A stretch of 58,283 nucleotides of DNA from IMG/VR virus record IMGVR_UViG_3300045988_158607, one strand, 5' to 3'. Shown here piece by piece: positions 1 through 58,283 of the stretch. Position numbers and translations under genes: made by a program. How positions within the stretch are numbered: the stretch's first letter is position 1; every line of letters begins with the position of its first letter. The stretch comes from a virus. The notes beneath the pieces were generated by a model. It saw nothing but the letters and a program-made list of their open reading frames with translations, had not been told where the DNA came from and did not search any database.

Positions 1-55
1 AAAAAAAAGTTCAACTTTTTACACAAAAATGCTTGACTTCATCCATTCATTATCG
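1..55. repeat. 55-bp terminal overlap; positions 1-55 are identical to 58229-58283, so the unit genome is 58,228 bp and circularly closed
   Basis: Read directly: aaaaaaaagttcaactttttacacaaaaatgcttgacttcatccattcattatcg is present at both window ends. Confidence 0.9.
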
Positions 56-61
56 TATAAT
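33..61 (+). promoter_or_regulatory. Class I (early) promoter copy 1: TTGACT-17 nt-TATAAT inside a ~52-75 bp conserved cassette
   Basis: ttgact at 33-38 and tataat at 56-61. The flanks gttcaacttttt.cacaaaa.tgc and ttcattatcg are shared with 4 other copies. Confidence 0.8.
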
Positions 62-104
62 GTACTTATAAATAATAAATAAGCCGAAAGGCGAGGAGGA
101 CAAT

Positions 105-812
105 ATGTCAAAAATCAAATTCAACGAGCTTAAAGAAGGAAGCATCATTCTAAGCAAGAAAACTTCAACTCAATTCGAAGTCGTTTCAATTCTAAAGGAC
201 GAGAAAAAAGCAGAGCTTAAATCTTTAGCTGACGGAGCAGTTACTACATTATCTGCCTCAACTATTGAGCGTTGGTACACAGCAGGAGAAAAAACTGAAC
301 CTGCTAAAAAAGAAGAATCTGCTAAACCTGCTAAAAAGGCTGCCCCTGCGGTTGCGCGACCTGCTCGAAAAGGAAGAGTCGTTCCAAAACCTAAAAAAGA
401 TGTCGTTAAGGAAGAAATTCCTGAAACTGATGAAAAGCCTGAAGAGGTTGGTTCTGTTAGTGAGAAGTCAAATGTTCGAAAACCTGCTCCTAAAAAAGAA
501 AACATTCTGGCAATCACTAAGACGCTTGAAAACAGAATTGTTGAAGCATTCCCAGCATGTACTCGAGTAGTAACTCAATCTTACATTGCTTACAAGGCTT
601 CTAAGAACTTCATTACAGTTGAAGAAACTCGAAAAGGTCTTTCAATTGGAATTCGAACAAAGGGCTTGACAGAAGACCAGAAAAAACTTCTTTCATTCAT
701 CGCGCCTGAAAAATACGGATGGGCAATTGACGGAACTTTCAAAATTGTTACAGAAGCTGACATTGATACAGCGATGGAACTCATTGAAGCTTCTCACCTT
801 TCATCACTATGA
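105..812 (+). CDS. Hypothetical early protein with a K/P/E-rich central linker and a C-terminal DUF5655-like domain (weak call)
   Basis: AGGAGG RBS 7 nt upstream of the ATG. First ORF after early promoter 1. The opposite and alternate-frame ORFs 170-517 and 265-570 are shadows. Confidence 0.7.
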   Translation: MSKIKFNELKEGSIILSKKTSTQFEVVSILKDEKKAELKSLADGAVTTLSASTIERWYTAGEKTEPAKKEESAKPAKKAAPAVARPARKGRVVPKPKKDVVKEEIPETDEKPEEVGSVSEKSNVRKPAPKKENILAITKTLENRIVEAFPACTRVVTQSYIAYKASKNFITVEETRKGLSIGIRTKGLTEDQKKLLSFIAPEKYGWAIDGTFKIVTEADIDTAMELIEASHLSSL

Positions 813-2500
813 TTGAATTAGTTATAGCACGGTCAAAAGCAAGACGTGGTCGAACTATATTTATCGAGACATGGGCAAGCACAGATGACGATGCAGTAAG
901 AATGGCAGAAAAAATATCTGGTCTGCCTAAGGTTGTTGAAACTTCTTCTAATAACTTTGAAATTCCTTATCGATATTTCAACAATGTTATTGACGCTCTT
1001 GACGAGTGGGAACTTCATATATTTGGAGAACTTGATAAAGAGGTTCAAGACTACATCAACTCTCGTAACCAAATCGCATCTTCAACTAGCGAACATTTCT
1101 CATTTAAGACAACTCCTTTCGAACATCAAATTCAATGTTTCGAGTACGCAAAAGACCATCCGTGCTTCCTTTTAGGCGACGAACAAGGTCTTGGAAAAAC
1201 CAAGCAGGCGATTGATATAGCAGTAAGTAGAAAATCTGCTTTCAAACATTGTCTAATCGTATGCTGCATATCTGGGCTGAAATGGAATTGGGCGAAAGAG
1301 GTAGGAATTCATTCAAATCAAAAAGCTCATATTTTAGGAAGTCGAGTTACTAAAGACGGAAAATTAGTGATTGACGGAGTTTCTAAAAGGGCTGAAGACC
1401 TTCTTTCAAACCATGAAGAATTCTTTCTTATTACGAATATCGAAACTCTTCGGGACGCAGTTTTTATCAAGTATCTAAACGAGCTGACAAAGAGCGGAGA
1501 AATTGGGATGGTTATAATTGATGAGATTCATAAATGTAAGAATCCGTCAAGTAAGCAAGGAGCTTCAATTCAAAAGCTTCAAAGCTACTACAAGATGGGG
1601 TTGACAGGAACTCCGTTAATGAATAATCCTATCGATGTTTTCAATGTTATGAAATGGCTAGGAGCCGAACATCATACTTTGACCCAATTCAAAGAGCGCT
1701 ACTGCATTGTCGACTCGTTTAAGCAGATAACAGGATACCGAAATTTAGCAGAGCTTCGTGACCTTGTCAACGATTACATGCTTAGAAGAACGAAGGATGA
1801 AGTTTTAGACCTTCCTGAAAAAATTCGAGTTACTGAATATGTTGATATGAATTCAAAGCAAGCTAAAATCTATAAAGAGGTTTTGACTAAACTTGTTCAA
1901 GATATTGACAAGGTCAAACTTATGCCAAATCCTCTAGCTGAAACAATTCGACTTCGACAAGCTACTGGAAATCCTTCAATTCTAACTACGCAGGAAATCA
2001 AGTCTTGCAAGTTTGAAAGATGTATCGAAATTGTCAACGAATGTATTGAACAAGGACGGTCTTGCGTAGTGTTTAGCAATTGGGAGAAGGTTATTGAGCC
2101 TCTTTTCAAGGAACTTTCGAAAGTTTCGAAATGCAACCTAGTTACGGGAGAGACGGCTGACAAGTTTAAAGAAATTGAAGACTTCATGAACTATTCTGGA
2201 GCCTCAGTTATTCTTGGAACTATTGGTGCGCTTGGAACTGGATTTACTTTGACAAAAGCCGATACAGTTATCTTTTTAGATAGCCCTTGGACAAGAGCTG
2301 AGAAAGACCAAGCAGAAGACAGGTGTCATCGTATAGGTGCTAAAAGTACGGTGACCATCTATACGCTCGTTGCAAAAGGAACCGTTGACGAACGTATAGA
2401 AGAACTAATTGAATCGAAGGGAGAGTTAGCAGACTATGTTGTTGATGGCAAGCCTATGAAATCTAAAATTTGCAACCTTTTCGACATACTGTTAAAATGA
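809..2500 (+). CDS. SNF2-family DNA helicase / ATPase
   Basis: Motif I DEQGLGKTKQAI, motif II DEIHKCKN, motif VI QAEDRCHRIGA. ATGA overlap with the upstream gene. Confidence 0.9.
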   Translation: MIELVIARSKARRGRTIFIETWASTDDDAVRMAEKISGLPKVVETSSNNFEIPYRYFNNVIDALDEWELHIFGELDKEVQDYINSRNQIASSTSEHFSFKTTPFEHQIQCFEYAKDHPCFLLGDEQGLGKTKQAIDIAVSRKSAFKHCLIVCCISGLKWNWAKEVGIHSNQKAHILGSRVTKDGKLVIDGVSKRAEDLLSNHEEFFLITNIETLRDAVFIKYLNELTKSGEIGMVIIDEIHKCKNPSSKQGASIQKLQSYYKMGLTGTPLMNNPIDVFNVMKWLGAEHHTLTQFKERYCIVDSFKQITGYRNLAELRDLVNDYMLRRTKDEVLDLPEKIRVTEYVDMNSKQAKIYKEVLTKLVQDIDKVKLMPNPLAETIRLRQATGNPSILTTQEIKSCKFERCIEIVNECIEQGRSCVVFSNWEKVIEPLFKELSKVSKCNLVTGETADKFKEIEDFMNYSGASVILGTIGALGTGFTLTKADTVIFLDSPWTRAEKDQAEDRCHRIGAKSTVTIYTLVAKGTVDERIEELIESKGELADYVVDGKPMKSKICNLFDILLK

Positions 2501-2501
2501 T

Positions 2502-2732
2502 ATGAAAACTCGTTCAATTTTAAGAAAAGATACAAAAATGAAGCCTGACCGGAGAGGGAGAAGAACAGCGCTTGAAATAGTTCAAGAGCTGAGCATGTCA
2601 GCCAAAGAGCTTGCAAATGTTCTTCAAATTCCAGAAAGGACGGCGACCAGAATTTTACAATTCGATAAGCTGCTAACCAAAGAGCAGTGCAAAAAAGTAG
2701 AAAGGTATTTAGATGAAATTCGCAGAAGATAA
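2502..2732 (+). CDS. Small basic protein, possibly an HTH DNA-binding protein
   Basis: ORF with the HTH-like segment SAKELANVLQIPERTATRIL. Start uncertain (M1 or M13). Confidence 0.5.
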   Translation: MKTRSILRKDTKMKPDRRGRRTALEIVQELSMSAKELANVLQIPERTATRILQFDKLLTKEQCKKVERYLDEIRRR

Positions 2733-3054
2733 AAATTGGTACAAAGTAGGAGAGGTCTGCCAAATGTTGAACCGCTCTCTTTCTACTTTGAATGTATGGT
2801 ACGAGGCAGAGCAGTACGCAGCGGAGAACAATATTCATTTTCCTTTTGTGTTGCCAGAACCTCGAACTGACCTAGACAATCGAGGCTCACGTTTTTGGGA
2901 CGATGAGGGAGTTAATAAGTTGAAACGATTTAGAGACAACCTAATGCGCGGAGACTTGGCGTTCTATACTCGAACTCTTGTAAACAAAACCGAAAAGGAC
3001 TTGATAAGAGACGACGCAAAAGCATTCAAAGCAGAGCACGGATTGGAGGATTAA
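2713..3054 (+). CDS. Hypothetical protein with an N-terminal MerR-like HTH (weak)
   Basis: WYKVGEVCQMLNRSLSTLNVW resembles a MerR-type HTH. Overlaps the upstream ORF by 20 nt. Confidence 0.55.
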   Translation: MKFAEDKNWYKVGEVCQMLNRSLSTLNVWYEAEQYAAENNIHFPFVLPEPRTDLDNRGSRFWDDEGVNKLKRFRDNLMRGDLAFYTRTLVNKTEKDLIRDDAKAFKAEHGLED

Positions 3055-3474
3055 ATGAAATTTGAAAATGAGAAACAGTTTATTCAAGCCATTGAGGAAG
3101 CCGGTGAACTCAATGCGACTAAGGGCGACATGGAGAAACAGGTTAAAAGTCTTCGTGACGCTCTAAAAGAGTACATGAAAGAAAACGACATTGAGTCTGC
3201 TCAAGGTAAGCACTTCTCGGCTACGTTCTATCAAACAGAGCGCTCAACTATGAATGAGGAGCTTTTGAAACAAATTATTGAACAATTAGTTGATGAAGCT
3301 GAAACTGAAGAGATGTGTGAAAAACTTTCAGGTCTTATCGAATATAAGCCCGTCATAAATACGAAGCTTCTTGAAGACATGATTTATCACGGTGAAATTG
3401 ACCAAGAAAAAATCCTTCCTGCAGTCATTGTTTCTGTTACGGAGGGCATCCGTTTTGGAAAGGCTAAAATTTAG
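3055..3474 (+). CDS. Hypothetical acidic coiled-coil protein (possibly Siphovirus Gp157-like)
   Basis: ATG follows the upstream stop directly (TAAATG). 139 aa with consistent codon usage. Confidence 0.6.
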   Translation: MKFENEKQFIQAIEEAGELNATKGDMEKQVKSLRDALKEYMKENDIESAQGKHFSATFYQTERSTMNEELLKQIIEQLVDEAETEEMCEKLSGLIEYKPVINTKLLEDMIYHGEIDQEKILPAVIVSVTEGIRFGKAKI

Positions 3475-3567
3475 CCCTCTCTTACGCTCTCCTCCGTTTT
3501 AAAGACCGGAGGCATAGTATAAGACCACCAACGCAGGCAAACGCTGTCTGCGTTAATTTTAAGGGCT
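3473..3567 (+). other. Structured intergenic RNA/DNA element: two stem-loops enclosed by a 6-bp closing helix
   Basis: agccct 3473-3478 pairs with agggct 3562-3567. Hairpin 1: cctccg 3491-3496 / cggagg 3507-3512. Hairpin 2: aacgcag 3530-3536 / ctgcgtt 3548-3554, then aatttt. Confidence 0.5.
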
Positions 3568-3594
3568 TAAAATTATACGATAAGGAGGCAATAA

Positions 3595-4074
3595 GTGGCA
3601 AGACAGAGAATAGGCAGTTCTGGTAGACCTAAAAATCAGGTTGCTTTAACCTTTAAAGAGAGACCAAAGACTCGTTCTACTCTATTTGGAAAAGATGTAA
3701 CAGCAGGTCTTTCAAAAGTTGAGCAGGACTATTTTCAAATAGTTGACGCACTTAATGGGAAGCCATTCGAACCTAACATGAAGCAAGTATCTTCATTCTT
3801 TATAGTTCAATATGAATTCAATTTCAACATTAAGTGCATTGATTATAATTGGTTCAACTTTTCAAGCACCATGAAAAAAGTTCAGGATTATTTGAATATT
3901 GAATCAAATCTCGAACTATGTCGGTTCTTGGCTGAAAGTTTTGTTAAGTATGAAAATGTTCGAAAAAGATTGAAGCTGACCGAAAAATTCATAACAGTTT
4001 CAACATTTAAAAGAGCTTGGATTTTAGATGAACTTGAAGGAAAATCGGGTCAAAAATTCGAAGGTTTCTACTAA
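3595..4074 (+). CDS. Hypothetical protein
   Basis: GTG start 7 nt after an AAGGAGG RBS. 159 aa. Confidence 0.6.
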   Translation: MARQRIGSSGRPKNQVALTFKERPKTRSTLFGKDVTAGLSKVEQDYFQIVDALNGKPFEPNMKQVSSFFIVQYEFNFNIKCIDYNWFNFSSTMKKVQDYLNIESNLELCRFLAESFVKYENVRKRLKLTEKFITVSTFKRAWILDELEGKSGQKFEGFY

Positions 4075-4118
4075 TTTATAGACAATTTTTAGAGTTTTTA
4101 ATTTTTTTTGATTCTTGC

Positions 4119-4148
4119 TTAACAAAATGGGCTGAACTCGTGTATAAT
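4119..4148 (+). promoter_or_regulatory. Class II promoter: TTAACA-18 nt-(GTG)TATAAT
   Basis: ttaaca 4119-4124, cgtgtataat ending at 4148. Same architecture at 5 other sites. Confidence 0.65.
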
Positions 4149-4238
4149 CTAGTATCTTGATTCTCGCAGCCAGATATAAGAGACATAACTGAACTCTTCA
4201 GGTTTAAAGATTTATCTAAATGAATAAAGGAGAAAAAG

Positions 4239-4883
4239 TTGAATAATTTAGCTGACCGAATATGGAAGAAAAAGTTGAATGAGCTTTTCGAAAAAAGTGG
4301 TCTTCCTAAAAAATACTTCGAGCCTCAAATATTAGTTGAGCGAGAAGCTGACCGAGAATGTTGGGAATGGCTTGAAGATGTTCGAGCCAATATAGTTGAA
4401 GAAGTTCGAAATGGCTTGAGTATTGTCATTGCTTCAACTACCGTGGGGAATGGAAAAACGAGTTGGGCAGTTAGGCTGCTTCAACGTTATTTAGCAGAGA
4501 CGGCACTTGATGGCAGAATTGTTGAAAAGGGAATGTTTGTAGTCTCAGCTCAACTGTTGACTGAGTTTGGAGATTATAATTATTTTCAAACAATGCAAGA
4601 ATTTCTTGAACGTTTCGAGCGTCTCAAAACTTGCGAAATTTTAGTTATAGATGAAATAGGAGGAGGCTCCTTAACAAAGGCTTCATATCCCTATCTATAT
4701 GACCTAGTTAATTATCGGGTCGATAATAATTTGTCGACTATATATACGACCAATTATACGGACGATGAAATTATTGAACTACTAGGGCAAAGACTATATA
4801 GTAGAATTTATGATACTTCAGTAGTGCTAGATTTCGAAGCTAGCAACGTAAGAGGATTGGAGGCGAGTGAAATTGAATCATAG
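4239..4883 (+). CDS. DnaC/IstB-like AAA+ helicase loader
   Basis: Walker A STTVGNGKTSWA, Walker B ILVIDEIG. TTG start after an AAGGAG RBS. Lies upstream of the DnaB-like helicase. Confidence 0.75.
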   Translation: MNNLADRIWKKKLNELFEKSGLPKKYFEPQILVEREADRECWEWLEDVRANIVEEVRNGLSIVIASTTVGNGKTSWAVRLLQRYLAETALDGRIVEKGMFVVSAQLLTEFGDYNYFQTMQEFLERFERLKTCEILVIDEIGGGSLTKASYPYLYDLVNYRVDNNLSTIYTTNYTDDEIIELLGQRLYSRIYDTSVVLDFEASNVRGLEASEIES

Positions 4884-5148
4884 ATATAGTGGAGTTACGA
4901 ATGTTCTTCTTTGGTGCGTTCTTTTTCTATGTATTTGCTGCATGGGCGCATATTGTGTAGGACGACATGACGAACGCAAAGAACAAAATGAGATAATTGA
5001 AAGTTATAAGCAGAAGCAGAAATCTGCAATTTATCTAACTGTTGACAGTTCAGGCGCTTGGCTAGGCAGCGCACCTGGAGTCAAAGAGAGCCCTCTTTAC
5101 AATGAAAAAGGGCAGCATGTTGGGAAGTTGAAAGAGGTGAGCGAGTGA
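4867..5148 (+). CDS. Small membrane protein (one N-terminal TM segment)
   Basis: GTG start. Hydrophobic segment VLLWCVLFLCICCMGAYCV. Wedged between the loader and the helicase. Confidence 0.5.
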   Translation: MKLNHRYSGVTNVLLWCVLFLCICCMGAYCVGRHDERKEQNEIIESYKQKQKSAIYLTVDSSGAWLGSAPGVKESPLYNEKGQHVGKLKEVSE

Positions 5149-6476
5149 TACAGCTTCAGGTCTTAAATAAAGTTCTGGTCGATAAGAGCTTATCTATTTT
5201 AGAAAACAACGGGATTGACCAAGATTATTTCACCGACTATTTAGATGAGTATCGTTTTATTCAAAGCCATTTTTCTCAATATGGAAGAGTTCCTGATGAT
5301 GAAACAATTCTTGACCATTTTCCAGGATTTGAATTTTTCGAAATTGGCGAGACAGATGAGTATCTTATTGACAAGCTAAAAGAGGAGCATTTATATAATT
5401 CACTTGTCCCGATTTTAACCGAAGCAGCAGAAGATATTCAAATAGACAGCAACGTCGCCATCGCTAATATAATCCCGAAACTTGAAGAACTTTTCAATCG
5501 TTCCAAATTTGTAGGCGGATTAGATATTGCCCGAAATGCAAACCTTCGACTAGATTGGGCAACCAGTATTAGAAGCCATGACGGAGAGCGACTTGGAATA
5601 TCTACAGGTTTCGAACTACTTGACGACGTTTTGGGAGGGTTGCTTCCAGGTGAAGACCTAGTGGTTATCATGGCTCGACCAGGACAGGGTAAATCTTGGA
5701 CAATTGATAAAATGCTTGCAACAGCTTGGAAGAATGGACACGATGTTCTTCTTTATAGTGGTGAGATGAGCGAAATGCAAGTTGGGGCTCGTATCGATAC
5801 AATTCTTTCTAATGTAAGTATCAATTCAATTACGAAGGGGATATGGAACGACCACCAATTCGAAAAATATGAAAATCATATTGAGGCAATGACCGAAGCG
5901 TCAAACTCACTTGTAGTAGTCACTCCCTTTATGATTGGAGGGAAAAACCTTACTCCCGCAATTTTGGACAGTATGATATCTAAATATCGACCGTCAGTGG
6001 TAGGAATTGACCAACTTTCATTGATGAGCGAGTCATATCCAAGCAGGGAGCAGAAGCGTATCCAGTACGCAAATATCACGATGGATTTATATAAGATTTC
6101 GGCTAAATATGGAATTCCTATTGTTCTCAATGTTCAGGCAGGACGTTCTGCTAAAACTGAGGGAGCTGAGCATTTGGAACTTGAACATATAGCTGAGAGT
6201 GATGGAGTTGGACAAAATGCCAGCAGGGTTATCGCAATGCGCAGGGATGAAAAATCTGGCATACTTGAATTATCTGTCGTGAAAAATCGGTACGGAGAAG
6301 ACAGAAAAATAATTGAGTATATGTGGGATGTTGAGACTGGAGAATATACTCTTATAGGATTTAAAGAAGAGGGCGACGATGGAGGAAATGAAAGTTCGCC
6401 TCTAAAAGCCAAAGCCTCAAGGTCGACATCTAAATTACGAAGTAAAGTGACAAGGGAAGGAGTTGAAGCATTTTGA
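5145..6476 (+). CDS. dnaB: DnaB-like replicative DNA helicase
   Basis: Walker A MARPGQGKSW, GIDQLSLM, and a RecA-like C-terminal domain. 443 aa. Confidence 0.9.
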   Translation: MIQLQVLNKVLVDKSLSILENNGIDQDYFTDYLDEYRFIQSHFSQYGRVPDDETILDHFPGFEFFEIGETDEYLIDKLKEEHLYNSLVPILTEAAEDIQIDSNVAIANIIPKLEELFNRSKFVGGLDIARNANLRLDWATSIRSHDGERLGISTGFELLDDVLGGLLPGEDLVVIMARPGQGKSWTIDKMLATAWKNGHDVLLYSGEMSEMQVGARIDTILSNVSINSITKGIWNDHQFEKYENHIEAMTEASNSLVVVTPFMIGGKNLTPAILDSMISKYRPSVVGIDQLSLMSESYPSREQKRIQYANITMDLYKISAKYGIPIVLNVQAGRSAKTEGAEHLELEHIAESDGVGQNASRVIAMRRDEKSGILELSVVKNRYGEDRKIIEYMWDVETGEYTLIGFKEEGDDGGNESSPLKAKASRSTSKLRSKVTREGVEAF

Positions 6477-7489
6477 TGAATGTAAATGGGCTTCAAATTG
6501 AAGCAACTCCTGAACAAATTATTGAAAAACTTTCAAGGCAGCTTGAAGACGAAGGAGTATTCATTTTTAGAAGAACTAAGTCACTTGGAAGCAACTATCA
6601 ATTTTCATGCCCATTTCACGCAGGAGGGGTCGAAAAACATCCCTCTTGCGGTATGAGCAGAAATCCTTCTTATTCAGGCAGTAAGGTAACGGAGGCAGGA
6701 ACTGTCCATTGCTTTACTTGTGGATATACTTCAGGTCTAACAGAATTTATCTCGAACGTGTTGGGCAGAAAGGACGGAGGATTTTACGGAAACCAGTGGT
6801 TGAAAAGAAACTTTGGAACAGCGAGCGAAGTAGTTAGGCAGGGAGTTAAGCCTGAAGCATTTCGTCGAAATGGTATTAAGCGAAAAGCTGAATATTCAAT
6901 TGTTACTGAAGAAGAACTTGATAAATATAGATTTATTCATCCTTATATGTATGAGCGGAAACTGACTGACGAGATAATTGAAATGTTCGATGTGGGATAT
7001 GATAAGCTTCATGACTGCATCACATTTCCAGTAAGGAACATGAGAGGGGAAACCATATTTTTCAACCGTCGAAGCGTAAGGTCGAAATTTCACCAATATG
7101 GAGAAGATGACCCAAAAACCGATTTCCTCTATGGTCAGTATGAGCTAGTAGCATATAGAGATTATTTTGAAAAACCTATCACTCAAGTCTTCGTTACTGA
7201 GTCTGTTATTAACTGCCTGACGTTATGGTCGATGAAAATTCCTGCAGTTGCCCTTATGGGTGTAGGAGGGGGAAATCAAATTAACTTGCTCAAACGGTTG
7301 CCATATAGAAATATCGTTCTAGCTCTTGACCCTGATAACGCAGGGCAAACAGCGCAGGAGAAACTCTATAAGCAGCTTAGACGAAACAAGGTTGTTCGAT
7401 TTCTAAACTATCCAAATGAGTTCTATGAAAATAAGTGGGACATAAACGACAGACCAGATTTGTTAGATTTTAATGATTTAGTGTTGTAG
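6473..7489 (+). CDS. DNA primase (CHC2 zinc finger + TOPRIM)
   Basis: CPFHAGGVEKHPSC...HCFTCG zinc motif. TOPRIM FVTESVINCL ... LALDPDNAGQ. Confidence 0.85.
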   Translation: MMNVNGLQIEATPEQIIEKLSRQLEDEGVFIFRRTKSLGSNYQFSCPFHAGGVEKHPSCGMSRNPSYSGSKVTEAGTVHCFTCGYTSGLTEFISNVLGRKDGGFYGNQWLKRNFGTASEVVRQGVKPEAFRRNGIKRKAEYSIVTEEELDKYRFIHPYMYERKLTDEIIEMFDVGYDKLHDCITFPVRNMRGETIFFNRRSVRSKFHQYGEDDPKTDFLYGQYELVAYRDYFEKPITQVFVTESVINCLTLWSMKIPAVALMGVGGGNQINLLKRLPYRNIVLALDPDNAGQTAQEKLYKQLRRNKVVRFLNYPNEFYENKWDINDRPDLLDFNDLVL

Positions 7490-7512
7490 AAATTTTTTCG
7501 TTATGGTATAAT
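7484..7512 (+). promoter_or_regulatory. Sigma-A-type promoter with an extended -10 (TTGTAG-17 nt-TGgTATAAT) upstream of the sigma-like gene
   Basis: ttgtag 7484-7489, tg at 7504-7505, tataat 7507-7512. Confidence 0.6.
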
Positions 7513-7546
7513 GAAGATATAAATAATTAAAAGAGGTCATATCAAT

Positions 7547-8161
7547 ATGAAAAGAGTTAATGCATTAGTTTCAAGCTATGTTGGAGCTGAAGTGTGGACA
7601 GATGAGCAATGTGTCGAAAATTATGAAGTCGACCCAGATATGTCAATCGCTTCTGCCTATCAACGATATTTTGGAATGCTTTATACATACGCAAGGCGCT
7701 TTAAATGCCTTTCGAAGCATGATATAGAAAGCATTGCATTTGAAACTATCTCTAAGTGCTTGGCAACGTTTAAATCGAATCAAGATGCAAAGTTTGCAAC
7801 CTATCTTACAAAATTATTCAAGAATAGAGTGCTTGTTGAATATAGATATCTAAATGCGCCATCAATGAATAGGAATTGGTATCTAGAAGTTATTTTCGAC
7901 AATGGTTCTGTTCGTGAAGGCGAAGACGATTTCAGTATTCTTTCAACAGTTGGCTATTGCGAAGACTACGGAAAGATTGAAATTGAAGCAAGTCTTGATT
8001 TCATGACGCTGTCTAATACAGAATATGCTTATGTTGCTTCAATTATCCAGAACGGACCTTTGGTGAGCGACGCAGAAATAGCGCGAGAAATTGGAGTGAG
8101 TAGAGCTGCTGTAAGTCAGTCTAAGAAAAAGCTAAAAAATAAATTAAAAGATTTTATATAA
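7547..8161 (+). CDS. Phage-encoded sigma-70-family (ECF-like) RNA polymerase sigma factor
   Basis: Region-2-like KFATYLTKLFKNRVLVEYR. Region-4 HTH SDAEIAREIGVSRAAVSQSKKKLKNKL. Confidence 0.7.
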   Translation: MKRVNALVSSYVGAEVWTDEQCVENYEVDPDMSIASAYQRYFGMLYTYARRFKCLSKHDIESIAFETISKCLATFKSNQDAKFATYLTKLFKNRVLVEYRYLNAPSMNRNWYLEVIFDNGSVREGEDDFSILSTVGYCEDYGKIEIEASLDFMTLSNTEYAYVASIIQNGPLVSDAEIAREIGVSRAAVSQSKKKLKNKLKDFI

Positions 8162-8165
8162 TTAG

Positions 8166-8195
8166 TTTACAACTTATATGAATTTCGTGTATATT
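8166..8195 (+). promoter_or_regulatory. Class II promoter: TTTACA-18 nt-(GTG)TATATT
   Basis: tttaca 8166-8171, tcgtgtatatt ending at 8195. Confidence 0.65.
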
Positions 8196-8275
8196 ATATT
8201 TGAAAGAACAAAAACTTGAAACCTTAAAAACTTCAAAATCTTTCAATCATTAAAAACTTATAAAGGAGAATTGAT
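8196..8275 (+). promoter_or_regulatory. A/U-rich ~80-nt leader of the SSB gene carrying 3 copies of AAAAACTT
   Basis: aaaaactt at 8210-8217, 8226-8233 and 8252-8259. AAGGAG RBS at 8263-8268. Confidence 0.5.
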
Positions 8276-9004
8276 ATGGGAAGAGTATCCATTCAAAAAT
8301 CGGGCTCATTTAGCTCAGGAACTAACAACGAATTTTTCGCACTTGGTGACCACGGCGACAGCGCAATTGTCACTCTTTTGTACGATGACCCAGACGGTGA
8401 AGACATTGACTACTTCGTAGTTCATGAAGCCGAAATTGATGGTCGTCGTCGCTACGTTAATTGCAACGCTATTGGCGACGATGGTGAGACAGTTAATCCG
8501 GATAACTGCCCAATGTGCCAAAATGGATATCCTCGTATTGAAAAGCTATTTCTTCAGCTCTACAATCATGACAGCGGAAAAGTTGAAACATGGGACCGAG
8601 GTCGTTCTTATGTTCAAAAAATTGTCACTTTCATCAACAAATATGGAAGCCTTGTGACTCAACCTTTCGAAATTATTCGTTCAGGAGCTAAAGGCGACCA
8701 GAGAACTACATATGAATTCTTGCCTGAGCGCCCTGAGGACAGCGCTACGCTTGAAGATTTTCCTGAAAAGAGCGAACTTCTTGGCACTCTAATTTTAGAA
8801 TTAGATGAAGACCAGATGTACGACGTAGTTGATGGACGCTTTACTCTTCAAGAAGAACGTTCTTCAAGTCGTTCTAATTCTCGTAGAGGTTCTTCACCTG
8901 CGCCACGACGAGGTTCAGGTCGGGAGGCTTCACAAGGTCGAACAGCTGAAAGAGCTCCTTCAGTTAGTCGAAGAACTCCTCCTACACGAGGTCGAGGATT
9001 CTAA
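8276..9004 (+). CDS. gp32-like single-stranded DNA-binding protein with a zinc motif and an R/S-rich C-terminal tail
   Basis: H-x12-C-x14-C-x2-C (VVHEAE...YVNC...NCPMC). The H-x12-C and CxxC spacing matches the T4 gp32 Zn site. Sits between the primase/sigma genes and the polymerase. Confidence 0.6.
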   Translation: MGRVSIQKSGSFSSGTNNEFFALGDHGDSAIVTLLYDDPDGEDIDYFVVHEAEIDGRRRYVNCNAIGDDGETVNPDNCPMCQNGYPRIEKLFLQLYNHDSGKVETWDRGRSYVQKIVTFINKYGSLVTQPFEIIRSGAKGDQRTTYEFLPERPEDSATLEDFPEKSELLGTLILELDEDQMYDVVDGRFTLQEERSSSRSNSRRGSSPAPRRGSGREASQGRTAERAPSVSRRTPPTRGRGF

Positions 9005-9007
9005 CAT

Positions 9008-9030
9008 GAGGGCGAAAGCCCTCTTTTATT
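9008..9030 (+). terminator. Rho-independent terminator or attenuator
   Basis: gagggc-gaaa-gccctc followed by ttttatt. Confidence 0.7.
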
Positions 9031-9055
9031 ATCTAAATTGAAGAAAGGAAATTAA

Positions 9056-11395
9056 ATGTCTCAAAAAGGACTTTTTGGCGCAAAGCCTCGTTCAAGTAAA
9101 AAGAATGACGCTCAATTATTAGCCCAAAGAAAAAATAGGAAGCCCGCAGTCGAAGTTACTTACATTTCAGGAAATGCTTTAAAAGACGCAGTTGCTAGAG
9201 CTCGTACACTTTCAAATAGAATTCTTGGACATGTTCTTCACAGGCTTGGATTGATTACAGATGAAGCACAGCTTGAGCAGTATGTTGAAAACATGATTGA
9301 GGACGGCATAGGAGCTATTGACGTTGAGACTGACGGACTTGACACTATACATGACGAACTTGCTGGAATATGTTTTTATTCGCCTAGCCAGAAGGGAATC
9401 TATTCTCCCGTCAATCATGTCAGTAACATGACCAAGATGCGACTTAAAAATCAAATCTCTCCTGCGTTTATGACCAAGATGTTGCAACGAATTGTAGATT
9501 CAGGAATTCCCATTGTTTACCACAATTCGAAGTTCGACTTGAAGTCAATGTTTTGGCGACTTGGAGTTGAAATGAATGAGCCGAAGTGGGACACCTATTT
9601 AGCAGCAATGCTTCTAAATGAAAACGAGTCTCACAGCTTGAAAAATCTTCATTCAAAATATGTTCGAAATGAGGAAAATGCAGAGGTTGCAAAATTCAAT
9701 GACCTCTTTAAAGGAATTCCTTTCAGTTTAATTCCTCCCGATGTTGCATATATGTATGCAGCATATGACCCTTTGCAGACTTTCGAACTCTACCAATTTC
9801 AAGAAAAATATCTAACACCTGGAACAGCGCAATGTGAAGAGTATAATTTAGAGAGAGTTTCTTGGGTTCTTCATAATATCGAAATGCCTTTAATCAAAGT
9901 CCTTTTCGATATGGAGGTTTATGGAGTTGACCTAGACGAAGCTAAACTGGAGGAAATTAGAGAGAAGTTTACTAATAGCATGAATGAAGCAGAAGCTGAA
10001 TTTCAACAGCTTGTTAGTGAATGGCAGCCAGAAATTGAAGAACTTCGACAAACTAACTTCCAAAATTATCAAAAACTTGAAATGGACGCAAGAGGTCGAG
10101 TAACTGTAAGCATTTCAAGTCCCACTCAATTAGCAATTCTATTTTACGACATTATGGGACTGAAAAGTCCTGAAAAGGATAAGCCTAGAGGGACAGGTGA
10201 AAGCATAATTGAGCACTTTGACAACGACATTTCAAAAGCGCTCCTAAAATATAGAAAATATGCAAAATTAGTTTCAACCTATACTACACTCGACCAGCAC
10301 CTTGCAAAACCTGATAATCGCATTCATACCACGTTCAAACAGTACGGAGCCAAGACCGGACGTATGTCAAGTGAGGGACCGAACTTGCAAAATATTCCAT
10401 CAAAAGGCAAGGGCGCAGTTGTTCGACAAATCTTTGCAGCAAGTCCTGGTTACTATATCATTGGTAGTGACTACTCTCAACAAGAGCCTCGCTCTTTGGC
10501 TGAGCTAAGTGGTGATGAAAGTATGCGTCACGCTTATGAGCAAAATCTTGACCTATATTCAGTTATCGGCTCGAAGCTGTATGGAGTTCCTTATGAAGAA
10601 TGTCTTGAGTTCTATCCTGATGGTACGACTAACAAGGAAGGGAAAACTCGAAGAAATTCGGTCAAGTCCGTTCTTTTAGGTCTTATGTATGGGCGAGGAG
10701 CTAACTCAATAGCTGAGCAAATGAATGTGTCAGTCAAAGAGGCGAACAAGGTTATTGAAGACTTTTTCAGCGAGTTTCCTAAGGTAGCAGACTATATCAT
10801 TTTCGTACAGCAGCAGGCTCAGGACTTGGGATATGTGCAAACTGCAACAGGGCGCAGAAGACGTCTACCTGATATGAGCTTACCTGAATATGAATTTGAA
10901 TACGTTGACGCCAGCAAAAACGAAGAGTTCGACCCTTTCAATTTTAGCGACGACCAGCAAATGAGTAACAGCGTTCCTGAATATATTATCGAAGAATATT
11001 GGGCTCAACTTGACCGAGCTTGGGGATTTAAGAAGAAGCAAGACATTAAAGACCGAGCCAAGCAAGAGGGAATACTTATTCGAGACAATGGAGGAAAGAT
11101 TGCAGATGCTCAGCGTCAATGTTTGAACTCAGTCATTCAAGGCACGGCAGCTGATATGACTAAGTATGCGATGATTAAAGTTCATCGAGATAAAGAGCTG
11201 AACGAACTTGGCTTCCATTTAATGATTCCAGTTCATGATGAGCTTCTTGGTGAGGTTCCTAAAGAGAACGCTAAAAGAGGGGCGCAACGATTGACCGAGG
11301 TCATGATTGAGGCAGCAAGGGATATTATTAGTTTACCAATGAAGTGTGACCCGAGCATTGTTGAACGTTGGTACGGAGAGGAGATTGAAATTTAA
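9056..11395 (+). CDS. Family A DNA polymerase (3'-5' exonuclease + polymerase domains)
   Basis: Exo I IDVETDGL. Pol motif A DYSQQEPR, motif B RRNSVKSVLLGLMYGRG, motif C VHDELL. The N-terminus carries QKGLF. Confidence 0.95.
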   Translation: MSQKGLFGAKPRSSKKNDAQLLAQRKNRKPAVEVTYISGNALKDAVARARTLSNRILGHVLHRLGLITDEAQLEQYVENMIEDGIGAIDVETDGLDTIHDELAGICFYSPSQKGIYSPVNHVSNMTKMRLKNQISPAFMTKMLQRIVDSGIPIVYHNSKFDLKSMFWRLGVEMNEPKWDTYLAAMLLNENESHSLKNLHSKYVRNEENAEVAKFNDLFKGIPFSLIPPDVAYMYAAYDPLQTFELYQFQEKYLTPGTAQCEEYNLERVSWVLHNIEMPLIKVLFDMEVYGVDLDEAKLEEIREKFTNSMNEAEAEFQQLVSEWQPEIEELRQTNFQNYQKLEMDARGRVTVSISSPTQLAILFYDIMGLKSPEKDKPRGTGESIIEHFDNDISKALLKYRKYAKLVSTYTTLDQHLAKPDNRIHTTFKQYGAKTGRMSSEGPNLQNIPSKGKGAVVRQIFAASPGYYIIGSDYSQQEPRSLAELSGDESMRHAYEQNLDLYSVIGSKLYGVPYEECLEFYPDGTTNKEGKTRRNSVKSVLLGLMYGRGANSIAEQMNVSVKEANKVIEDFFSEFPKVADYIIFVQQQAQDLGYVQTATGRRRRLPDMSLPEYEFEYVDASKNEEFDPFNFSDDQQMSNSVPEYIIEEYWAQLDRAWGFKKKQDIKDRAKQEGILIRDNGGKIADAQRQCLNSVIQGTAADMTKYAMIKVHRDKELNELGFHLMIPVHDELLGEVPKENAKRGAQRLTEVMIEAARDIISLPMKCDPSIVERWYGEEIEI

Positions 11396-12354
11396 TGCAG
11401 AAATCACTATTTTTAAAGAAGCCTGAATTGAAGGTCTGGGCTGGAAGGTCGTTTAGAAAGGTCACGATTGATGACTATGGAATTTTTCGAAAGTTTGCAA
11501 AGCTTCGAAAAAAGGTTTCATATTATGGCTCAGCTTCACACTTCATGCACTATTGGAATACAGGGAATTATCAACTATTCATCAACGTCGATTTTGAAGA
11601 AACAGGTGAGCTGATTCCCATTGCTAAGAAGTTCTCAAACGCTGTTCAGTTTCATATAGTTGACCCAATTTGTGAAAACTTCGAAACTATTATAGCCCTT
11701 TGCGAAAGTCTCAAAAAAGAGGCTGTGAAAGGGGTATTTGTTAGATACATATATGAGGAACAGATTGAACCTTATGAAAATTGCGAAGTATTTGAGAAGT
11801 ACGGGACAGTTGAAAAGGAATTCATTTATGACTTGAATGAGCAATCAAACCTGCCTGGCAAGAAATTCGCATCGTATCGAAAAAAGATAAATCAGTTCGA
11901 GCGGACAAATAATCTTGAAATAAGATTTTTGACAAAAGACGATGTTGAAGCAAATGAAAAATTCCTTGATGAATGGATTGAGGGAGTAGGACCAGACTAC
12001 TTTAGACCGTCAGTTGGAAAAGACCGACGATTGATTAGAATGTTCGCTCAGGGCGATGAGTGGGATTTCACAATCGGTGCATTTGATGGCGAGCGCCTCG
12101 TCGGTGTCGTCAGCTCGTCAATTGACCCTGATACTGGCACAATGTGTGGAATTTATTCGAAGTGTCTTCGAGGTTATGGAAATCTTTCACAATATCTTGA
12201 AAGACTTTCGAGCCAAGAGGGTCTAAAACGAGGAGCCGTCGTTGAGAATTATAGTAGTGCCTCAGGCTCAAGCGCTGGAATACGAAATCACAAATTGATG
12301 AGAAAGCCTTGTGACTTTTGGAATTTCCATTCTTTCAAATATGTAGGAGAATAG
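11395..12354 (+). CDS. DUF2156 / LPG-synthase-C-like tandem-GNAT-fold protein, paralog A
   Basis: EFIYDLNEQSNLPGKKFASYRKKINQF and the C-terminal G..AGIRNHKLMRKP match my recollection of the DUF2156 pattern (D-Y-x-Y..L..L.GKK....R..xN.F ... GL..fK....P). N-terminus is MQKSLF. Confidence 0.55.
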   Translation: MQKSLFLKKPELKVWAGRSFRKVTIDDYGIFRKFAKLRKKVSYYGSASHFMHYWNTGNYQLFINVDFEETGELIPIAKKFSNAVQFHIVDPICENFETIIALCESLKKEAVKGVFVRYIYEEQIEPYENCEVFEKYGTVEKEFIYDLNEQSNLPGKKFASYRKKINQFERTNNLEIRFLTKDDVEANEKFLDEWIEGVGPDYFRPSVGKDRRLIRMFAQGDEWDFTIGAFDGERLVGVVSSSIDPDTGTMCGIYSKCLRGYGNLSQYLERLSSQEGLKRGAVVENYSSASGSSAGIRNHKLMRKPCDFWNFHSFKYVGE

Positions 12355-12356
12355 GC

Positions 12357-13322
12357 ATGCAGAAATCGTTATTTAAGAATAAAGCTGAAACTCTTTCAGC
12401 TGGAAAAAGAACTTTTAGAGCCGTTACATTTGATGACCTTTCAATTTTTCAAGAGTTCAATCTTCAACGGGAGCGGATTGTTCAATTCGTATCTTCAAAC
12501 TATATGCTCCATTATTGGAATTGTGGAAATTATAGACTATTTATCAATGAGGATTGGGAAGCGACAGGCGAGCTGATTCCAATAGCTCGAAAATATAAAA
12601 ACGTCCCTCAATACTTCATTGTCGCGCCTATTGTTGAAGACTCTGCAACCCTTTCATTGATTTGTAAAGACCTTGAAAAATTGACAGCTAAAAGCGTTAG
12701 AATTAGATATATGATTCCAGAAGAAGCCGAGCTCGTTAATTTTGGAGACTTTTCAATTAGACGGCAGGGAGATAAGGAATATATCAATAACCTTGAAGAA
12801 CAGGTCCAGTTGAATGGAAGCAAATTTAAACGACTCCGTCAGGCTATTAGGCACGGTCAAAGACAGAATCCTAATATTGTTTTCAAGATAATGGAGCCTA
12901 GCGACACTGAAAGAGTTGAAAAATTTCTTAAAACTTGGCTCAATGTAAGAGGAAAAGATTATTTTAGACCTTCAATTGGAAATGATATCAACCAGATTAA
13001 CCTATTTAATCGTGACATGGGGCATACATTCTGTCTTCTAGCCCTTGATGGTGAAGATGTTGCGAGCGTGTATATGGAAGCCGGAGAGCCTGGAACTGAG
13101 TACTCATGTTGCACACTTGCAAAAACACTTCCTCAATATACTGACCTGAGCTATTGGACATTTTTAGAAGCTAAGAAAGAGGCTCTTTCAAGAGGCTTCA
13201 AAATCGAAAACATTGGAATGAGTTCGAGCCCTGGAGGAAAAGCATATAAGATGAGATGGAATCCATTTGATACTTATAGATTTTATGAGGCAATATATTT
13301 AGGAGAGAATAATGAAAATTAA
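12357..13322 (+). CDS. DUF2156 / LPG-synthase-C-like tandem-GNAT-fold protein, paralog B
   Basis: Clear paralog of 11395-12354: HYWN.GNY.LFIN, TGELIPIA.K and DYFRPS.G.D are shared. I chose the ATG at 12357 after a GGAGA RBS. N-terminus is MQKSLF. Confidence 0.55.
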   Translation: MQKSLFKNKAETLSAGKRTFRAVTFDDLSIFQEFNLQRERIVQFVSSNYMLHYWNCGNYRLFINEDWEATGELIPIARKYKNVPQYFIVAPIVEDSATLSLICKDLEKLTAKSVRIRYMIPEEAELVNFGDFSIRRQGDKEYINNLEEQVQLNGSKFKRLRQAIRHGQRQNPNIVFKIMEPSDTERVEKFLKTWLNVRGKDYFRPSIGNDINQINLFNRDMGHTFCLLALDGEDVASVYMEAGEPGTEYSCCTLAKTLPQYTDLSYWTFLEAKKEALSRGFKIENIGMSSSPGGKAYKMRWNPFDTYRFYEAIYLGENNEN

Positions 13323-13833
13323 ATTATACTCAATTTCATATATAGCATTAGTGGTTATTGCCAACCTTGTCACCATTTATTTCGAGCCATTAAATGTAGC
13401 AGGAATTCTAATCCCTCCAAGCAGTTGGTTTATGGGATTTACATTCCTTCTTATCAATCTAATTAGCAGGTACGAGAAGCCCAAATTTGCAGGCTCTTTG
13501 ATATGGGTGGGCTTATTCCTTACCTCTTTGATTTGCCTTATGCAGAACTTACCTCAATCGCTTGTCGTGGCTTCTGGGGTCGCATTTTGGATAAGCCAAA
13601 AGATAAGCGTTCTTCTATTTAATAAGTTGTCGAATTATTATCAGGCAGCTTGGGTCAATTCCTGCTCAAGTTTTGTCGGCTCAGTTATAGATGCAACTAT
13701 TTGGATTGCACTTGGGTTGAGCCCTTTGGGAATTGGAACAGTTGCTTATATCGATATTCCTTCAGCTGTATTGGGACAGGTTGCTGTTCAATTCATATTG
13801 CAGTCAATTGCTTCGAAATACTTGAAAAAATAG
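13312..13833 (+). CDS. YhhQ/DUF165 (VUT-family)-like membrane protein; putative 7-deazaguanine precursor transporter
   Basis: Multi-TM protein. ALVVIANLV...P...G and SQKISVLLFNKL...W..S...GSVIDATIW parallel the E. coli YhhQ pattern (Q..D..vFn.L...W...S..g..Dt..F). Confidence 0.55.
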   Translation: MKIKLYSISYIALVVIANLVTIYFEPLNVAGILIPPSSWFMGFTFLLINLISRYEKPKFAGSLIWVGLFLTSLICLMQNLPQSLVVASGVAFWISQKISVLLFNKLSNYYQAAWVNSCSSFVGSVIDATIWIALGLSPLGIGTVAYIDIPSAVLGQVAVQFILQSIASKYLKK

Positions 13834-13860
13834 TCGGGAACTTCCTGATTATTTTTTTTT
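13834..13860 (+). terminator. Weak rho-independent terminator preceding early promoter 2
   Basis: tcggga-act-tcctga (one G.U pair) followed by ttattttttttt. Confidence 0.45.
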
Positions 13861-13891
13861 CAAAAAAGTTGAAAATTTTTGTAAAAAGTGC

Positions 13892-13920
13892 TTGACTATA
13901 TTCGTTCATTATCGTATAAT
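13892..13920 (+). promoter_or_regulatory. Class I (early) promoter copy 2: TTGACT-17 nt-TATAAT
   Basis: ttgact 13892-13897, tataat 13915-13920. Conserved cassette flanks are present. Confidence 0.8.
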
Positions 13921-13950
13921 GTATTTATAAATAATAAAGGAGAACATGAA

Positions 13951-14166
13951 ATGAACACAAGACTTATCGCACTAAAAAGAATGGCAGATAACAAAGGACT
14001 TGAAATTTGCTTAAAAAGCCCAGAGGGGGAACAACTTGCAGTTCCAGTTGAACAAGCAATGAAATATGTAGCAATTAGAACATTTAAAATTCTGGCTGAT
14101 AAGGTAGAAGCGACAACGGTTCTAAAAAAGGATGAATATCTTTTCCATTTTGGCAATCTTGTTTAG
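13951..14166 (+). CDS. Small hypothetical early protein (71 aa)
   Basis: ATG at 13951 after an AAAGGAG RBS. The longer track ORF from 13888 would translate the promoter itself. Confidence 0.6.
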   Translation: MNTRLIALKRMADNKGLEICLKSPEGEQLAVPVEQAMKYVAIRTFKILADKVEATTVLKKDEYLFHFGNLV

Positions 14167-14180
14167 ACTGTTTTAATTGC

Positions 14181-14210
14181 TTAACAAAATAACTGACATT
14201 CGTGTATAAT
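14181..14210 (+). promoter_or_regulatory. Class II promoter: TTAACA-18 nt-(GTG)TATAAT, upstream of the que operon
   Basis: ttaaca 14181-14186, cgtgtataat 14201-14210. Confidence 0.65.
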
Positions 14211-14272
14211 ATATATGAGGCAGTTTTGTAGAACCTGACATCCTGCTAAATAAAAATAAAGGAGGCTCGAAC

Positions 14273-14794
14273 ATGAGTCAAAACACTACTCGAACAGACG
14301 CTGAATTGACAGGCGTCACACTTTTAGGAAACCAAGATACGAAATATGATTATGATTATAATCCCGAAGTTCTTGAAACTTTCCCTAACAAGCATCCTGA
14401 AAATAATTATCTTGTAACATTTGACGGATACGAATTCACTTCACTTTGCCCTAAAACTGGACAGCCTGATTTTGCAAATGTTTTCATCAGCTACATTCCA
14501 AATGACAAGATGGTTGAATCGAAATCATTGAAATTGTACTTATTCAGTTTCCGTAACCACGGTGATTTCCACGAAGATTGCATGAACATTATTTTGAATG
14601 ATTTGTATGAATTGATGCAGCCTAAGTATATTGAAGTGATGGGACTATTCACTCCACGTGGAGGAATTTCAATCTATCCTTTTGTAAACAAGGTCAATCC
14701 TGACTTCTCAAATCCTGAACTTGAACAGCTTTCACTTCAACGAAAAATGAACTTTTTAGGCAGCGTTCACACTTTGGGAAGAGCTATTCGATAG
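14273..14794 (+). CDS. queF: NADPH-dependent 7-cyano-7-deazaguanine (preQ0) reductase QueF, unimodular type
   Basis: Catalytic-Cys context [13 protein letters not shown] and the QueF motif [16 protein letters not shown]. Confidence 0.85.
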
Positions 14795-14803
14795 GAGGTT
14801 GAA

Positions 14804-15490
14804 ATGAAATCAGTCGTTTTATTGTCAGGCGGAGTTGACTCTGCTACCTGCTTAGCAATCGAAGTTGATAAATGGGGAGCTAAAAATGTTCACGCAATTG
14901 CATTCAACTATGGGCAAAAGCATGAAGCTGAACTTGAAAATGCTGCTAATGTTGCAATGTTTTATGGAGTGAAATTTTCAGTTCTTGAAATTGACTCGAA
15001 AATTTACTCAAGCTCTAACTCTTCTCTTCTAAAGGGAAAAGGTGAAATTTCGCACGGCAAAACCTATGCAGAAATTTTAGAAGAAAAAGAAGTTGTCGAC
15101 ACCTATGTCCCATTTAGAAATGGATTAATGCTTTCACAGGCTGCTGCTTACGCTTACTCAGTGGGAGCTGATATCGTAGTATATGGAGCCCACGCAGACG
15201 ATGCAGCAGGGGACGCATACCCCGATTGCACTCCAGCTTTCTATCATTTTATGGATAAGGCAATTTACTTTGGAACTGGTCAAAAAGTTCATCTTCAAGC
15301 TCCATTGCTTACCTTGTCGAAATCGCAGGTTGTGAAATGGGGACTTGAGCTTGACGTTCCTTACTTCCTAACTCGTTCATGTTACGAAAGTTCAAATGAA
15401 AGTTGTGGAACTTGCGCAACTTGTATTGACCGCAAAAAGGCATTCACTGAAAATGGGATGACCGACCCTATACATTACAAGGAGAACTGA
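14804..15490 (+). CDS. queC: 7-cyano-7-deazaguanine synthase QueC
   Basis: PP-loop LLSGGVDS. C-terminal Zn cluster CYESSNESCGTCATC. Confidence 0.9.
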   Translation: MKSVVLLSGGVDSATCLAIEVDKWGAKNVHAIAFNYGQKHEAELENAANVAMFYGVKFSVLEIDSKIYSSSNSSLLKGKGEISHGKTYAEILEEKEVVDTYVPFRNGLMLSQAAAYAYSVGADIVVYGAHADDAAGDAYPDCTPAFYHFMDKAIYFGTGQKVHLQAPLLTLSKSQVVKWGLELDVPYFLTRSCYESSNESCGTCATCIDRKKAFTENGMTDPIHYKEN

Positions 15491-15491
15491 T

Positions 15492-16007
15492 ATGAAAGTT
15501 TCGAAAACATTAACATTCGACGCAGCTCATCAATTAGTTGGGCATTTTGGGAAATGTGCAAATTTGCATGGACATACTTACAAGGTCGAAATTTCACTAG
15601 CTGGAGAAACGGTTCAACACGGTTCTAGCAAAGGCATGGTCGTTGACTTCTATCATGTTAAGAAGATAGCTGGAAAATTTGTCGACAGGCTTGACCATGC
15701 TGTCCTACTTCAAGGCAACGAGCCTATCTTCCTGAAAGATGCAGTTGATACGAAGCGTGTCATCTTTGGTTTTAGAACCACGGCAGAGAATATGTCAAGA
15801 TTTCTTACTTGGACACTTACTGAGCTCATGTGGCAATACGCTCGTATCGATTCAATTAAACTTTGGGAAACTCCTTCAGGTTGTGCAGAATGTTCGTATT
15901 ATGAAGTTTTCACAGATGAGGAAGTTGAAGTGTTCAAGAACGTGAAATTTATAGAAGGCGACAGCGAGGTTACTGTTCGAGACCTTTTGGGAGGAGAGCA
16001 TGGTTAA
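15492..16007 (+). CDS. queD: 6-carboxy-5,6,7,8-tetrahydropterin synthase QueD
   Basis: FDAAHQL...C.NLHGHTY zinc/His motif typical of PTPS/QueD. Confidence 0.85.
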   Translation: MKVSKTLTFDAAHQLVGHFGKCANLHGHTYKVEISLAGETVQHGSSKGMVVDFYHVKKIAGKFVDRLDHAVLLQGNEPIFLKDAVDTKRVIFGFRTTAENMSRFLTWTLTELMWQYARIDSIKLWETPSGCAECSYYEVFTDEEVEVFKNVKFIEGDSEVTVRDLLGGEHG

Positions 16008-16794
16008 TCAGTACAATCAGCCTGAGAGGGGAAAAATTCGAATAAATGTTCGTGACCCTGAAAAAATGCCCATCATGGAAATCTTCGGTCCTACAATTCA
16101 GGGCGAAGGAATGGTTATTGGTCAAAAAACCATCTTTATTAGAACAGGTGGATGCGACTATCATTGTAACTGGTGCGACTCTGCATTCACTTGGAATGGA
16201 ACTACTGAGCCTGAATACATTACAGGTGAAGAAGCTGCTAGCCGAATTTTGAAACTAGCTTTCAATAAAAACGGCGAACAGATTTGCAACCATGTTACCC
16301 TGACAGGAGGAAATCCTGCCTTAATAAATGAGCCTATGAGCAAAATGATTTCAATTTTGAAAGAAAGGGGATTTAAGTTCGGGCTTGAGACTCAAGGAAC
16401 TAGATTTCAAGAATGGTTCAAGAATGTCAGCGACATCACTATTAGTCCAAAACCTCCTTCAAGTGGAATGCGAACTAATATGAAAATTCTTGAAGCGATT
16501 GTAGATAGGCTGAACAGTGAGAACCTTGACTGGTCATTCAAGATTGTTATTTTCGACGAGAATGACCTAGCTTACGCTCGAGATATGTTCAAGACCTTTG
16601 AAGATAAGTTGCCTGAGGTTAATTATCTTTCTGTCGGGAATGCTAACGCTTACGAAGAAGGGAAGATAAGTGACAGGCTTCTTGAAAAGTTGGGATGGCT
16701 TTGGGATAAAGTGTATGAAGACCCTGCTTTTAACAATGTTCGACCATTGCCTCAGCTTCATACACTTGTTTACGATAATAAAAGAGGAGTATAG
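16000..16794 (+). CDS. queE: 7-carboxy-7-deazaguanine synthase QueE (radical SAM)
   Basis: FGPTIQGEG and the cluster motif GGCDYHCNWCDS. Confidence 0.9.
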   Translation: MVNQYNQPERGKIRINVRDPEKMPIMEIFGPTIQGEGMVIGQKTIFIRTGGCDYHCNWCDSAFTWNGTTEPEYITGEEAASRILKLAFNKNGEQICNHVTLTGGNPALINEPMSKMISILKERGFKFGLETQGTRFQEWFKNVSDITISPKPPSSGMRTNMKILEAIVDRLNSENLDWSFKIVIFDENDLAYARDMFKTFEDKLPEVNYLSVGNANAYEEGKISDRLLEKLGWLWDKVYEDPAFNNVRPLPQLHTLVYDNKRGV

Positions 16795-16795
16795 A

Positions 16796-17428
16796 ATGAA
16801 AATTGAACAACTAGATAAAATTGGTGAACTATTAGGAAGAGAAAATGGCTTTTCTTCCCTCAAGACAACTGAAATTGTCGCACTTGACAACACTGAGTCA
16901 GCTATTCAAATTCTATTTGGATTATTGGGCGAAGACTCTAAACGCGATGGTCTACAAGAGACACCTTTCAGGTTCGTGAAAGCACTGGCTGAGCATACCG
17001 TAGGATATAGAGAAGACCCTAAACTGCACCTAGAAAAGACCTTCGATGTTGACCATGAAGACCTTGTTCTTGTAAAGGACATTCCTTTCAACTCGCTGTG
17101 CGAACACCATCTTGCGCCATTTGTAGGAAAGGTGCATATTGCATATATTCCTAAAGACAAGATTACAGGGCTTTCAAAATTCGGTCGCGTAGTTGAGGGA
17201 TATGCTAAACGACTTCAAGTTCAAGAACGTCTTACTCAACAAATAGCTGACGCCATTCAGGAAGTTCTCAATCCTCAAGCTGTTGCAGTTATTATCGAGG
17301 CTGAGCATACTTGTATGAGCGGACGTGGAATTAAGAAACATGGAGCGACTACGGTAACTTCAACAATGCGAGGTCTTTTCCAAAATGACGCATCAGCTCG
17401 AGCTGAGTTGATGCAGCTTATTAAGTAG
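16796..17428 (+). CDS. folE: GTP cyclohydrolase I (FolE)
   Basis: GLQETPFR, FNSLCEHHLAPF, GLSKFGR.V...A.RLQVQERLT. ATG at 16796 after a GAGGAG RBS. Confidence 0.9.
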   Translation: MKIEQLDKIGELLGRENGFSSLKTTEIVALDNTESAIQILFGLLGEDSKRDGLQETPFRFVKALAEHTVGYREDPKLHLEKTFDVDHEDLVLVKDIPFNSLCEHHLAPFVGKVHIAYIPKDKITGLSKFGRVVEGYAKRLQVQERLTQQIADAIQEVLNPQAVAVIIEAEHTCMSGRGIKKHGATTVTSTMRGLFQNDASARAELMQLIK

Positions 17429-17437
17429 GAGGCGAAG

Positions 17438-17923
17438 ATGAATAAAAGTGCAACTCTCTGGCTTGTTCGAACAGCTCTTATCGCTGCTTTGTATGTGACA
17501 TTAACCATTGCATTTTCTGCAATCAGTTATGGACCTATTCAATTTAGAATTAGTGAGCTTCTAATTCTTTTGCCTTTGTGGAACCATAGATGGACTCCGG
17601 GAATTGTTATGGGGACAATTATTGCAAATCTCTTTTCACCTCTTGGCTTAATTGATGTTCTTTTCGGCTCATTTGCTACATTTCTTGGAATTGTTAGCAT
17701 GACAAGAGTCGCTAAAATGTCAAGCCCAATATACTCACTCTGCTGTCCAGTTCTCGCCAATGCTTATATCATCGCACTTGAACTTCGAATTGTCTATTCA
17801 TTGCCATTTTGGGAATCAGTTATCTATGTAGGAATTAGTGAAGCAATTATCGTTCTAATTGGCTACTTCGCTATCTCAACCATGGCAAAGAACAGCTCAT
17901 TTAGGAAAATGATAGGAGCGTAG
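17438..17923 (+). CDS. queT: QueT-like membrane protein (ECF-type queuosine-precursor S component)
   Basis: Multi-TM 161-aa protein. TALIAALYVTLT...GPIQFRISE resembles the COG4708/QueT family. Lies within the que operon. Confidence 0.65.
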   Translation: MNKSATLWLVRTALIAALYVTLTIAFSAISYGPIQFRISELLILLPLWNHRWTPGIVMGTIIANLFSPLGLIDVLFGSFATFLGIVSMTRVAKMSSPIYSLCCPVLANAYIIALELRIVYSLPFWESVIYVGISEAIIVLIGYFAISTMAKNSSFRKMIGA

Positions 17924-17925
17924 AT

Positions 17926-18858
17926 ATGTCATTCAATATATACTTTGCAGGGAACCATGCAAACGCTACTGATGATTTCTTTATGAAGCGTCAAGCCAAC
18001 CGACTTTTCAATCAGCTGTTTGAGCGAAAGTCGATTGGGGAAAAATATCTTCGCCATAAACTCGAAGTTCCAGATACTAAGGCAAAACTATTTGTCGACT
18101 CAAGTGCCTTCTCTGCCCATACTTTGGGAAGCGAAGTTGACATTGACAGCTATATTGAATATGTCAATGCTAATCAAGGCATGTTCGACTGTATAGCTGA
18201 GCTAGATAAAATTCCAGGTGAGTTTCGAAAGCCCAAGACACGAGAACAGCTTTTAGAAGCACCTGAAATTTCTTGGAACAATTATCTTTATATGCGCGAC
18301 CGAGTTATAGATAATGACAAGTTGCTACCTATTTTCCACATGGGAGAGGATTTCAAATGGCTTGAACTCATGCTCGAAACTACATTTGACGGGAAGCATA
18401 TTCCTTACATTGGAATTTCTCCAGCCAACGATTCTGTTCCTAAGTACAAAGACAGATGGTTCGAACACGTTTTCGACATTATTCGAAAAAGTTCAAATCC
18501 TGATGTTAAGACGCACGCATTTGGAATGACAGCACTTGAACAGCTGGAGCGCCATCCGTTTTATAGCGCAGACTCGACTTCAGTTATTATGACAGGGGCA
18601 ATGGGAAATATCTATTCATCAGCTGGACTAATTGACTTTTCAAGAAAGAGTGGAGGAATTCATAATTTCGAAATGCTTGATAAGTCTGTTCAAAAAGAAA
18701 TTCTTGAAACCATTGAGCGCGCAGACGAGGGCTTTAATGTTGAAAATATGGTTGAGCATCACCAATGGCGAGCCATCTATAATATTCAATTCATTTTAGA
18801 TTGGGCTGAGAACTATGAGTTCAAAGGGATTAAAAATCGTCAACGTCGACTATTTTAG
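17926..18858 (+). CDS. dpdA: DpdA-like (TGT-superfamily) DNA 7-deazaguanine transglycosylase
   Basis: TGT-like motifs FVDSSAFS, HAFGMT and SADSTS. Last gene of the que operon. C-terminus ends ...NRQRRLF. Confidence 0.7.
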   Translation: MSFNIYFAGNHANATDDFFMKRQANRLFNQLFERKSIGEKYLRHKLEVPDTKAKLFVDSSAFSAHTLGSEVDIDSYIEYVNANQGMFDCIAELDKIPGEFRKPKTREQLLEAPEISWNNYLYMRDRVIDNDKLLPIFHMGEDFKWLELMLETTFDGKHIPYIGISPANDSVPKYKDRWFEHVFDIIRKSSNPDVKTHAFGMTALEQLERHPFYSADSTSVIMTGAMGNIYSSAGLIDFSRKSGGIHNFEMLDKSVQKEILETIERADEGFNVENMVEHHQWRAIYNIQFILDWAENYEFKGIKNRQRRLF

Positions 18859-18884
18859 CAAGGGTGAAATTCCCTTGTTTTTTT
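18859..18884 (+). terminator. Rho-independent terminator ending the que/dpdA operon
   Basis: caaggg-tgaaatt-cccttg followed by ttttttt. Confidence 0.8.
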
Positions 18885-18905
18885 CAACTTTTTGCACAAA
18901 AGTGC

Positions 18906-18934
18906 TTGACTTTATTCGTTCATTATCGTATAAT
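18906..18934 (+). promoter_or_regulatory. Class I (early) promoter copy 3: TTGACT-17 nt-TATAAT
   Basis: ttgact 18906-18911, tataat 18929-18934. 18883-18934 is a perfect inverted copy of 31456-31507. Confidence 0.8.
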
Positions 18935-18964
18935 GTATTTATAAAATAAGTAAAGGAAAAGATT

Positions 18965-19204
18965 ATGAGAAAGATAGTAACCTACGAAGAATATCAAGGC
19001 ATTGTTGAATTTAAGAAAAATTTGTCTTCAAATTTGCGCGAAGGGAAAATAGATGTCGATAACGCAATTATTCAATTATTCACCTATTATAGTTTTCACA
19101 ATGTTGAAGAGCCTCCATTTATCGTTTTAAGAATGCAGGAGGCTGCTGTGAATGGAACTTACGAGGCAAAACTGAATATGCTTCGACATTTTAAAATTAT
19201 TTAG
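18965..19204 (+). CDS. Small hypothetical early protein (79 aa)
   Basis: First ORF after early promoter 3. AAAGGAAAAG RBS. Confidence 0.6.
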   Translation: MRKIVTYEEYQGIVEFKKNLSSNLREGKIDVDNAIIQLFTYYSFHNVEEPPFIVLRMQEAAVNGTYEAKLNMLRHFKII

Positions 19205-19211
19205 AAATGGG

Positions 19212-19241
19212 TTTACAATTTCGCTCTAATTCGTGTATATT
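19212..19241 (+). promoter_or_regulatory. Class II promoter: TTTACA-18 nt-(GTG)TATATT
   Basis: tttaca 19212-19217, tcgtgtatatt ending at 19241. Confidence 0.65.
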
Positions 19242-19270
19242 ATATATATCAAATAAAGGAGGCTCATAAT

Positions 19271-20344
19271 ATGAGTATTAAGTTCAAGACAGAAGAACTT
19301 TCAAAAATTGTTTCGCAGCTCAATAAGTTGAAGCCTAGCAAATTGCTAGAAATCACAAATTATTGGCATATCTACGGTGATGGTGAATGTGTTATGTTCA
19401 CAGCCTATGACGGTTCGAATTTTCTTCGATGCGTCATTGAAAGCGATGTTGAAATTGACGTGATTGTCAAGGCAGAGCAGTTTGGAAAACTTGTAGACAA
19501 AACCACTGCAGCGACTATTACATTAGTTCCTGAAGACTCTGCATTGAAAGTTATCGGGAATGGTGAATACAATATCGACATCGTTACTGAAGATGAAGAA
19601 TATCCTACCTTTGACCACCTATTAGAAGATGTCAAAGAAGATGACGCATTGACGTTGAAGAGTTCGCTATTCTACGGGATTGCAAACATCAACGATTCTG
19701 CCGTGTCAAAATCGGGAGCTGATGGCATTTATACAGGGTTCTTGCTAAAAGACGGGAAAGCCATTACAACAGACATCATTCGCGTATGTATCAACCCGAT
19801 TGAAGAAAAAGGTTTGGAAATGCTTATTCCTTACAACCTAATGACCTTGTTAGCTAGCATTCCTGATGAAAAGATGTACTTCTGGGCACTTGACAGCGAT
19901 ACCATTTATATCTCATCTGCAAGTGTTGAAATTTACGGTAAATTGATGGAAGGTCTTGAAGAATATGAAGATGTTTCTCAGCTTGACCAGATTGAATTTG
20001 TCGACAATGCAGCCATCCCGACAGCTCAAATCATGAGCGTATTAGACCGTCTTGTTCTATTCACTTCAGCTTTTGACAAGGGGACTGTCGAATTCATTTT
20101 CTTGAAAGACCGACTTCGAATTAAAACTTCTACAAGCAGTTATGAAGACATCATGTATGCAGCTGCTGGCAAAAAGGTTTCGAAAAAGGAATTCACTTGC
20201 CACCTTAACAGCCTACTCTTGAAGGAAATTGTATCAACTGTCACCGAAGAGAACTTCACTGTTTCTTATGGAAGCGAGAACGCGATTAAGATTTCATCAA
20301 ATGGTGTCATTTACTTCTTAGCACTTCAAGAACCTGAAGCTTAA
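19271..20344 (+). CDS. DnaN-like sliding clamp (DNA polymerase III beta-type)
   Basis: 357 aa. The N-terminal pattern IKFKTEEL..IV..L / F.AYDGSNF / V.A..FGKLV / L.V.G.G.Y.I....EEYPTFD parallels the DnaN domain I layout. Confidence 0.7.
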   Translation: MSIKFKTEELSKIVSQLNKLKPSKLLEITNYWHIYGDGECVMFTAYDGSNFLRCVIESDVEIDVIVKAEQFGKLVDKTTAATITLVPEDSALKVIGNGEYNIDIVTEDEEYPTFDHLLEDVKEDDALTLKSSLFYGIANINDSAVSKSGADGIYTGFLLKDGKAITTDIIRVCINPIEEKGLEMLIPYNLMTLLASIPDEKMYFWALDSDTIYISSASVEIYGKLMEGLEEYEDVSQLDQIEFVDNAAIPTAQIMSVLDRLVLFTSAFDKGTVEFIFLKDRLRIKTSTSSYEDIMYAAAGKKVSKKEFTCHLNSLLLKEIVSTVTEENFTVSYGSENAIKISSNGVIYFLALQEPEA

Positions 20345-20346
20345 TA

Positions 20347-21123
20347 GTGGTCAAGTCGAATTTAACTAGAATTGCAAAGATGGTTAGAGCAGGAAATAGT
20401 GAAGGTCCTGCTTCCTCTTTTGTAAATTCGCTGACCGGAGTTATTGAGCGAACTCAACCTGAATACAGCCCTTCAACATATTACAAGCCTAGCGGAGTAG
20501 GAGGGTGTCTGCGTAAAATGTACTTCGAACGTACTGGACAAGCCCTGCAAGATAATGCAGATTCAAATCTTGTTGCGATGGGTGAAGCTGGAACATTTAG
20601 ACACGAAGTTCTTCAAGAATATATGGTCAAAATGGCTGAAATTGAAAGCGACTTTGAATGGTTAAATGTAGCAGAATTTTTAGCAGAGAATCCAGTAGAG
20701 GGAACTATCGTTGACGAGCGTTTTAAGAAAAACGATTATGAAACTAAGTGTAAGAACGAACTTCTTCAACTTTCATTTCTATGTGACGGCTTAATTCGAT
20801 ACAAAGGCAAGCTCTATATTTTAGAGATAAAGACCGAAACCATGTTCAAATTCACCAAGCACACTGAGCCATATGAAGAGCATAAGATGCAAGCAACTTG
20901 CTACGGGATGTGTCTTGGAGTTGATGACGTCATGTTCCTTTATGAAAATCGCGATAATTTCGAAAAGAAGGCATACACGTTTCACATAACTGATGAAATG
21001 AAAGAACAGGTACTTGAAAAACTTACAACCTGCGAAGAGTATGTAGAGAAAGGCGAAAGTCCTAAAATTTACTGCTCTTCAGCCTATTGCCCGTATTGCA
21101 GAAAGGAAGGTCGAAACTTGTGA
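20347..21123 (+). CDS. PD-(D/E)XK (RecB/Cas4-like) exonuclease with a C-terminal Cys cluster
   Basis: D...LYILEIKT motif. N-terminal Cys plus C-terminal CSSAYCPYC, resembling a Cas4-type Fe-S ligand set. GTG start. Confidence 0.65.
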   Translation: MVKSNLTRIAKMVRAGNSEGPASSFVNSLTGVIERTQPEYSPSTYYKPSGVGGCLRKMYFERTGQALQDNADSNLVAMGEAGTFRHEVLQEYMVKMAEIESDFEWLNVAEFLAENPVEGTIVDERFKKNDYETKCKNELLQLSFLCDGLIRYKGKLYILEIKTETMFKFTKHTEPYEEHKMQATCYGMCLGVDDVMFLYENRDNFEKKAYTFHITDEMKEQVLEKLTTCEEYVEKGESPKIYCSSAYCPYCRKEGRNL

Positions 21124-21614
21124 GCTATACTGGAAAAATGTTTGAAGAAGATTTCTTCGAAAGTGCAAAACAGTTTGATGAGCAAGCACTTGTTACTCGA
21201 CTATATGACACCACTAACGGATTTCGAGGAGTTGCAAATCCTTGTGACTATATAGCTGCCTCACAATATGGAACACTTTTCATCGAGCTGAAGACTACTG
21301 CTGGCGCTTCGTTACGTTTTGAAAATATAACTGACCATCAATGGTTCCAGCTAGCACGCGCAGAGAACTGCAAATATAGCTTGGGAGGGATTCTAGTATA
21401 TTTCCAAAAGCATGAAAAGATTATATGGTATCCAGTCACTCAGCTTGAAGAAATAAGAACTTCAGGAGTTAAGAGTATCAATCCTTCATTCTTTCCTGAC
21501 CTTGGCTATGAGGTTGAATATAGGAAACGTCGAACCAGATTAGACATTCCTTTCGAAAACGTACTGAGAGCAGTTGCTTTGCATTACAAGGAGACTGAAG
21601 ATGGCAAGACCTAA
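21120..21614 (+). CDS. recU: RecU-like Holliday junction resolvase
   Basis: G..FEEDF..S, NPCDYIA...G.LF.IELKTT resembles the RecU active-site layout. I chose the GTG at 21120 (GTGA overlap; GGAAGG RBS). Confidence 0.6.
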   Translation: MSYTGKMFEEDFFESAKQFDEQALVTRLYDTTNGFRGVANPCDYIAASQYGTLFIELKTTAGASLRFENITDHQWFQLARAENCKYSLGGILVYFQKHEKIIWYPVTQLEEIRTSGVKSINPSFFPDLGYEVEYRKRRTRLDIPFENVLRAVALHYKETEDGKT

Positions 21615-22167
21615 GTTACCTCAAATTGATATAAGAGAGGAAGAGATACGCGATGCGCAAAATGTTGCAGATTCTTATGGCTCGATTATCAATAAAGTAG
21701 TTGACGAGATTGTTCAAGCAGCTTGTGGACCTCTTGATGACGCGATGACCGAAATTCAAGATGTTGTAAGCCAAAATCCGGTCATTATAGAAGACCTCAA
21801 CTACTATATAGGATATCTTCCTACTCTATTGTACTTTGCAGCCGACAGGGCAGAAATGGTTGGAATTCAAATGGACTCAAGTTCTGCAATTCGAAAAGAA
21901 AAGTATGACAATCTTTATGTCCTAGCTGCTGGGAAAACAATTCCAGACAAACAAGCTGAAACTCGAAAACTTATCATGAATGAAGAAGTTATTGAAAATG
22001 CTTATAAGCGAGCCTATAAGAAAGTTCAATCTAAACTTGAGCAGGCTGATAAAGTATTAGCATCTTTAAAACGAATTCAAACATGGCAGCTAGCAGAATT
22101 AGAGACTCAATCTAATAATTCAAAAGGAGTATTAAATGTTAAAAGACGTAAACGTGAAAATGATTGA
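21601..22167 (+). CDS. Hypothetical protein
   Basis: ATG at 21601 after an AAGGAG RBS. 188 aa. Confidence 0.6.
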   Translation: MARPKLPQIDIREEEIRDAQNVADSYGSIINKVVDEIVQAACGPLDDAMTEIQDVVSQNPVIIEDLNYYIGYLPTLLYFAADRAEMVGIQMDSSSAIRKEKYDNLYVLAAGKTIPDKQAETRKLIMNEEVIENAYKRAYKKVQSKLEQADKVLASLKRIQTWQLAELETQSNNSKGVLNVKRRKREND

Positions 22168-22627
22168 CCCGAAACTTGACCGACTGAAATTTACAGGCGA
22201 TTGGGTTGATGTTCGAATTAGTTCAATTACAGAACTCGACGCTACTAGCGAGCAAGTTTCGAAATGTCGAACAATTCTTCAAAAAGCTCAAGTCTGTCCT
22301 ATTAAGGCAGGCGAAAGCATTAAGATTGCTCACGGCTTCGCACTTGAGTTGCCTAAAGGGTATGAAGCTATTCTTCATCCTCGCTCAAGCCTTTTCAAAA
22401 AGACGGGACTAATCTTCGTTTCAAGTGGAGTTATTGATGAGGGATACCGTGGTGATACTGATGAATGGTTCTCAGTATGGTACGCGACACGCGATACCGA
22501 GCTATTTTTCGACCAGCGAATTGCCCAATTTAGAATTCAGGAAAAGCAGCCTGATATTCGATTTAATTTTGTCGAGTCCTTGGGAAATAGCGCTCGAGGA
22601 GGGCATGGAAGCACGGGAGATTTTTAA
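22136..22627 (+). CDS. dut: dUTP diphosphatase
   Basis: Motif III SGVIDEGYRGD. C-terminal RGGHGSTG motif V. Confidence 0.8.
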   Translation: MLKDVNVKMIDPKLDRLKFTGDWVDVRISSITELDATSEQVSKCRTILQKAQVCPIKAGESIKIAHGFALELPKGYEAILHPRSSLFKKTGLIFVSSGVIDEGYRGDTDEWFSVWYATRDTELFFDQRIAQFRIQEKQPDIRFNFVESLGNSARGGHGSTGDF

Positions 22628-23787
22628 TGAAATTAGAACAGTTGATGAAGGATTGGAATAAGGACTCGAAAGCCCTTGTAGCAGTTCAAGGTCTTGAACG
22701 TGAAGCGCTTCCAAGAATTCCATTTTCTGCTCCTTCAATGAATTTTCAAACGTATGGCGGACTTCCTCGAAAAAGGGTAGTCGAATTCTTCGGTCCTGAG
22801 TCTAGTGGAAAAACCACTTCAGCTCTCGACATTGTCAAGAATGCTCAAATGGTCTTTGAGCAAGAATGGGAACAGAAGACGACCGAGCTGAAAGAACGTC
22901 TTGAAAATGCGCGTGCTTCTAAAGCCAGCAAGTCTTCTATTAAGGAGCTTGAAATGCAGTTGGACAGTCTTTTAGAGCCCCTTAAAATTGTATATCTCGA
23001 CCTTGAAAATACTTTGGACACTGAATGGGCGAAGAAGATTGGAGTAGATGTTGACAACATTTGGATTGTTCGACCTGAAATGAATAGCGCAGAGGAGATA
23101 CTTCAATACGTTCTAGACATTTTCGAAACAGGCGAAGTCGGGCTAGTAGTTTTAGATTCCTTGCCTTACATGGTCAGCCAAAACCTAATGGACGAAGAAT
23201 TGACTAAAAAGGCTTATGCAGGAATTTCAGCTCCTCTTACAGAATTTAGTCGAAAAGTTACTCCACTTCTTACCAGATACAATGCCATCTTTTTAGGTAT
23301 CAATCAAATTCGAGAAGACATGAATAGTCAGTATAACGCATATTCAACTCCAGGTGGTAAGATGTGGAAGCACGCTTGTGCCGTTCGACTAAAATTCAGG
23401 AAAGGTGACTACCTTGACGAAAATGGCGCAACATTGACACGGTCAGCTCGAAATCCTGCAGGTAACGTTGTCGAGTCTTTTGTAGAGAAGACAAAAGCAT
23501 TCAAGCCTGACAGGAAATTGGTTTCATACACTCTTTCATATCATGAAGGAATTCAAATTGAAGCTGACCTTGTAGATGTTGCAGTTGAATTTGGAGTTAT
23601 CCAAAAAGCAGGAGCTTGGTTCAGTATTGTCGACCTTGATACTGGAGAAATTATGGCTGATGAAGATGATGAGCCATTGAAATTTCAGGGCAAGGCAAAT
23701 CTTGTTAGACGTCTAAAAGATGATGACTATCTATTTGATATGATAATGACTGCGGTGCATTCCATCATCACTCAAGAAGACGGTTAA
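22627..23787 (+). CDS. recA: RecA-like recombinase
   Basis: Walker A FGPESSGKTT, Walker B LVVLDSL, and INQIRE loop region. Confidence 0.85.
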   Translation: MKLEQLMKDWNKDSKALVAVQGLEREALPRIPFSAPSMNFQTYGGLPRKRVVEFFGPESSGKTTSALDIVKNAQMVFEQEWEQKTTELKERLENARASKASKSSIKELEMQLDSLLEPLKIVYLDLENTLDTEWAKKIGVDVDNIWIVRPEMNSAEEILQYVLDIFETGEVGLVVLDSLPYMVSQNLMDEELTKKAYAGISAPLTEFSRKVTPLLTRYNAIFLGINQIREDMNSQYNAYSTPGGKMWKHACAVRLKFRKGDYLDENGATLTRSARNPAGNVVESFVEKTKAFKPDRKLVSYTLSYHEGIQIEADLVDVAVEFGVIQKAGAWFSIVDLDTGEIMADEDDEPLKFQGKANLVRRLKDDDYLFDMIMTAVHSIITQEDG

Positions 23788-24146
23788 TGCAAAAATCTTT
23801 ATTCGGTTCGAAGACAGTTCCCGTCGTTAAGAAAAGAATGGTGAGAACTGTCCCAAAACCTAAAAAACGAATTGATGGACAAGTGGTTGAGCTGATGAAC
23901 CGCAGAGAGCGTCAAGTTCTTGTCCACAGTTGTATCTATTATTATTTTAATGACTCAATTATAGGAGACACGCAGTATGATAAATGGAGCCACGAACTTC
24001 ATTCGCTAATAGTTTCACATCCCGAAGAGTTTCGTGAAACTGTTCTTTTCGAAGAATTTAAACAGTTCGACGGGAATACAGGGATGGGGCTGCCTTATGA
24101 CTGCGCGTTTGCTGTACGAGTTGCAGAAAGGCTTTTGAAAAAATGA
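23787..24146 (+). CDS. Hypothetical 119-aa protein with the N-terminal motif MQKSLFGSK
   Basis: ATG overlaps the recA-like stop (TAATG). Lies directly upstream of the clamp-loader genes. Confidence 0.6.
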   Translation: MQKSLFGSKTVPVVKKRMVRTVPKPKKRIDGQVVELMNRRERQVLVHSCIYYYFNDSIIGDTQYDKWSHELHSLIVSHPEEFRETVLFEEFKQFDGNTGMGLPYDCAFAVRVAERLLKK

Positions 24147-25168
24147 ATTTAGCTTCTAAATACCGTCCTCAAACATTTGAAGAAGTTGTAGCACAAGAAT
24201 ATGTCAAAGAAATTCTTTTAAATCAACTTCAAAACGGTGCTATCAAACATGGATACCTATTTTGTGGAGGAGCAGGAACTGGAAAAACTACCACTGCTCG
24301 AATTTTCGCAAAAGATGTGAATAGGGGACTTGGAGCGCCTATTGAAATTGACGCTGCTTCTAATAATGGGGTAGAGAATGTTCGAAACATTATTGAAGAT
24401 TCCCGATATAAGGCTATGGACAGTGAGTTCAAGGTCTATATTATAGATGAGGTGCACATGCTTTCAACTGGAGCATTCAATGCCCTTTTGAAAACACTTG
24501 AAGAACCTTCATCTGGAACCGTGTTCATCTTATGTACCACAGACCCGCAGAAAATTCCTGACACCATTCTTAGCAGGGTGCAGCGATTCGACTTTACTCG
24601 AATTGACAATGGTGACATCGTTAATCAGCTTGAATTTATTATTGAAAGCGAAAATGAAGAGGGAGCGGATTATAGTTACGAAGTCGATGCACTTTCATTT
24701 ATTGGAAAACTTGCAAACGGAGGAATGAGAGACAGCATCACAAGGCTTGAAAAAGTTCTTGATTATAGTCATCACGTCGACATGGAAGCCGTTTCAAATG
24801 CGCTAGGAGTTCCCGACTATGAAACCTTTGCAGCACTTGTGGAGGCTATTGCAAATTTCGACGGCTCGAAGTGTTTGGAAATTGTAAATGACTTTCACTA
24901 TTCAGGTAAAGACCTGAAATTAGTGACTCGAAACTTTACCGATTTCCTTCTTGAAGTTTGCAAATATTGGCTAGTTCGAGATGTTTCAATAACTCAACTT
25001 CCTGCCCACTTTGAAGGCAAATTAGAACAATTTTGCGAATCATTTCAATATAATACCCTATTATGGATGTTAGAAGAGATGAACGAACTTGCAGGAGTTG
25101 TGAAATGGGAACCGAATGCTAAGCCAATAATTGAAACGAAGCTTCTTTTAATGAGCAAGGAGGAGTGA
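24143..25168 (+). CDS. Clamp-loader ATPase, DnaX (gamma/tau)-like AAA+ subunit
   Basis: KYRPQTFEEVV.Q, Walker A GGAGTGKTT, Walker B IIDEVHML, sensor SRVQRF. Confidence 0.85.
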   Translation: MNLASKYRPQTFEEVVAQEYVKEILLNQLQNGAIKHGYLFCGGAGTGKTTTARIFAKDVNRGLGAPIEIDAASNNGVENVRNIIEDSRYKAMDSEFKVYIIDEVHMLSTGAFNALLKTLEEPSSGTVFILCTTDPQKIPDTILSRVQRFDFTRIDNGDIVNQLEFIIESENEEGADYSYEVDALSFIGKLANGGMRDSITRLEKVLDYSHHVDMEAVSNALGVPDYETFAALVEAIANFDGSKCLEIVNDFHYSGKDLKLVTRNFTDFLLEVCKYWLVRDVSITQLPAHFEGKLEQFCESFQYNTLLWMLEEMNELAGVVKWEPNAKPIIETKLLLMSKEE

Positions 25169-25169
25169 T

Positions 25170-26009
25170 ATGACTGGACAAGAGATTGTAAAATCTACCA
25201 TCTCTAAATGGGAACAGCTTCCAAAATTCATAATCATTGAAGGTCAGGTTGGCTCGGGTCGAAAAACATTGGTTCGCTACATCGCTTCTAAGTTCGACGC
25301 CGATTCTATTTTAGTAGGCACAAGCGTTGACGATATTCGAAATATTATTGAAGATGCTAGGTCGATTTTCAAAGAGCGAATTTATGTGATAGATGGAAAT
25401 AGCTTGTCAATGGCTGCTTTGAATTCACTACTGAAAATAGCAGAAGAGCCTCCATCAAATTGTCATATAGCAATGACGGTCGACAGTATTAACAATGCTT
25501 TGCCTACGCTTGCAAGTCGGGCAAAGGTTCTATCAATGCTGCCCTATACCAATGATGAGAAGATGCAGTTTGTTAAGTCTTACAAAAAAGTCGACACTTC
25601 TGGAATAGACGACCGAGCAATAGTTGATTATTGCAACCTAGCCAGCAACCTTCAAATGCTTGAAGAGATATTATTACATGGCGCAGATGACATTTTTGAA
25701 AAGGTTACTACATTCTATGACCTGATATGGGAAGCTAGTGCAAGCAATTCTTTGAAGGTGACTAATTGGCTCAAGTTCAAAGAAACCGATGAGGGAAAAA
25801 TTGAGCCAAAACTCTTTCTCAATTGCCTGCTAAATTGGTCAACCATCGTTATTAGAAAGCACTATGTAGAAATGACCTTTGACGAACTTCAGGCTCATGA
25901 CCTCCTAGTGAGGGAGGCTTCACGGTGTTTACGAAAAATTTCTAGAAAAGGTTCAAATGCGCGTGTCTGCGTAAATGATTTCATCAGGAGGGTCAAAAAA
26001 GTTGAGTGA
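25170..26009 (+). CDS. Clamp-loader subunit, delta-prime-like AAA+ protein
   Basis: P-loop-like GQVGSGRKT, LLKIAEEPP, and TLASRA (an SRC-like position). Confidence 0.6.
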   Translation: MTGQEIVKSTISKWEQLPKFIIIEGQVGSGRKTLVRYIASKFDADSILVGTSVDDIRNIIEDARSIFKERIYVIDGNSLSMAALNSLLKIAEEPPSNCHIAMTVDSINNALPTLASRAKVLSMLPYTNDEKMQFVKSYKKVDTSGIDDRAIVDYCNLASNLQMLEEILLHGADDIFEKVTTFYDLIWEASASNSLKVTNWLKFKETDEGKIEPKLFLNCLLNWSTIVIRKHYVEMTFDELQAHDLLVREASRCLRKISRKGSNARVCVNDFIRRVKKVE

Positions 26010-26895
26010 TTTAGTATCTTTTCAAAAAGACATTCGAACAAATAACATGAAGCCATTCTATATCCTATACGGAGAAGAAATTGGACTTATGAATGTATAT
26101 CTCAATCAAATGGGAAATGTAGTTCGAGAAGTATCGGTTTCAACGGTCTGGAAGACCCTTACTCAAAAAGGTCTTGTTTCAAATCGTCGAATATTTGCTG
26201 TTCGAGACGACAAAGAATTTTTAGCAAATGAAGCCAGATGGAAACGACTTCCTGATGTTCGATATGGGACACTTGTTTTGATGGTCACGAAAATTGACAA
26301 GCGCAGCAAGTTGCTAAAAGCATTTCCTGAAAATTGTGTCGAGTTCGAAAAAATGACTGACGTCCAGCTGAAGAGACATTTCGTTTCGAAATATTCAAAT
26401 CTCGGTAACGATGTCATCGAAATGGTTATTCAGTTCTGTCTAAATGATTATTCAAGAATTGACAACGAGCTTGATAAATTGTCGAGACTAGGCAAGGTTG
26501 ACGCAGCAATGGTTGAAGCCATTGTTAAGCACAAGACTGAAATCGATATTTTTAGTGTTGTTGACGATGTACTTGAATATAGACCTGAGCAGGCAATTAT
26601 GAAAGTCAATGAACTTTTAGCAAGGGGAGAAAGTCCTATTGGGTTACTTACTTTGCTCTATCAAAATTTCAATAATGCCTGCCTAGTTTTGGGCGCAGAC
26701 GAGCCTAAAGAGTCGAACTTGGGAATTAAGCAATTCTTAATCAATAAGATTGTCTATAATTTTCAATACAACCTTGACTCAGCTTTCGAAGGGATGAACA
26801 TTTTAGGGCAAGCGATTGAAGGAATTAAGAATGGTCGATATACTGAAAGCTCAGCTGTATTCATTTCTTTATATAAAATTTTTTCACTTGCTTAA
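26002..26895 (+). CDS. Clamp-loader subunit, delta (HolA)-like
   Basis: FYILYGEE..L is typical of the HolA N-terminus. I chose the TTG at 26002, 9 nt after AGGAGG; ATG 26047 is the alternative. Confidence 0.55.
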   Translation: MSDLVSFQKDIRTNNMKPFYILYGEEIGLMNVYLNQMGNVVREVSVSTVWKTLTQKGLVSNRRIFAVRDDKEFLANEARWKRLPDVRYGTLVLMVTKIDKRSKLLKAFPENCVEFEKMTDVQLKRHFVSKYSNLGNDVIEMVIQFCLNDYSRIDNELDKLSRLGKVDAAMVEAIVKHKTEIDIFSVVDDVLEYRPEQAIMKVNELLARGESPIGLLTLLYQNFNNACLVLGADEPKESNLGIKQFLINKIVYNFQYNLDSAFEGMNILGQAIEGIKNGRYTESSAVFISLYKIFSLA

Positions 26896-26921
26896 CAAAT
26901 GAGCCGAATCTTGTGTATATT
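26892..26921 (+). promoter_or_regulatory. Class II promoter: TTAACA-18 nt-(GTG)TATATT
   Basis: ttaaca 26892-26897, ttgtgtatatt ending at 26921. Confidence 0.65.
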
Positions 26922-26948
26922 ATAGTATAGACAAAAGGAGGACAGCCT

Positions 26949-27092
26949 ATGGAAAAAGTTGCGGTGACTAGCCCGCAGAAAGTAAGAGTCGTTATGGTCG
27001 GGAATATTGAATTTCTCGAATACTTGAAACAGAAGTACGGAACAGATACTTCAATTAGTCATATTATAGAAAATGAAAGGGGTCTACTATGA
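26949..27092 (+). CDS. Unlisted small ORF (47 aa), MEKVAVTSPQKVRVVMVGNIEFLEYLKQKYGTDTSISHIIENERGLL
   Basis: AAAGGAGG RBS 7 nt upstream. Its stop overlaps the next ATG (ATGA), suggesting translational coupling. Below the ORF-track length cutoff. Confidence 0.45.
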   Translation: MEKVAVTSPQKVRVVMVGNIEFLEYLKQKYGTDTSISHIIENERGLL

Positions 27093-28303
27093 CAGACTTT
27101 AAAAACCGCTTTAAGAAAGCAGTAAAAGAAACAATTCAACGTGATGGAATCGATAACCTTATGGAATGGCTTGAAAATGAAACTAACTTCTTTACAAGCC
27201 CTGCAAGCACTCGATATCACGGCAGCTATGAGGGAGGACTTGTTGAGCACTCATTAAATGTATTCAACCAGATGCTCTTCGAACTCGACACCGTGGTTGG
27301 TAAAGGTTGGGAAGACCTATACCCGATGGAATCTGTTGCTGTTGTAGCACTATTCCACGACCTTTGCAAAATTGGTCAGTATCGTGAAACTGAAAAATGG
27401 CGCAAGAACAGTGATGGAGAATGGGAGAGCTATTTAGCATATGAGTATGACCCAGAACAGCTCACGATGGGACATGGTGCAAAATCAAACTACTTCCTTC
27501 AACGTTTCATCCATCTTACTACAATGGAAGCGCAAGCAATCTTCTGGCACATGGGGGCATATGACATCAGTCCTTATGCTAACTTGAGTGGATGTGGGGC
27601 AGCCTTTGAAACTAATCCTCTTGCATTCCTAATTCATCGCGCAGACATGGCAGCGACTTACGTTGTTGAAAATGAGAATTTCGAATACGCTCAAACAGGT
27701 GTAGACCCTGAAGTCGAAGAACCTGAAATTGTAGACGAAGAGCCTGAAGTGGTTGAAGAACCTAAGAAGGAAGAGCCGAAAGCTGGAATTACTCGACGTC
27801 GAAAAGCTGCGCCGAAAGAAGAGGCGAAAGAGGAGCCTAAAGAAGAGAAACCTAAAAAGTCATCTAAAATCCGTATGCCTAAAAAAGCCAAAGATGTCGA
27901 AAAGGTTGAAAGCCACGATGAGCCAGAACCTGAAAGCGACGAAGCTGATGACAATGTTGTAGCACCTTCTGGACACGTTCGAGATATTTACTTCTTCTAT
28001 AGTGAAGTTGCAGATATTTATTATAAGAAGACTGAAAATGAGCCGGACGATGATAGCGACATTTTGGTTGACGAAGAAGAATACCTGAATGCAATGTGCC
28101 CAATTTTAGAAGAAGACTTCTTCTACGAACTTGAAGGCAAGGTTTACAAGCTAGCGAAAGGCGAACGCTTGCCTGAAGAATACGATGAAGAAACTTGGGA
28201 GCCCATTACAGAAGCTGAGTACATCAAACGGACGCAAAAGCCTAAAGCAGTTGCAAAACCAACTCGAAAAACTCCAGCACCTTCTCGTCGCCCTCGCCCT
28301 TAA
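27089..28303 (+). CDS. HD-domain phosphohydrolase with a long charged low-complexity linker and an extra C-terminal region
   Basis: H..(x)..LFHDLCK HD motif in the N-terminal ~200 aa. Residues ~205-290 are E/P/K repeats. Confidence 0.75.
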   Translation: MTDFKNRFKKAVKETIQRDGIDNLMEWLENETNFFTSPASTRYHGSYEGGLVEHSLNVFNQMLFELDTVVGKGWEDLYPMESVAVVALFHDLCKIGQYRETEKWRKNSDGEWESYLAYEYDPEQLTMGHGAKSNYFLQRFIHLTTMEAQAIFWHMGAYDISPYANLSGCGAAFETNPLAFLIHRADMAATYVVENENFEYAQTGVDPEVEEPEIVDEEPEVVEEPKKEEPKAGITRRRKAAPKEEAKEEPKEEKPKKSSKIRMPKKAKDVEKVESHDEPEPESDEADDNVVAPSGHVRDIYFFYSEVADIYYKKTENEPDDDSDILVDEEEYLNAMCPILEEDFFYELEGKVYKLAKGERLPEEYDEETWEPITEAEYIKRTQKPKAVAKPTRKTPAPSRRPRP

Positions 28304-28321
28304 TAAGAAAGGAATCTTGAA

Positions 28322-28699
28322 ATGTGCGAAAAATGTGAAAATGAAAAATTCAATGCTCGAATTTACAATGAAGATGAAAGTGCCTATGTAGACACTTCAT
28401 TCACATTGAAAGAACTTCGACAAACGGCAGCAGCTATTAGCAATCTAGCTGTTGAAAGGCAAGACCGTCAAGGTTTACTTGTCGCGTCATGTATGGCACT
28501 ATCTGCTTCTCGTATTGAAGAATTAAGTAAAGACCTTACGATTTCACGCGCGCGACTTGACGCCTTTCGTGAAGCTGTTCAACAGGCATGTGAAAATGAA
28601 AAGCCTGAAGACTTGAAAGGTAAAATCTTGAATTTCCTTGAAGCCGATGAAAAGGTTAGCAGCCTTGCAAAACAGTTGCTTGAGTTAGGAGTGTTATAA
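28322..28699 (+). CDS. Hypothetical protein
   Basis: 125 aa with GAAAGGAA RBS-like purines upstream. Confidence 0.55.
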   Translation: MCEKCENEKFNARIYNEDESAYVDTSFTLKELRQTAAAISNLAVERQDRQGLLVASCMALSASRIEELSKDLTISRARLDAFREAVQQACENEKPEDLKGKILNFLEADEKVSSLAKQLLELGVL

Positions 28700-28983
28700 T
28701 GGAACGGATAAAGACGCTATTTAACGTCATCTATAATAATGGCACTCATTTAGAAGTAGCAGCTTTATTCGACACTATTGAAGATTATGACGATGTCATT
28801 GCAGCGATTGAGGGTTATATTGATAACCCTCAAATTTATACTGCAAGATGTCTTAAATTAAAACCCTATAATCCTGATATCAATAGTGTCGCTCTCGCTA
28901 CTGACATTATAATCAAGCTGGATGATATTATTTATGTCGACGCTACTTGTGAGATAATTAAGTATGAGGAGCCTATTGCATGA
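28699..28983 (+). CDS. Hypothetical protein
   Basis: TAATG overlap with the upstream ORF. 94 aa. Confidence 0.55.
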   Translation: MERIKTLFNVIYNNGTHLEVAALFDTIEDYDDVIAAIEGYIDNPQIYTARCLKLKPYNPDINSVALATDIIIKLDDIIYVDATCEIIKYEEPIA

Positions 28984-29375
28984 ATAACCAACGAAAGCAA
29001 ATGAATAAAAGAATTGTCGAACTTCGTGAAGATTATCAACGTGCAAGAGCTCGAATAAATTTCCTGCTCGCTGTAAAGGATAACGGAGAAGAGCTAGACA
29101 ACCTTGAAGCCTTTGTAGGATACATTGATAACCTTGTGGAATGTTTTCCTGAAAGCCAAAGAAAGGTCTTGAGCCTATGCGTATTAGATGACATCCCTAT
29201 CACTAATGCAGCAGTTGAAATTGGATATCACTATACATGGGTGCACCAACTTCGTGACAAAGCAGTTGAAACACTTGAAGAAATTTTAGATGGAAAGAAC
29301 ATTATTCGTTCTAAGCACGGACTTGAAATAAAGGAGAAACTTGATGAACTTTATGGTAAAAATCATGCTGGTTAG
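28980..29375 (+). CDS. Sigma-70 region-4-like / ArpU-like putative late transcriptional regulator
   Basis: SQRKVLSLCVLDDIPITNAAVEIGYHYTWVHQLRDKAVETL resembles a region-4 HTH. ATGA overlap upstream. Confidence 0.5.
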   Translation: MNNQRKQMNKRIVELREDYQRARARINFLLAVKDNGEELDNLEAFVGYIDNLVECFPESQRKVLSLCVLDDIPITNAAVEIGYHYTWVHQLRDKAVETLEEILDGKNIIRSKHGLEIKEKLDELYGKNHAG

Positions 29376-29535
29376 CGTGTTCGTACTATCTGCTTTTTGC
29401 ATGACATGCGCCATGATATATCTGGTTGTAGGAAAGCAGGAAGATGGACGTAGTCCGCTATCGCTGTTTCTCGGCGCTGTCGTAAGCTGTGTTGCGTTTT
29501 ATACGACCCTCGCTGTCCTTGCCTACCTGCCATGA
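29341..29535 (+). CDS. Small two-TM membrane protein in a locally GC-richer segment
   Basis: VSVFVLSAFCMTCAMIYLVV and LSLFLGAVVSCVAFYTTLAVLAYL. Start ambiguous (29341, 29353 or 29365). Confidence 0.45.
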   Translation: MMNFMVKIMLVSVFVLSAFCMTCAMIYLVVGKQEDGRSPLSLFLGAVVSCVAFYTTLAVLAYLP

Positions 29536-29888
29536 AACAGGGGGCGAATAAGCCAATTCCCACGCGCAGAGTAAGTGCTAAACAAGAGAAGGCAGTTGCT
29601 AAGCAGTTGGGAGGCAGGGTACAGCCAAATTCAGGGGCGACGGACTACTATAAAGGTGACGTCGTTACTGACTCAATGCTTATTGAATGTAAGACTGTTA
29701 TGAAACCGCAGAACTCAATAAGCCTCAAAAAGGAATGGTTTCTAAAAAATGAACAAGAAAGGTTCGCTCAAAAACTTGACCACTCTGCTATCGTGTTCGA
29801 TTTTGGTGACGGAGGCGAACAATATATAGCGATGTCAATTAGTCAATTTAAGCGAATATTAGATGACCGAGATGATAACATTATTTGA
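29532..29888 (+). CDS. PD-(D/E)XK-fold nuclease (Hjc/resolvase-like)
   Basis: GGRVQPNSGA...KGDVV....LIECKT gives a D-x(n)-E-x-K arrangement. ATGA overlap upstream. Confidence 0.5.
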   Translation: MKQGANKPIPTRRVSAKQEKAVAKQLGGRVQPNSGATDYYKGDVVTDSMLIECKTVMKPQNSISLKKEWFLKNEQERFAQKLDHSAIVFDFGDGGEQYIAMSISQFKRILDDRDDNII

Positions 29889-30177
29889 AGTAGAGGATAA
29901 TGGAGACTTAACAATATCTTCTAAAACAGCCATGCAGCTTCATGCAGACCTTATTCCTATACAGGAGAAGGATATTCAATTTGTGGACATAACAGGGCTC
30001 GACCCTATTGTTCGTGAAAACGTACTTGAGCTCATTGCTCGAAGCCGAGTGGGAGTTGCTAAGTACGGCACAAACCTCGAGCAAAATAATGTAGACGACT
30101 TCCTTCAACACGCAAAGGAAGAGGCGCTTGACCTTGCTAATTATTTAACCAAGCTTCAACATCAAAGGGGAAAATAA
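29863..30177 (+). CDS. Hypothetical protein (possibly an all-alpha MazG-like NTP pyrophosphohydrolase fold; weak)
   Basis: VAKYG....N..DF..H..EE.LD..NYL pattern. Last rightward gene before the convergent terminator. Confidence 0.45.
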   Translation: MTEMITLFEVEDNGDLTISSKTAMQLHADLIPIQEKDIQFVDITGLDPIVRENVLELIARSRVGVAKYGTNLEQNNVDDFLQHAKEEALDLANYLTKLQHQRGK

Positions 30178-30201
30178 AAAGACCTATATTCTAGGTCTTT
30201 T
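30177..30201. terminator. Bidirectional rho-independent terminator between convergent transcription units
   Basis: aaaagaccta-tattc-taggtctttt, with A and T runs on both sides. Confidence 0.8.
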
Positions 30202-30619
30202 AACTTTGCAAAAAATTGAGCTCGTCTTCGTATGCTAAAATCTGTCCATATTGATAGTGAATGGCTGCCTCTATGTCAGGCATTTCATGAACTCCTTTTT
30301 TGAGCTCATCAATAGTACAGTTGCAATGACCAATTCTTGATTGAAGCTCTTGAATTCGGTCTAGTTTCTTTTGTTGAAGTTGGTCTAATCCAATTTCGGC
30401 GACGGGGGTAAATGATTTGGCAATTTCATTAACAGCCTGAAAGAAGTCTGTTACAGAAACTCCTTTATAGGAGAGCTCATTTCTTGTATAGCATGATAAC
30501 ATTGAATTGAATCCGGTCATTTGGATTTGCTGGTTAGTTGAGTTTCGATAAGCTATATAATTCAAAATGTCTTTATAATCAATTTCAGCTTCTGTATGGT
30601 TGTTGATATATATTTTCAT
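30200..30619 (-). CDS. Hypothetical protein (139 aa from MKIYINNH)
   Basis: I chose the ATG at 30619 with a GGAGGG RBS 11 nt upstream. The longer track ORF would overlap the upstream gene. Confidence 0.55.
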   Translation of the reverse strand: MKIYINNHTEAEIDYKDILNYIAYRNSTNQQIQMTGFNSMLSCYTRNELSYKGVSVTDFFQAVNEIAKSFTPVAEIGLDQLQQKKLDRIQELQSRIGHCNCTIDELKKGVHEMPDIEAAIHYQYGQILAYEDELNFLQS

Positions 30620-30623
30620 GAGC

Positions 30624-30851
30624 TTACATTCCCTCCAAATCTGGGTCATCGTCGTCATAATTGTAGCAAGCTATCACTTCAAGCCATTCGTCAATTTCGC
30701 CTTCATTTCGAACCTTTGTAGAAATGACCTGCATATCCGCTACTTCTTCGAAAGCTTCATTGGGAGCAATTCCTTCCCATTCTAAATCGTCGTAGTCGAA
30801 AATAGTTACAAGACGTCCGTCAAATACTACTGTTTCTCTTACTGTTGCCAT
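30624..30851 (-). CDS. Hypothetical acidic protein (75 aa from MATVRE)
   Basis: ATG at 30851 preceded by AAGGGGGA. Confidence 0.55.
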   Translation of the reverse strand: MATVRETVVFDGRLVTIFDYDDLEWEGIAPNEAFEEVADMQVISTKVRNEGEIDEWLEVIACYNYDDDDPDLEGM

Positions 30852-30865
30852 CTTAATTTCCCCCT

Positions 30866-31213
30866 TTAAATAGTTTCGAATGTTTGATAATATGCTTGGC
30901 TGTCGCATTGTGAAATGCTGGTTTGCACATCTTTGGGGTCCATGTTACGAAATACATTAGACCAATCGAAGTCGCCTAACAAGAAGTCAGCTTCTTCATC
31001 TAAGTCATCTTCGCGTAACTTGTTATATTGAGCTTTAAACTCTTCGAGTTCTTTACTTGAATCAGCCAAGTAACCGAATAGACGGTCTTCTAAATCCCAA
31101 TAAGCTGGAATGATGTCTAGGTCAATTAGCTTTTCCATAAGGTCAATCATTGACTCAGCTTCTACTTCTTTTCTCCATGTGCCTGAAGTTGATTTTCCTG
31201 TCCATTTAATCAT
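30866..31213 (-). CDS. Hypothetical acidic protein (115 aa)
   Basis: AAGGAGGAAACTAAAATG RBS and start context. Confidence 0.6.
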   Translation of the reverse strand: MIKWTGKSTSGTWRKEVEAESMIDLMEKLIDLDIIPAYWDLEDRLFGYLADSSKELEEFKAQYNKLREDDLDEEADFLLGDFDWSNVFRNMDPKDVQTSISQCDSQAYYQTFETI

Positions 31214-31227
31214 TTTAGTTTCCTCCT

Positions 31228-31419
31228 TTATGCGATGAATAGTTTGATAATTTGAGATTCGATGTTACCATAATCAATGAACTTAACTTGGTCGACTAAT
31301 TCTTCCATGTATTCGCCCATGTCTTCGATTCTTCCATCTTGAACCATTTGACCATTTTTAATAATTTCGTACCACCATTCGTCTCCAAATTGTTTGATTG
31401 CTTGTTTAACTGTTTTCAT
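31228..31419 (-). CDS. Small hypothetical early protein (63 aa from MKTVKQ)
   Basis: ATG at 31419 after AAGGAG. The longer track ORF from 31488 would translate the promoter. Confidence 0.6.
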   Translation of the reverse strand: MKTVKQAIKQFGDEWWYEIIKNGQMVQDGRIEDMGEYMEELVDQVKFIDYGNIESQIIKLFIA

Positions 31420-31455
31420 GGTTATTAACTCCTTTTTGTTTTTCTTTATGGTTAT

Positions 31456-31484
31456 ATTATACGATAATGAACGAATAAAGTCAA
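31456..31484 (-). promoter_or_regulatory. Class I (early) promoter copy 4 (leftward): TTGACT-17 nt-TATAAT
   Basis: On the plus strand, attata is at 31456-31461 and agtcaa at 31479-31484. Confidence 0.8.
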
Positions 31485-31529
31485 GCACTTTTGTGCAAAA
31501 AGTTGAAGTTTTTTTAATTTTTTTTTTCG

Positions 31530-31560
31530 AAAAAAAAATAACGAGCCGGAGCTTCGTTAT
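31530..31560 (-). terminator. Rho-independent terminator (leftward) preceding early promoter 4
   Basis: ataacgagc-cgga-gcttcgttat hairpin overlapping the stop of 31557-32309, followed on the minus strand by a T8 run. Confidence 0.7.
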
Positions 31561-32309
31561 TTATTCATCTTTTCAATTGCTTGTTGAATAGCTTCATAAC
31601 CTTTTCGACGTGCAATTTTTCCTACTTTAGAACCTTTCGAAAAGTCCCATACTTCTCCATCAACTTCGAATCCATTATCTTTAGCATGACCAAGAATTGA
31701 TTCAATTGCCGTTTGCCATTTTCTCCAGTTCTTTGAAAACTCTCCAATAGTTGCGCACTGAAGAACTATCGTTCTAGTATGTTGAGTAGACATGATAAAC
31801 TCGCTAAAATTGTCCAGCGTTATAGCAACATCTTTTGGAAATTCATAAGGCTCATTGACATCGTATTTGAAAAGGCTGACAATTTCGCTGTCATTAAATA
31901 ATTCTCCTTCCCTATACATAATGCCGGGCACAATTTCATCGGGCTCTGCGCCATTGTCTAACACGTCTCCAACCGTGTGACAATATGCTTTAAGCACTGC
32001 AAAGAAACCTGGAGCGTCTGCGCGTGCCACTTGAAGCTCTTTCACGGTCATCCATGGTTGAGGCTTCTTACAAACAATTCGAATTCCCTCAGTATAGCTC
32101 TTATCAGGGTCAATAGTTCCTAACATTGTAAGCCTATTCTTATTCATATATAGGTCAAAATAAACCTGAAATTCATCAGTATTTGGAAGCCATTTGACAG
32201 TAACTTTTCGATACTGAATCATTTTGACATTGACCTTTGTAGATAAGTTTCGAGGAATTAACATCCTTCTTTTAGCATTAACCTTTTTTCTTTTCTTACT
32301 CTTTGCCAT
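31557..32309 (-). CDS. Hypothetical protein with a basic N-terminus (250 aa)
   Basis: ATG at 32309 shares a TAATG overlap with the upstream gene. GGAG lies 7 nt upstream. Confidence 0.6.
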   Translation of the reverse strand: MAKSKKRKKVNAKRRMLIPRNLSTKVNVKMIQYRKVTVKWLPNTDEFQVYFDLYMNKNRLTMLGTIDPDKSYTEGIRIVCKKPQPWMTVKELQVARADAPGFFAVLKAYCHTVGDVLDNGAEPDEIVPGIMYREGELFNDSEIVSLFKYDVNEPYEFPKDVAITLDNFSEFIMSTQHTRTIVLQCATIGEFSKNWRKWQTAIESILGHAKDNGFEVDGEVWDFSKGSKVGKIARRKGYEAIQQAIEKMNK

Positions 32310-32680
32310 TAGTATCTCCATTTTTGCTGGTCATATTTTTTCGCTCTATTTCTTTCAGCTTCTTCTCTTGTTGAAATAGTTTCGAGAATATGGCGATTCA
32401 TGTGCTGGCAATATTCAGCTAAAGACCGTCCAGTTATGGTCGCGTCAATTAAATACTTGCCTATCAACTCTTTGCCATAAAATATGAAATCGTCCTTGTA
32501 AATGAGCTTCTTATAGAATCCATTTCCTGCGCGTGTTTCAATTTTCACTAGGCTCATTTTAATCCAAACTCGAAGACGATAAGGAGTGCCAGGCACCTCA
32601 AAAAGGAGCCTGCGTTTCTCATCGTCTACTTGTTTGATACATGAGTTTTGAAAATGAAGTACTTTCCATTCATCTTTCAT
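32309..32680 (-). CDS. Hypothetical protein (123 aa)
   Basis: ORF in the leftward early block with a GAGGCGAA purine-rich RBS region. Confidence 0.55.
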   Translation of the reverse strand: MKDEWKVLHFQNSCIKQVDDEKRRLLFEVPGTPYRLRVWIKMSLVKIETRAGNGFYKKLIYKDDFIFYGKELIGKYLIDATITGRSLAEYCQHMNRHILETISTREEAERNRAKKYDQQKWRY

Positions 32681-32689
32681 TTGTTCGCC

Positions 32690-32962
32690 TCATTCCATAT
32701 AGCCGTCAATAATCCAAAGTTGAAAAGGCTTATCTTCTCTATAAGGGCGCGACAATTTTAGTCCCGTTCCCACTACATTTGAAAGCGCAACTAGGTCATC
32801 TAGGCTGTCTAGCTCGAGCTCAATTACAGGGTTGCCCGTATCAACCTCGCAAAAGTAAGAAACCTTTCCCACCTTTTCCAGCTGTTCTCGATACTTATCA
32901 TAGGTCGCCTCTTCATCAAATAGCCTTGCAGAAAAAACTTCAAATCGCATTCTATTCACCAC
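32690..32962 (-). CDS. Hypothetical protein (90 aa)
   Basis: ORF in the leftward early block. Overlaps the upstream gene by 11 nt. Confidence 0.55.
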   Translation of the reverse strand: MVNRMRFEVFSARLFDEEATYDKYREQLEKVGKVSYFCEVDTGNPVIELELDSLDDLVALSNVVGTGLKLSRPYREDKPFQLWIIDGYME

Positions 32963-33617
32963 TTTCCAAAATCTCTTCAGGCATTATCTTTGCATGTTCA
33001 CCGTGAAACTGCCCTTCCTTATATGCCTCCAAATTGAAGTCATGGTCCGGTCTTTCAAGTGCTTCGGTCTGTAAATTTCGAAAAGCGTCTTTGAGCGCAT
33101 TTTTAGTCTTCTCGCTAGGCAAAATCATAAGTGAGTATTCTTCAACCTGCTTTTTAAATCGCTTGTCTAACGCTATTAAAAAGCCCTTGAGATATGAATT
33201 CTTGTAAGAAGGTTCGCGAGTAGGAAGTCTATCCAATCTATAACGAAGGTACATCAATGCAGCTTCGAATACTTTAGACACCAATTCAGCGTCTTGTTTT
33301 TCGCCGAAGAAAATTATTCGACTTTTATTCAAAACTCTATCACGCTGATTGATACAAAAACATCTAAAATTAGTAGCAAGAATATGACCAAGGTCACGTT
33401 CCCACCAAAAAATTCGACCTGCTTCCTTCCCAACAGCTTGAGAAGTTTCGAACTTTTCAGGCTCTTCAAATTGCTCAACCTGAGCAAGTGCGATATTATT
33501 TTTTAGCATCAACTTTTGAGCCATAAGAAGGGCAGTTTGCCCCTCTTCATCACTCGGGTTATCATTTGCTAATTGAATTAGATTTTTAATTTTTTCGATA
33601 ATCTTTTCGTTATTCAT
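32952..33617 (-). CDS. DUF2786-domain protein
   Basis: N-terminal IEKIKNLIQLANDNPSDEEGQTALLMAQKLMLKNNI matches the DUF2786 signature (K...LL.LA......E...AL..A..LM). Confidence 0.65.
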   Translation of the reverse strand: MNNEKIIEKIKNLIQLANDNPSDEEGQTALLMAQKLMLKNNIALAQVEQFEEPEKFETSQAVGKEAGRIFWWERDLGHILATNFRCFCINQRDRVLNKSRIIFFGEKQDAELVSKVFEAALMYLRYRLDRLPTREPSYKNSYLKGFLIALDKRFKKQVEEYSLMILPSEKTKNALKDAFRNLQTEALERPDHDFNLEAYKEGQFHGEHAKIMPEEILESGE

Positions 33618-33622
33618 ATCAG

Positions 33623-33940
33623 TTACTTTCTATCATATTTTTTAGCTTTCGAAAAGTCAATTTCTTCAACGGGAATTGACTTATCATAAGTCCATGCGCG
33701 ACAAGTGTCGAAATGAAATAGGCTACAAAACATCGATTCATTATGGTCGAAACTCTCAGTACATTTTTCAATATCTACTTCAAGTTCGAGAACTACAATA
33801 GTATCAATATTTCGAAGCGATAAAAAGGCTAGAGCCTTTTCATAACTTTCGGCTAGGTAGATAACTCCAGCTGAAGGCTTCAAGCCATCAGCTAGAATTT
33901 TACCTAAATTATCATAATCGGTTGCGTGATATAATTTCAT
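33623..33940 (-). CDS. Small protein resembling the NAD-binding (ART-fold) lobe of Tpt1/KptA-type transferases (tentative)
   Basis: MKLYHATDYDNLGKILADGLKPSAGVIYLAESYEKA aligns by eye with E. coli KptA [35 protein letters not shown]. Confidence 0.35.
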   Translation of the reverse strand: MKLYHATDYDNLGKILADGLKPSAGVIYLAESYEKALAFLSLRNIDTIVVLELEVDIEKCTESFDHNESMFCSLFHFDTCRAWTYDKSIPVEEIDFSKAKKYDRK

Positions 33941-33945
33941 TTTTA

Positions 33946-34185
33946 TTATTCATCTCCTCTGCAATCTGGATGAACATTCTTTAAAGGAACTTTCTTGTCC
34001 AAAAAGATTTCAAGTGGCTCACCGTCCCATTGTTCAGTAGTTGTGACATTATAATTCATCAATTTTTGAAGCCATTCGTCATCCATATCAAGTTCACCAT
34101 CATAGCAGATGTTGCAGTTGTTGTCGCTTACCACGATTTCAGTTCCTGGTTCCATTGTTGAAAGAAATTGTTTTAATGTTTGCAT
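33946..34185 (-). CDS. Small hypothetical early protein (79 aa)
   Basis: First ORF after leftward early promoter 5. AAAGAGG RBS. Confidence 0.6.
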   Translation of the reverse strand: MQTLKQFLSTMEPGTEIVVSDNNCNICYDGELDMDDEWLQKLMNYNVTTTEQWDGEPLEIFLDKKVPLKNVHPDCRGDE

Positions 34186-34227
34186 GATATTTACCTCTTT
34201 TTTCTTTTTGTTTTATTTTATGTATTT

Positions 34228-34256
34228 ATTATACGATAATGAAGGAATAAAGTCAA
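34228..34256 (-). promoter_or_regulatory. Class I (early) promoter copy 5 (leftward): TTGACT-17 nt-TATAAT
   Basis: On the plus strand, attata is at 34228-34233 and agtcaa at 34251-34256. Confidence 0.8.
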
Positions 34257-34419
34257 GCATTTTTGTGTAAAAAGTTGAAGTTTTTTTAATTTTTTTTGAA
34301 TAATTAAAAAGCTAAAATTTTGCGCGACCGAAATATGCATCAATTCACCCCTATTTTTGCCATCATTTATACTCATTCTAATACAAGAAAGGAACTTAAC
34401 AAGTATAGTTGAACAAAGA

Positions 34420-34860
34420 CCCTGAAAATAGCTGAAAACATAGACGTCCGTAAGGAAAAACAAAAATTCTGCGCTCTATAAAAGTCGAACTCTTTATTTA
34501 TCAATATAACTCATCATCTATATATCTATCCATATAAAGACACTAGAAGACACGCAACTGAACCAGCATTGAACATTATAGACCAGAAGACCGATACAGA
34601 GAACCATGAAAGCACTTCCTCAAACAAACTCCAAAAAGCTGTCAAATATAGTCATATCAAGGTGTTTCAGCTTTTTAGTTCAACTTTTCGAAAAGCTGAA
34701 AATAGTTGAAAAACTGAATAATTGAAAGGTTCGAAAAGCTGAAAAACCTGAAAAGTTCGAAAAACTGAGCCTGAAAACGCTCGAAAAACTGAGCCTGAAA
34801 ACGCTCGAAAAGCTGAAAAACTGAACCTGAAAAAGTTCGAAAAAGTTCAGGTTTTCAGGC
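34420..34860. repeat. Non-coding array of degenerate CTGAAAA / TCGAAAAGCTGAAAA repeats (candidate pac recognition region or origin)
   Basis: tcgaaaagctgaaaa at 34688, 34731 and 34805. Perfect 24-bp tandem tcgaaaaactgagcctgaaaacgc at 34757-34780 and 34781-34804. Inverted copies at 34666-34675 and 34846-34858. No ORF with an RBS. Confidence 0.8.
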
Positions 34861-34929
34861 AGTATTAGTCGAACCTTTTCAGTTTCAAAATCCCTATCTT
34901 TTTCATTATGGGACTATAAATTCAATCAA

Positions 34930-34958
34930 TTGTTAGTTCAGCTCAAATTTGTTACAAT
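34930..34958 (+). promoter_or_regulatory. Class III (putative late) promoter: TTGTTA-17 nt-TGtTACAAT
   Basis: ttgtta 34930-34935, tg 34950-34951, tacaat 34953-34958. About 35 nt upstream of terS. Confidence 0.5.
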
Positions 34959-34992
34959 GTAAACGAAACGAAAATAAAGGAGGGTCAATTAA

Positions 34993-35733
34993 ATGGCAAA
35001 AGCTGCTGGACCGAAAGTTAAAAGAGGGAAGACACCACCTAGACCGAAAGATAAAAAAGGTGTCAAAGCAAATGCGCGTGTGAATAAAGACCAGTTCGTC
35101 GAATACGATTATAAGGGCATTAAGATGACAATTAAGGAACGTGATGCGAGAATGAAGCTGGAATTTATTAGAGGAATGACAGTTCAGGAAATTGCTCATC
35201 GTTATGGCATAAATGAAAAACGAGTTGGTGAAATTCGAGCTCGCGATAAATGGGTGAAAGCAAAGAAAGAATTCGAAAATGAAAAAGCCCTAGTCACTAA
35301 TGATACTCTCACTCAAATGTATGCAGGGTTTAAAGTTTCAGTCAATATTAAATATCACGCAGCATGGGAGAAACTTATGAATATTGTCGAGATGTGTTTA
35401 GACAATCCTGACCGATATTTATTCACTAAAGAAGGCAATATTAGATGGGGAGCATTAGACGTACTTTCGAACCTTATTGACCGAGCTCAAAAAGGTCAGG
35501 AACGTGCAAATGGAATGTTGCCTGAAGAAGTTCGATATAGACTACAAATTGAGCGCGAGAAGATTACATTATTGAGAGCTAAAATGGGCGACCAAGAAGT
35601 TGAAGGCGAAGTTAAAGACAATTTCGTTGAAGCCCTAGACAAAGCAGCTCAAGCCGTCTGGCAAGAATTTAGTGATGTGACAGGTTCCTACATTAAAGGA
35701 GTGACTGACAATGACAATAAGCCTGAGAAATAG
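34993..35733 (+). CDS. terS: Terminase small subunit
   Basis: Basic N-terminus plus HTH MTVQEIAHRYGINEKRVGEIRARDKW. Directly upstream of and overlapping terL. Confidence 0.75.
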   Translation: MAKAAGPKVKRGKTPPRPKDKKGVKANARVNKDQFVEYDYKGIKMTIKERDARMKLEFIRGMTVQEIAHRYGINEKRVGEIRARDKWVKAKKEFENEKALVTNDTLTQMYAGFKVSVNIKYHAAWEKLMNIVEMCLDNPDRYLFTKEGNIRWGALDVLSNLIDRAQKGQERANGMLPEEVRYRLQIEREKITLLRAKMGDQEVEGEVKDNFVEALDKAAQAVWQEFSDVTGSYIKGVTDNDNKPEK

Positions 35734-37102
35734 ACTCCCGAAATTCAACTTCGTTCCTTTCAGTAAGAAGCAGCTTCAGTTGCTAACATGGTGGACACAT
35801 GGCTCACCTTTTCGAACTTTCGACATCGTTGTAGCAGATGGTTCAATTCGTTCAGGCAAGACTGTATCAATGGCTCTTTCATTTTCACTTTGGGCGATGA
35901 GCGAATTTAATGGACAAAACTTTGCCATTTGTGGTAAGACAATTCATTCAGCTCGTCGAAATGTTATTCAGCCTCTAAAACAAATGCTCACAAGTCGCGG
36001 ATATGAAATAAGGGACGTTCGAAATGAAAACCTACTTATTATTCGACATTTTAGAGACGGCGAAGAGATTGTAAACTACTTCTATATATTTGGAGGAAAA
36101 GATGAGTCGAGCCAAGACCTTATTCAAGGGGTCACACTTGCAGGAATCTTTTGTGATGAGGTTGCACTGATGCCTGAATCATTTGTCAACCAAGCAACAG
36201 GTCGATGTTCAGTAACAGGTTCGAAAATGTGGTTCAGTTGTAACCCTGCAAACCCGAATCATTATTTCAAAAAGAACTGGATTGACAAGCAAGTTGAAAA
36301 GCGCATACTATACCTGCATTTCACAATGGATGACAATCCTAGCTTGACCGATAGCATTAAAAAGCGCTATGAGAAGATGTATGCTGGAGTATTTAGGAAA
36401 CGATTCATTCTAGGTCTTTGGGTCACAGCTGACGGACTTGTTTATTCAATGTTCAATGAAGAACAGCACGTTAAGAAGTTGAATATTGAGTTCGACCGTT
36501 TATTCGTAGCAGGAGACTTCGGTATCTATAACGCGACGACCTTTGGGCTTTATGGCTTTTCGAAACGTCAACGTCGATACCATCTTATTCAGTCCTATTA
36601 TCATTCAGGGCGCGAGGCTGAAGAACAATTAACTGAAGCAGATATCAATTCAAATCTTCAATTCGGCTCAGTGCTCCAAAAGACGACAAAAGAGTATGCA
36701 AATGACCTAGTCGATATGATAAGAGGGAAGCAAATTGAATATATCATTCTCGACCCCTCGGCTTCCGCTATGATTGTCGAACTACAAAAACATCCCTATA
36801 TAGCAAGAAAGAATATTCCTATTATTCCAGCCCGAAACGATGTGACACTAGGAATTTCATTTCACGCAGAGCTGCTTACTGAAAACCGATTTACACTCGA
36901 CCCAAGCAACACGCACGACATAGATGAATATTATGCTTATAGCTGGGACAGTAAGGCGAGTCAGCTAGGGGAAGACAAGGTCGTAAAGGAATATGACCAC
37001 TGCATGGATAGAAACCGATATGCGTGTTTGACAGACGCTCTAATTAACGATGACTTCGGTTTCGAAATTCAAATATTATCAGGAAAAGGGGCGCGAAACT
37101 AA
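35711..37102 (+). CDS. terL: Terminase large subunit (Terminase_3/PBSX-like)
   Basis: Walker A VADGSIRSGKT, Walker B GIFCDEV, and a C-terminal RNase-H-like nuclease region. Confidence 0.9.
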   Translation: MTISLRNRLPKFNFVPFSKKQLQLLTWWTHGSPFRTFDIVVADGSIRSGKTVSMALSFSLWAMSEFNGQNFAICGKTIHSARRNVIQPLKQMLTSRGYEIRDVRNENLLIIRHFRDGEEIVNYFYIFGGKDESSQDLIQGVTLAGIFCDEVALMPESFVNQATGRCSVTGSKMWFSCNPANPNHYFKKNWIDKQVEKRILYLHFTMDDNPSLTDSIKKRYEKMYAGVFRKRFILGLWVTADGLVYSMFNEEQHVKKLNIEFDRLFVAGDFGIYNATTFGLYGFSKRQRRYHLIQSYYHSGREAEEQLTEADINSNLQFGSVLQKTTKEYANDLVDMIRGKQIEYIILDPSASAMIVELQKHPYIARKNIPIIPARNDVTLGISFHAELLTENRFTLDPSNTHDIDEYYAYSWDSKASQLGEDKVVKEYDHCMDRNRYACLTDALINDDFGFEIQILSGKGARN

Positions 37103-37103
37103 C

Positions 37104-37133
37104 TAAACACTATTGCAAGATTTAGTGTATAAT
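37104..37133 (+). promoter_or_regulatory. Class II-like promoter: TAAACA-18 nt-(GTG)TATAAT
   Basis: taaaca 37104-37109, tagtgtataat ending at 37133. Confidence 0.5.
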
Positions 37134-37153
37134 ATAAGTAGGAGGATTTTTAA

Positions 37154-38914
37154 ATGGCTAAAAAATCAAAAGCTATATCGCACACAGACGAACTGATTAG
37201 TCAATCTTTTGACAGCCCTTTGGCAAAGAATCAAAAGTTCAAGAAAGAGCTTCAGGAAGTTGAAAAGTATTATCAATACTTCGACGGCTTCGACGTTACT
37301 GAGCTCAATTCCAATTATGGGCAGACCTGGAAGATTGATACTGACAAAGTAGACTACGAGCCAACTCGTGAAATTCGAAACTATATTCGACAACTTGTGA
37401 AAAAGCAAGCTCGTTTCATGATGGGCAAAGAGCCTGAACTCATCTTTAGTCCAGTTGAAGACGGACAAGACGAGCAGGCTGAAAACAAACGTATTCTATT
37501 CGACTCTATTTTGAGGAATTGTAAATTCTGGAGTAAGAGCACAAATGCTTTAGTTGATGCAACAGTAGGCAAACGAGTATTGATGGCAGTAGTGGCAAAT
37601 GATGCTCAACAAATCGACGTTCAGTTTTATTCAATGCCTCAATTCACCTATACAGTTGACCCTCGAAACCCTTCGAGCCTACTTTCAGTTGACATTGTCT
37701 ACCAAGACGAGCGCACAAAGGGCATGAGCACCGAAAAGCAGCTTTGGCATCATTATAGATATGAAATGAAAGCAGGAACAAATCAATCAGGAATTGCAAC
37801 AGCCCTCGAAGAAATTGAAGAACAATGCTGGCTCACCTATGTACTAACAGACGGAGAGTCGAACCAAATTTACATGACCGAAAATGGTCAAACTACCATT
37901 AAAGAAGCCGATGCGAAATTGGTAGAAATCGAAGACAATTTAGGGAATAAAGTTGAAGTCCCTCTAAAAGTTGAAGAGTCAGCTCCTACTGGACTGAAAC
38001 AAATTCCTTGTCGAGTTATTCTCAATGAGCCATTGACGAATGACATTTACGGGACAAGTGACGTCAAAGACCTCATCACCGTTGCAGATAATTTGAACCG
38101 AACTATTAGTGACTTAAGAGACTCACTTCGATTTAAAATGTTCGAGCAACCAGTTATTATCGACGGCTCATCTAAATCAATTCAAGGCATGAAGATTGCT
38201 CCTAATGCTCTTATCGACCTGAAGAGTGACCCGACTTCATCTATTGGAGGGGCTGGAGGACGTCAGGCTCAAGTTGCTACCATTTCAGGAAACTTCAATT
38301 TCCTTCCAGCAGCTGAATATTATCTCGAAGGGGCGAAGAAAGCAATGTACGAATTGATGGACCAACCAATGCCTGAAAAAGTTCAGGAAGCTCCGTCAGG
38401 TATTGCAATGCAGTTCCTATTTTACGACCTAATTTCGCGATGCGATGGGAAGTGGATTGAATGGGACGACGCTATTCAATGGCTCATTCAAATGCTTGAA
38501 GAAATTTTAGCTTCAGTCAATGTTGATTTAGGAAATATTCCACAAGACATTCAGTCAAGCTATCAAGTTCTTACTACCATGCAAATTGAGCACCATTATC
38601 CAATTCCTAGCGACGAACTTTCAGCTAAACAGTTGGCATTGACCGAAGTTCAAACAAATGTTCGAAGCCATCAATCTTATATTGAAGAATTCAGTAAGAA
38701 AGAAAAGGCTGATGAAGAGTGGAGCCGTATTTTAGAAGAACTAGCTCAACTAGATGAAATTTCAGCTGGAGCGCTACCAGTATTAGCAGATAAATTAAAT
38801 GAAAACGAGGAACCAGAAGATGAAACGAGCGAAGAAGACAAAGAACAAGGTAAAGAAGATGAACAAGCTGAACAGCCTACCGAAGAAAGAGTCGAACCAG
38901 ACGTTCAAGGTTAA
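37154..38914 (+). CDS. Portal protein (SPP1 gp6-like) with an acidic C-terminal tail
   Basis: 586 aa immediately after terL. AGGAGG RBS. Confidence 0.85.
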   Translation: MAKKSKAISHTDELISQSFDSPLAKNQKFKKELQEVEKYYQYFDGFDVTELNSNYGQTWKIDTDKVDYEPTREIRNYIRQLVKKQARFMMGKEPELIFSPVEDGQDEQAENKRILFDSILRNCKFWSKSTNALVDATVGKRVLMAVVANDAQQIDVQFYSMPQFTYTVDPRNPSSLLSVDIVYQDERTKGMSTEKQLWHHYRYEMKAGTNQSGIATALEEIEEQCWLTYVLTDGESNQIYMTENGQTTIKEADAKLVEIEDNLGNKVEVPLKVEESAPTGLKQIPCRVILNEPLTNDIYGTSDVKDLITVADNLNRTISDLRDSLRFKMFEQPVIIDGSSKSIQGMKIAPNALIDLKSDPTSSIGGAGGRQAQVATISGNFNFLPAAEYYLEGAKKAMYELMDQPMPEKVQEAPSGIAMQFLFYDLISRCDGKWIEWDDAIQWLIQMLEEILASVNVDLGNIPQDIQSSYQVLTTMQIEHHYPIPSDELSAKQLALTEVQTNVRSHQSYIEEFSKKEKADEEWSRILEELAQLDEISAGALPVLADKLNENEEPEDETSEEDKEQGKEDEQAEQPTEERVEPDVQG

Positions 38915-39257
38915 TTGTGACCACTGCCAGCAGAAGTTCAAACTATCATCTAAACAGATTATTTCGAAACATATTGAAAAGGGAGTTGAATGGAGGTTCT
39001 TCGAATGTCCAAGATGTCATTATCGATTCACTACTTATGTCGGGAACAAGGAAATTGAAAAACTTATTAGACTTCGAAATGAGTGTCGACAAAAGATGAA
39101 ACAGGAATTGGAAAAAGGCGCTGCTGCTAATCAAAACACTTATCATTCATATCGAATACAAGACGAACAGGCAGGGCATAAAATCTCAGGTCTTATGGCG
39201 AAGCTGAAGAAGGAGATAAATATTGAAAAACTCGAAAAAGAATGGGTATCTCAGTAG
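38820..39257 (+). CDS. Zinc-ribbon protein (CxxC...CxxC) with a basic N-terminus; start uncertain
   Basis: CDHCQQK...ECPRCH. No in-frame start exists after the portal stop. Candidate ATGs at 38799, 38820 (GAGGAA RBS) and 38859 all lie inside the portal gene. Confidence 0.5.
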   Translation: MKRAKKTKNKVKKMNKLNSLPKKESNQTFKVNCDHCQQKFKLSSKQIISKHIEKGVEWRFFECPRCHYRFTTYVGNKEIEKLIRLRNECRQKMKQELEKGAAANQNTYHSYRIQDEQAGHKISGLMAKLKKEINIEKLEKEWVSQ

Positions 39258-40218
39258 TTGGGAAAAAGCAATTCATGAAACTAATATTCGTCTAACTATA
39301 GAGCAGGAAAAAGCTGTACTGAAAGCATTTAACGATGCAGGAACTAGCCTAATCGAGAAAATTAAAAAGTCTCGAAAAGGCTATCTTCCTATTCGCATCT
39401 ATAAAGACTACGCTTATGACCTTCATGCTGTCCTTGTTCAACTCATGACCGAGTATTCACATAAGGCAGCTATGAATGCAGTTGATGGGCAAGTTGTCCA
39501 TATCCTGAAAATGCTGGCTGAAGATGGGAATGCGACAGCTGAAAACTTCAAAAAAGAAGTAAGGGCAGCTTCATTAGTATATTCTCGAAGGGCAGCTGAA
39601 GCCGTCGTTAAGGGCGAAATCTATAAAGATGGAAAGAACTTGTCGAAACGTGTATGGTCATCTGCTGCGCGAGCTGGAAATGACGTTCAACAAATTGTCA
39701 CTCAAGGGCTAGCAAGTGGAATGTCAGCTGTCGACATGGCGAAGCTATTAGAGCAGTACATTGACCCGAAAGCTCGAAAAGAATGGGACTTCGAAAAGGT
39801 TGCAGAAAAGCTAGGTAAACCGACAGCTCGAAAATATGAAAACCTCGAATACAATGCTCTTCGACTTGCCCGAACTACTATTAGTCATTCAGCTACTGCA
39901 GGAGTTCGACAGTGGGGAAAAGTCAATCCTTACGCTCGAAAAGTCCAATGGCATTCAGTCCATGCACCTGGAAGAACTTGTCAGGCTTGTCGAGATTTAG
40001 ATGGTGAAGTATTTCCTATTGAAGAATGTCCTTTCGACCATCCTAATGGCATGTGCTACCAGACTGTTTGGTACGACCAAACGCTGGATGAAATAGCTGA
40101 TGAACTTCGAAGGTGGGTAGACGGCGAAGAGAATGAAACGCTGGATACATGGTTCGATGATTTGAGTTCAGGAAAAACTGAAAAATACAGCGACCTCGAT
40201 TTTGTTAAAAGTTACTAG
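39223..40218 (+). CDS. Minor head / head morphogenesis protein (Mu F / SPP1 gp7 family)
   Basis: C-terminal CQACRDLDGEVFPIEE...HPNGMC is typical of Phage_Mu_F. Confidence 0.8.
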   Translation: MKNSKKNGYLSSWEKAIHETNIRLTIEQEKAVLKAFNDAGTSLIEKIKKSRKGYLPIRIYKDYAYDLHAVLVQLMTEYSHKAAMNAVDGQVVHILKMLAEDGNATAENFKKEVRAASLVYSRRAAEAVVKGEIYKDGKNLSKRVWSSAARAGNDVQQIVTQGLASGMSAVDMAKLLEQYIDPKARKEWDFEKVAEKLGKPTARKYENLEYNALRLARTTISHSATAGVRQWGKVNPYARKVQWHSVHAPGRTCQACRDLDGEVFPIEECPFDHPNGMCYQTVWYDQTLDEIADELRRWVDGEENETLDTWFDDLSSGKTEKYSDLDFVKSY

Positions 40219-40242
40219 GCTCAGGAAATTCCTGAGCTTTTT
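40219..40242 (+). terminator. Rho-independent terminator
   Basis: gctcagg-aaatt-cctgagc followed by ttttt. Confidence 0.8.
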
Positions 40243-40299
40243 GTCTATAATTTGTCTATTGCCAAAAACTTTCGATAAGTAGTAAAAAGGGTTCAATTC

Positions 40300-40308
40300 T
40301 GTTATAAT
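40300..40308 (+). promoter_or_regulatory. Class III extended -10 element TGTTATAAT (no clear -35)
   Basis: tgttataat 40300-40308. About 110 nt upstream of the scaffold gene. Confidence 0.5.
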
Positions 40309-40418
40309 ATTAGTTGAAAAGGAACTTGTCGCCTTAACGACTCGAAATTGGTTTCACTGTTCCAATTAAATCGAAACAGAAGATTCAGCCGGAGGGCGAA
40401 AACTCAGGAGGAAAACAA

Positions 40419-41093
40419 ATGGCTTATCAATTAGAAGACCTATTGAAAGGTCTAGATGAACCAACTATTAAACAGGTGAAGGAAGTTATTTCGAAAACTA
40501 CGAAAGAACTCGATGCCAAACTCTTTATCGACGGTGACGGTCAACATTTTGTCCCTCATGCTCGTTTCGATGAAGTTGTCAAGCAGCGCGATGATGCAAA
40601 TGGTCATATTAGTGAGTACCAGAAGCAGGTTGAAGAATTGTCGAAACAGGTTAAAGATAACGGTGATGCGCAGACCACTATCGAGAACCTACAAAAACAA
40701 CTCGAACAACAAGCTGAAATTGCAAAAGGCGCTGCGGTTACATCAGCTCTTCATCCGTTAATTAGTGACTCCATCGCTCCAGCAGCCGACATTCTTGGCT
40801 TCATGAACCTTGACAACATCACTGTCGAAGCTGACGGGAAAGTTAAGGGGCTAGAAGACGAGCTAAAAGCTGTTCGAGAGTCTCGTAAATACCTATTCAA
40901 AGAAGTCGAAACTCCAAATGACCCGAAACCTGAGTCTTCTGGTAAGGCGAAAGCAGGGACTGGAAATTTAGGAAATTCAGGTCGTGTCGGTTCTGGTGTT
41001 CCAGAGCCTCGTGAAGTTGGCTCCTTTGGGAAACAATTAGCTGCTGCTCAACAACCAGCAGGAGCTCAAGAACAATCATCATTCTTTAAATAA
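40419..41093 (+). CDS. Scaffolding protein
   Basis: Coiled-coil, acidic 224-aa protein between the morphogenesis and capsid genes. AGGAGG RBS. Confidence 0.7.
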   Translation: MAYQLEDLLKGLDEPTIKQVKEVISKTTKELDAKLFIDGDGQHFVPHARFDEVVKQRDDANGHISEYQKQVEELSKQVKDNGDAQTTIENLQKQLEQQAEIAKGAAVTSALHPLISDSIAPAADILGFMNLDNITVEADGKVKGLEDELKAVRESRKYLFKEVETPNDPKPESSGKAKAGTGNLGNSGRVGSGVPEPREVGSFGKQLAAAQQPAGAQEQSSFFK

Positions 41094-41108
41094 TAGGAGG
41101 AACTAACT

Positions 41109-41486
41109 ATGCCAAATGTGCGAGTTAAGAATACTGATTTCAATCAAACTACTCGAAGCATTGTCGCAATTCCTGACCACTATGTTGCACTAGCTGCCCA
41201 GATTCCTGCTACAGCTGCAACTCAGGTAGGAGACAAGAAATACATTCTTGCAGGAACTTGTGTGAAAAATGCTACTACACTTGAAGGTCGAAAAACTGGA
41301 CTTCAAGTAGTTGCTCAAGGTGAGCAATTTGACGGAGTTATCTTTGCAGACCAACAAGTTTATGACGGCGAAGAAAATGTGACCGTGACTGTATTAGTTC
41401 ACGGATTTGTCAAATATGCTGCCCTTCGAAAAGTCGAAAATACTGTACCTGAATCTAAAAATGCAATGATTCTGGTCGTTAAATAG
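41109..41486 (+). CDS. Putative head decoration / capsid accessory protein
   Basis: 125 aa directly upstream of the major capsid gene. Call is positional. Confidence 0.4.
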   Translation: MPNVRVKNTDFNQTTRSIVAIPDHYVALAAQIPATAATQVGDKKYILAGTCVKNATTLEGRKTGLQVVAQGEQFDGVIFADQQVYDGEENVTVTVLVHGFVKYAALRKVENTVPESKNAMILVVK

Positions 41487-41497
41487 GAGGATTATAA

Positions 41498-42577
41498 ATG
41501 AATATTTATGACTACATTAACGCAGGAGAGATTGCTAGCTACATTCAAGCGCTACCTTCAAATGCGATTCAATATCTTGGACCTCAGTTGTTCCCTAATG
41601 CGCAACAAACAGGGACAGACATTTCATGGCTCAAGGGCGCAAATAATTTGCCAGTAACTATCCAGCCTTCGAACTATGATGCGAAAGCTAGTCTTCGTGA
41701 ACGCGCTGGATTTAGCAAGCAAGCTACTGAGATGGCATTCTTCCGTGAGTCTATGCGACTCGGTGAAAAAGACCGTCAAAACTTGCAAATGCTTCTAAAT
41801 CAAAGTTCAGCTCTTGCTCAACCACTTATCACTCAGCTCTACAATGATACGAAGAACCTTGTGGACGGTGTAGAGGCGCAAGCTGAATACATGCGTATGC
41901 AACTCCTTCAGTACGGGAAATTCACTGTCAAATCAACCAACAGCGAAGCTCAGTACACTTATGACTACAACATGAACGCGAAGCAGCAATATACTGTGAC
42001 GAAGAAATGGGCAAATCCAGCTGAAAGCGACCCTATCGCCGACATTTTAGCAGCAATGGATGACATTGAAAATCGTACAGGTGTTCGCCCTACTCGAATG
42101 GTCTTGAACCGAAACACTTACAACCAAATGACCAAGAGTGATTCAATCAAGAAAGCTCTTGCAATCGGTGTTCAAGGAAATTGGGAAAACTTCTTGCTTC
42201 TTGCAAGTGACGCTGAAAAATTCATCGCTGAAAAAACTCAGCTTCAAATTGCTGTGTACTCTAAAAAGGTTGCTCAGTTCGCTGACCCTGACAAACTTCC
42301 AGATGTTGGCAATATTCGTCAATTTAGCTTGATTGACGATAACAAAGTTGTATTGCTTCCACCTGATGCAGTTGGTCACACTTGGTACGGAACGACCCCA
42401 GAAGCGTTCGACTTGGCTTCAGGTGGAACTGACGCTCAAGTTCAAGTTCTTTCTGGAGGACCTACTGTGACAACTTATCTCGAAAAACATCCTGTCAACA
42501 TTGCGACAGTTGTATCAGCTGTTATGATTCCATCTTTTGAAGGAATTGACTATGTAGGAGTTATCACCACGAATTAG
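41498..42577 (+). CDS. Major capsid protein (capsid protein E-like family)
   Basis: 359 aa with AGGAGG RBS. The N-terminal pattern ..I..Y...LP....YLG..LFP.....G.DISW resembles the gpE family. Confidence 0.8.
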   Translation: MNIYDYINAGEIASYIQALPSNAIQYLGPQLFPNAQQTGTDISWLKGANNLPVTIQPSNYDAKASLRERAGFSKQATEMAFFRESMRLGEKDRQNLQMLLNQSSALAQPLITQLYNDTKNLVDGVEAQAEYMRMQLLQYGKFTVKSTNSEAQYTYDYNMNAKQQYTVTKKWANPAESDPIADILAAMDDIENRTGVRPTRMVLNRNTYNQMTKSDSIKKALAIGVQGNWENFLLLASDAEKFIAEKTQLQIAVYSKKVAQFADPDKLPDVGNIRQFSLIDDNKVVLLPPDAVGHTWYGTTPEAFDLASGGTDAQVQVLSGGPTVTTYLEKHPVNIATVVSAVMIPSFEGIDYVGVITTN

Positions 42578-42588
42578 GAGGACGCTAG

Positions 42589-42921
42589 ATGGCTACACTA
42601 AAAGCGCTTAGCACCTTAATCGTTTCAGGGGGAGTAGTGCATTCGGGTTCAGTCTTTCACTGTCCCGAAGCACTCGCTTCTTCCCTAATTGAACGAAATT
42701 TCGCGTTCGAGATTAAGGAAGCTGAAGATGGAGAAACTGTTGAAAGTTCTCCTCAAACTACTGAAGAAGTCGATGAAGTTGAACAAATGCGTGAAGAGTA
42801 CGCTGCCAAAACCGTACCTGAGCTCATCGATTTAGCTCGAGCAAACGGAATTGACGTTTCTTCACTTTCTCGAAAAAGCGAATACATTGACGCTTTGATT
42901 AAATACGAACTAGGAGAGTAG
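42589..42921 (+). CDS. Hypothetical head-module protein with a Rho-N/HeH-like motif
   Basis: KTVPELIDLARANGIDVSSLSRKSEYIDALI resembles the Rho N-terminal / HeH fold motif. Confidence 0.5.
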   Translation: MATLKALSTLIVSGGVVHSGSVFHCPEALASSLIERNFAFEIKEAEDGETVESSPQTTEEVDEVEQMREEYAAKTVPELIDLARANGIDVSSLSRKSEYIDALIKYELGE

Positions 42922-42922
42922 C

Positions 42923-43240
42923 ATGGCAGCTCAAGCGGATATTGACTTAGTAAAAATAAATATCGACAACGATAACGCTCCGTCACCTATGACGGACACA
43001 AGCATCTCCGCTCTTCTAGACAAGCATAAATCTGTTGCCTATGTTAGTTATATGATTTGCCTAATGAAAACCAGAAATGATGCAGTAACGCTTGGACCTA
43101 TCACTCTCAAGGGCGATGCAGATTACTGGAAACAGATGGCACAATTCTACTATGACCAATATAGGCAGGAACAGATTGAAGCAGATGAAAAATCGAACTC
43201 AGGTTCGACAATTTTAATGAAAAGAGCTGATGGGACATGA
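42923..43240 (+). CDS. Head-tail connector protein (gp6-like)
   Basis: Size and position after the capsid gene. Confidence 0.5.
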   Translation: MAAQADIDLVKINIDNDNAPSPMTDTSISALLDKHKSVAYVSYMICLMKTRNDAVTLGPITLKGDADYWKQMAQFYYDQYRQEQIEADEKSNSGSTILMKRADGT

Positions 43241-43626
43241 GCTATGATATAAACTATGTTAAAAGTCAAGTTCGAAGAGCCATCGAGACAGCTCCTACTA
43301 AAATCAAGATAATTCGAACTTCTTGGGTCAGTGACGGATACGGAGGGAAGAAAAGGGACAAAAGCAATGAAGTTGTAGCAGATGACCTCGTTTGCTTGGT
43401 TGACAATTCAACTGTTCCTGACCTTCTTTCTAACGCTACTGACGCAGGACGAATTTTTGCTCAAAATGGGGTGAAGATTTTCATCATGTACGATGAAGGA
43501 AAGATTATTCGAAAAGCCGATATTGTCGAGATTAAAAACTCGAACAGAAAGTATCGAGTAGTAGAAGTTCACAACCTTTTAGAGCAGAACATCTTGATTG
43601 AATTGAAATTGGAGGTAAACGACTGA
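43237..43626 (+). CDS. Head closure / head-tail adaptor protein
   Basis: Size and position; ATGA overlap upstream. Confidence 0.5.
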   Translation: MSYDINYVKSQVRRAIETAPTKIKIIRTSWVSDGYGGKKRDKSNEVVADDLVCLVDNSTVPDLLSNATDAGRIFAQNGVKIFIMYDEGKIIRKADIVEIKNSNRKYRVVEVHNLLEQNILIELKLEVND

Positions 43627-43979
43627 TGTCTCAGCCTGAATTAGTATGGAAGCCCGAAGAATTTGTTAGGAATTGTGAGCAATATCGAAATAAATTTCAG
43701 GTCGCTGTCATAACGGTATGCGAAGTCGCTGCTACTAAAATGGAAGAATACGCAAAAGCAAATGCTATTTGGACAGACCGTACAGGGAACGCAAGGCAGA
43801 AGCTCAAGGGCGAAGCTGCTTGGGTAAGCGCAGACCAGATTATGATAGCAGTATCGCATCACATGGACTACGGATTCTGGCTAGAATTAGCTCATGGTCG
43901 AAAGTACAAAATTCTTGAAAAGGCTGTAGAAGACAATGTCGAAGAACTTTACAGGGCTTTGAGGCGACTTTTGAACTAG
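43626..43979 (+). CDS. HK97 gp10-like tail-component protein
   Basis: WTDRTGNARQ.L motif is typical of the HK97 gp10 family. Confidence 0.55.
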   Translation: MSQPELVWKPEEFVRNCEQYRNKFQVAVITVCEVAATKMEEYAKANAIWTDRTGNARQKLKGEAAWVSADQIMIAVSHHMDYGFWLELAHGRKYKILEKAVEDNVEELYRALRRLLN

Positions 43980-43982
43980 GAG

Positions 43983-44366
43983 ATGAACATGACTAAACGG
44001 ACGACAATGATGGACAGGTTGACTGAAATTCTTCCAACATTTCAACTTTCACCATCTCCAATGCTTCCCGGAATTGAATTTGACGAACAGCATGAGGACA
44101 GACCTGATGACTATATAGTTCTCAGGTATAGTCATCGAATGCCTAGTGCGACAAATAGCTTGGGAAGTTTTGCATATTGGAAAGTTCAAATATATGTCCA
44201 TTCAAACTCAATTATAGGAATCGATGAATATGGCAGAACTGTTCGAAATCTCATCAAAGACATGGGCTACGAAGTAACCTATGCAGAGACAGGTGACTAT
44301 TTCGACACAATGCTTTCTAGATACCGACTCGAAATAGAATACAGAATTCCACAAGGAGGAAACTAA
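43983..44366 (+). CDS. Tail terminator / tail completion protein
   Basis: Lies immediately upstream of the major tail protein gene. Confidence 0.45.
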   Translation: MNMTKRTTMMDRLTEILPTFQLSPSPMLPGIEFDEQHEDRPDDYIVLRYSHRMPSATNSLGSFAYWKVQIYVHSNSIIGIDEYGRTVRNLIKDMGYEVTYAETGDYFDTMLSRYRLEIEYRIPQGGN

Positions 44367-44368
44367 TA

Positions 44369-45154
44369 ATGAGTAAAGACATTCTTTACGGAATTAAGCT
44401 CGTGCAAATCGAAGAGCTCGACCCTTTGACTCAGTTGCCAAAGGTTGGGGGAGCGAACTTCGTTGTAGATACAGCAGAAACAGCTGAACTCGAGCCCGTC
44501 GTATCTGAGGGGACAGAGGACGTGAAACGAAATGACGTTCGAATCCTTGCAATTGTTCGAACTCCGGACTTGCTTTATGGATACGACTTGACATTTAAGG
44601 ACAACACGTTCGACCCTGAAATTATGGCACTAACTGAAGGCGGAACAGTTCGTCGCGCAAATGGTGAAACAATTTCAGGATATGACGCACCAATGCTTGC
44701 ACAAGGCGCACAGAATATGAAACCATTTAGAATGCATATCTATGTGCCTAACTATGTAGGAGACTCAATTGTCAACTACGTGAAAATCACTTTGAACAAC
44801 TGTACGGGAAGCGCTCCAGGTCTTTCAATCGGGAAAGAATTCTACGCACCTGAATTCAAAATCAAGGCACGTGAAGCAACCAAAGCAGGTCTTCCTATAA
44901 AATCAATGGATTATGTGGGTCAACTTCCTGCAGTTCTTCGCCGTGTCACATTCGATTTGAATGGTGGAAATGGCACTGCTGCTCCTGTTCGAATTGAAGC
45001 AGGCAAGAAAATTACTCCAAAACCAGCAGACCCAACCCGAACTGACGGCAAGGTCTTTAAAGGCTGGAAAGTAGAAGGCGAATCTACTATTTGGAACTTC
45101 GATACGAGCTTAATGCCTGACCGCGATATCAAGCTCGTCGCACAATACGCATAG
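44369..45154 (+). CDS. Major tail protein with a C-terminal Listeria-Bacteroides (Flg_new / InlB B-repeat) domain
   Basis: Position, plus VTFDLNGGNGTAAPVRIEAGKKITPKPADPTRTDGKVFKGWKVEGESTIWNFDT.....DIKLVAQY. Confidence 0.7.
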   Translation: MSKDILYGIKLVQIEELDPLTQLPKVGGANFVVDTAETAELEPVVSEGTEDVKRNDVRILAIVRTPDLLYGYDLTFKDNTFDPEIMALTEGGTVRRANGETISGYDAPMLAQGAQNMKPFRMHIYVPNYVGDSIVNYVKITLNNCTGSAPGLSIGKEFYAPEFKIKAREATKAGLPIKSMDYVGQLPAVLRRVTFDLNGGNGTAAPVRIEAGKKITPKPADPTRTDGKVFKGWKVEGESTIWNFDTSLMPDRDIKLVAQYA

Positions 45155-45177
45155 AAATTTAGAAAGAAGGGTCTGTT

Positions 45178-45633
45178 ATGACAAATATTATTACAGCTGA
45201 ACAATTCAAACAACGCGCATTTCAAGTTATTGCACTTCCAGGATTTGCAAAGGGTGACGAACCAATTCACGTCAAAATTCGAGCTGCAGGGGTCATGAAC
45301 CTAGTTGCTAACGGAAAAATCCCTAATACACTTTTAGGGAAGGTGACTGAACTGTTTGGAGAAACTTCAACTGTCACCAAAGACAACGTCAGTCTCGAAT
45401 CAATTACTGACCAGCAAAAGAAAGAAGCACTTGAAAAGTTGAATAAAACTGAAACAGGTCTTCAAGACATGGCTCAACTTCTTCGAGTATTCGCAGAGGC
45501 TACAATGGTTGAGCCTACCTACGCTGAAGTCGGCGAATATATGACAGATGAGCAACTTATGACAATCTTCAGTGCAATGTACGGAGAAGTGACACAAGCT
45601 GAAACCTTTCGTCCAGACGAGGGAAATGTCTAA
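45178..45633 (+). CDS. Tail assembly chaperone (gpG-like)
   Basis: Position between the major tail and tape measure genes. Acidic 151 aa. Confidence 0.65.
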   Translation: MTNIITAEQFKQRAFQVIALPGFAKGDEPIHVKIRAAGVMNLVANGKIPNTLLGKVTELFGETSTVTKDNVSLESITDQQKKEALEKLNKTETGLQDMAQLLRVFAEATMVEPTYAEVGEYMTDEQLMTIFSAMYGEVTQAETFRPDEGNV

Positions 45634-45820
45634 CGTCATAGCAGTCGCTACTGAATTTCATATTAGACCTAGCGAAGTAGTCGGGATGCAGACTGATATA
45701 GGCAAATACTGCTTTGATGCAGCTGCAGTTGCTTATATTAGATATTTGCAAGAAGACAAGACTCCTAGGTATCCCGGAGATGAAAAACGAAATCCGGGAT
45801 TGCAAATGCTTATGGAGTGA
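45626..45820 (+). CDS. gpT-like ORF, possibly expressed as a frameshift extension of the chaperone
   Basis: Overlaps the chaperone stop and lies in the +1 frame relative to it. That frame is open from 45593. The RBS for independent initiation is poor. Confidence 0.45.
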   Translation: MSNVIAVATEFHIRPSEVVGMQTDIGKYCFDAAAVAYIRYLQEDKTPRYPGDEKRNPGLQMLME

Positions 45821-45864
45821 CTATTATTGGTCGCTCCTATTTTTGTATATAGAAAGGAAATTAT

Positions 45865-48800
45865 ATGGATTTTGGGTCAATTGCAGCAAAAATGACTTTG
45901 GATATTTCGAATTTCACTAGTCAATTAAATCTTGCTCAAAATCAGGCACAGCGACTAGCAGTAGAGTCTTCGAGGTCCTTTCAAATTGGTTCTGCCCTAA
46001 CAGGTCTGGGAAAAGGAATTTCAACTGCTGTCACTCTTCCCCTTTTGGGGTTTGCAGCAGCATCTGTTAAAATAGGAAATGAATTTCAGGCTCAAATGTC
46101 ACGTGTTCAGGCTATTGCAGGGGCGACAGGCGAAGAGCTTGGCAGAATGAAAACTCAGGCAATCGACCTCGGTGCTAAAACTGCCTTCAGTGCAAAAGAG
46201 GCTGCACAAGGGATGGAGAACTTGGCTTCAGCCGGATTTCAAGTAAATGAAATTATGGACGCAATGCCCGGAGTTTTAGACCTTGCAGCAGTTTCAGGAG
46301 GGGACGTAGCAGCCAGCTCCGAGGCTATGGCAAGTTCCTTGAGGGCGTTTGGATTAGAAGCCGGACAAGCAGGTCACGTCGCTGACGTATTTGCACGAGC
46401 GGCAGCTGATACGAACGCAGAAACTAGCGACATGGCAGAGGCAATGAAGTACGTCGCTCCAGTTGCGCACTCAATGGGCTTGAGCCTTGAGGAAACGGCT
46501 GCCTCCATTGGGATAATGGCTGATGCAGGTATTAAGGGGTCTCAAGCCGGAACAACGCTTAGAGGCGCATTGTCGCGTATTGCTAAGCCTACAAAAGCAA
46601 TGGTCAAGTCAATGAATGAGCTAGGAGTTTCATTCTATGACGCTAATGGGAACATGGTTCCACTTAGAGAGCAAATTGCACAGCTAAAGACGGCGACAGC
46701 AGGTCTTACACAAGAAGAACGAAATCGTCACCTTGTCACCCTATATGGTCAAAACTCGCTCTCAGGTATGCTTGCACTATTAGATGCAGGTCCTGATAAA
46801 TTAGATAAGATGACCGACGCTCTCAAAAACTCAGATGGAGCCGCAAGGGAAATGGCAGAGACTATGCAAGACAACCTTGCAAGTAAAATTGAACAAATGG
46901 GAGGAGCTTTCGAATCAGTTGCCATTATTGTTCAACAAATTCTCGAACCCGCCCTTGCTAAAATAGTTGGCGCGATTACTCGAGTTCTCGAAGCCTTTGT
47001 AAATATGTCGCCTATCGGGCAAAAGATGGTCGTCATATTTGCAGGCATGGTTGCAGCCCTTGGACCCTTGCTTCTAATTGCAGGGATGGTGATGACAACC
47101 ATTGTCAAGTTGAGAATCGCTATTCAGTTTTTAGGTCCGGCATTTATGGGGACGATGGGAACGATTGCAGGAGTTATAGCAATATTCTATGCTCTGGTCG
47201 CCGTGTTCATGATAGCCTACACAAAATCTGAGAGATTTAGAAACTTCATTAACGGTCTCGCGCCTGCCATTAAGAAAGGACTTGGAATCGCAGTTGAATG
47301 GACAGCTGAGAAACTGAAAGTTCTTTGGGAATGGCTACAGAAGGCAGGCGAGAAAGTAAAAGAGTTCGGTCAGGCTGTCGGTTCTAAAGTGTCCAGATTA
47401 CTCGAACAATTTGGAGTAAGTATTGGTCAAGCCGGAGGCTCGATTGGTCAATTTATTGGAAATGTTCTCGAAAGGCTAGGAGGCGCATTTGGAAAACTTG
47501 GAGGAGTGCTTTCAATAGCTGCCTCACTTGTAACCAAATTCGGTCTTGCATTTTTAGGAATTACAGGACCACTCGGGATTGCTATTAGTCTGCTAGTTTC
47601 ATTCTTGACGGCATGGGCTAGAACAGGTCAATTCAACGCTGACGGAATCACTCAAGTTTTCGAAAACTTGACACAGACGATTCAATCAACAGCTGACTTC
47701 ATATCACAATACCTTCCAGTCTTTGTCGAAAAAGGAACTCAAATTCTGGTCAAGATTATTGAAGGAATTGCAGCTGCTGTTCCTCAAGTAGTTGGAGTGA
47801 TTTCTCAAGTCATTGAAAAGGTCGTTATGACAATTTCGACGGCCATGCCCCAATTAGTTGAAGCGGGAATTAAGATACTTGAAGCACTTATTCAAGGTCT
47901 CACTCAATCACTTCCTGCTATTATAGAGGCAGCTGTTCAAATCATCACTGCGCTATTTAATGGGCTTGTGCAAGCACTTCCTACGCTCATTCAAGCAGGT
48001 CTTCAAATTTTGTCATCTCTTATAAATGGACTAGTTCAGGCGCTTCCAGCAATTATTCAAGCAGCTGTTCAAATTATCATGTCACTTGTTCAGGCGCTGA
48101 TTGAAAACTTACCTATGATAATCGAAGCAGCCATGCAGATTATAATGGGTCTTGTCAACGCACTGATTGAGAATATAGGACCTATAATAGAAGCAGGGAT
48201 TCAAATCCTTATGGCTCTAATTCAAGGTCTCATTCAAGTTATTCCTGAACTCATTACAGCAGCGATTCAAATTATCACTTCGCTATTAGAAGCAATCTTG
48301 TCGAACTTGCCTCAACTATTAGAAGCCGGAGTTAAGTTGCTCTTGTCACTTCTTCAAGGGTTGCTAAATATGCTCCCTCAACTAATTGCAGGCGCTTTGA
48401 AAATTATGATGGCTCTCCTTAAAGCAGTTATCGACTTCGTTCCTAAACTGTTGCAAGCAGGGGTTCAACTTCTTCAAGCATTGATTCAAGGTATTGCCTC
48501 ACTTCTTGGCTCGCTTCTTTCAACAGCTGGAAACATGCTTTCATCATTAGTGAGCAAGATTGCTAGCTTTGTGGGACAGATGGTTTCAGGAGGTGCGAAC
48601 CTGATTCGAAACTTCATTAGTGGTATCGGGTCAATGGTTGGTTCAGTTGTTTCTAAAATTGGTAGCATGGGAAGCTCAATGATTTCTCGAGTAACCGGAT
48701 TTGCTGGGCAAATGGTAAGCGCAGGGGTCAACCTTGTTAGAGGTTTCATTAACGGTATCGGCTCAATGGTCAGCTCAGCTGTCGACGCTGCTGCTAATAT

Positions 48801-49314
48801 GGCAAGAAGTGCATTAAATGCTGTCAAGGGCTTCCTCGGTATTCATTCACCTTCAAGAGTGATGGAAAAGATGGGTATCTATACAGGGCAAGGATTTGTC
48901 AATGGTATTGGAAATATGATTCAAACAGCTCGTGACCGTGCTAAACACATGGCAGCGACTGTTACAGAAGCTCTTAGCAACGTTAAGATGAATATTCAGG
49001 AAAATGGAGTTGTTCAAAAGGTCAAAGACGTATTTGAGAAAATTGTCGACGAAATGCCTGATGAACTTCCAAAACCTGGATTTGGCAAGGTATTAGACGC
49101 TATACGAACTCCTGATGTTGACCTATACGGTAGCAAGGACAGAGAACCAGATAAACCTCAAAAAGGAGGTCCTTCAGGAGGCAAAGAGCATACGACAATC
49201 ACTATTGGAACAATCGTAGTTCGAAACAATGACGATGTTGACAAACTTTCGAGAGGACTATACAATAGAAGTAAAGAAACTCTTGACGGTTTCGGGAATA
49301 TTGTGACACCATAA
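45865..49314 (+). CDS. Tape measure protein
   Basis: 1149 aa with TM segments. Ten 22-aa repeats (nt 47845-48504) and the C-terminal GIHSPSRVM motif. Confidence 0.9.
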   Translation: MDFGSIAAKMTLDISNFTSQLNLAQNQAQRLAVESSRSFQIGSALTGLGKGISTAVTLPLLGFAAASVKIGNEFQAQMSRVQAIAGATGEELGRMKTQAIDLGAKTAFSAKEAAQGMENLASAGFQVNEIMDAMPGVLDLAAVSGGDVAASSEAMASSLRAFGLEAGQAGHVADVFARAAADTNAETSDMAEAMKYVAPVAHSMGLSLEETAASIGIMADAGIKGSQAGTTLRGALSRIAKPTKAMVKSMNELGVSFYDANGNMVPLREQIAQLKTATAGLTQEERNRHLVTLYGQNSLSGMLALLDAGPDKLDKMTDALKNSDGAAREMAETMQDNLASKIEQMGGAFESVAIIVQQILEPALAKIVGAITRVLEAFVNMSPIGQKMVVIFAGMVAALGPLLLIAGMVMTTIVKLRIAIQFLGPAFMGTMGTIAGVIAIFYALVAVFMIAYTKSERFRNFINGLAPAIKKGLGIAVEWTAEKLKVLWEWLQKAGEKVKEFGQAVGSKVSRLLEQFGVSIGQAGGSIGQFIGNVLERLGGAFGKLGGVLSIAASLVTKFGLAFLGITGPLGIAISLLVSFLTAWARTGQFNADGITQVFENLTQTIQSTADFISQYLPVFVEKGTQILVKIIEGIAAAVPQVVGVISQVIEKVVMTISTAMPQLVEAGIKILEALIQGLTQSLPAIIEAAVQIITALFNGLVQALPTLIQAGLQILSSLINGLVQALPAIIQAAVQIIMSLVQALIENLPMIIEAAMQIIMGLVNALIENIGPIIEAGIQILMALIQGLIQVIPELITAAIQIITSLLEAILSNLPQLLEAGVKLLLSLLQGLLNMLPQLIAGALKIMMALLKAVIDFVPKLLQAGVQLLQALIQGIASLLGSLLSTAGNMLSSLVSKIASFVGQMVSGGANLIRNFISGIGSMVGSVVSKIGSMGSSMISRVTGFAGQMVSAGVNLVRGFINGIGSMVSSAVDAAANMARSALNAVKGFLGIHSPSRVMEKMGIYTGQGFVNGIGNMIQTARDRAKHMAATVTEALSNVKMNIQENGVVQKVKDVFEKIVDEMPDELPKPGFGKVLDAIRTPDVDLYGSKDREPDKPQKGGPSGGKEHTTITIGTIVVRNNDDVDKLSRGLYNRSKETLDGFGNIVTP
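47845..48504 (+). repeat. Ten tandem 66-bp (22-aa) repeats inside the tape measure gene
   Basis: Period LP.II.A..QII..L...L... read from the translation (MPQLVEAG... to ...LIQGIASL). Confidence 0.8.
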
Positions 49315-49324
49315 GGAGGAAGAC

Positions 49325-50164
49325 ATGGCTAGCAGACAGACGCTATTAGTTGACGGGATTGACCTCGCCGACAAAGGTGCAACCGTGCTAGAATATTCGG
49401 GTCTTACTTTTGCAGGATTTAAGGACTCAGGATTTAAAAACCCTGAAGGCATAGACGGAGTATTAGATTCTCCGTCTACTGCCATGTCCGGACTGACTGG
49501 GAGTTTGACGATAATGTTCAAAGGCGCAACTGAAAAACAAGTTAATGATAAATATAGGAAGTTTAAACAATTCATTCGGTCTAAGTCATTTTGGAGAATT
49601 TCAACAGTTGAAGACCCTGACTACTACCGAATGGGAAAATTTTTGGGCGAGACAGAGCATGGGAAATTGGTTGACGTTCAAGTGCTTAAAGATGCTTCAC
49701 TGGTCGTTAAAATTGGAATTCAATTCAAAGACGCATACGAGTACAGCAACTCAACTGTTCGAAAGCTCTACAATTTTCAATCGGCTCTTGGAGGCGACAG
49801 CTTGCCAAACCCTGGAAGACCGACAAGGCAATTTCGAGTAGAGTTGAGAACATCTACTCAAATTAAAGGATATTTTCGAATAGGTGAGAAAAGTTCAGGT
49901 CAATTTGTCGAATTTGGAACTAATTCAGTTTTGATGGAAAATGACTCAATCGTCATTTTGAATTTAGGAACTTTCGAGCTTATCAAAATTAGCAGTTCTA
50001 AACAGGCGACAAACCTATTTAGGTACATTAAAAGAGGAGCGTTCTTTAAGGTTCCAACCGGAGTTCCTACAATTACAATTCAATATAGACCTGACGACGC
50101 TGCAGCTTGGACATCAACACTTCCTGTTCAAGTTGAACTATTCCTCAATCCGTCTTACTATTAG
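49325..50164 (+). CDS. Distal tail protein (Dit)
   Basis: Position after the tape measure gene. 279 aa. Confidence 0.7.
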   Translation: MASRQTLLVDGIDLADKGATVLEYSGLTFAGFKDSGFKNPEGIDGVLDSPSTAMSGLTGSLTIMFKGATEKQVNDKYRKFKQFIRSKSFWRISTVEDPDYYRMGKFLGETEHGKLVDVQVLKDASLVVKIGIQFKDAYEYSNSTVRKLYNFQSALGGDSLPNPGRPTRQFRVELRTSTQIKGYFRIGEKSSGQFVEFGTNSVLMENDSIVILNLGTFELIKISSSKQATNLFRYIKRGAFFKVPTGVPTITIQYRPDDAAAWTSTLPVQVELFLNPSYY

Positions 50165-50176
50165 AAAGGTGAATAT

Positions 50177-53100
50177 ATGATTGATAATAATTTGGCAATG
50201 AGCCCAATTCCGGGAGAAATTGTTCAAGTTTATGACCAGAACTTCAACCTTATTGGGGCGAGCGATGAAATTTTTAGCAAGATGTACGAAGATGAAATTG
50301 TGACTCGAGCTAGAGGGAAAGAAACATTCACCTTCGAAAGTATTGAAACATCTTCAATTTACCAGCATTTGAAAGTTGAAAATCTTATTCAATATGGAGG
50401 AAGATGGTTTCGAATTAAATACGCTCAGGACGTTGAAGACGTCAAGGGTCTTACTAAGTTTACTTGCTACGCATTATGGTATGAGCTTGCAGAGGGAATG
50501 CCTAGAAAGTTGAAGCACGTCGCTTCTTCTGTGGGGGCTGTCGCGCTTGATATTATTAAGGACGCAGGTGAATGGGTTCGACTTGTATGTCCACCAGATG
50601 GCGCAAATAAACAAGTTCGAAGCATTACAGCTAAAGAGAACTCGATGCTTTGGCACCTTCGCTATCTTGCAAAGCAGTACAATTTAGAACTGACTTTTGG
50701 ATATGAAGAACTAATTCGACAAGAGGTTCGAATTGTTCAAACGGTAGTATTTCTTCAACCTTATGTAGAATCGAAAGTTGATTTCCCTCTTGTAGTTGAA
50801 GAGAATTTGAAATACGTGACCAGACAAGAAGACTCTCGAAACCTTTGTACTGCTTACAAGCTGACAGGGAAAAAAGAAGAAGGCAGTCAAGAGCCTTTGA
50901 CATTCGCTTCTATTAACAATGGAAGTGAATACCTGATTGATGTTTCATGGTTTACTGCACGTCATATGCGCCCTCGCTATATTGCTAAGTCTAAAAGTGA
51001 TGAGCGCTTTAAGATTAAGGAAAATTTGATGAGTGCAGCTCGTGCTTACCTTGATATTTACTGTCGACCGTTAATTGGCTACGAGGCTTCAGCTGTTCTC
51101 TATACTAAAGTTCCTGACTTGCATCATACTCAACTAATAGTTGACGACCATTATAGCGTGATTGAGTGGAGAAAAATTTCAGCTCGAAAAATTGACTATG
51201 ATGACCTTTCAAACTCGACTATCATTTTTCAAGACCCTCGAAGGGACTTGATGGACTTGCTAAATGAAGACGGTGACGGAGTTCTTGCAGGTGAAGTTGA
51301 AAATGAGTCTCAAGTCGTTATTAGATATGCAGATGATATTTTAGGTACTAATTTCAACGCGGAATCTGGTAAGTATATTGGAGTTATCAATACCAACAAG
51401 AAGCCGAGCGAATTAGTTCCCGATGACTTTACATGGGTGAAACTTGAAGGTCCTCAAGGTGCTCAAGGGGAACAGGGAAAACCAGGAAGGGACGGAGTTG
51501 ACGGAATTGCTGGGAAAAACGGTGTAGGAATAGCAGATACTGCTATCACCTACGCTGTATCAGTTTCAGGAACGCACGAGCCTGAGAACGGCTGGAGTGA
51601 GCAAGTTCCTGAACTTATCAAGGGTCGTTTCTTATGGACTAAGACATTTTGGCGATACACTGACGGAAGCCATGAAACAGGCTACTCAGTTGCCTATATA
51701 GGGCAAGATGGGAATACGGGAAAAGACGGAATTGCTGGTAAAGACGGAGTGGGAATTGCAGCGACTGAAGTTATGTATGCAAGCTCTCAATCTGCTACAG
51801 TTGCTCCAGCTGCCGGATGGTCTACTCAAGTTCCTCAAGTTCCTAATGGTCACTATTTATGGACTCGAACTAGATGGCGCTATACTGACCAGACCGATGA
51901 AATCGGTTACTCGGTTTCACGTATGGGAGAGCAAGGTCCAAAGGGTGACGCAGGTCGTGATGGGATTGCAGGAAAAGATGGCAAGGGATTAAAGTCGACA
52001 GCTATTTCTTATGGAATTAGTCCTAATGACTATGCTGCCCCAGGAGTATGGGCTTCACAAGCTCCTTCTTTAATTAAGGGGCAATATTTATGGACTCGAA
52101 CTATCTGGACATATACTGACCAGACGACTGAGGTTGGGTATCAAAAAACCTATATTCCAAGAGATGGAAATGACGGTAAGAATGGGATTGCAGGGAAAGA
52201 CGGAGTAGGAATTAAGTCAACGACTATCACCTATGCAGGTTCTACATCTGGAACAGTTGCACCGACTTCAAATTGGACTTCAAGCATCCCTAATATTCAG
52301 CCCGGATTTTTCTTATGGACTCGAACTGTTTGGACATACACTGACAACACTAGCGAAACCGGATATTCTGTTTCAAAAATAGGAGAGACAGGACCTAGAG
52401 GGGTTCAAGGTTTGCAAGGTCCTCAAGGTCTTCAAGGAATTCCTGGACCTGCTGGAGCTGACGGGCGCTCACAATATACGCACCTTGCGTTCTCTAATAG
52501 CCCAAACGGTGAAGGATTTAGTCACACTGACAGCGGACGAGCTTACGTCGGGCAGTATCAGGATTTTAATCCTACTCATTCAAAAGACCCTGCAGCCTAT
52601 ACATGGACGAAATGGAAGGGAAATGACGGAGCTCAAGGAATTCCCGGAAAATCGGGAGCTGATGGGCGGACATCTTATTTTCATATTGCGTATGCTTCGA
52701 GCGCTGACGGAGCAAGAGAGTTCAGCTTAGAAGACCAGAACCAGCAGTATATGGGATATTATAGCGATTTCGAACCTAATGACAGTCGAGACCGAACTAG
52801 ATATAGATGGTTTGACAGACTTGCAAATATTCAAGTTGGAGCCGAAAATAGGTATAGTTCGAGCTCATCTGTAACTGGTTACCTCTCTCAAGGAGGTCGC
52901 ATAGATAAACCTCAGGGAGATAATAATGAACGAACCTCTGATTTTATTGATATTGCAGGCATTCTTAATTTAATTCTGCAATTATGGGTGACTACCCCTG
53001 CTAATGGAATGCCTTGGCACGCATGGCAGTTCTATAACGCAGATAAACAAGTTCTAGGAAATCGAGTTACTGGAAATAACTCGTACACTACACAGGCTCG

Positions 53101-53752
53101 AACATGGCATATCGTAAATACTATTGCAGTGCCGTCTGGCGCTAAGTATATTAGAGTATCTGCTCGAATGTATAGCGATGCTAAAATTAAATTAGAATCA
53201 GGGAATGTTCCAACCGATTGGTCAATGTCAGCTTACGACATTGAAGAAGGGTTAAGAGGAAAAGCCGACCATAAATTAACCAACGCACAATTGAACGCAC
53301 TTGCAGAAAGGTCTCAACTTCACGATGTGGAGCTGAAAGCTAAAGCAACCATGGAGCAGTTGAGCGACCTCGAGAAAGCCTATAATGGAAGAATGAAGGC
53401 AACTGAAGATGCAGTTAAGAAAGCTGAGGGCGACCTTATTCAGGCAGCTAGTCGAATTGAGGCTACTGTTCAAGAACTTGGAGGGCTTCGCGAATTGAAA
53501 AAATTCGTTGACAGTTACATGAGCTCAAGTAACGAGGGTCTCATTATTGGGAAAAATGACGCAAGCTCTACAATTAAGGTCGCAAGTGATAGAATTTCAA
53601 TGTTCTCTGCCGGGAAAGAGGTTATGTATATCAGTCAGGGGCTCATTCACATCGACAACGGGATATTCACTCAGTCTGTCCAGATTGGTCGATTCATAAC
53701 TGAGCAATATGCATTCAACAAAGACATGAACGTGATAAGATATGTAGGATAA
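50177..53752 (+). CDS. Tail-associated protein (Tal-like) with collagen-like GXY tracts and repeated beta-rich modules
   Basis: 1191 aa with a phage minor-structural N-terminal region. Five GXY tracts alternate with four ~60-aa modules (I.YA.S.....P...W....P....G..LWTRT.W.YTD...E.GYSV). C-terminal coiled coil. Confidence 0.8.
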   Translation: MIDNNLAMSPIPGEIVQVYDQNFNLIGASDEIFSKMYEDEIVTRARGKETFTFESIETSSIYQHLKVENLIQYGGRWFRIKYAQDVEDVKGLTKFTCYALWYELAEGMPRKLKHVASSVGAVALDIIKDAGEWVRLVCPPDGANKQVRSITAKENSMLWHLRYLAKQYNLELTFGYEELIRQEVRIVQTVVFLQPYVESKVDFPLVVEENLKYVTRQEDSRNLCTAYKLTGKKEEGSQEPLTFASINNGSEYLIDVSWFTARHMRPRYIAKSKSDERFKIKENLMSAARAYLDIYCRPLIGYEASAVLYTKVPDLHHTQLIVDDHYSVIEWRKISARKIDYDDLSNSTIIFQDPRRDLMDLLNEDGDGVLAGEVENESQVVIRYADDILGTNFNAESGKYIGVINTNKKPSELVPDDFTWVKLEGPQGAQGEQGKPGRDGVDGIAGKNGVGIADTAITYAVSVSGTHEPENGWSEQVPELIKGRFLWTKTFWRYTDGSHETGYSVAYIGQDGNTGKDGIAGKDGVGIAATEVMYASSQSATVAPAAGWSTQVPQVPNGHYLWTRTRWRYTDQTDEIGYSVSRMGEQGPKGDAGRDGIAGKDGKGLKSTAISYGISPNDYAAPGVWASQAPSLIKGQYLWTRTIWTYTDQTTEVGYQKTYIPRDGNDGKNGIAGKDGVGIKSTTITYAGSTSGTVAPTSNWTSSIPNIQPGFFLWTRTVWTYTDNTSETGYSVSKIGETGPRGVQGLQGPQGLQGIPGPAGADGRSQYTHLAFSNSPNGEGFSHTDSGRAYVGQYQDFNPTHSKDPAAYTWTKWKGNDGAQGIPGKSGADGRTSYFHIAYASSADGAREFSLEDQNQQYMGYYSDFEPNDSRDRTRYRWFDRLANIQVGAENRYSSSSSVTGYLSQGGRIDKPQGDNNERTSDFIDIAGILNLILQLWVTTPANGMPWHAWQFYNADKQVLGNRVTGNNSYTTQARTWHIVNTIAVPSGAKYIRVSARMYSDAKIKLESGNVPTDWSMSAYDIEEGLRGKADHKLTNAQLNALAERSQLHDVELKAKATMEQLSDLEKAYNGRMKATEDAVKKAEGDLIQAASRIEATVQELGGLRELKKFVDSYMSSSNEGLIIGKNDASSTIKVASDRISMFSAGKEVMYISQGLIHIDNGIFTQSVQIGRFITEQYAFNKDMNVIRYVG
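51449..52465 (+). repeat. Collagen-like tract / module repeat region within Tal
   Basis: GPQGAQGEQGKPGRDGVDGIAGKNG ... GPRGVQGLQGPQGLQGIPGPAGADG. Four module copies are visible in the translation. Confidence 0.8.
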
Positions 53753-53762
53753 GGAGAAACTC

Positions 53763-55802
53763 ATGACAAAATTTATCAATTCATATGGACCCCTCCATTT
53801 GAATCTTTACGTCGAGCAGGTTAGTCAAGATATCACTAATAACTCATCTCGAGTTAGGTGGAGAGCTACTGTTGACCGTGACGGAGCTTATAGAACATGG
53901 ACTTATGGAAATATTAGTAACCTCTCCGTCTGGTTGAATGGAGCAAGTGTTCACAGTAGTCACCCAGACTATGATACAAGCGGAGAAGAAGTAACTCTAG
54001 CAAGTGGTGAAGTCACCGTGCCTCACAATAGCGACGGGACAAAGACCATGTCGGTCTGGGCATCTTTTGACCCTAATAACGGAGTTCATGGCAACATCAC
54101 AATTTCAACGAATTATACATTCGACAAAATTCCTAGGTCTTCTCAAATTTCAAGCCTAGAGGGAAATCGAGATTTAGGAACACTTCATACAGTCATATTT
54201 GACCGAAAAGTCAACTCATTTACTCATCAGGTCTGGTATAGAGTTTTCGGGAGCGAGTGGATTGATTTAGGAAAAAATCATACTACTAGCGTTTCATTTT
54301 CTCCTCCGCTCGAATTAGCTAGACACCTGCCTAAAACAAGTTCGGGAACGATGGACATCTGTGTTCGAACCTATAATGGCACGACGCAGATTGGCAATGA
54401 CGTCTATTCCAATGGCTGGAAATTTAACATTCCCAACTCGGTGAAACCTACATTTTCGAATATTTCACTAATTGAAACAAATTCTGCTGTCAAGCAAATT
54501 ATGAGCGGGAATAATTTCCTTCAAATTATGTCGAATATTCAAGTAAATTTCAACAATGCTGCAGGAGCTTATGGCTCAACAGTTGAAACATTTCACGCAG
54601 AACTTGTTAATCGAAATCAGGTTATTTCTAAAAATGGCGACAAGCTAGGAATGATGAATTTTAGCGGAACCGCAACTGTTCGAGCGTGGGTTACAGACAG
54701 TCGAGGAAAATCTTCAACAGTCCAAGAAGTTCAAATCAATGTGATTGAATACTACGCTCCGTCAATCAGCTTCACCATTCAAAGAACTAGACAAAATCCA
54801 GCTACGCTGCAAGCCCTTCGAAATGCGAAAGTTGCTCCTATATCAGTAGGAGGGCAACAGAAGAACTTCATGCAAATTACATTTTCAGTCGCTCCTTTAA
54901 ATACTGAAAATTATGTTGAAGATAGAGGACCTGCAACTGCAACATTCTCTTCAATCAGCTTACTTACTAATTCTGCTGCCAACTTGGGAGGAACTTATGG
55001 AGCTGATAAATCATATGTGATTAAAGCAGTTATTCGAGACCGTTTCACATCGGCTTCATTTAGCTCAACCATCGCGACTGAGAAGGTAGTTCTCAACTAT
55101 GACAAAGATGGGCGACTTGGTGTCGGGAAGGTTGTAGAACAGGGCAAAGCAGGGTCAATTGATGCAGCAGGTGATATATATGCTGGAGGGCGACAAGTTC
55201 AACAGTTTCAGCTCACTGATAATAATGGAGCATTGAATAGAGGTCAACATAACGATGTATGGAACAAACGTGCAACAGAGTTTGCATGGCGAGCTACTAA
55301 GTACGAAGACAACCCTACGGGAACTGGAGGTGAATGGGGACTATTTCAAAATTTCTGGTTAGACAGTTGGAAAATGGTTCAATCATTCATTACAATGTCA
55401 GGAAGAATGTTCATCAGGACGGCGAATGATGGAAACAGCTGGAGACCTAACAAGTGGAAAGAGGTTCTATTTAAGCAAGACTTCGAACAGAATAATTGGC
55501 AGAAACTTGTTCTTCAAAATGGCTGGAACCATCATTCAACTTATGGAGACGCTTACTATTCAAAAACACTTGATGGAATAGTCTATTTTAGAGGGAACGT
55601 GCATAAAGGACTTATCGACAAAGAGGCTACTATTGCAGTACTTCCTGAAGGATTTAGACCGAAAGTTTCAATGTATCTTCAGGCTCTCAATAACTCATAT
55701 GGAAATGCTATTCTATGTATATACCCTGACGGCAGGCTCGTAGTGAAATCGAATGTAGACAAATCTTGGTTAAATTTAGACAATGTTTCATTTCGTATTT
55801 AA
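53763..55802 (+). CDS. Tail fibre / receptor-binding candidate with an N-terminal DUF859-like domain
   Basis: N-terminus L.LYVEQVSQDITNNSSRVRWRATV......W......S.W.NG resembles streptococcal siphovirus DUF859 proteins. 679 aa. Confidence 0.65.
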   Translation: MTKFINSYGPLHLNLYVEQVSQDITNNSSRVRWRATVDRDGAYRTWTYGNISNLSVWLNGASVHSSHPDYDTSGEEVTLASGEVTVPHNSDGTKTMSVWASFDPNNGVHGNITISTNYTFDKIPRSSQISSLEGNRDLGTLHTVIFDRKVNSFTHQVWYRVFGSEWIDLGKNHTTSVSFSPPLELARHLPKTSSGTMDICVRTYNGTTQIGNDVYSNGWKFNIPNSVKPTFSNISLIETNSAVKQIMSGNNFLQIMSNIQVNFNNAAGAYGSTVETFHAELVNRNQVISKNGDKLGMMNFSGTATVRAWVTDSRGKSSTVQEVQINVIEYYAPSISFTIQRTRQNPATLQALRNAKVAPISVGGQQKNFMQITFSVAPLNTENYVEDRGPATATFSSISLLTNSAANLGGTYGADKSYVIKAVIRDRFTSASFSSTIATEKVVLNYDKDGRLGVGKVVEQGKAGSIDAAGDIYAGGRQVQQFQLTDNNGALNRGQHNDVWNKRATEFAWRATKYEDNPTGTGGEWGLFQNFWLDSWKMVQSFITMSGRMFIRTANDGNSWRPNKWKEVLFKQDFEQNNWQKLVLQNGWNHHSTYGDAYYSKTLDGIVYFRGNVHKGLIDKEATIAVLPEGFRPKVSMYLQALNNSYGNAILCIYPDGRLVVKSNVDKSWLNLDNVSFRI

Positions 55803-55817
55803 TTTGAGCTGAAATCA

Positions 55818-55826
55818 TGTTATAAT
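55818..55826 (+). promoter_or_regulatory. Class III extended -10 element TGTTATAAT
   Basis: tgttataat 55818-55826, upstream of the lysis-module genes. Confidence 0.5.
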
Positions 55827-55842
55827 ATTTTTTAGAAAGGAG

Positions 55843-56121
55843 GTGAGAACTATGTTGAACCTTACAAAATCGCGCCAAATTGTGGCAGAGTTCACTGTTG
55901 GACAAGGAGCTGAAAAGAAACTTGTCAAAACAACGATTGTGAACATTGATGCAAACGCAGTGTCAAGCGTCTCTGAAACTCTTCATGACCCAGACTTGTA
56001 TGCTGCGAACCGTCGAGAACTTCGAGCTGACGAGCAAAAACTTCGCGAAACTCGTTACGCAATCGAAGATGAAATTCTAGCTGAACAGTCAAAGACTGAA
56101 ACAGCTCTAACAGCTGAATAA
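55843..56121 (+). CDS. Hypothetical protein (92 aa)
   Basis: AGGAGG RBS. Lies between the fibre and lysis genes. Confidence 0.6.
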   Translation: MRTMLNLTKSRQIVAEFTVGQGAEKKLVKTTIVNIDANAVSSVSETLHDPDLYAANRRELRADEQKLRETRYAIEDEILAEQSKTETALTAE

Positions 56122-56135
56122 GGAGGCGTCAATCT

Positions 56136-56567
56136 ATGCCAATGTGGCTAAAAGACACAGCAGTCTTGACGACGATTATTACAGCGTGCAGCGGAGTGCT
56201 TACTGTCCTACTGAATAAGTTATTCGAGTGGAAAGCAAATAAAGCCAAGAGCGTTTTAGAAGACATTTCTACAACTCTTAACACTCTTAAACAGCAGGTC
56301 GACGGGATTGACCAGACGACAGTAGCAATCAATCACCAAAATGACGTCATACAAGACGGAACTAGAAAAATTCAACGTTACCGTCTTTATCACGACTTGA
56401 AGAGGGAAGTGATTAGAGGCTATACGACTCTCGACCATTTTAGAGAACTATCTATCTTGTTCGAGAGCTATAAAAATCTTGGCGGAAATGGTGAAGTCGA
56501 AGCCTTGTTCGACAAATACAAGGAATTACCAATTAGAGAGGATGATGAAATAGATGAAGCTATCTAA
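56136..56567 (+). CDS. Membrane-anchored protein (N-terminal TM); holin-associated or holin-like
   Basis: TAVLTTIITACSGVLTVLL TM segment. Adjacent to the holin. Confidence 0.45.
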   Translation: MPMWLKDTAVLTTIITACSGVLTVLLNKLFEWKANKAKSVLEDISTTLNTLKQQVDGIDQTTVAINHQNDVIQDGTRKIQRYRLYHDLKREVIRGYTTLDHFRELSILFESYKNLGGNGEVEALFDKYKELPIREDDEIDEAI

Positions 56568-56778
56568 TTCACAATACGACATTGCTAAGAGCACTGTCAC
56601 CGTAGTCGTTCCAGCAGCAATTGCGCTAATCACAGGTCTTGGAATCTTGTATAAATTCGATACAGATGCCATCACTGGGACTATTGCTCTTGTCGCTACT
56701 TTCGCAGGTACTGTTCTTGGAGTTTCTAGCAAAAACTACCAAAAAGAGCAAGAAGCTGAAAATGTCGAGGAGGACTAA
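56554..56778 (+). CDS. Holin (phi LC3-family-like, two TM segments)
   Basis: 74 aa with two TM segments and a charged C-terminus [11 protein letters not shown]. Immediately upstream of the lysin. Confidence 0.75.
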
Positions 56779-57665
56779 TGTCAATTAACATTGAAGAAGC
56801 TATTAAGTGGATGCAGGCTCGAAAGGGTCGCGTCTCTTATAGCATGGACTATCGAAACGGTCCTGACAGCTATGACTGCTCATCCGCTGTTTACTACGCT
56901 CTTCGTTCAGGAGGGGCGTCAAATGCAGGTTGGGCAGTGAACACAGAGTATCAACATGCTTGGCTCGAGCAGAACGGATATGAACTCATTAGTGAGAACA
57001 CTCCGTGGGATGCTCAACGTGGCGACATCTTCATCTGGGGTCGCAAAGGCGCTTCAAGTGGAGCTGCAGGGCATACAGGCATGTTTATCGACAGTGATAA
57101 TATCATTCACTGCAACTATCGATTTGACGGAATTTCTGTCAATGACCATGATGAAATCTGGTTGTATGCAGGAAGTCCGTACTACTACGTCTATCGTCCA
57201 ACTAATGCAGCTGTTCAAGCAGTTGAAAAGAAACTTGGATGGCAGAGAGATGATACCGGATTCTGGTACGCTCGACCAAATGGTTCTTATCCAAAAGGTC
57301 AATTCGAGTACATTGAAGAGAACAAGTCTTGGTTCTATTTCGATGAGTCAGGCTATATGTACGCAGAAAAATGGTTGAAACATACTGATGGTCATTGGTA
57401 CTGGTTCGACCGTGACGGCTATATGGCTACGTCATGGAAACGGATTGCAGGTTCGTGGTACTTCTTTAATCGAGACGGTTCAATGCAAACCGGATGGGTG
57501 AAATACTACGATAACTGGTATTATCTCGATGCAACCAACGGCGATATGAAGTCAAGCACTTTCGTCCCTTATAATGGCGGATACTACATGCTATTAGAAG
57601 ACGGACGCTTGGCGGATAAAGAAGCGTTCAAGGTAGAGCCTGACGGGCTTATCACTGCTAAGTGA
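56778..57665 (+). CDS. Endolysin: N-terminal Amidase_5-like peptidoglycan hydrolase plus C-terminal choline-binding repeats
   Basis: [11 protein letters not shown] / GHTGMF catalytic-type motifs. Repeats GW..D.G.WYY..-like: [54 protein letters not shown]. Confidence 0.85.
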
Positions 57666-57675
57666 GGAGGAAATT

Positions 57676-58041
57676 ATGCCCAAAGTAAGTGAAAATGCAG
57701 AAGGAAATTTCAAGCTAGCATGTGGCGAGAAACTTTACCTTCAACGAAATGAAGAAGGCGAATGTTATGCCTTCTTGAACACTCAAGGAACCGCATATAA
57801 GAATGGAACTTATAGCATTGGACGAAAAGTTGTCGAAGGCTTTCGACCTATGCACAATGTTCTCATCTCTTGCGCTGTTCTTCGAAACGGTCAAATTTTA
57901 GCTAATGCTAAACTTGATTATGTCATTTTGACAAGTGGAAATGTCTTGGTGAATGCAGTGGGAATGCCTGCAGCTGGAACTAAGATTGAACTCGTGGGTC
58001 ACACAACCTACCTAGTAGCACCAGAAGACTGGAATTTATAA
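57676..58041 (+). CDS. Hypothetical protein (121 aa)
   Basis: GAGGAGG RBS. Last rightward ORF. Confidence 0.6.
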   Translation: MPKVSENAEGNFKLACGEKLYLQRNEEGECYAFLNTQGTAYKNGTYSIGRKVVEGFRPMHNVLISCAVLRNGQILANAKLDYVILTSGNVLVNAVGMPAAGTKIELVGHTTYLVAPEDWNL

Positions 58042-58081
58042 AGAGAGAGGAGGAAGCTCTTTTCTAAATATTGTTTCTTCT

Positions 58082-58113
58082 TAATCCCGCAGGGTTCAAA
58101 CCTTGTGGGATTT
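58082..58113 (+). terminator. Rho-independent terminator ending the late operon
   Basis: aatcccgcaggg-ttcaaa-ccttgtgggatt (12 bp, 2 G.U pairs) followed by tt. Confidence 0.7.
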
Positions 58114-58196
58114 TGAGTCGTATAATAGTCTATTTACTTATTCGAAACTTTCAATTATAATTAAATTGTCAACACGTTTGTTGATATGACCCTTTC

Positions 58197-58227
58197 CACC
58201 TCGATTCGTTTCGGGGTGTTTTATTTT
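58197..58227 (+). terminator. Second rho-independent terminator, directly upstream of early promoter 1
   Basis: cacctcga-ttcgtt-tcggggtg followed by ttttatttt. Confidence 0.65.
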
Positions 58228-58283
58228 GAAAAAAAAGTTCAACTTTTTACACAAAAATGCTTGACTTCATCCATTCATTATCG

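Follow-up and report, generated by a model that had tools for sequence, protein, structure and literature searches.

The known protein closest to the two phage proteins described here, A and B, is a DUF2156 protein from Bacteroides thetaiotaomicron (PDB 2hqy), equal to them in length and, like them, a stand-alone tandem GNAT. This protein gives the best match to a family profile built from 45 sequences (E 1.9e-43 over the full length) and the best structural match (TM 0.77-0.83 for B), but it is a bacterial protein of unknown function, whereas A and B belong to a distinct, phage-borne clade with an N-terminal (Q)xxLF peptide that is rare elsewhere in the family. The C-terminal synthase domain of MprF, the aminoacyl-phosphatidylglycerol synthase (PDB 4v34-36, 5vrv, 6lv0, 7duw, 9goe) falls in the same PF09924 family, has the tandem GNAT fold and shares with A and B the motifs G-x6-R and GLRxxKxxxxP, and the predicted donor is an aminoacyl-tRNA in both. 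MprF, however, carries an N-terminal multi-helix flippase domain that the soluble A and B do not have, its acceptor is a lipid glycerol hydroxyl rather than the DNA-base amine proposed for A and B, and only the latter are phage-encoded beside DNA-modification genes. FemX, FemA and FemB, together with the aminoacyl-tRNA-dependent peptide synthases Sbb17/Sba18, are of the same fold class (TM 0.54-0.65). They catalyse the reaction proposed for A and B, in which a primary amine receives an aminoacyl group carried by tRNA, although their acceptors are peptidoglycan precursors or amino sugars. Paralogs of the Fem family act successively; to carry this over to A and B is conjecture.

Two further systems concern the modification of DNA bases. 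The GNAT enzyme Mom of phage Mu transfers glycine from Gly-tRNAGly onto dsDNA in adenine hypermodification (PMC13219725), and this makes Mom, a phage GNAT-fold enzyme with a charged-tRNA donor and a DNA acceptor, a stronger functional precedent than the sequence-only reading of this locus knew when it invoked it. Mom consists of one GNAT domain, interrupted by an HTH-like insertion, and acts on adenine N6 with no prior base exchange. A and B come from a different family with two GNAT domains in tandem, are linked to DpdA and bear clamp-type motifs, and neither showed a detectable sequence relationship to Mom. In the 7-deazaguanine pathway, dPreQ1 is methylated by DpdM and formylated by DpdN, a predicted formyltransferase, in a report that makes no mention of DUF2156, a GNAT or an aminoacyl enzyme (PMC10516641). 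DpdM and DpdN are encoded beside dpdA and que genes in phages and decorate the preQ1/dPreQ1 aminomethyl group, the pathway position proposed for A and B, but DpdN is PurN-like and DpdM has its own fold, both unrelated to that of A and B, and the groups transferred are different.

Organization of the locus

The window, the whole 58,283-nt stretch of IMGVR_UViG_3300045988_158607, derives from a Dp-1-like streptococcal phage with A and B between polA and a yhhQ-like gene. The ORF list bears out the two adjacent ORFs of 319 and 321 aa in the sequence-only reading, and together with Pfam, PHROG and TIGR matches it upholds the surrounding gene order, which runs 5' to 3' as polA, A, B, yhhQ-like, queF, queC, queD, queE, folE, queT and dpdA; every gene given here lies on the + strand. 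The family A DNA polymerase gene polA (9056..11395, from the ORF list; N-terminus MSQKGLFGAK) is the first of a close-packed pol-A-B-yhhQ transcription unit, with a terminator-like site upstream at 9008-9023 and the next strong terminator-like signal at 13892, and this unit stands immediately 5' of the queF...dpdA unit. The ATG of A (11395..12354) overlaps the polymerase stop codon (TAATG). B (12357..13322, counted from the MQKSLF ATG) has a GGAG ribosome-binding site 8 nt upstream, its TTG-extended frame opens at 12318, and its 3' end overlaps the yhhQ-like gene (13312..13833) by 11 nt. The product of this last gene, an ortholog of Dp-1 gp72, is a YhhQ/Vut_1-like 7-deazaguanine precursor transporter that matches phrog_4899 (E 1e-38) and the TIGR00697 queuosine precursor transporter (E 1e-5) and reaches 25.3 bits against Vut_1, slightly below the cut-off.

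The preQ0-to-preQ1 reductase QueF (14273..14794) matches PF14489 (112.9 bits) and TIGR03139 QueF-II (166.8 bits; cut-off 86.9) and is 94% identical to Dp-1 gp1. It is followed by a preQ0 synthesis block (14804..17428) of queC (14804-15490), queD (15492-16007), queE (16000-16794) and folE (16796-17428), assigned from the ORF list and from orthology to Dp-1 gp2-gp5 (82-96% identity), and then by the transporter QueT (17438..17923; PF06177, 128 bits) and the DNA guanine transglycosylase DpdA (17926..18858; phrog_887, E 4.5e-54; 70% identity with Dp-1 gp7). Further downstream are a phage-encoded DnaN beta sliding clamp (19271..20344; TIGR00663 dnaN over the full length, E 2.8e-10; ortholog of the Dp-1 gp10 DnaN) and a stand-alone ligase Ia-domain protein of 119 aa (23787..24146; PF22745 Nlig-Ia, 92.5 bits), which starts with MQKSLF.

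A and B are tandem-GNAT proteins of the DUF2156 type

A and B are paralogs (39% identity over 320 columns, BLASTP E 7e-71), and the blocks HYWN.GNY.LFIN, TGELIPIA.K and DYFRPS.G.D that the sequence-only reading had quoted as shared all fall within this alignment. The DUF2156 signature proposed in that reading is confirmed by Pfam: against PF09924 (LPG_synthase_C/DUF2156; gathering cut-off 27.5 bits) A scores 43.5 bits and B 28.9 bits, the latter 1.4 bits above the cut-off and both with partial coverage of the model. Neither protein matches Pfam FemAB. The 45-sequence profile also detects MprF/LysPGS synthase domains (E 3e-7 to 1e-4; LysPGS 4v36 2.8e-7, MprF chains 4e-6 to 1e-4). Two motifs are common to the family, 2hqy and the MprF chains, namely L-G-x-k-f-x-x-l-R (G155 and R162 in A) and G-l-R-x-x-K-x-x-x-x-P (R297, K300 and P305 in A), and K256 and N285 of A are likewise shared by the family profile and the DUF2156/MprF structures. 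The residues held in common with active MprF synthase domains are invariant in the phage clade, which argues for catalysis.

The AlphaFold models (pLDDT 76 for A; pLDDT 88.9 and pTM 0.86 for B) are tandem GNAT folds, in keeping with the earlier proposal, and resemble 2hqy most, then MprF synthase domains, Sbb17/Sba18 and FemX. Foldseek placed 2hqy, FemX, Sbb17 and MprF at the top for A, and for B ranks 1-28 hold only DUF2156, MprF, Sbb17/Sba18 and FemX (TM 0.54-0.83), as against about 0.4-0.5 for tandem GNATs that use acetyl-CoA. A motif scan of both proteins found no Q/RxxGxG/A CoA motif. Hydrophobic segments and membrane domains are likewise absent (19-residue Kyte-Doolittle maximum 1.0-1.2). 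One helix in each protein is strongly basic (GKKFASYRKKINQFERTN in A, GSKFKRLRQAIRHGQRQN in B); in these transferases the tRNA acceptor stem is commonly bound by a positively charged helix (PMC6103681). Judged by sequence and model, A and B are soluble, stand-alone DUF2156-type tandem-GNAT proteins with a predicted aminoacyl-tRNA-dependent transferase fold.

Candidate clamp-binding peptides

The MQKSLF start of A and B fits the beta-clamp-binding consensus QL[S/D]LF / QxxLF (PMC12309361), so that their QKSLF codons (residues 2-6; 11398..11412 in A and 12360..12374 in B) encode candidate clamp-binding motifs. When the 457 ATG starts of the window were scanned for Qxx[LMI]F within the first 12 residues, just four real genes carried it: the polymerase, A, B and the ligase-Ia protein. 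DpdA ends in a candidate motif of the same kind (...KNRQRRLF-COOH, codons 18841-18855) and is alone in ending with Qxx[LMI][FL] among 234 frames of at least 60 codons; this terminus is kept in Dp-1, L004, L018 and both copies of L019, and is absent from the DpdAs of the large-phage group described below. Residues 1-7 of A and of B have pLDDT below 50 in the AlphaFold models and form a disordered tail; in Hda, too, an N-terminal clamp-binding motif sits on a flexible loop (PMC5397184). In a 13-sequence clade alignment L5 is invariant and F6 nearly so, and since the QKSLF codons of A and B differ at synonymous sites and the flanks vary too, the motif is conserved at the peptide level. Of the 21 clade members, 20 carry a (Q)xxLF-type motif, versus 7 of 117 other family matches. 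The motif is five residues long and is shortened to M-x-L-F in many relatives. The same start, MQKSLFGPK, occurs in the Dp-1 gp16 frame, and the Dp-1 annotation lists three clamp-loader subunits (gp17-19) besides DnaN. These peptides suggest that the phage's own DnaN could serve as a docking platform.

Distribution of the clade

Phage Dp-1 runs pol-yhhQ-queF with no gene between pol and yhhQ, and the A-B pair is an insertion relative to it. The clade is rare, and all members found lie on phage-like contigs. When 1.84 billion representatives were searched exhaustively with HMMER, only six proteins reached E<=1e-30. The 50,697 deposited phage genomes yielded no member, pattern scans of 185,579 species genomes gave none either, and no cultured phage carries these genes. 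The clade gene adjoins dpdA, que genes or yhhQ in 11 of 12 informative lineages. In L003/L024 and L004 the order is pol-DUF2156-[yhhQ]-queF...dpdA; in others dpdA lies directly 3' of the DUF2156 gene (L014, L017, L018), which in L018 is apart from pol and between queF and dpdA. One phage (L019-21) has DUF2156-yhhQ-SDR followed by two dpdA copies and no preQ0 synthesis genes. In phages of about 180 kb and related contigs (L006, L007, L010, L013, L023), where gene order differs, the DUF2156 gene is 5' of queC, folE and dpdA with no adjoining polymerase, dpdA being present in all but the short contig L013. The loci of this large-phage group and of L019 had no detectable queF, so that, if the acceptor is the preQ1 amine, host QueF, imported preQ1 or another acceptor would be needed there. 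The gene comes straight after the polymerase in most Dp-1-like contexts; within that group linkage to que genes is inseparable from linkage to replication genes, and common descent, rather than independent selection, may explain the shared synteny. We take the clade to be phage-specific and probably to act together with the 7-deazaguanine DNA-modification module of DpdA.

Proposed function

A and B probably add a further, undescribed decoration to 7-deazaguanine in DNA. The specific form that we put forward tentatively, at somewhat under even odds, is that A and B, tethered to the clamp, use aminoacyl-tRNA to decorate dPreQ1 in phage DNA. The proposal that DpdA-inserted preQ1 is decorated gains clear strength from the conserved linkage of the clade to dpdA, que genes or yhhQ in divergent phages, and also from the clamp-binding-like motifs common to A/B, the polymerase and DpdA. 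In the scheme that we infer, QueF would make preQ1 and so supply the aminomethyl acceptor, DpdA would swap guanine in phage DNA for preQ1, and the QKSLF peptides would dock A and B on the DnaN clamp, where, with aminoacyl-tRNA as donor, they would aminoacylate the primary amine on the 7-aminomethyl group to give N-aminoacyl-dPreQ1.

The same chemistry could act earlier, with A and/or B aminoacylating cytoplasmic preQ1 or another deazaguanine intermediate that DpdA then inserts. Enzymes of the TGT family accept preQ1 whose aminomethyl group carries bulky substituents, and gene linkage to que genes, yhhQ and dpdA is just as compatible with such a route. The Foldseek matches include Sbb17/Sba18, with streptothrisamine, and all characterised DUF2156/Fem-type enzymes other than Mom use small molecules or lipids (PMC6103681). 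We nevertheless regard this order of events as unlikely, as a QxxLF-type peptide shared with the polymerase and the DpdA C-terminus points to clamp-loaded DNA. Transfer of acetyl or another acyl group from CoA, giving N-acyl-dPreQ1, draws on the occurrence of the tandem-GNAT fold in CoA-dependent enzymes, with VipF, MAB_4324, glucosamine N-acetyltransferase and CBG also among the Foldseek matches, and on the view of the Mom authors that GNAT co-substrates cannot be read from structure alone (PMC13219725). It appears quite improbable given the missing CoA-pyrophosphate motif, the conserved basic helix typical of tRNA-dependent transferases, significant profile matches to DUF2156 and MprF chains only, and the clearly higher TM of the aminoacyl-tRNA-dependent structures, which rank first.

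A and B might instead have no part in DNA modification and be an accessory insertion. Their aminoacylation target would then be a protein, a host lipid, or a precursor of peptidoglycan or teichoic acid, with envelope remodelling or exclusion of other phages as examples of the purpose served. In streptococci the Fem-type MurM/MurN act on cell-wall precursors, and the pair is inserted at a variable spot relative to Dp-1. The biochemically characterised PF09924 proteins are all lipid aminoacyl-transferases (PMC6103681). This alternative, which the sequence-only reading had kept in the form of a lipid or teichoic-acid target, is weakened to the point of being very unlikely by the lack of a membrane or flippase domain, the absence of the clade from the bacterial genomes scanned, its replisome-type terminal motifs, and a dpdA/que/yhhQ linkage that is kept despite different gene orders and even where preQ0 synthesis genes are missing. 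We give similarly little credence to A and B being clamp-associated replication or repair accessory factors, whether catalytic on another DNA base or a fork protein or non-catalytic aminoacyl-tRNA binders, with que proximity reflecting only the layout of the replication module. The frequent position behind polA and the N-terminal motif common to polA and the ligase-Ia protein would fit; the placement in L018, the polymerase-free neighbourhoods of the large phages and the invariance of the MprF-type residues speak against it.

If dPreQ1 decoration by A and B is correct, the product of the two paralogs could be a dipeptidyl derivative or a pair of distinct aminoacyl derivatives, FemXAB-like sequential action being speculation, and a likely role would be to harden phage DNA against host nucleases. 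In Dp-1 DNA, dPreQ1 takes the place of only about 1.7% of G (PMC6884629), and a further modification might therefore occur at low frequency. B differs from a metagenomic copy of 98% identity (L025) by 36 synonymous and 5 non-synonymous codon changes, which shows purifying selection.

The locus of ORFs A and B

The window represents most or all of the genome of a siphophage of streptococci similar to Streptococcus phage Dp-1. When the 10-kb stretch around the paralogous genes ORF A and ORF B was compared with Dp-1, the que cluster showed 81% nucleotide identity, and the polymerase, QueF, QueC, QueD, QueE, FolE, QueT and DpdA proteins are 70–96% identical to their Dp-1 counterparts. The two adjacent ORFs that the sequence-only reading had placed at 11395–13322 are both present on the + strand, A at 11395–12354 (319 aa) and B at 12357–13322 (321 aa); they are indeed paralogs, with 39% identity over their whole length (E 7e-71), and their alignment contains all the shared blocks quoted in that reading. 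In Dp-1 the polymerase gene (gp71) is followed directly by yhhQ/DUF165 (gp72) and then, across the genome ends, by queF, so that A and B represent an insertion at this junction.

The polymerase stop codon and the start codon of A overlap in the sequence TAATG, A and B are separated by 2 nt with a GGAG ribosome-binding site for B, and the last 11 nt of B also form the start of the yhhQ-like gene. A terminator-like hairpin lies at 9008–9023, just 5' of the polymerase gene, and our signal scan detected no strong promoter or terminator between it and 13892. Near-consensus promoters are found at 13892 and 14181, and a terminator at 18857, 3' of dpdA. Because of the hairpin and the lack of strong signals up to 13892, pol-A-B-yhhQ reads as a single putative transcription unit, with a queF...dpdA unit directly after it. 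Comparison of B with a 98% identical metagenomic copy gives 36 synonymous and 5 non-synonymous codon differences, which indicates that B is a gene under purifying selection.

The two promoters (11/12 matches each) flank a 71-aa ORF (13951–14166) in the yhhQ-queF spacer (13834–14272); it has no family match and is conserved in the related contigs L003/L024 with 66% identity. Across the whole window no preQ1 riboswitch reached the Rfam gathering score, matches within 13800–14300 being at chance level only, and no tRNA genes were found. At ~30000–34000 both GC skew and AT skew go negative and a − strand ORF is present (30200–30658), presumably marking a block that is transcribed divergently, the genome being otherwise on the + strand.

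Fold and family of A and B

The assignment to the DUF2156 family (now LPG_synthase_C, PF09924), first made in the sequence-only reading, is upheld by Pfam, where A (43.5 bits, residues 74–232) and B (28.9 bits, residues 136–288) both exceed the gathering cut-off of 27.5 bits with partial coverage of the model, the match of B being marginal. Searches of PHROGs, NCBIfam and BFVD yielded neither a family nor a close viral structure for either protein. A profile built from 45 family members matches the crystal structure of a stand-alone DUF2156 protein, 2hqy, over its full length (E 1.9e-43), and also the synthase domains of LysPGS/MprF enzymes (4v36, E 2.8e-7; 6lv0, 7f47, 5vrv and 6lvf, E 4e-6 to 1e-4). 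Two motifs are aligned with 4v36, 6lv0 and 7f47: that of the basic helix, L-G-x-K-x-x-x-L-R, through Gly-155 and Arg-162 of A, and the C-terminal G-L-R-x-x-K-x-x-x-x-P (also G-L-R-x-F-K-x-K-x-x-P), through Arg-297, Lys-300 and Pro-305. Arg-162, Lys-300 and Pro-305 are invariant in 45/45 sequences, and Lys-256 and Asn-285 also count among the invariant positions. In general terms, published work points to an arginine in aaPGS and a lysine in FemX as catalytic residues.

AlphaFold models of A (pLDDT 76) and B (pLDDT 88.9, pTM 0.86) each consist of two GNAT domains covering the whole protein, in agreement with the tandem GNAT fold that had been anticipated. The top Foldseek matches of the models are 2hqy, 5vrv, 4v34-36, 6lv0 and 9goe. 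With the better model, that of B, ranks 1–28 are all occupied by 2hqy, MprF synthase domains, Sbb17/Sba18 or FemX, with TM scores of 0.77–0.83 for 2hqy and 0.54–0.65 for Sbb17/Sba18 and FemX; the model of A retrieves the same families.

In MprF/aaPGS an N-terminal integral-membrane flippase domain is fused to the synthase, whereas A and B lack this domain and contain no membrane-like segment (maximum 19-residue Kyte-Doolittle value 1.0–1.2, GRAVY ~−0.5); they are thus soluble, stand-alone DUF2156 proteins and not MprF. The likeness to FemXAB is structural only (TM ~0.5–0.65), as neither protein has a Pfam FemAB match at E ≤ 1, and the Pfam scan of both gave nothing significant except PF09924. 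Sbb17/Sba18, which are also among the structural matches, are aminoacyl-tRNA-dependent peptide synthases. Mu Mom, a phage GNAT enzyme that transfers glycine from Gly-tRNAGly onto double-stranded DNA, has a single GNAT domain with an HTH-like insertion, in contrast to the tandem GNAT of A and B, so that the comparison is one of function and not of family membership (PMC13219725).

Gene neighborhoods and rarity of the clade

Relatives of A and B form a phage-only clade, and the contexts of 12 of its lineages could be recovered with usable flanks. In 11 of these the DUF2156 gene is co-located with dpdA and/or with genes for preQ0/preQ1 synthesis or transport; the associated loci are the window, L003/L024, L004, L014, L017, L018, L019-21, L006, L007, L010, L013 and L023. 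The sole exception is L012, a contig that ends 2 kb downstream and in which a que gene was not seen.

The arrangement varies within the Dp-1-like (polA/DnaN) supergroup. L003/L024 have the polymerase, one A-type copy, yhhQ and then queF onward, and L004 has the polymerase, one copy and queF...dpdA but no yhhQ. In L014, L017 and L018 dpdA lies immediately downstream of the DUF2156 gene, which in L018 comes after queC-queD-queE-folE-queF and is parted from the polymerase by ~5 kb including those genes. L019-21 carry the DUF2156 gene, yhhQ, a short-chain dehydrogenase and two dpdA paralogs without preQ0 synthesis genes; in L019 (4997–9287), as in L020 and L021, the order is DUF2156, yhhQ, a 37-aa ORF, adh_short and two tandem dpdA genes, with folE and queCDEF missing. 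A phage of this type appears to depend on the salvage of 7-deazaguanine precursors, and its dehydrogenase may take part in tailoring.

The second, large-phage group comprises the ~180-kb viral contigs L006 and L023 together with L007, L010 and L013, which are related but shorter. The two contigs of ~180 kb are the IMG/VR records IMGVR_UViG_3300037258_000514 and IMGVR_UViG_3300032893_000002. In this group the DUF2156 gene is located 1–3 kb upstream of queC and folE and adjoins the polymerase in no contig; dpdA follows further downstream in L006, L007, L010 and L023, while L013, a contig of 5.2 kb, breaks off within folE. The association therefore survives changes in gene order and even the loss of biosynthetic genes, the constant partners being the DpdA transglycosylase and genes either for synthesis or for precursor transport. 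Searches with tblastn and phmmer found no queF, queD or queE in the large-phage loci, and no queF was detected in L019, so that host or imported preQ1, or a different acceptor, would be needed there.

The clade is very rare, with six clusters among 5.8 billion proteins in a word-indexed search; exhaustive HMMER searching of 1.84 billion representatives gave 367 matches at E ≤ 1e-3, only six of them at E ≤ 1e-30. Querying 50,697 deposited phage genomes by tblastn with A, B and three divergent relatives produced no match, so that this collection offers no cultured phage with these genes; nor did pattern scans based on the close (A1) and large-phage (A3) alignments reveal a relative among 185,579 species-representative genomes of bacteria and archaea. 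In a neighbor-joining tree the A-type and B-type proteins are sister clades inside the Dp-1-like group, indicating that the tandem pair arose by lineage-specific duplication, and some relatives carry only the A-type copy.

Clamp-binding-type termini

Bacterial clamp-binding proteins carry the motif QL[S/D]LF or, in its broader form, QxxLF, of which positions 1, 4 and 5 are critical (PMC12309361), and it can be N-terminal on a flexible segment, as in Hda (PMC5397184). Both proteins do begin with MQKSLF, a feature that the sequence-only reading had recorded with no interpretation, and QKSLF at residues 2–6 fits QxxLF; residues 1–7 of A and B have pLDDT values below 50 in the AlphaFold models, and the motif lies on that tail. 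Scanning the first 12 residues after each of the 457 ATG starts in the window with at least 60 codons downstream, we found Qxx[LMI]F five times, once at an internal ATG in queE and four times at real gene starts, namely those of the polymerase (MSQKGLFGAK), A, B and a 119-aa ORF at 23787–24146, which starts MQKSLF and encodes a stand-alone NAD+-ligase Ia domain (PF22745, 92.5 bits). Flanks and synonymous sites differ among the four genes, which rules out MQKSLF as a DNA-level duplication or recombination boundary and points to conservation at the level of the peptide and not to a DNA repeat. The short form M.{0,4}LF is found in 20 of 21 clade members versus 7 of 117 other family matches, and the full Qxx[LMI][FL] in 9/21 clade members.

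At the C terminus the motif is confined to DpdA (...KNRQRRLF-COOH) among the 234 frames of at least 60 codons, QRRLF, a canonical form of it, being encoded by the last five codons (18841–18855) of dpdA (17926–18858). This terminal Q-x-x-L-F is kept in Dp-1 (QRRLF), L004 (QKRLF), L018 (QARLF) and the two L019 paralogs (QKTLF and QRKLF), and is absent from the DpdAs of the ~180-kb phages. The window encodes its own DnaN (19271–20344), DnaN is also present in L001, L004, L014, L018 and L019, and the Dp-1 annotation includes three clamp-loader subunits. From these termini we infer that the phage clamp has as its clients the polymerase, the ligase-Ia protein and DpdA as well as A and B, which would place A and B on DNA, and the C-terminal motif suggests that phage DpdA may be recruited to DNA by the phage DnaN. 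The ligase-Ia protein may be a clamp-bound adaptor or regulator of host LigA; for its Dp-1 homolog, gp16, the annotation uses an earlier start, and the frame contains the same MQKSLFGPK. DnaN is not mentioned in the yeast two-hybrid study of the Dp-1 phage-host interactome.

Proposed activity and alternatives

Dp-1 virion DNA contains dPreQ1 at ~1.7% of G (PMC6884629), and NCBIfam identifies the QueF of the window as a bona fide preQ1 synthase (166.8 bits versus 86.9). It is known that dPreQ1 is methylated by the phage enzyme DpdM, and for the formyl-dPreQ1 that occurs in phage DNA a formyltransferase, DpdN, is predicted (PMC10516641). In all characterised DUF2156/Fem-fold relatives tRNA donates the aminoacyl group and a hydroxyl or primary amine accepts it, and a positively charged helix is common to the aminoacyl-tRNA transferases of this fold (PMC6103681); the corresponding conserved helix of A and B has six or seven basic residues. 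Indirect support for aminoacyl-tRNA as the predicted donor comes from this helix, from the tRNA-dependent structures ranking first and from the absence of the Q/RxxGxG/A CoA motif from both proteins. An acyl-CoA donor would find its counterparts in the acetyl-CoA-dependent tandem GNATs, which rank lower in the Foldseek search with B (TM ~0.4–0.5), and seems to us quite improbable.

In the best-supported model, DpdA would put preQ1 into clamp-loaded DNA, and A and B, docked on the same clamp, would attach the aminoacyl group of an aminoacyl-tRNA to the 7-aminomethyl amine as a stable amide, the two paralogs either adding different residues or acting in sequence. FemX/A/B act one after the other and provide a model for sequential action. 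We consider this clamp-docked, tRNA-dependent decoration of DpdA-installed preQ1 plausible, if tentative; the weaker statement, that the clade serves the DpdA 7-deazaguanine system as a functional accessory, is probably correct. Against the stronger model, its donor, acceptor and product chemistry are predicted, queF was not detected in the large-phage group or in L019, and within the Dp-1-like group linkage to the que genes is inseparable from linkage to the polymerase. This last point would suit replication accessory factors unrelated to deazaguanine, to which we assign a low probability given the large-phage loci, where the polymerase is not a neighbor. Action on the free base before its insertion into DNA would accommodate the linkage to precursor genes and is at odds with termini that would place A and B on DNA; it is unlikely. 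An unrelated envelope or protein target would be in keeping with the MprF and FemX likeness and would leave the recurrent company of dpdA without a part to play, and we give it little weight. Returning to tRNA-dependent decoration, its most far-reaching form is a new class of DNA hypermodification, in which clamp-riding DUF2156 aminoacyl-tRNA transferases would work with DpdA to build a sequential aminoacyl or dipeptidyl chain on the aminomethyl group of dPreQ1 just behind the fork; this we regard as doubtful. In that form it would amount to the first amino-acid-bearing 7-deazaguanine in DNA, the second known tRNA-dependent DNA modification and the first DNA-modifying enzymes recruited via clamp-binding motifs.

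Both tRNA-dependent DNA modification and the decoration of dPreQ1 are already known in general. To our knowledge, the enzyme family of A and B has no assigned role beyond lipid aminoacylation. We found no paper linking DpdA or dPreQ1 to aminoacyl-tRNA, DUF2156 or a sliding clamp, a 2023 survey of dPreQ1-modifying enzymes does not mention a DUF2156-type protein (PMC10516641), and the occurrence of a clamp-type motif on DpdA likewise appears not to have been described before. Were the tRNA-dependent model correct, an amino acid or short peptide would be added to the known 7-deazaguanine DNA modifications, and the use of a charged-tRNA donor for this purpose would no longer be peculiar to Mu Mom. 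Stand-alone DUF2156 proteins, a large family of unknown function, would gain their first non-lipid role. Earlier work raises the question of how post-replicative base exchange by phage DpdA and the enzymes that follow it reach DNA (PMC6884629, PMC10516641), and the clamp motif offers a testable answer in docking on the phage's own DnaN. Such enzymes could also serve as tools for the site-selective attachment of amino acids to DNA, and would be relevant to the evasion of restriction and CRISPR by phages of oral and pneumococcal streptococci.

Other genes of the large-phage loci

A conserved ORF of 167–218 aa is found directly 3' of queC, between queC and folE, throughout the large-phage group (L006 12930–13586; L010 3207–3773; L007 13118–13696; L013 4223–4828; L023 13019–13522); Pfam and PHROGs give it no match, and inspection by eye shows neither a radical-SAM nor a T-fold signature. 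Closely 3' of the DUF2156 gene are class-I SAM-methyltransferase-like ORFs (L010 1350–1940; L007 7917–8513; L013 1911–2675), recognized by weak Pfam methyltransferase matches in L013 and by a DLGxxxGxSA motif seen by eye in L010 and L007, which hint at a further tailoring step. L007 also has an adenylosuccinate-synthetase-family gene (PF00709, 11935–13158) between queC and folE, recalling the PurZ enzymes of 2-aminoadenine phages, and by this analogy the phage may carry a second base modification. In the 180-kb contig L023, the gene inserted between queC and folE (13532–16177) has an 881-aa product that contains shoulder and repeat domains of the major vault protein, and an R2K-clade ATP-grasp protein (4105–4917) is encoded nearby.

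Follow-up and report, generated by a model that had tools for sequence, protein, structure and literature searches.

Terminal QxxLF motifs as candidate clamp-binding tags on replication and DNA-modification proteins of a Dp-1-like Streptococcus phage

Partners of the bacterial beta clamp bind it through terminal or internal peptides resembling QL[SD]LF, for example at the C-termini of Pol II and Pol IV, at the N-terminus of Hda, and in the delta subunit (QAMSLF). No family A replicative polymerase, DNA transglycosylase, DUF2156 enzyme, or solo ligase domain Ia is known to be an established clamp partner. Phages T4 and RB69 encode their own gp45 clamp and a loader, and short hydrophobic terminal tails of the gp43 polymerase, gp33, and gp55 (C-terminal) bring the polymerase and non-replicative clients to the clamps. 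The eukaryotic DNA-modifying enzymes DNMT1 and UNG2 are tethered to PCNA by a PIP box and process new DNA at the fork. In the bacterial Dpd system, DpdA of the TGT family acts on duplex DNA after replication, inserting a 7-deazaguanine base, and requires the partner ATPase DpdB; the system also includes DpdC. Phage proteins may also exploit the surface or cleft of a clamp, as do MuC of phage Mu (PMC12867686) and Gp168 of Staphylococcus phage Twort (PDB 7evp), whose use or blocking of the host clamp serves late transcription or inhibition.

The window analysed here, a 58,283-nucleotide stretch of viral DNA (IMG/VR record IMGVR_UViG_3300045988_158607), derives from a Dp-1-like Streptococcus siphophage; all its genes and promoters given with coordinates below lie on the plus strand. 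An earlier note on this DNA had claimed QxxLF-like motifs at five protein termini, and every coordinate proved correct on rechecking. In a curated set of 75 proteins (18,221 aa), QxxLF occurs seven times, and five of these occurrences begin at residue 2 or 3 or close the C-terminus. The bearers are the DNA polymerase, DpdA, two DUF2156 paralogues, and a solo Nlig-Ia protein. The two internal matches, QINLF in DUF2156-B and QVELF in a tail protein, look like background.

The motif was defined after the sequence had been seen, which would favour a chance coincidence of a short pattern picked post hoc. The Poisson expectation for QxxLF within 10 residues of a terminus is 0.12, and the probability of at least five is about 2e-7, or about 8e-6 for at least four when the DUF2156 paralogues are counted once. 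When each protein was shuffled internally (n = 3,000), terminal motifs numbered zero in 2,671 shuffles, one in 317, and two in 12, and never more than two, so five terminal copies are beyond chance. The motif is also conserved independently in dozens of diverged homologues. Chance can practically be dismissed, and it was ruled out as the origin of the five termini by the shuffles together with the conservation in DpdA, DUF2156, and Nlig-Ia homologues. When the four N-terminal regions are aligned as DNA, the likeness is restricted to the motif codons, which themselves differ synonymously (CAA/CAG, TCA/TCG/TCT, CTA/TTA, and TTT/TTC). Thus, selection on the protein, and not duplication of a DNA segment, accounts for the repeat.

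The polymerase gene (9056-11395) encodes a family A enzyme with a 3'-5' exonuclease (PolA; Pfam DNA_pol_A, 1.9e-86; DNA_pol_A_exo1, 1.8e-15). It starts with MSQKGLFG, and the QKGLF (nt 9062-9076) lies in a basic tail before the exonuclease domain, which begins at about residue 67 in the Pfam match. Orthologues start with MAQKGLFG (Dp-1 and MS1), MVQKGLFG, MRTLFK, MGRLDKLFK, MPLFN, or (L)FQNSLFK; the Q is absent from some polymerase starts (MRTLF, MPLF, and MGLL). DUF2156-A (11395-12354; LPG_synthase_C-like, Pfam PF09924, 2.7e-11, 43.5 bits against a cut-off of 27.5) follows and starts with MQKSLF (motif at nt 11398-11412); in the relatives, too, a DUF2156 gene lies directly 3' of polA. DUF2156-B (12357-13322; LPG_synthase_C-like, PF09924, 7.6e-07, 28.9 bits) has the same MQKSLF start (motif at nt 12360-12374) and is 39% identical to its paralogue (BLASTP, 7e-71). 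A TTG at 12318 would give a longer ORF overlapping the inside of gene A; the ATG at 12357, which has an AGGAG ribosome-binding site, was preferred. In each of the four DUF2156 homologues that were found, Q, L, and F are retained and the x positions differ (MQKSLF, MQKFLF, MTQKMLF, and MSQLTLF).

The fourth N-terminal tag belongs to a 119-aa protein (23787-24146) consisting of the LigA NAD+-binding domain Ia alone (Pfam PF22745, 2.7e-26, residues 33-118). A basic linker of about 30 aa separates its start, MQKSLFG (motif at nt 23790-23804), from the domain, which begins at residue 33. The orthologues start with MQKSLFG (Dp-1), MAQRTLFS (MS1), MKQRTLFA, or MQKSLFSG. In a set of 150 representative solo Nlig-Ia proteins, LF falls within residues 2-9 in 26 cases (against 3.9 expected) and LF-COOH closes the chain in 15 (against 0.6), so that about a quarter of the representatives have a terminal LF tag. 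Occurrence of the tag at either terminus is as expected of a portable docking motif.

The fifth tag closes DpdA. A sigma-70-type promoter (13891-13920; TTGACT, 17 nt, TATAAT) precedes the queF-queC-queD-queE-folE-queT-dpdA operon. The genes for QueF, QueC, QueD, QueE, FolE, and a QueT-like transporter (14273-17923), assigned from their ORFs and from the synteny and annotation of Dp-1 gp1-gp6, are predicted to supply preQ1 to DpdA. The DpdA-type DNA guanine transglycosylase (17926-18858; PHROG 887, 4.5e-54) ends with NRQRRLF, with QRRLF-COOH at nt 18841-18855, and a terminator-like hairpin followed by a T-run (18857-18879) closes the operon. Among 107 full-length homologues, 96 end in LF-COOH and 75 in QxxLF, with ends such as RQRRLF, KQNRLF, YQRRLF, and KQKKLF; the Q is not universal, and many end in [KR]xxLF. 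The AF2 model of DpdA (mean pLDDT 93.1), whose best matches in a fold search are tRNA-guanine transglycosylases, has its last helix at residues 279-295, and residues 301-310 (pLDDT 62) lie outside the TGT-like barrel, where the model shows a coil of low confidence. A nearly identical second copy of the 30-bp promoter (18905-18934) precedes the next operon, which contains the clamp gene, recombination genes, the Nlig-Ia gene, and the loader genes. Taken together, comparison of homologues indicates that purifying selection holds Q, L, and F constant and leaves the x positions free across the polymerase, Nlig-Ia, DUF2156, and DpdA proteins. The terminal motif is kept in orthologues from Dp-1, MS1, and metagenomic relatives.

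The earlier note had also placed a phage clamp at 19271-20344 and three loader genes at 24143-26895, and all of them are present. The clamp gene product matches PHROG 947 ("DNA polymerase processivity factor", 9e-54). Its AF2 model (pLDDT 90.7, pTM 0.86) has three domains, the best Foldseek matches are bacterial beta clamps (TM about 0.82, E about 1e-24), and the family profile matches S. aureus and B. subtilis beta at 1e-23 to 1e-22. Thus, by fold and profile, it is a genuine three-domain DnaN-type beta clamp. The loader comprises a DnaX (gamma/tau)-like ATPase (24143-25168; Pfam DNA_pol3_delta2, 5.8e-29, AAA, and DNA_pol3_gamma3), a delta'-like subunit (25170-26009; DNA_pol3_delta2, 5.9e-11), and a delta (HolA)-like subunit (26002-26895; DNA_pol3_delta_C; phmmer match to B. 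subtilis delta 3zh9, 1.3e-4). The delta-like subunit has an internal QKGLV (nt 26164-26178, within LTQKGLVSNRR) resembling the terminal tags; its TQKGLVS mirrors the SQKGLFG of the polymerase. The aligned position in the delta of relatives reads TQKGLVS, TQRSIVA, TSKMLCN, TTRTFGR, or TTKGLFS, and that of Bacillus phage Flasso reads TKGLFS. Since the delta-like wrench subunit must contact the phage clamp, TQKGLVS serves as an internal control for the tags. Other replisome proteins, SSB (...GRGF) and DnaB (...VEAF), have conserved aromatic C-terminal tips.

The tags resemble the bacterial beta motif of Pol II, Pol IV, Pol V, Hda, MutS/MutL, LigA, and delta, in that Q occupies position 1 and L-F positions 4-5 of a pentapeptide at flexible extreme N- or C-termini, several clients would share one clamp cleft, and a look-alike is found inside a delta-like subunit. 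They differ in that position 2 is basic (K/R) and not L in the window phage, and the proposed receptor is phage-encoded and only 13-17% identical to cellular DnaN. It is likely that the tags are clamp-binding motifs tethering the polymerase, DpdA, the DUF2156 enzymes, and the Nlig-Ia protein to the phage clamp. The nearly identical promoters of the que/dpdA and clamp operons fit this reading.

Is dpdA found beside clamp genes in other phages? In 11 DpdA phage lineages sampled outside the Dp-1 group of the window, a clamp or clamp-like gene next to PolA or PolB either adjoins dpdA or lies within a few kb of it. They include Bacillus phage Flasso, Rhizobium, Edwardsiella, cyanobacterial, and Dinoroseobacter phages, and the Queuovirinae phages CAjan, NP1, MiCath, and a Vibrio phage. 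The clamp-like gene of the Dinoroseobacter phage is an unannotated 310-aa ORF, the end of which resembles the Pan1 clamp, and the Queuovirinae clamps are identified by database annotation, a sub-threshold Pfam match, and a weak hhalign match. In 10 of the 11 lineages, the tail of DpdA is of the LF, LW, or LL type; the ends in these non-Dp-1 phages are QGKLF, VMELF, IQELF, VQELF, TQGLF, EQRLF, KQSLW, QQYLFGGL, PVLF, and QQYLLGDL. The exception is Cellulophaga phage phiSM, whose DpdA has no tail; its DpdM, a validated dPreQ1 methyltransferase according to published work, ends in QVNLF and a ParB-like neighbour ends in SVNLF, and the operon with DpdM also contains dnaN. Two actinophage DpdA proteins have no LF-type tail, and no clamp gene was found in the 6-7 kb of flanking sequence fetched for each. 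The motif flavour is common to unrelated clients of one phage, basic Q[KR]xLF in the window phage and VNLF in phiSM, which points to one common receptor per phage. Since que genes are embedded in replication modules, the adjacency of dpdA and clamp genes may partly reflect module structure.

These data also bear on whether there is a common receptor at all. The LF of DpdA might be structural or catalytic, and the MQKSLF-type starts might reflect an A/T-rich initiation context or shared N-terminal ancestry. The codons after the ATG are A-rich, and DpdA-QueF fusions keep the LF element internally, frequently as LI, where it could have a role within DpdA itself. This explanation is very unlikely, because the tail is modelled as a coil off the barrel, the codons vary synonymously while Q, L, and F stay fixed, which indicates selection on the amino acids, and C-terminal tags on Nlig-Ia proteins are as frequent as a portable motif would predict. 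Moreover, the tail is missing from the DpdA proteins without a clamp gene in the fetched flanks, and in phiSM it is on DpdM instead of DpdA.

If the tags dock to a common receptor, which one is it? A docking hub other than a clamp, such as a RecA/UvsX-like recombinase, a helicase, SSB, a protease, or a chaperone, seems unlikely. The tips of SSB and DnaB suggest that several peptide-docking systems may coexist. On the other hand, the polymerase itself has the tag, the motif fits the beta consensus, and the cross-lineage co-occurrence is specifically with clamp or clamp-like genes. A clamp is the only hub known to be common to polymerases, ligase-related factors, and DNA-modifying enzymes.

It is rather unlikely that the tags bind the DnaN of the Streptococcus host, so that the phage proteins would ride on the cellular clamp or compete for it and the phage clamp would serve the polymerase alone or play no part here. 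In favour of this reading, QxxLF is the general consensus in bacteria, the cleft-lining segment is TTDIIRV in the phage clamp versus ATDSHRL in Firmicutes clamps and thus unlike the cellular ones, and MuC and Gp168 are precedents for phage proteins using host beta. Published work also reported that phage DpdA modified plasmid DNA in E. coli without the phage clamp, so the phage clamp is not strictly required for DpdA catalysis. In contrast, the phage has a complete clamp and loader set, its delta-like subunit has the look-alike TQKGLVS, LF-tailed DpdA proteins and phage clamp or clamp-like genes occur together in many lineages with very different hosts, and the motif flavour follows the phage lineage and not the host. 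The phage clamp is the more probable receptor.

The following mechanism is proposed. The Q-[KR]-x-L-F on flexible basic tails would dock in the hydrophobic cleft of the phage DnaN-type beta clamp, which the three-subunit loader would put on primer ends. The tag would give processivity to the family A polymerase, and clamps moving with the fork or left behind would be a toolbelt for the other four tagged proteins. DpdA would swap G for preQ1 in fresh duplex DNA, and the DUF2156 paralogues, which resemble aminoacyl-tRNA-dependent transferases, would presumably modify dPreQ1 further at its aminomethyl group. A role in nick sealing or NAD+ handling is probable for the solo Nlig-Ia protein. In Dp-1 DNA, dPreQ1 accounts for about 1.7% of G (PMC6884629).

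This arrangement would differ from that of T4 and RB69, whose gp45 is a PCNA-like trimer while the window clamp is of the DnaN type with three domains per chain, and the T4 clients couple late transcription, not base modification, to replication. It would differ from DNMT1 and UNG2 in the motif (Qxx[LIM]xx[FY][FY] in theirs), the clamp, the domain of life, and the reaction, which is guanine base exchange here instead of methyl transfer or uracil excision. Unlike with MuC and Gp168, the clamp is supplied by the phage itself, and it would serve enzymes of replication and DNA modification. The toolbelt reading was already put forward in the earlier note, and its computable predictions all came out positive (motif conservation, chance test, DpdA tail modelled as low-confidence coil, and true beta clamp). 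Its claim of novelty holds as well; the two main papers on phage DpdA do not mention a clamp. A full-text search for DpdA and "sliding clamp" found no publication linking the two, and its two matches, one a general review and the other a genome report on a mycobacteriophage, have neither term in the title or abstract.

The Nlig-Ia protein belongs to the stand-alone phage domain Ia family of Iyer, Burroughs, Anantharaman and Aravind 2022 (PMC9503650), whose members were proposed to be free NAD+ sensors; the passages covered do not mention a clamp tag. The terminal LF tag would place solo Nlig-Ia proteins at the replisome. No DpdB-like gene was seen in the phage loci fetched, and a phage DpdA with a clamp-type tail near a clamp gene suggests a way of engaging DNA unlike that of the bacterial Dpd system. 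These results suggest that the window phage may modify its DNA directly behind the replication fork.

It was found that five proteins of this Dp-1-like Streptococcus siphophage carry a QxxLF tag at an extreme terminus: the family A DNA polymerase (9056-11395), the proteins DUF2156-A (11395-12354) and DUF2156-B (12357-13322), DpdA (17926-18858), and a 119-aa protein (23787-24146). The positions given for the five tags in the earlier note all proved correct when checked against the window sequence. The tag is QKGLF once, QKSLF three times and QRRLF once, and fits a Qxx[LM]F / QL[SD]LF-like pentapeptide, although the second position is K or R in the window proteins and L in the beta-clamp-binding consensus. 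It is N-terminal in the polymerase (MSQKGLFG), both DUF2156 proteins (MQKSLF) and the 119-aa protein (MQKSLFG), while DpdA ends with RQRRLF-stop; the terminal peptides of the five tagged proteins are ...KGIKNRQRRLF-COOH, MSQKGLFGAKPR, MQKSLFLKKPE, MQKSLFKNKAE and MQKSLFGSKTV. The start of DUF2156-B is the ATG at 12357, which is preceded by an AGGAG ribosome-binding site, and a longer TTG ORF was rejected in its favor. The tags lie upstream of the Pfam domains, which start at residue 67 in the polymerase and at residue 33 in the 119-aa protein. In the curated proteome (75 proteins, 18,221 aa), five of the seven copies of QxxLF lie at an extreme terminus. The terminal placement stressed in the earlier note stood up to 3,000 per-protein shuffles, none of which put more than two copies into the first or last ten residues. 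A Poisson model predicts 0.12 copies there (P ~2e-7, or ~8e-6 with the two paralogues counted once). Shuffles and Poisson P together rule out a chance origin. Duplicated DNA was also ruled out as the source of the shared N-termini: the DNA sequences around the four starts are similar in the motif codons only, with synonymous differences. Thus, the shared peptide was selected as protein and not copied as DNA.

The tags are not peculiar to this phage. Positions 9000-26900 of the window match Streptococcus phage Dp-1 with 82% nucleotide identity at 70% query coverage, phage MS1 being a more distant match. The Dp-1 gene order is kept, running from helicase, primase, sigma factor, SSB and family A polymerase to the queuosine-precursor operon with dpdA last, and then, downstream of dpdA, to the clamp, nucleases, dUTPase, RecA-like recombinase, small 'ligase' protein and three-gene clamp loader. 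All three tags that are possible in Dp-1 and MS1 are retained there: the polymerase starts with MAQKGLFG in both, DpdA ends with RQRRLF or KQNRLF with differing flanking residues, and the homologue of the 119-aa protein starts with MQKSLFG or MAQRTLFS. The same three tags are likewise kept in six IMG/VR relatives, where no MQxxLF-type starts were found beyond the polymerase and the 119-aa protein genes. In more distant polymerases of the supergroup, the N-termini read MRTLFK, MGRLDKLFK, MPLFN or (L)FQNSLFK, with MGLL in two lineages. In one relative (L014, 5753-10004), the polymerase gene is in three pieces, split by HNH and GIY-YIG homing-endonuclease genes, and the HNH protein ends with NNNRLF.

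The tandem DUF2156 pair (MprF C-terminal-like; 11395-13322) stands out as an insertion when compared with Dp-1 and MS1, both of which lack it. The two proteins are 39% identical to each other and match PF09924 (LPG_synthase_C) with 43.5 and 28.9 bits against a gathering cut-off of 27.5; no PHROG family was matched, and their profile found nothing significant among PDB sequences (best relevant match 2hqy, E 0.18). Only four homologues were found in a collection of 5.8 billion proteins, all in Dp-1-like oral phages and encoded directly 3′ of polA. They start with MQKSLF, MQKFLF, MTQKMLF and MSQLTLF. Thus, the Q, L and F are fixed while the x positions are free. By analogy, and as inference only, it is plausible that the pair performs aminoacyl-tRNA-dependent acylation of the aminomethyl group of dPreQ1, which would be a hypermodification not described before.

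The DpdA of the window shares 70% identity with Dp-1 gp7 and hits PHROG 887 (4.5e-54); the single sequence has no Pfam match at E<0.01. The nearest folds to its AF2 model (pLDDT 93) are ArcTGT and TGT, the tRNA-guanine transglycosylases, with probability 1.0. Since dPreQ1 makes up ~1.7% of the guanines in Dp-1 DNA (PMC6884629), with ~3,389 per 10^6 nt as the baseline level, the window DpdA is expected by analogy to insert a 7-deazaguanine base into DNA. Among 107 full-length unfused proteins from its 120 best homologues (48-98% identity), 96 end with LF-COOH and 75 with QxxLF-COOH, and the last six residues include LF in 103; the distant tails often have K or R in place of the Q. A 30-bp sigma-70-type promoter, CTTGACTWTATTCGTTCATTATCGTATAAT, occurs in five copies in the window, at 32-61(+), 13891-13920(+), 18905-18934(+), 31456-31485(-) and 34228-34257(-). 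The copies driving the que/dpdA and clamp operons agree across 44 bp save for a single A/T position, and terminator-like hairpins lie 3′ of the SSB gene (9008-9023) and of dpdA (18857-18879).

What might be the receptor of the tags? The earlier note had called the product of 19271-20344 a DnaN-like clamp, and this assignment holds: the chain has three similar domains, and both fold and profile match DnaN. The AF2 monomer model (pLDDT 90.7) matches bacterial DnaN structures in Foldseek with TM ~0.82 (range 0.79-0.85) and E ~1e-24, and a profile of 30 homologues matches the beta clamps of S. aureus and B. subtilis at ~1e-23 (best 1.6e-23), while the single sequence has no Pfam match. In the cleft alignment, where the phage segment departs from cellular clamps, TTDIIRV stands opposite ATDSHRL and YTG opposite LTG; T, D and R are retained, and the S/G and H positions are occupied by I. 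In bacteria, beta-binding consensus motifs are C-terminal in Pol II and Pol IV and N-terminal in Hda. Since the phage tags match this consensus and occupy the same terminal positions, the clamp is suggested as their receptor. The loader (24143-26895) points the same way. Its delta (HolA)-like subunit (26002-26895) has an internal LTQKGLVSNRR (nt 26158-26190) that resembles SQKGLFG of the polymerase, with TQRSIVA in MS1 and TTKGLFS in Bacillus phage Flasso in the same alignment column. This subunit must contact the phage clamp, and thus its tag-like element argues for the clamp as the receptor. TQKGLVS may be the equivalent of the QAMSLF element in E. coli delta. The polymerase has DNA_pol_A and 3′-5′ exonuclease domains, its tag lying on a basic tail ~60 residues before the latter, and this family A polymerase probably uses a beta clamp.

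Is the DpdA tail found with a clamp gene in other phages? Lineages were sampled from 182 phage records among 806 DpdA homologues (E<=1e-5). In 11 sampled lineages outside the Dp-1 group, dpdA lies beside or a few kb from a clamp or clamp-like gene, and in 10 of these DpdA has an LF-type or similar tail: QGKLF in Bacillus phage Flasso, VMELF in Escherichia phage CAjan, IQELF and VQELF in Pseudomonas phages NP1 and MiCath, TQGLF in Vibrio phage AQKL99, EQRLF in Rhizobium phage RHph_N17, KQSLW in Edwardsiella phage ZHS, QQYLFGGL in Pseudanabaena phage Pan1, PVLF in Synechococcus phage Yong-L2-223, and QQYLLGDL in Dinoroseobacter phage R26L. The clamp-like gene of R26L is a 310-aa ORF that lacks annotation and is similar at its C-terminal end to the Pan1 clamp. 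The Dp-1-type clamp family aligns with the CAjan 'beta subunit' at an hhalign probability of only 6%, and the Pfam match of the latter is sub-threshold; thus, the clamp identity in Queuovirinae rests mainly on database annotation. Part of the adjacency of dpdA and clamp genes may also come from the position of que genes inside replication modules. The polymerases beside the clamp-like gene in Queuovirinae-type phages have a common N-terminal GLFW or GFFW element (L020 13930-15915, MRTDAIGFFWQD; L019 14153-16351, MRKDSLGLFWRD; L024 9944-12124, MRADALGLFWED; L025 9739-12000, MRADALGLFWQD; L021 14256-16307, MSRWDTTGLFWDD; L030 8724-10721, MPRWDNVGLFWQD), which may be a clamp tag of their own or a part of the fold.

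The tail of DpdA might instead have a structural role. Some relatives encode a DpdA-QueF fusion (518-543 aa; L015 6816-8447, proteins P0080-P0113), and the DpdA tail element is kept internally at the junction as [KR][KR]xL[FI], often LI, as a structural element would be, while the fusion protein ends with a different conserved tail, ...[QR]xLxELxxGF. However, the tail of the window DpdA (residues 301-310) is modeled as a coil of low confidence (pLDDT 62) beyond the final helix (279-295). Moreover, an LF-type tail is absent from the DpdA proteins of Mycobacterium phage Bipper and Arthrobacter phage Mufasa8, which end with KENGQ and GVTFD; in these two phages, no clamp gene was found in the 6-7 kb dpdA flanks, the region covered. 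A structural role is thus unlikely, and clamp docking is the preferred reading of the tail.

Cellulophaga phage phiSM (L023) is the exception among the 11 lineages, having a DpdA without the tail. It was revealed that the adjoining gp53 (7212-7865) has the CxxxCxxCC signature of DpdM and ends with QVNLF, and that a neighbor with a ParB-like nuclease domain (8585-9049) ends with SVNLF; dnaN belongs to the same run of genes. DpdM is a published, experimentally validated dPreQ1 methyltransferase. Thus, a known hypermodifying enzyme carries the tag in phiSM, in parallel with the tagged DUF2156 pair of the window. In each of the two phages, unrelated proteins have the same flavor of motif (Q[KR]xLF in the window, VNLF in phiSM), which suggests one receptor per phage.

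The 119-aa protein is a solo Nlig-Ia domain (PF22745, 2.7e-26, residues 33-118; PHROG 6466). The 'DNA ligase' label of its Dp-1 homologue gp16 is misleading, because domain Ia alone is present. RefSeq starts Dp-1 gp16 (L001 9805-10218) 54 nt before the conserved MQKSLFG that other relatives and independent gene calls use, which is probably a mis-annotation. Solo Nlig-Ia proteins have been reported from 81 phages, with a suggested function as NAD+ sensors (PMC9503650); in the Nlig-Ia passages covered, a terminal tag is not mentioned. I surveyed 150 representatives of solo proteins, clustered at 50% identity, with 2,000 shuffles. LF occurs within residues 2-9 in 26 of the 150 (3.9 expected; shuffle maximum 12), as in MKQKTLF, MQRRLF, MALF and MSLF, and LF-COOH in 15 (0.6 expected; shuffle maximum 5), as in KQIKLF, VQRKLF, VQASLF and KQQTLF. 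A tag that can be at either end of homologous domains behaves like a typical short linear docking motif. As judged from these sequences, a structural role or a role in translation initiation would be hard to reconcile with this distribution.

Several other termini were noted. In the window, a RecU-like protein has GKMF, a degenerate LF-type candidate, and two small proteins start with MERIKTLF (28699-28983; kept in Dp-1 gp23 and MS1 gp20) and M(TEM)ITLF (29863-30177; MITLF in Dp-1 gp26, absent from MS1). All three are outside the tag count, and the latter two may be further clamp clients or simply parts of the fold. Short aromatic tips are found at the C-termini of SSB (...TRGRGF, 8276-9004), DnaB (...EGVEAF, 5145-6476), dUTPase (...GSTGDF, 22136-22627) and a 159-aa protein (...KFEGFY, 3595-4074), and in the relative L013 a DnaB, an HTH_36 initiator-like protein and an SSB-like protein all end with EVF (1665-2513, 3178-4449, 6823-7605). 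These tips may represent a further terminal docking code, distinct from the LF tags. The helicases end with DDDIPF in MiCath (L019 4955-6754) and NP1 (L024 21-1796) and with DPDYVPF in CAjan (L020 3559-5535), and the VirE protein of phiSM ends with DEDDVPF (L023 3607-4833). DDDIPF also forms the very end of E. coli SSB, and the phage helicases and primases seem to mimic the SSB tail here.

The following mechanism is likely, with binding predicted from the tags. The loader would place beta-clamp dimers on primed phage DNA, and the polymerase would dock on the clamp via its N-terminal tag. The solo Nlig-Ia protein, DpdA and the DUF2156 enzymes would then be recruited to the other cleft of the dimer, or to clamps that stay behind on completed duplex, so that the guanine-to-preQ1 exchange and any further decoration would occur on nascent DNA. 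It was published that phage DpdA acts in heterologous expression without the phage clamp; thus, tethering would raise efficiency or targeting rather than be essential to the chemistry. More tentatively, and perhaps not the case, clamp tethering may be a general principle of 7-deazaguanine modification in tailed phages. DpdA, DpdM and the DUF2156 pair would ride the phage-encoded beta clamp behind the fork, making exchange and hypermodification replication-coupled and processive, and the pathway of the window would end in an undescribed aminoacylated dPreQ1. The bacterial Dpd system uses the DpdB ATPase, for which the clamp would substitute in phages; no DpdB-type partner was seen in the phage loci examined.

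Neither the motif class nor the toolbelt idea is new; the novelty lies in the clients and in the proposed clamp coupling of base-exchange DNA modification. The earlier note held such coupling to be undescribed for Dpd-type systems, and the titles and abstracts of the literature searched indeed contain no link between DpdA and a sliding clamp. A link between 7-deazaguanine and the clamp was likewise not found in that literature, mostly abstracts, and the abstracts found do not address a link of DpdA to DNA polymerase III or the replication fork. The main phage-DpdA papers (including PMC6884629) do not mention the clamp, and the text of a 2016 paper on phage-host interactomes is silent on both the clamp and the gene products concerned.

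The DpdA tail together with a nearby clamp gene across very different phages offers a specific mechanism that can be tested at low cost, in which modification on the sliding clamp is coupled to replication. The 7-deazaguanine modification shields phage DNA from restriction. The tag flags the DUF2156 pair as candidate hypermodification enzymes and can be used to look for DNA-modifying enzymes in phage genomes. A clamp tag on solo Nlig-Ia proteins would move these enigmatic proteins to the replisome. If clamp tethering is general, it would help explain how far phage DpdA proteins modify their genomes.
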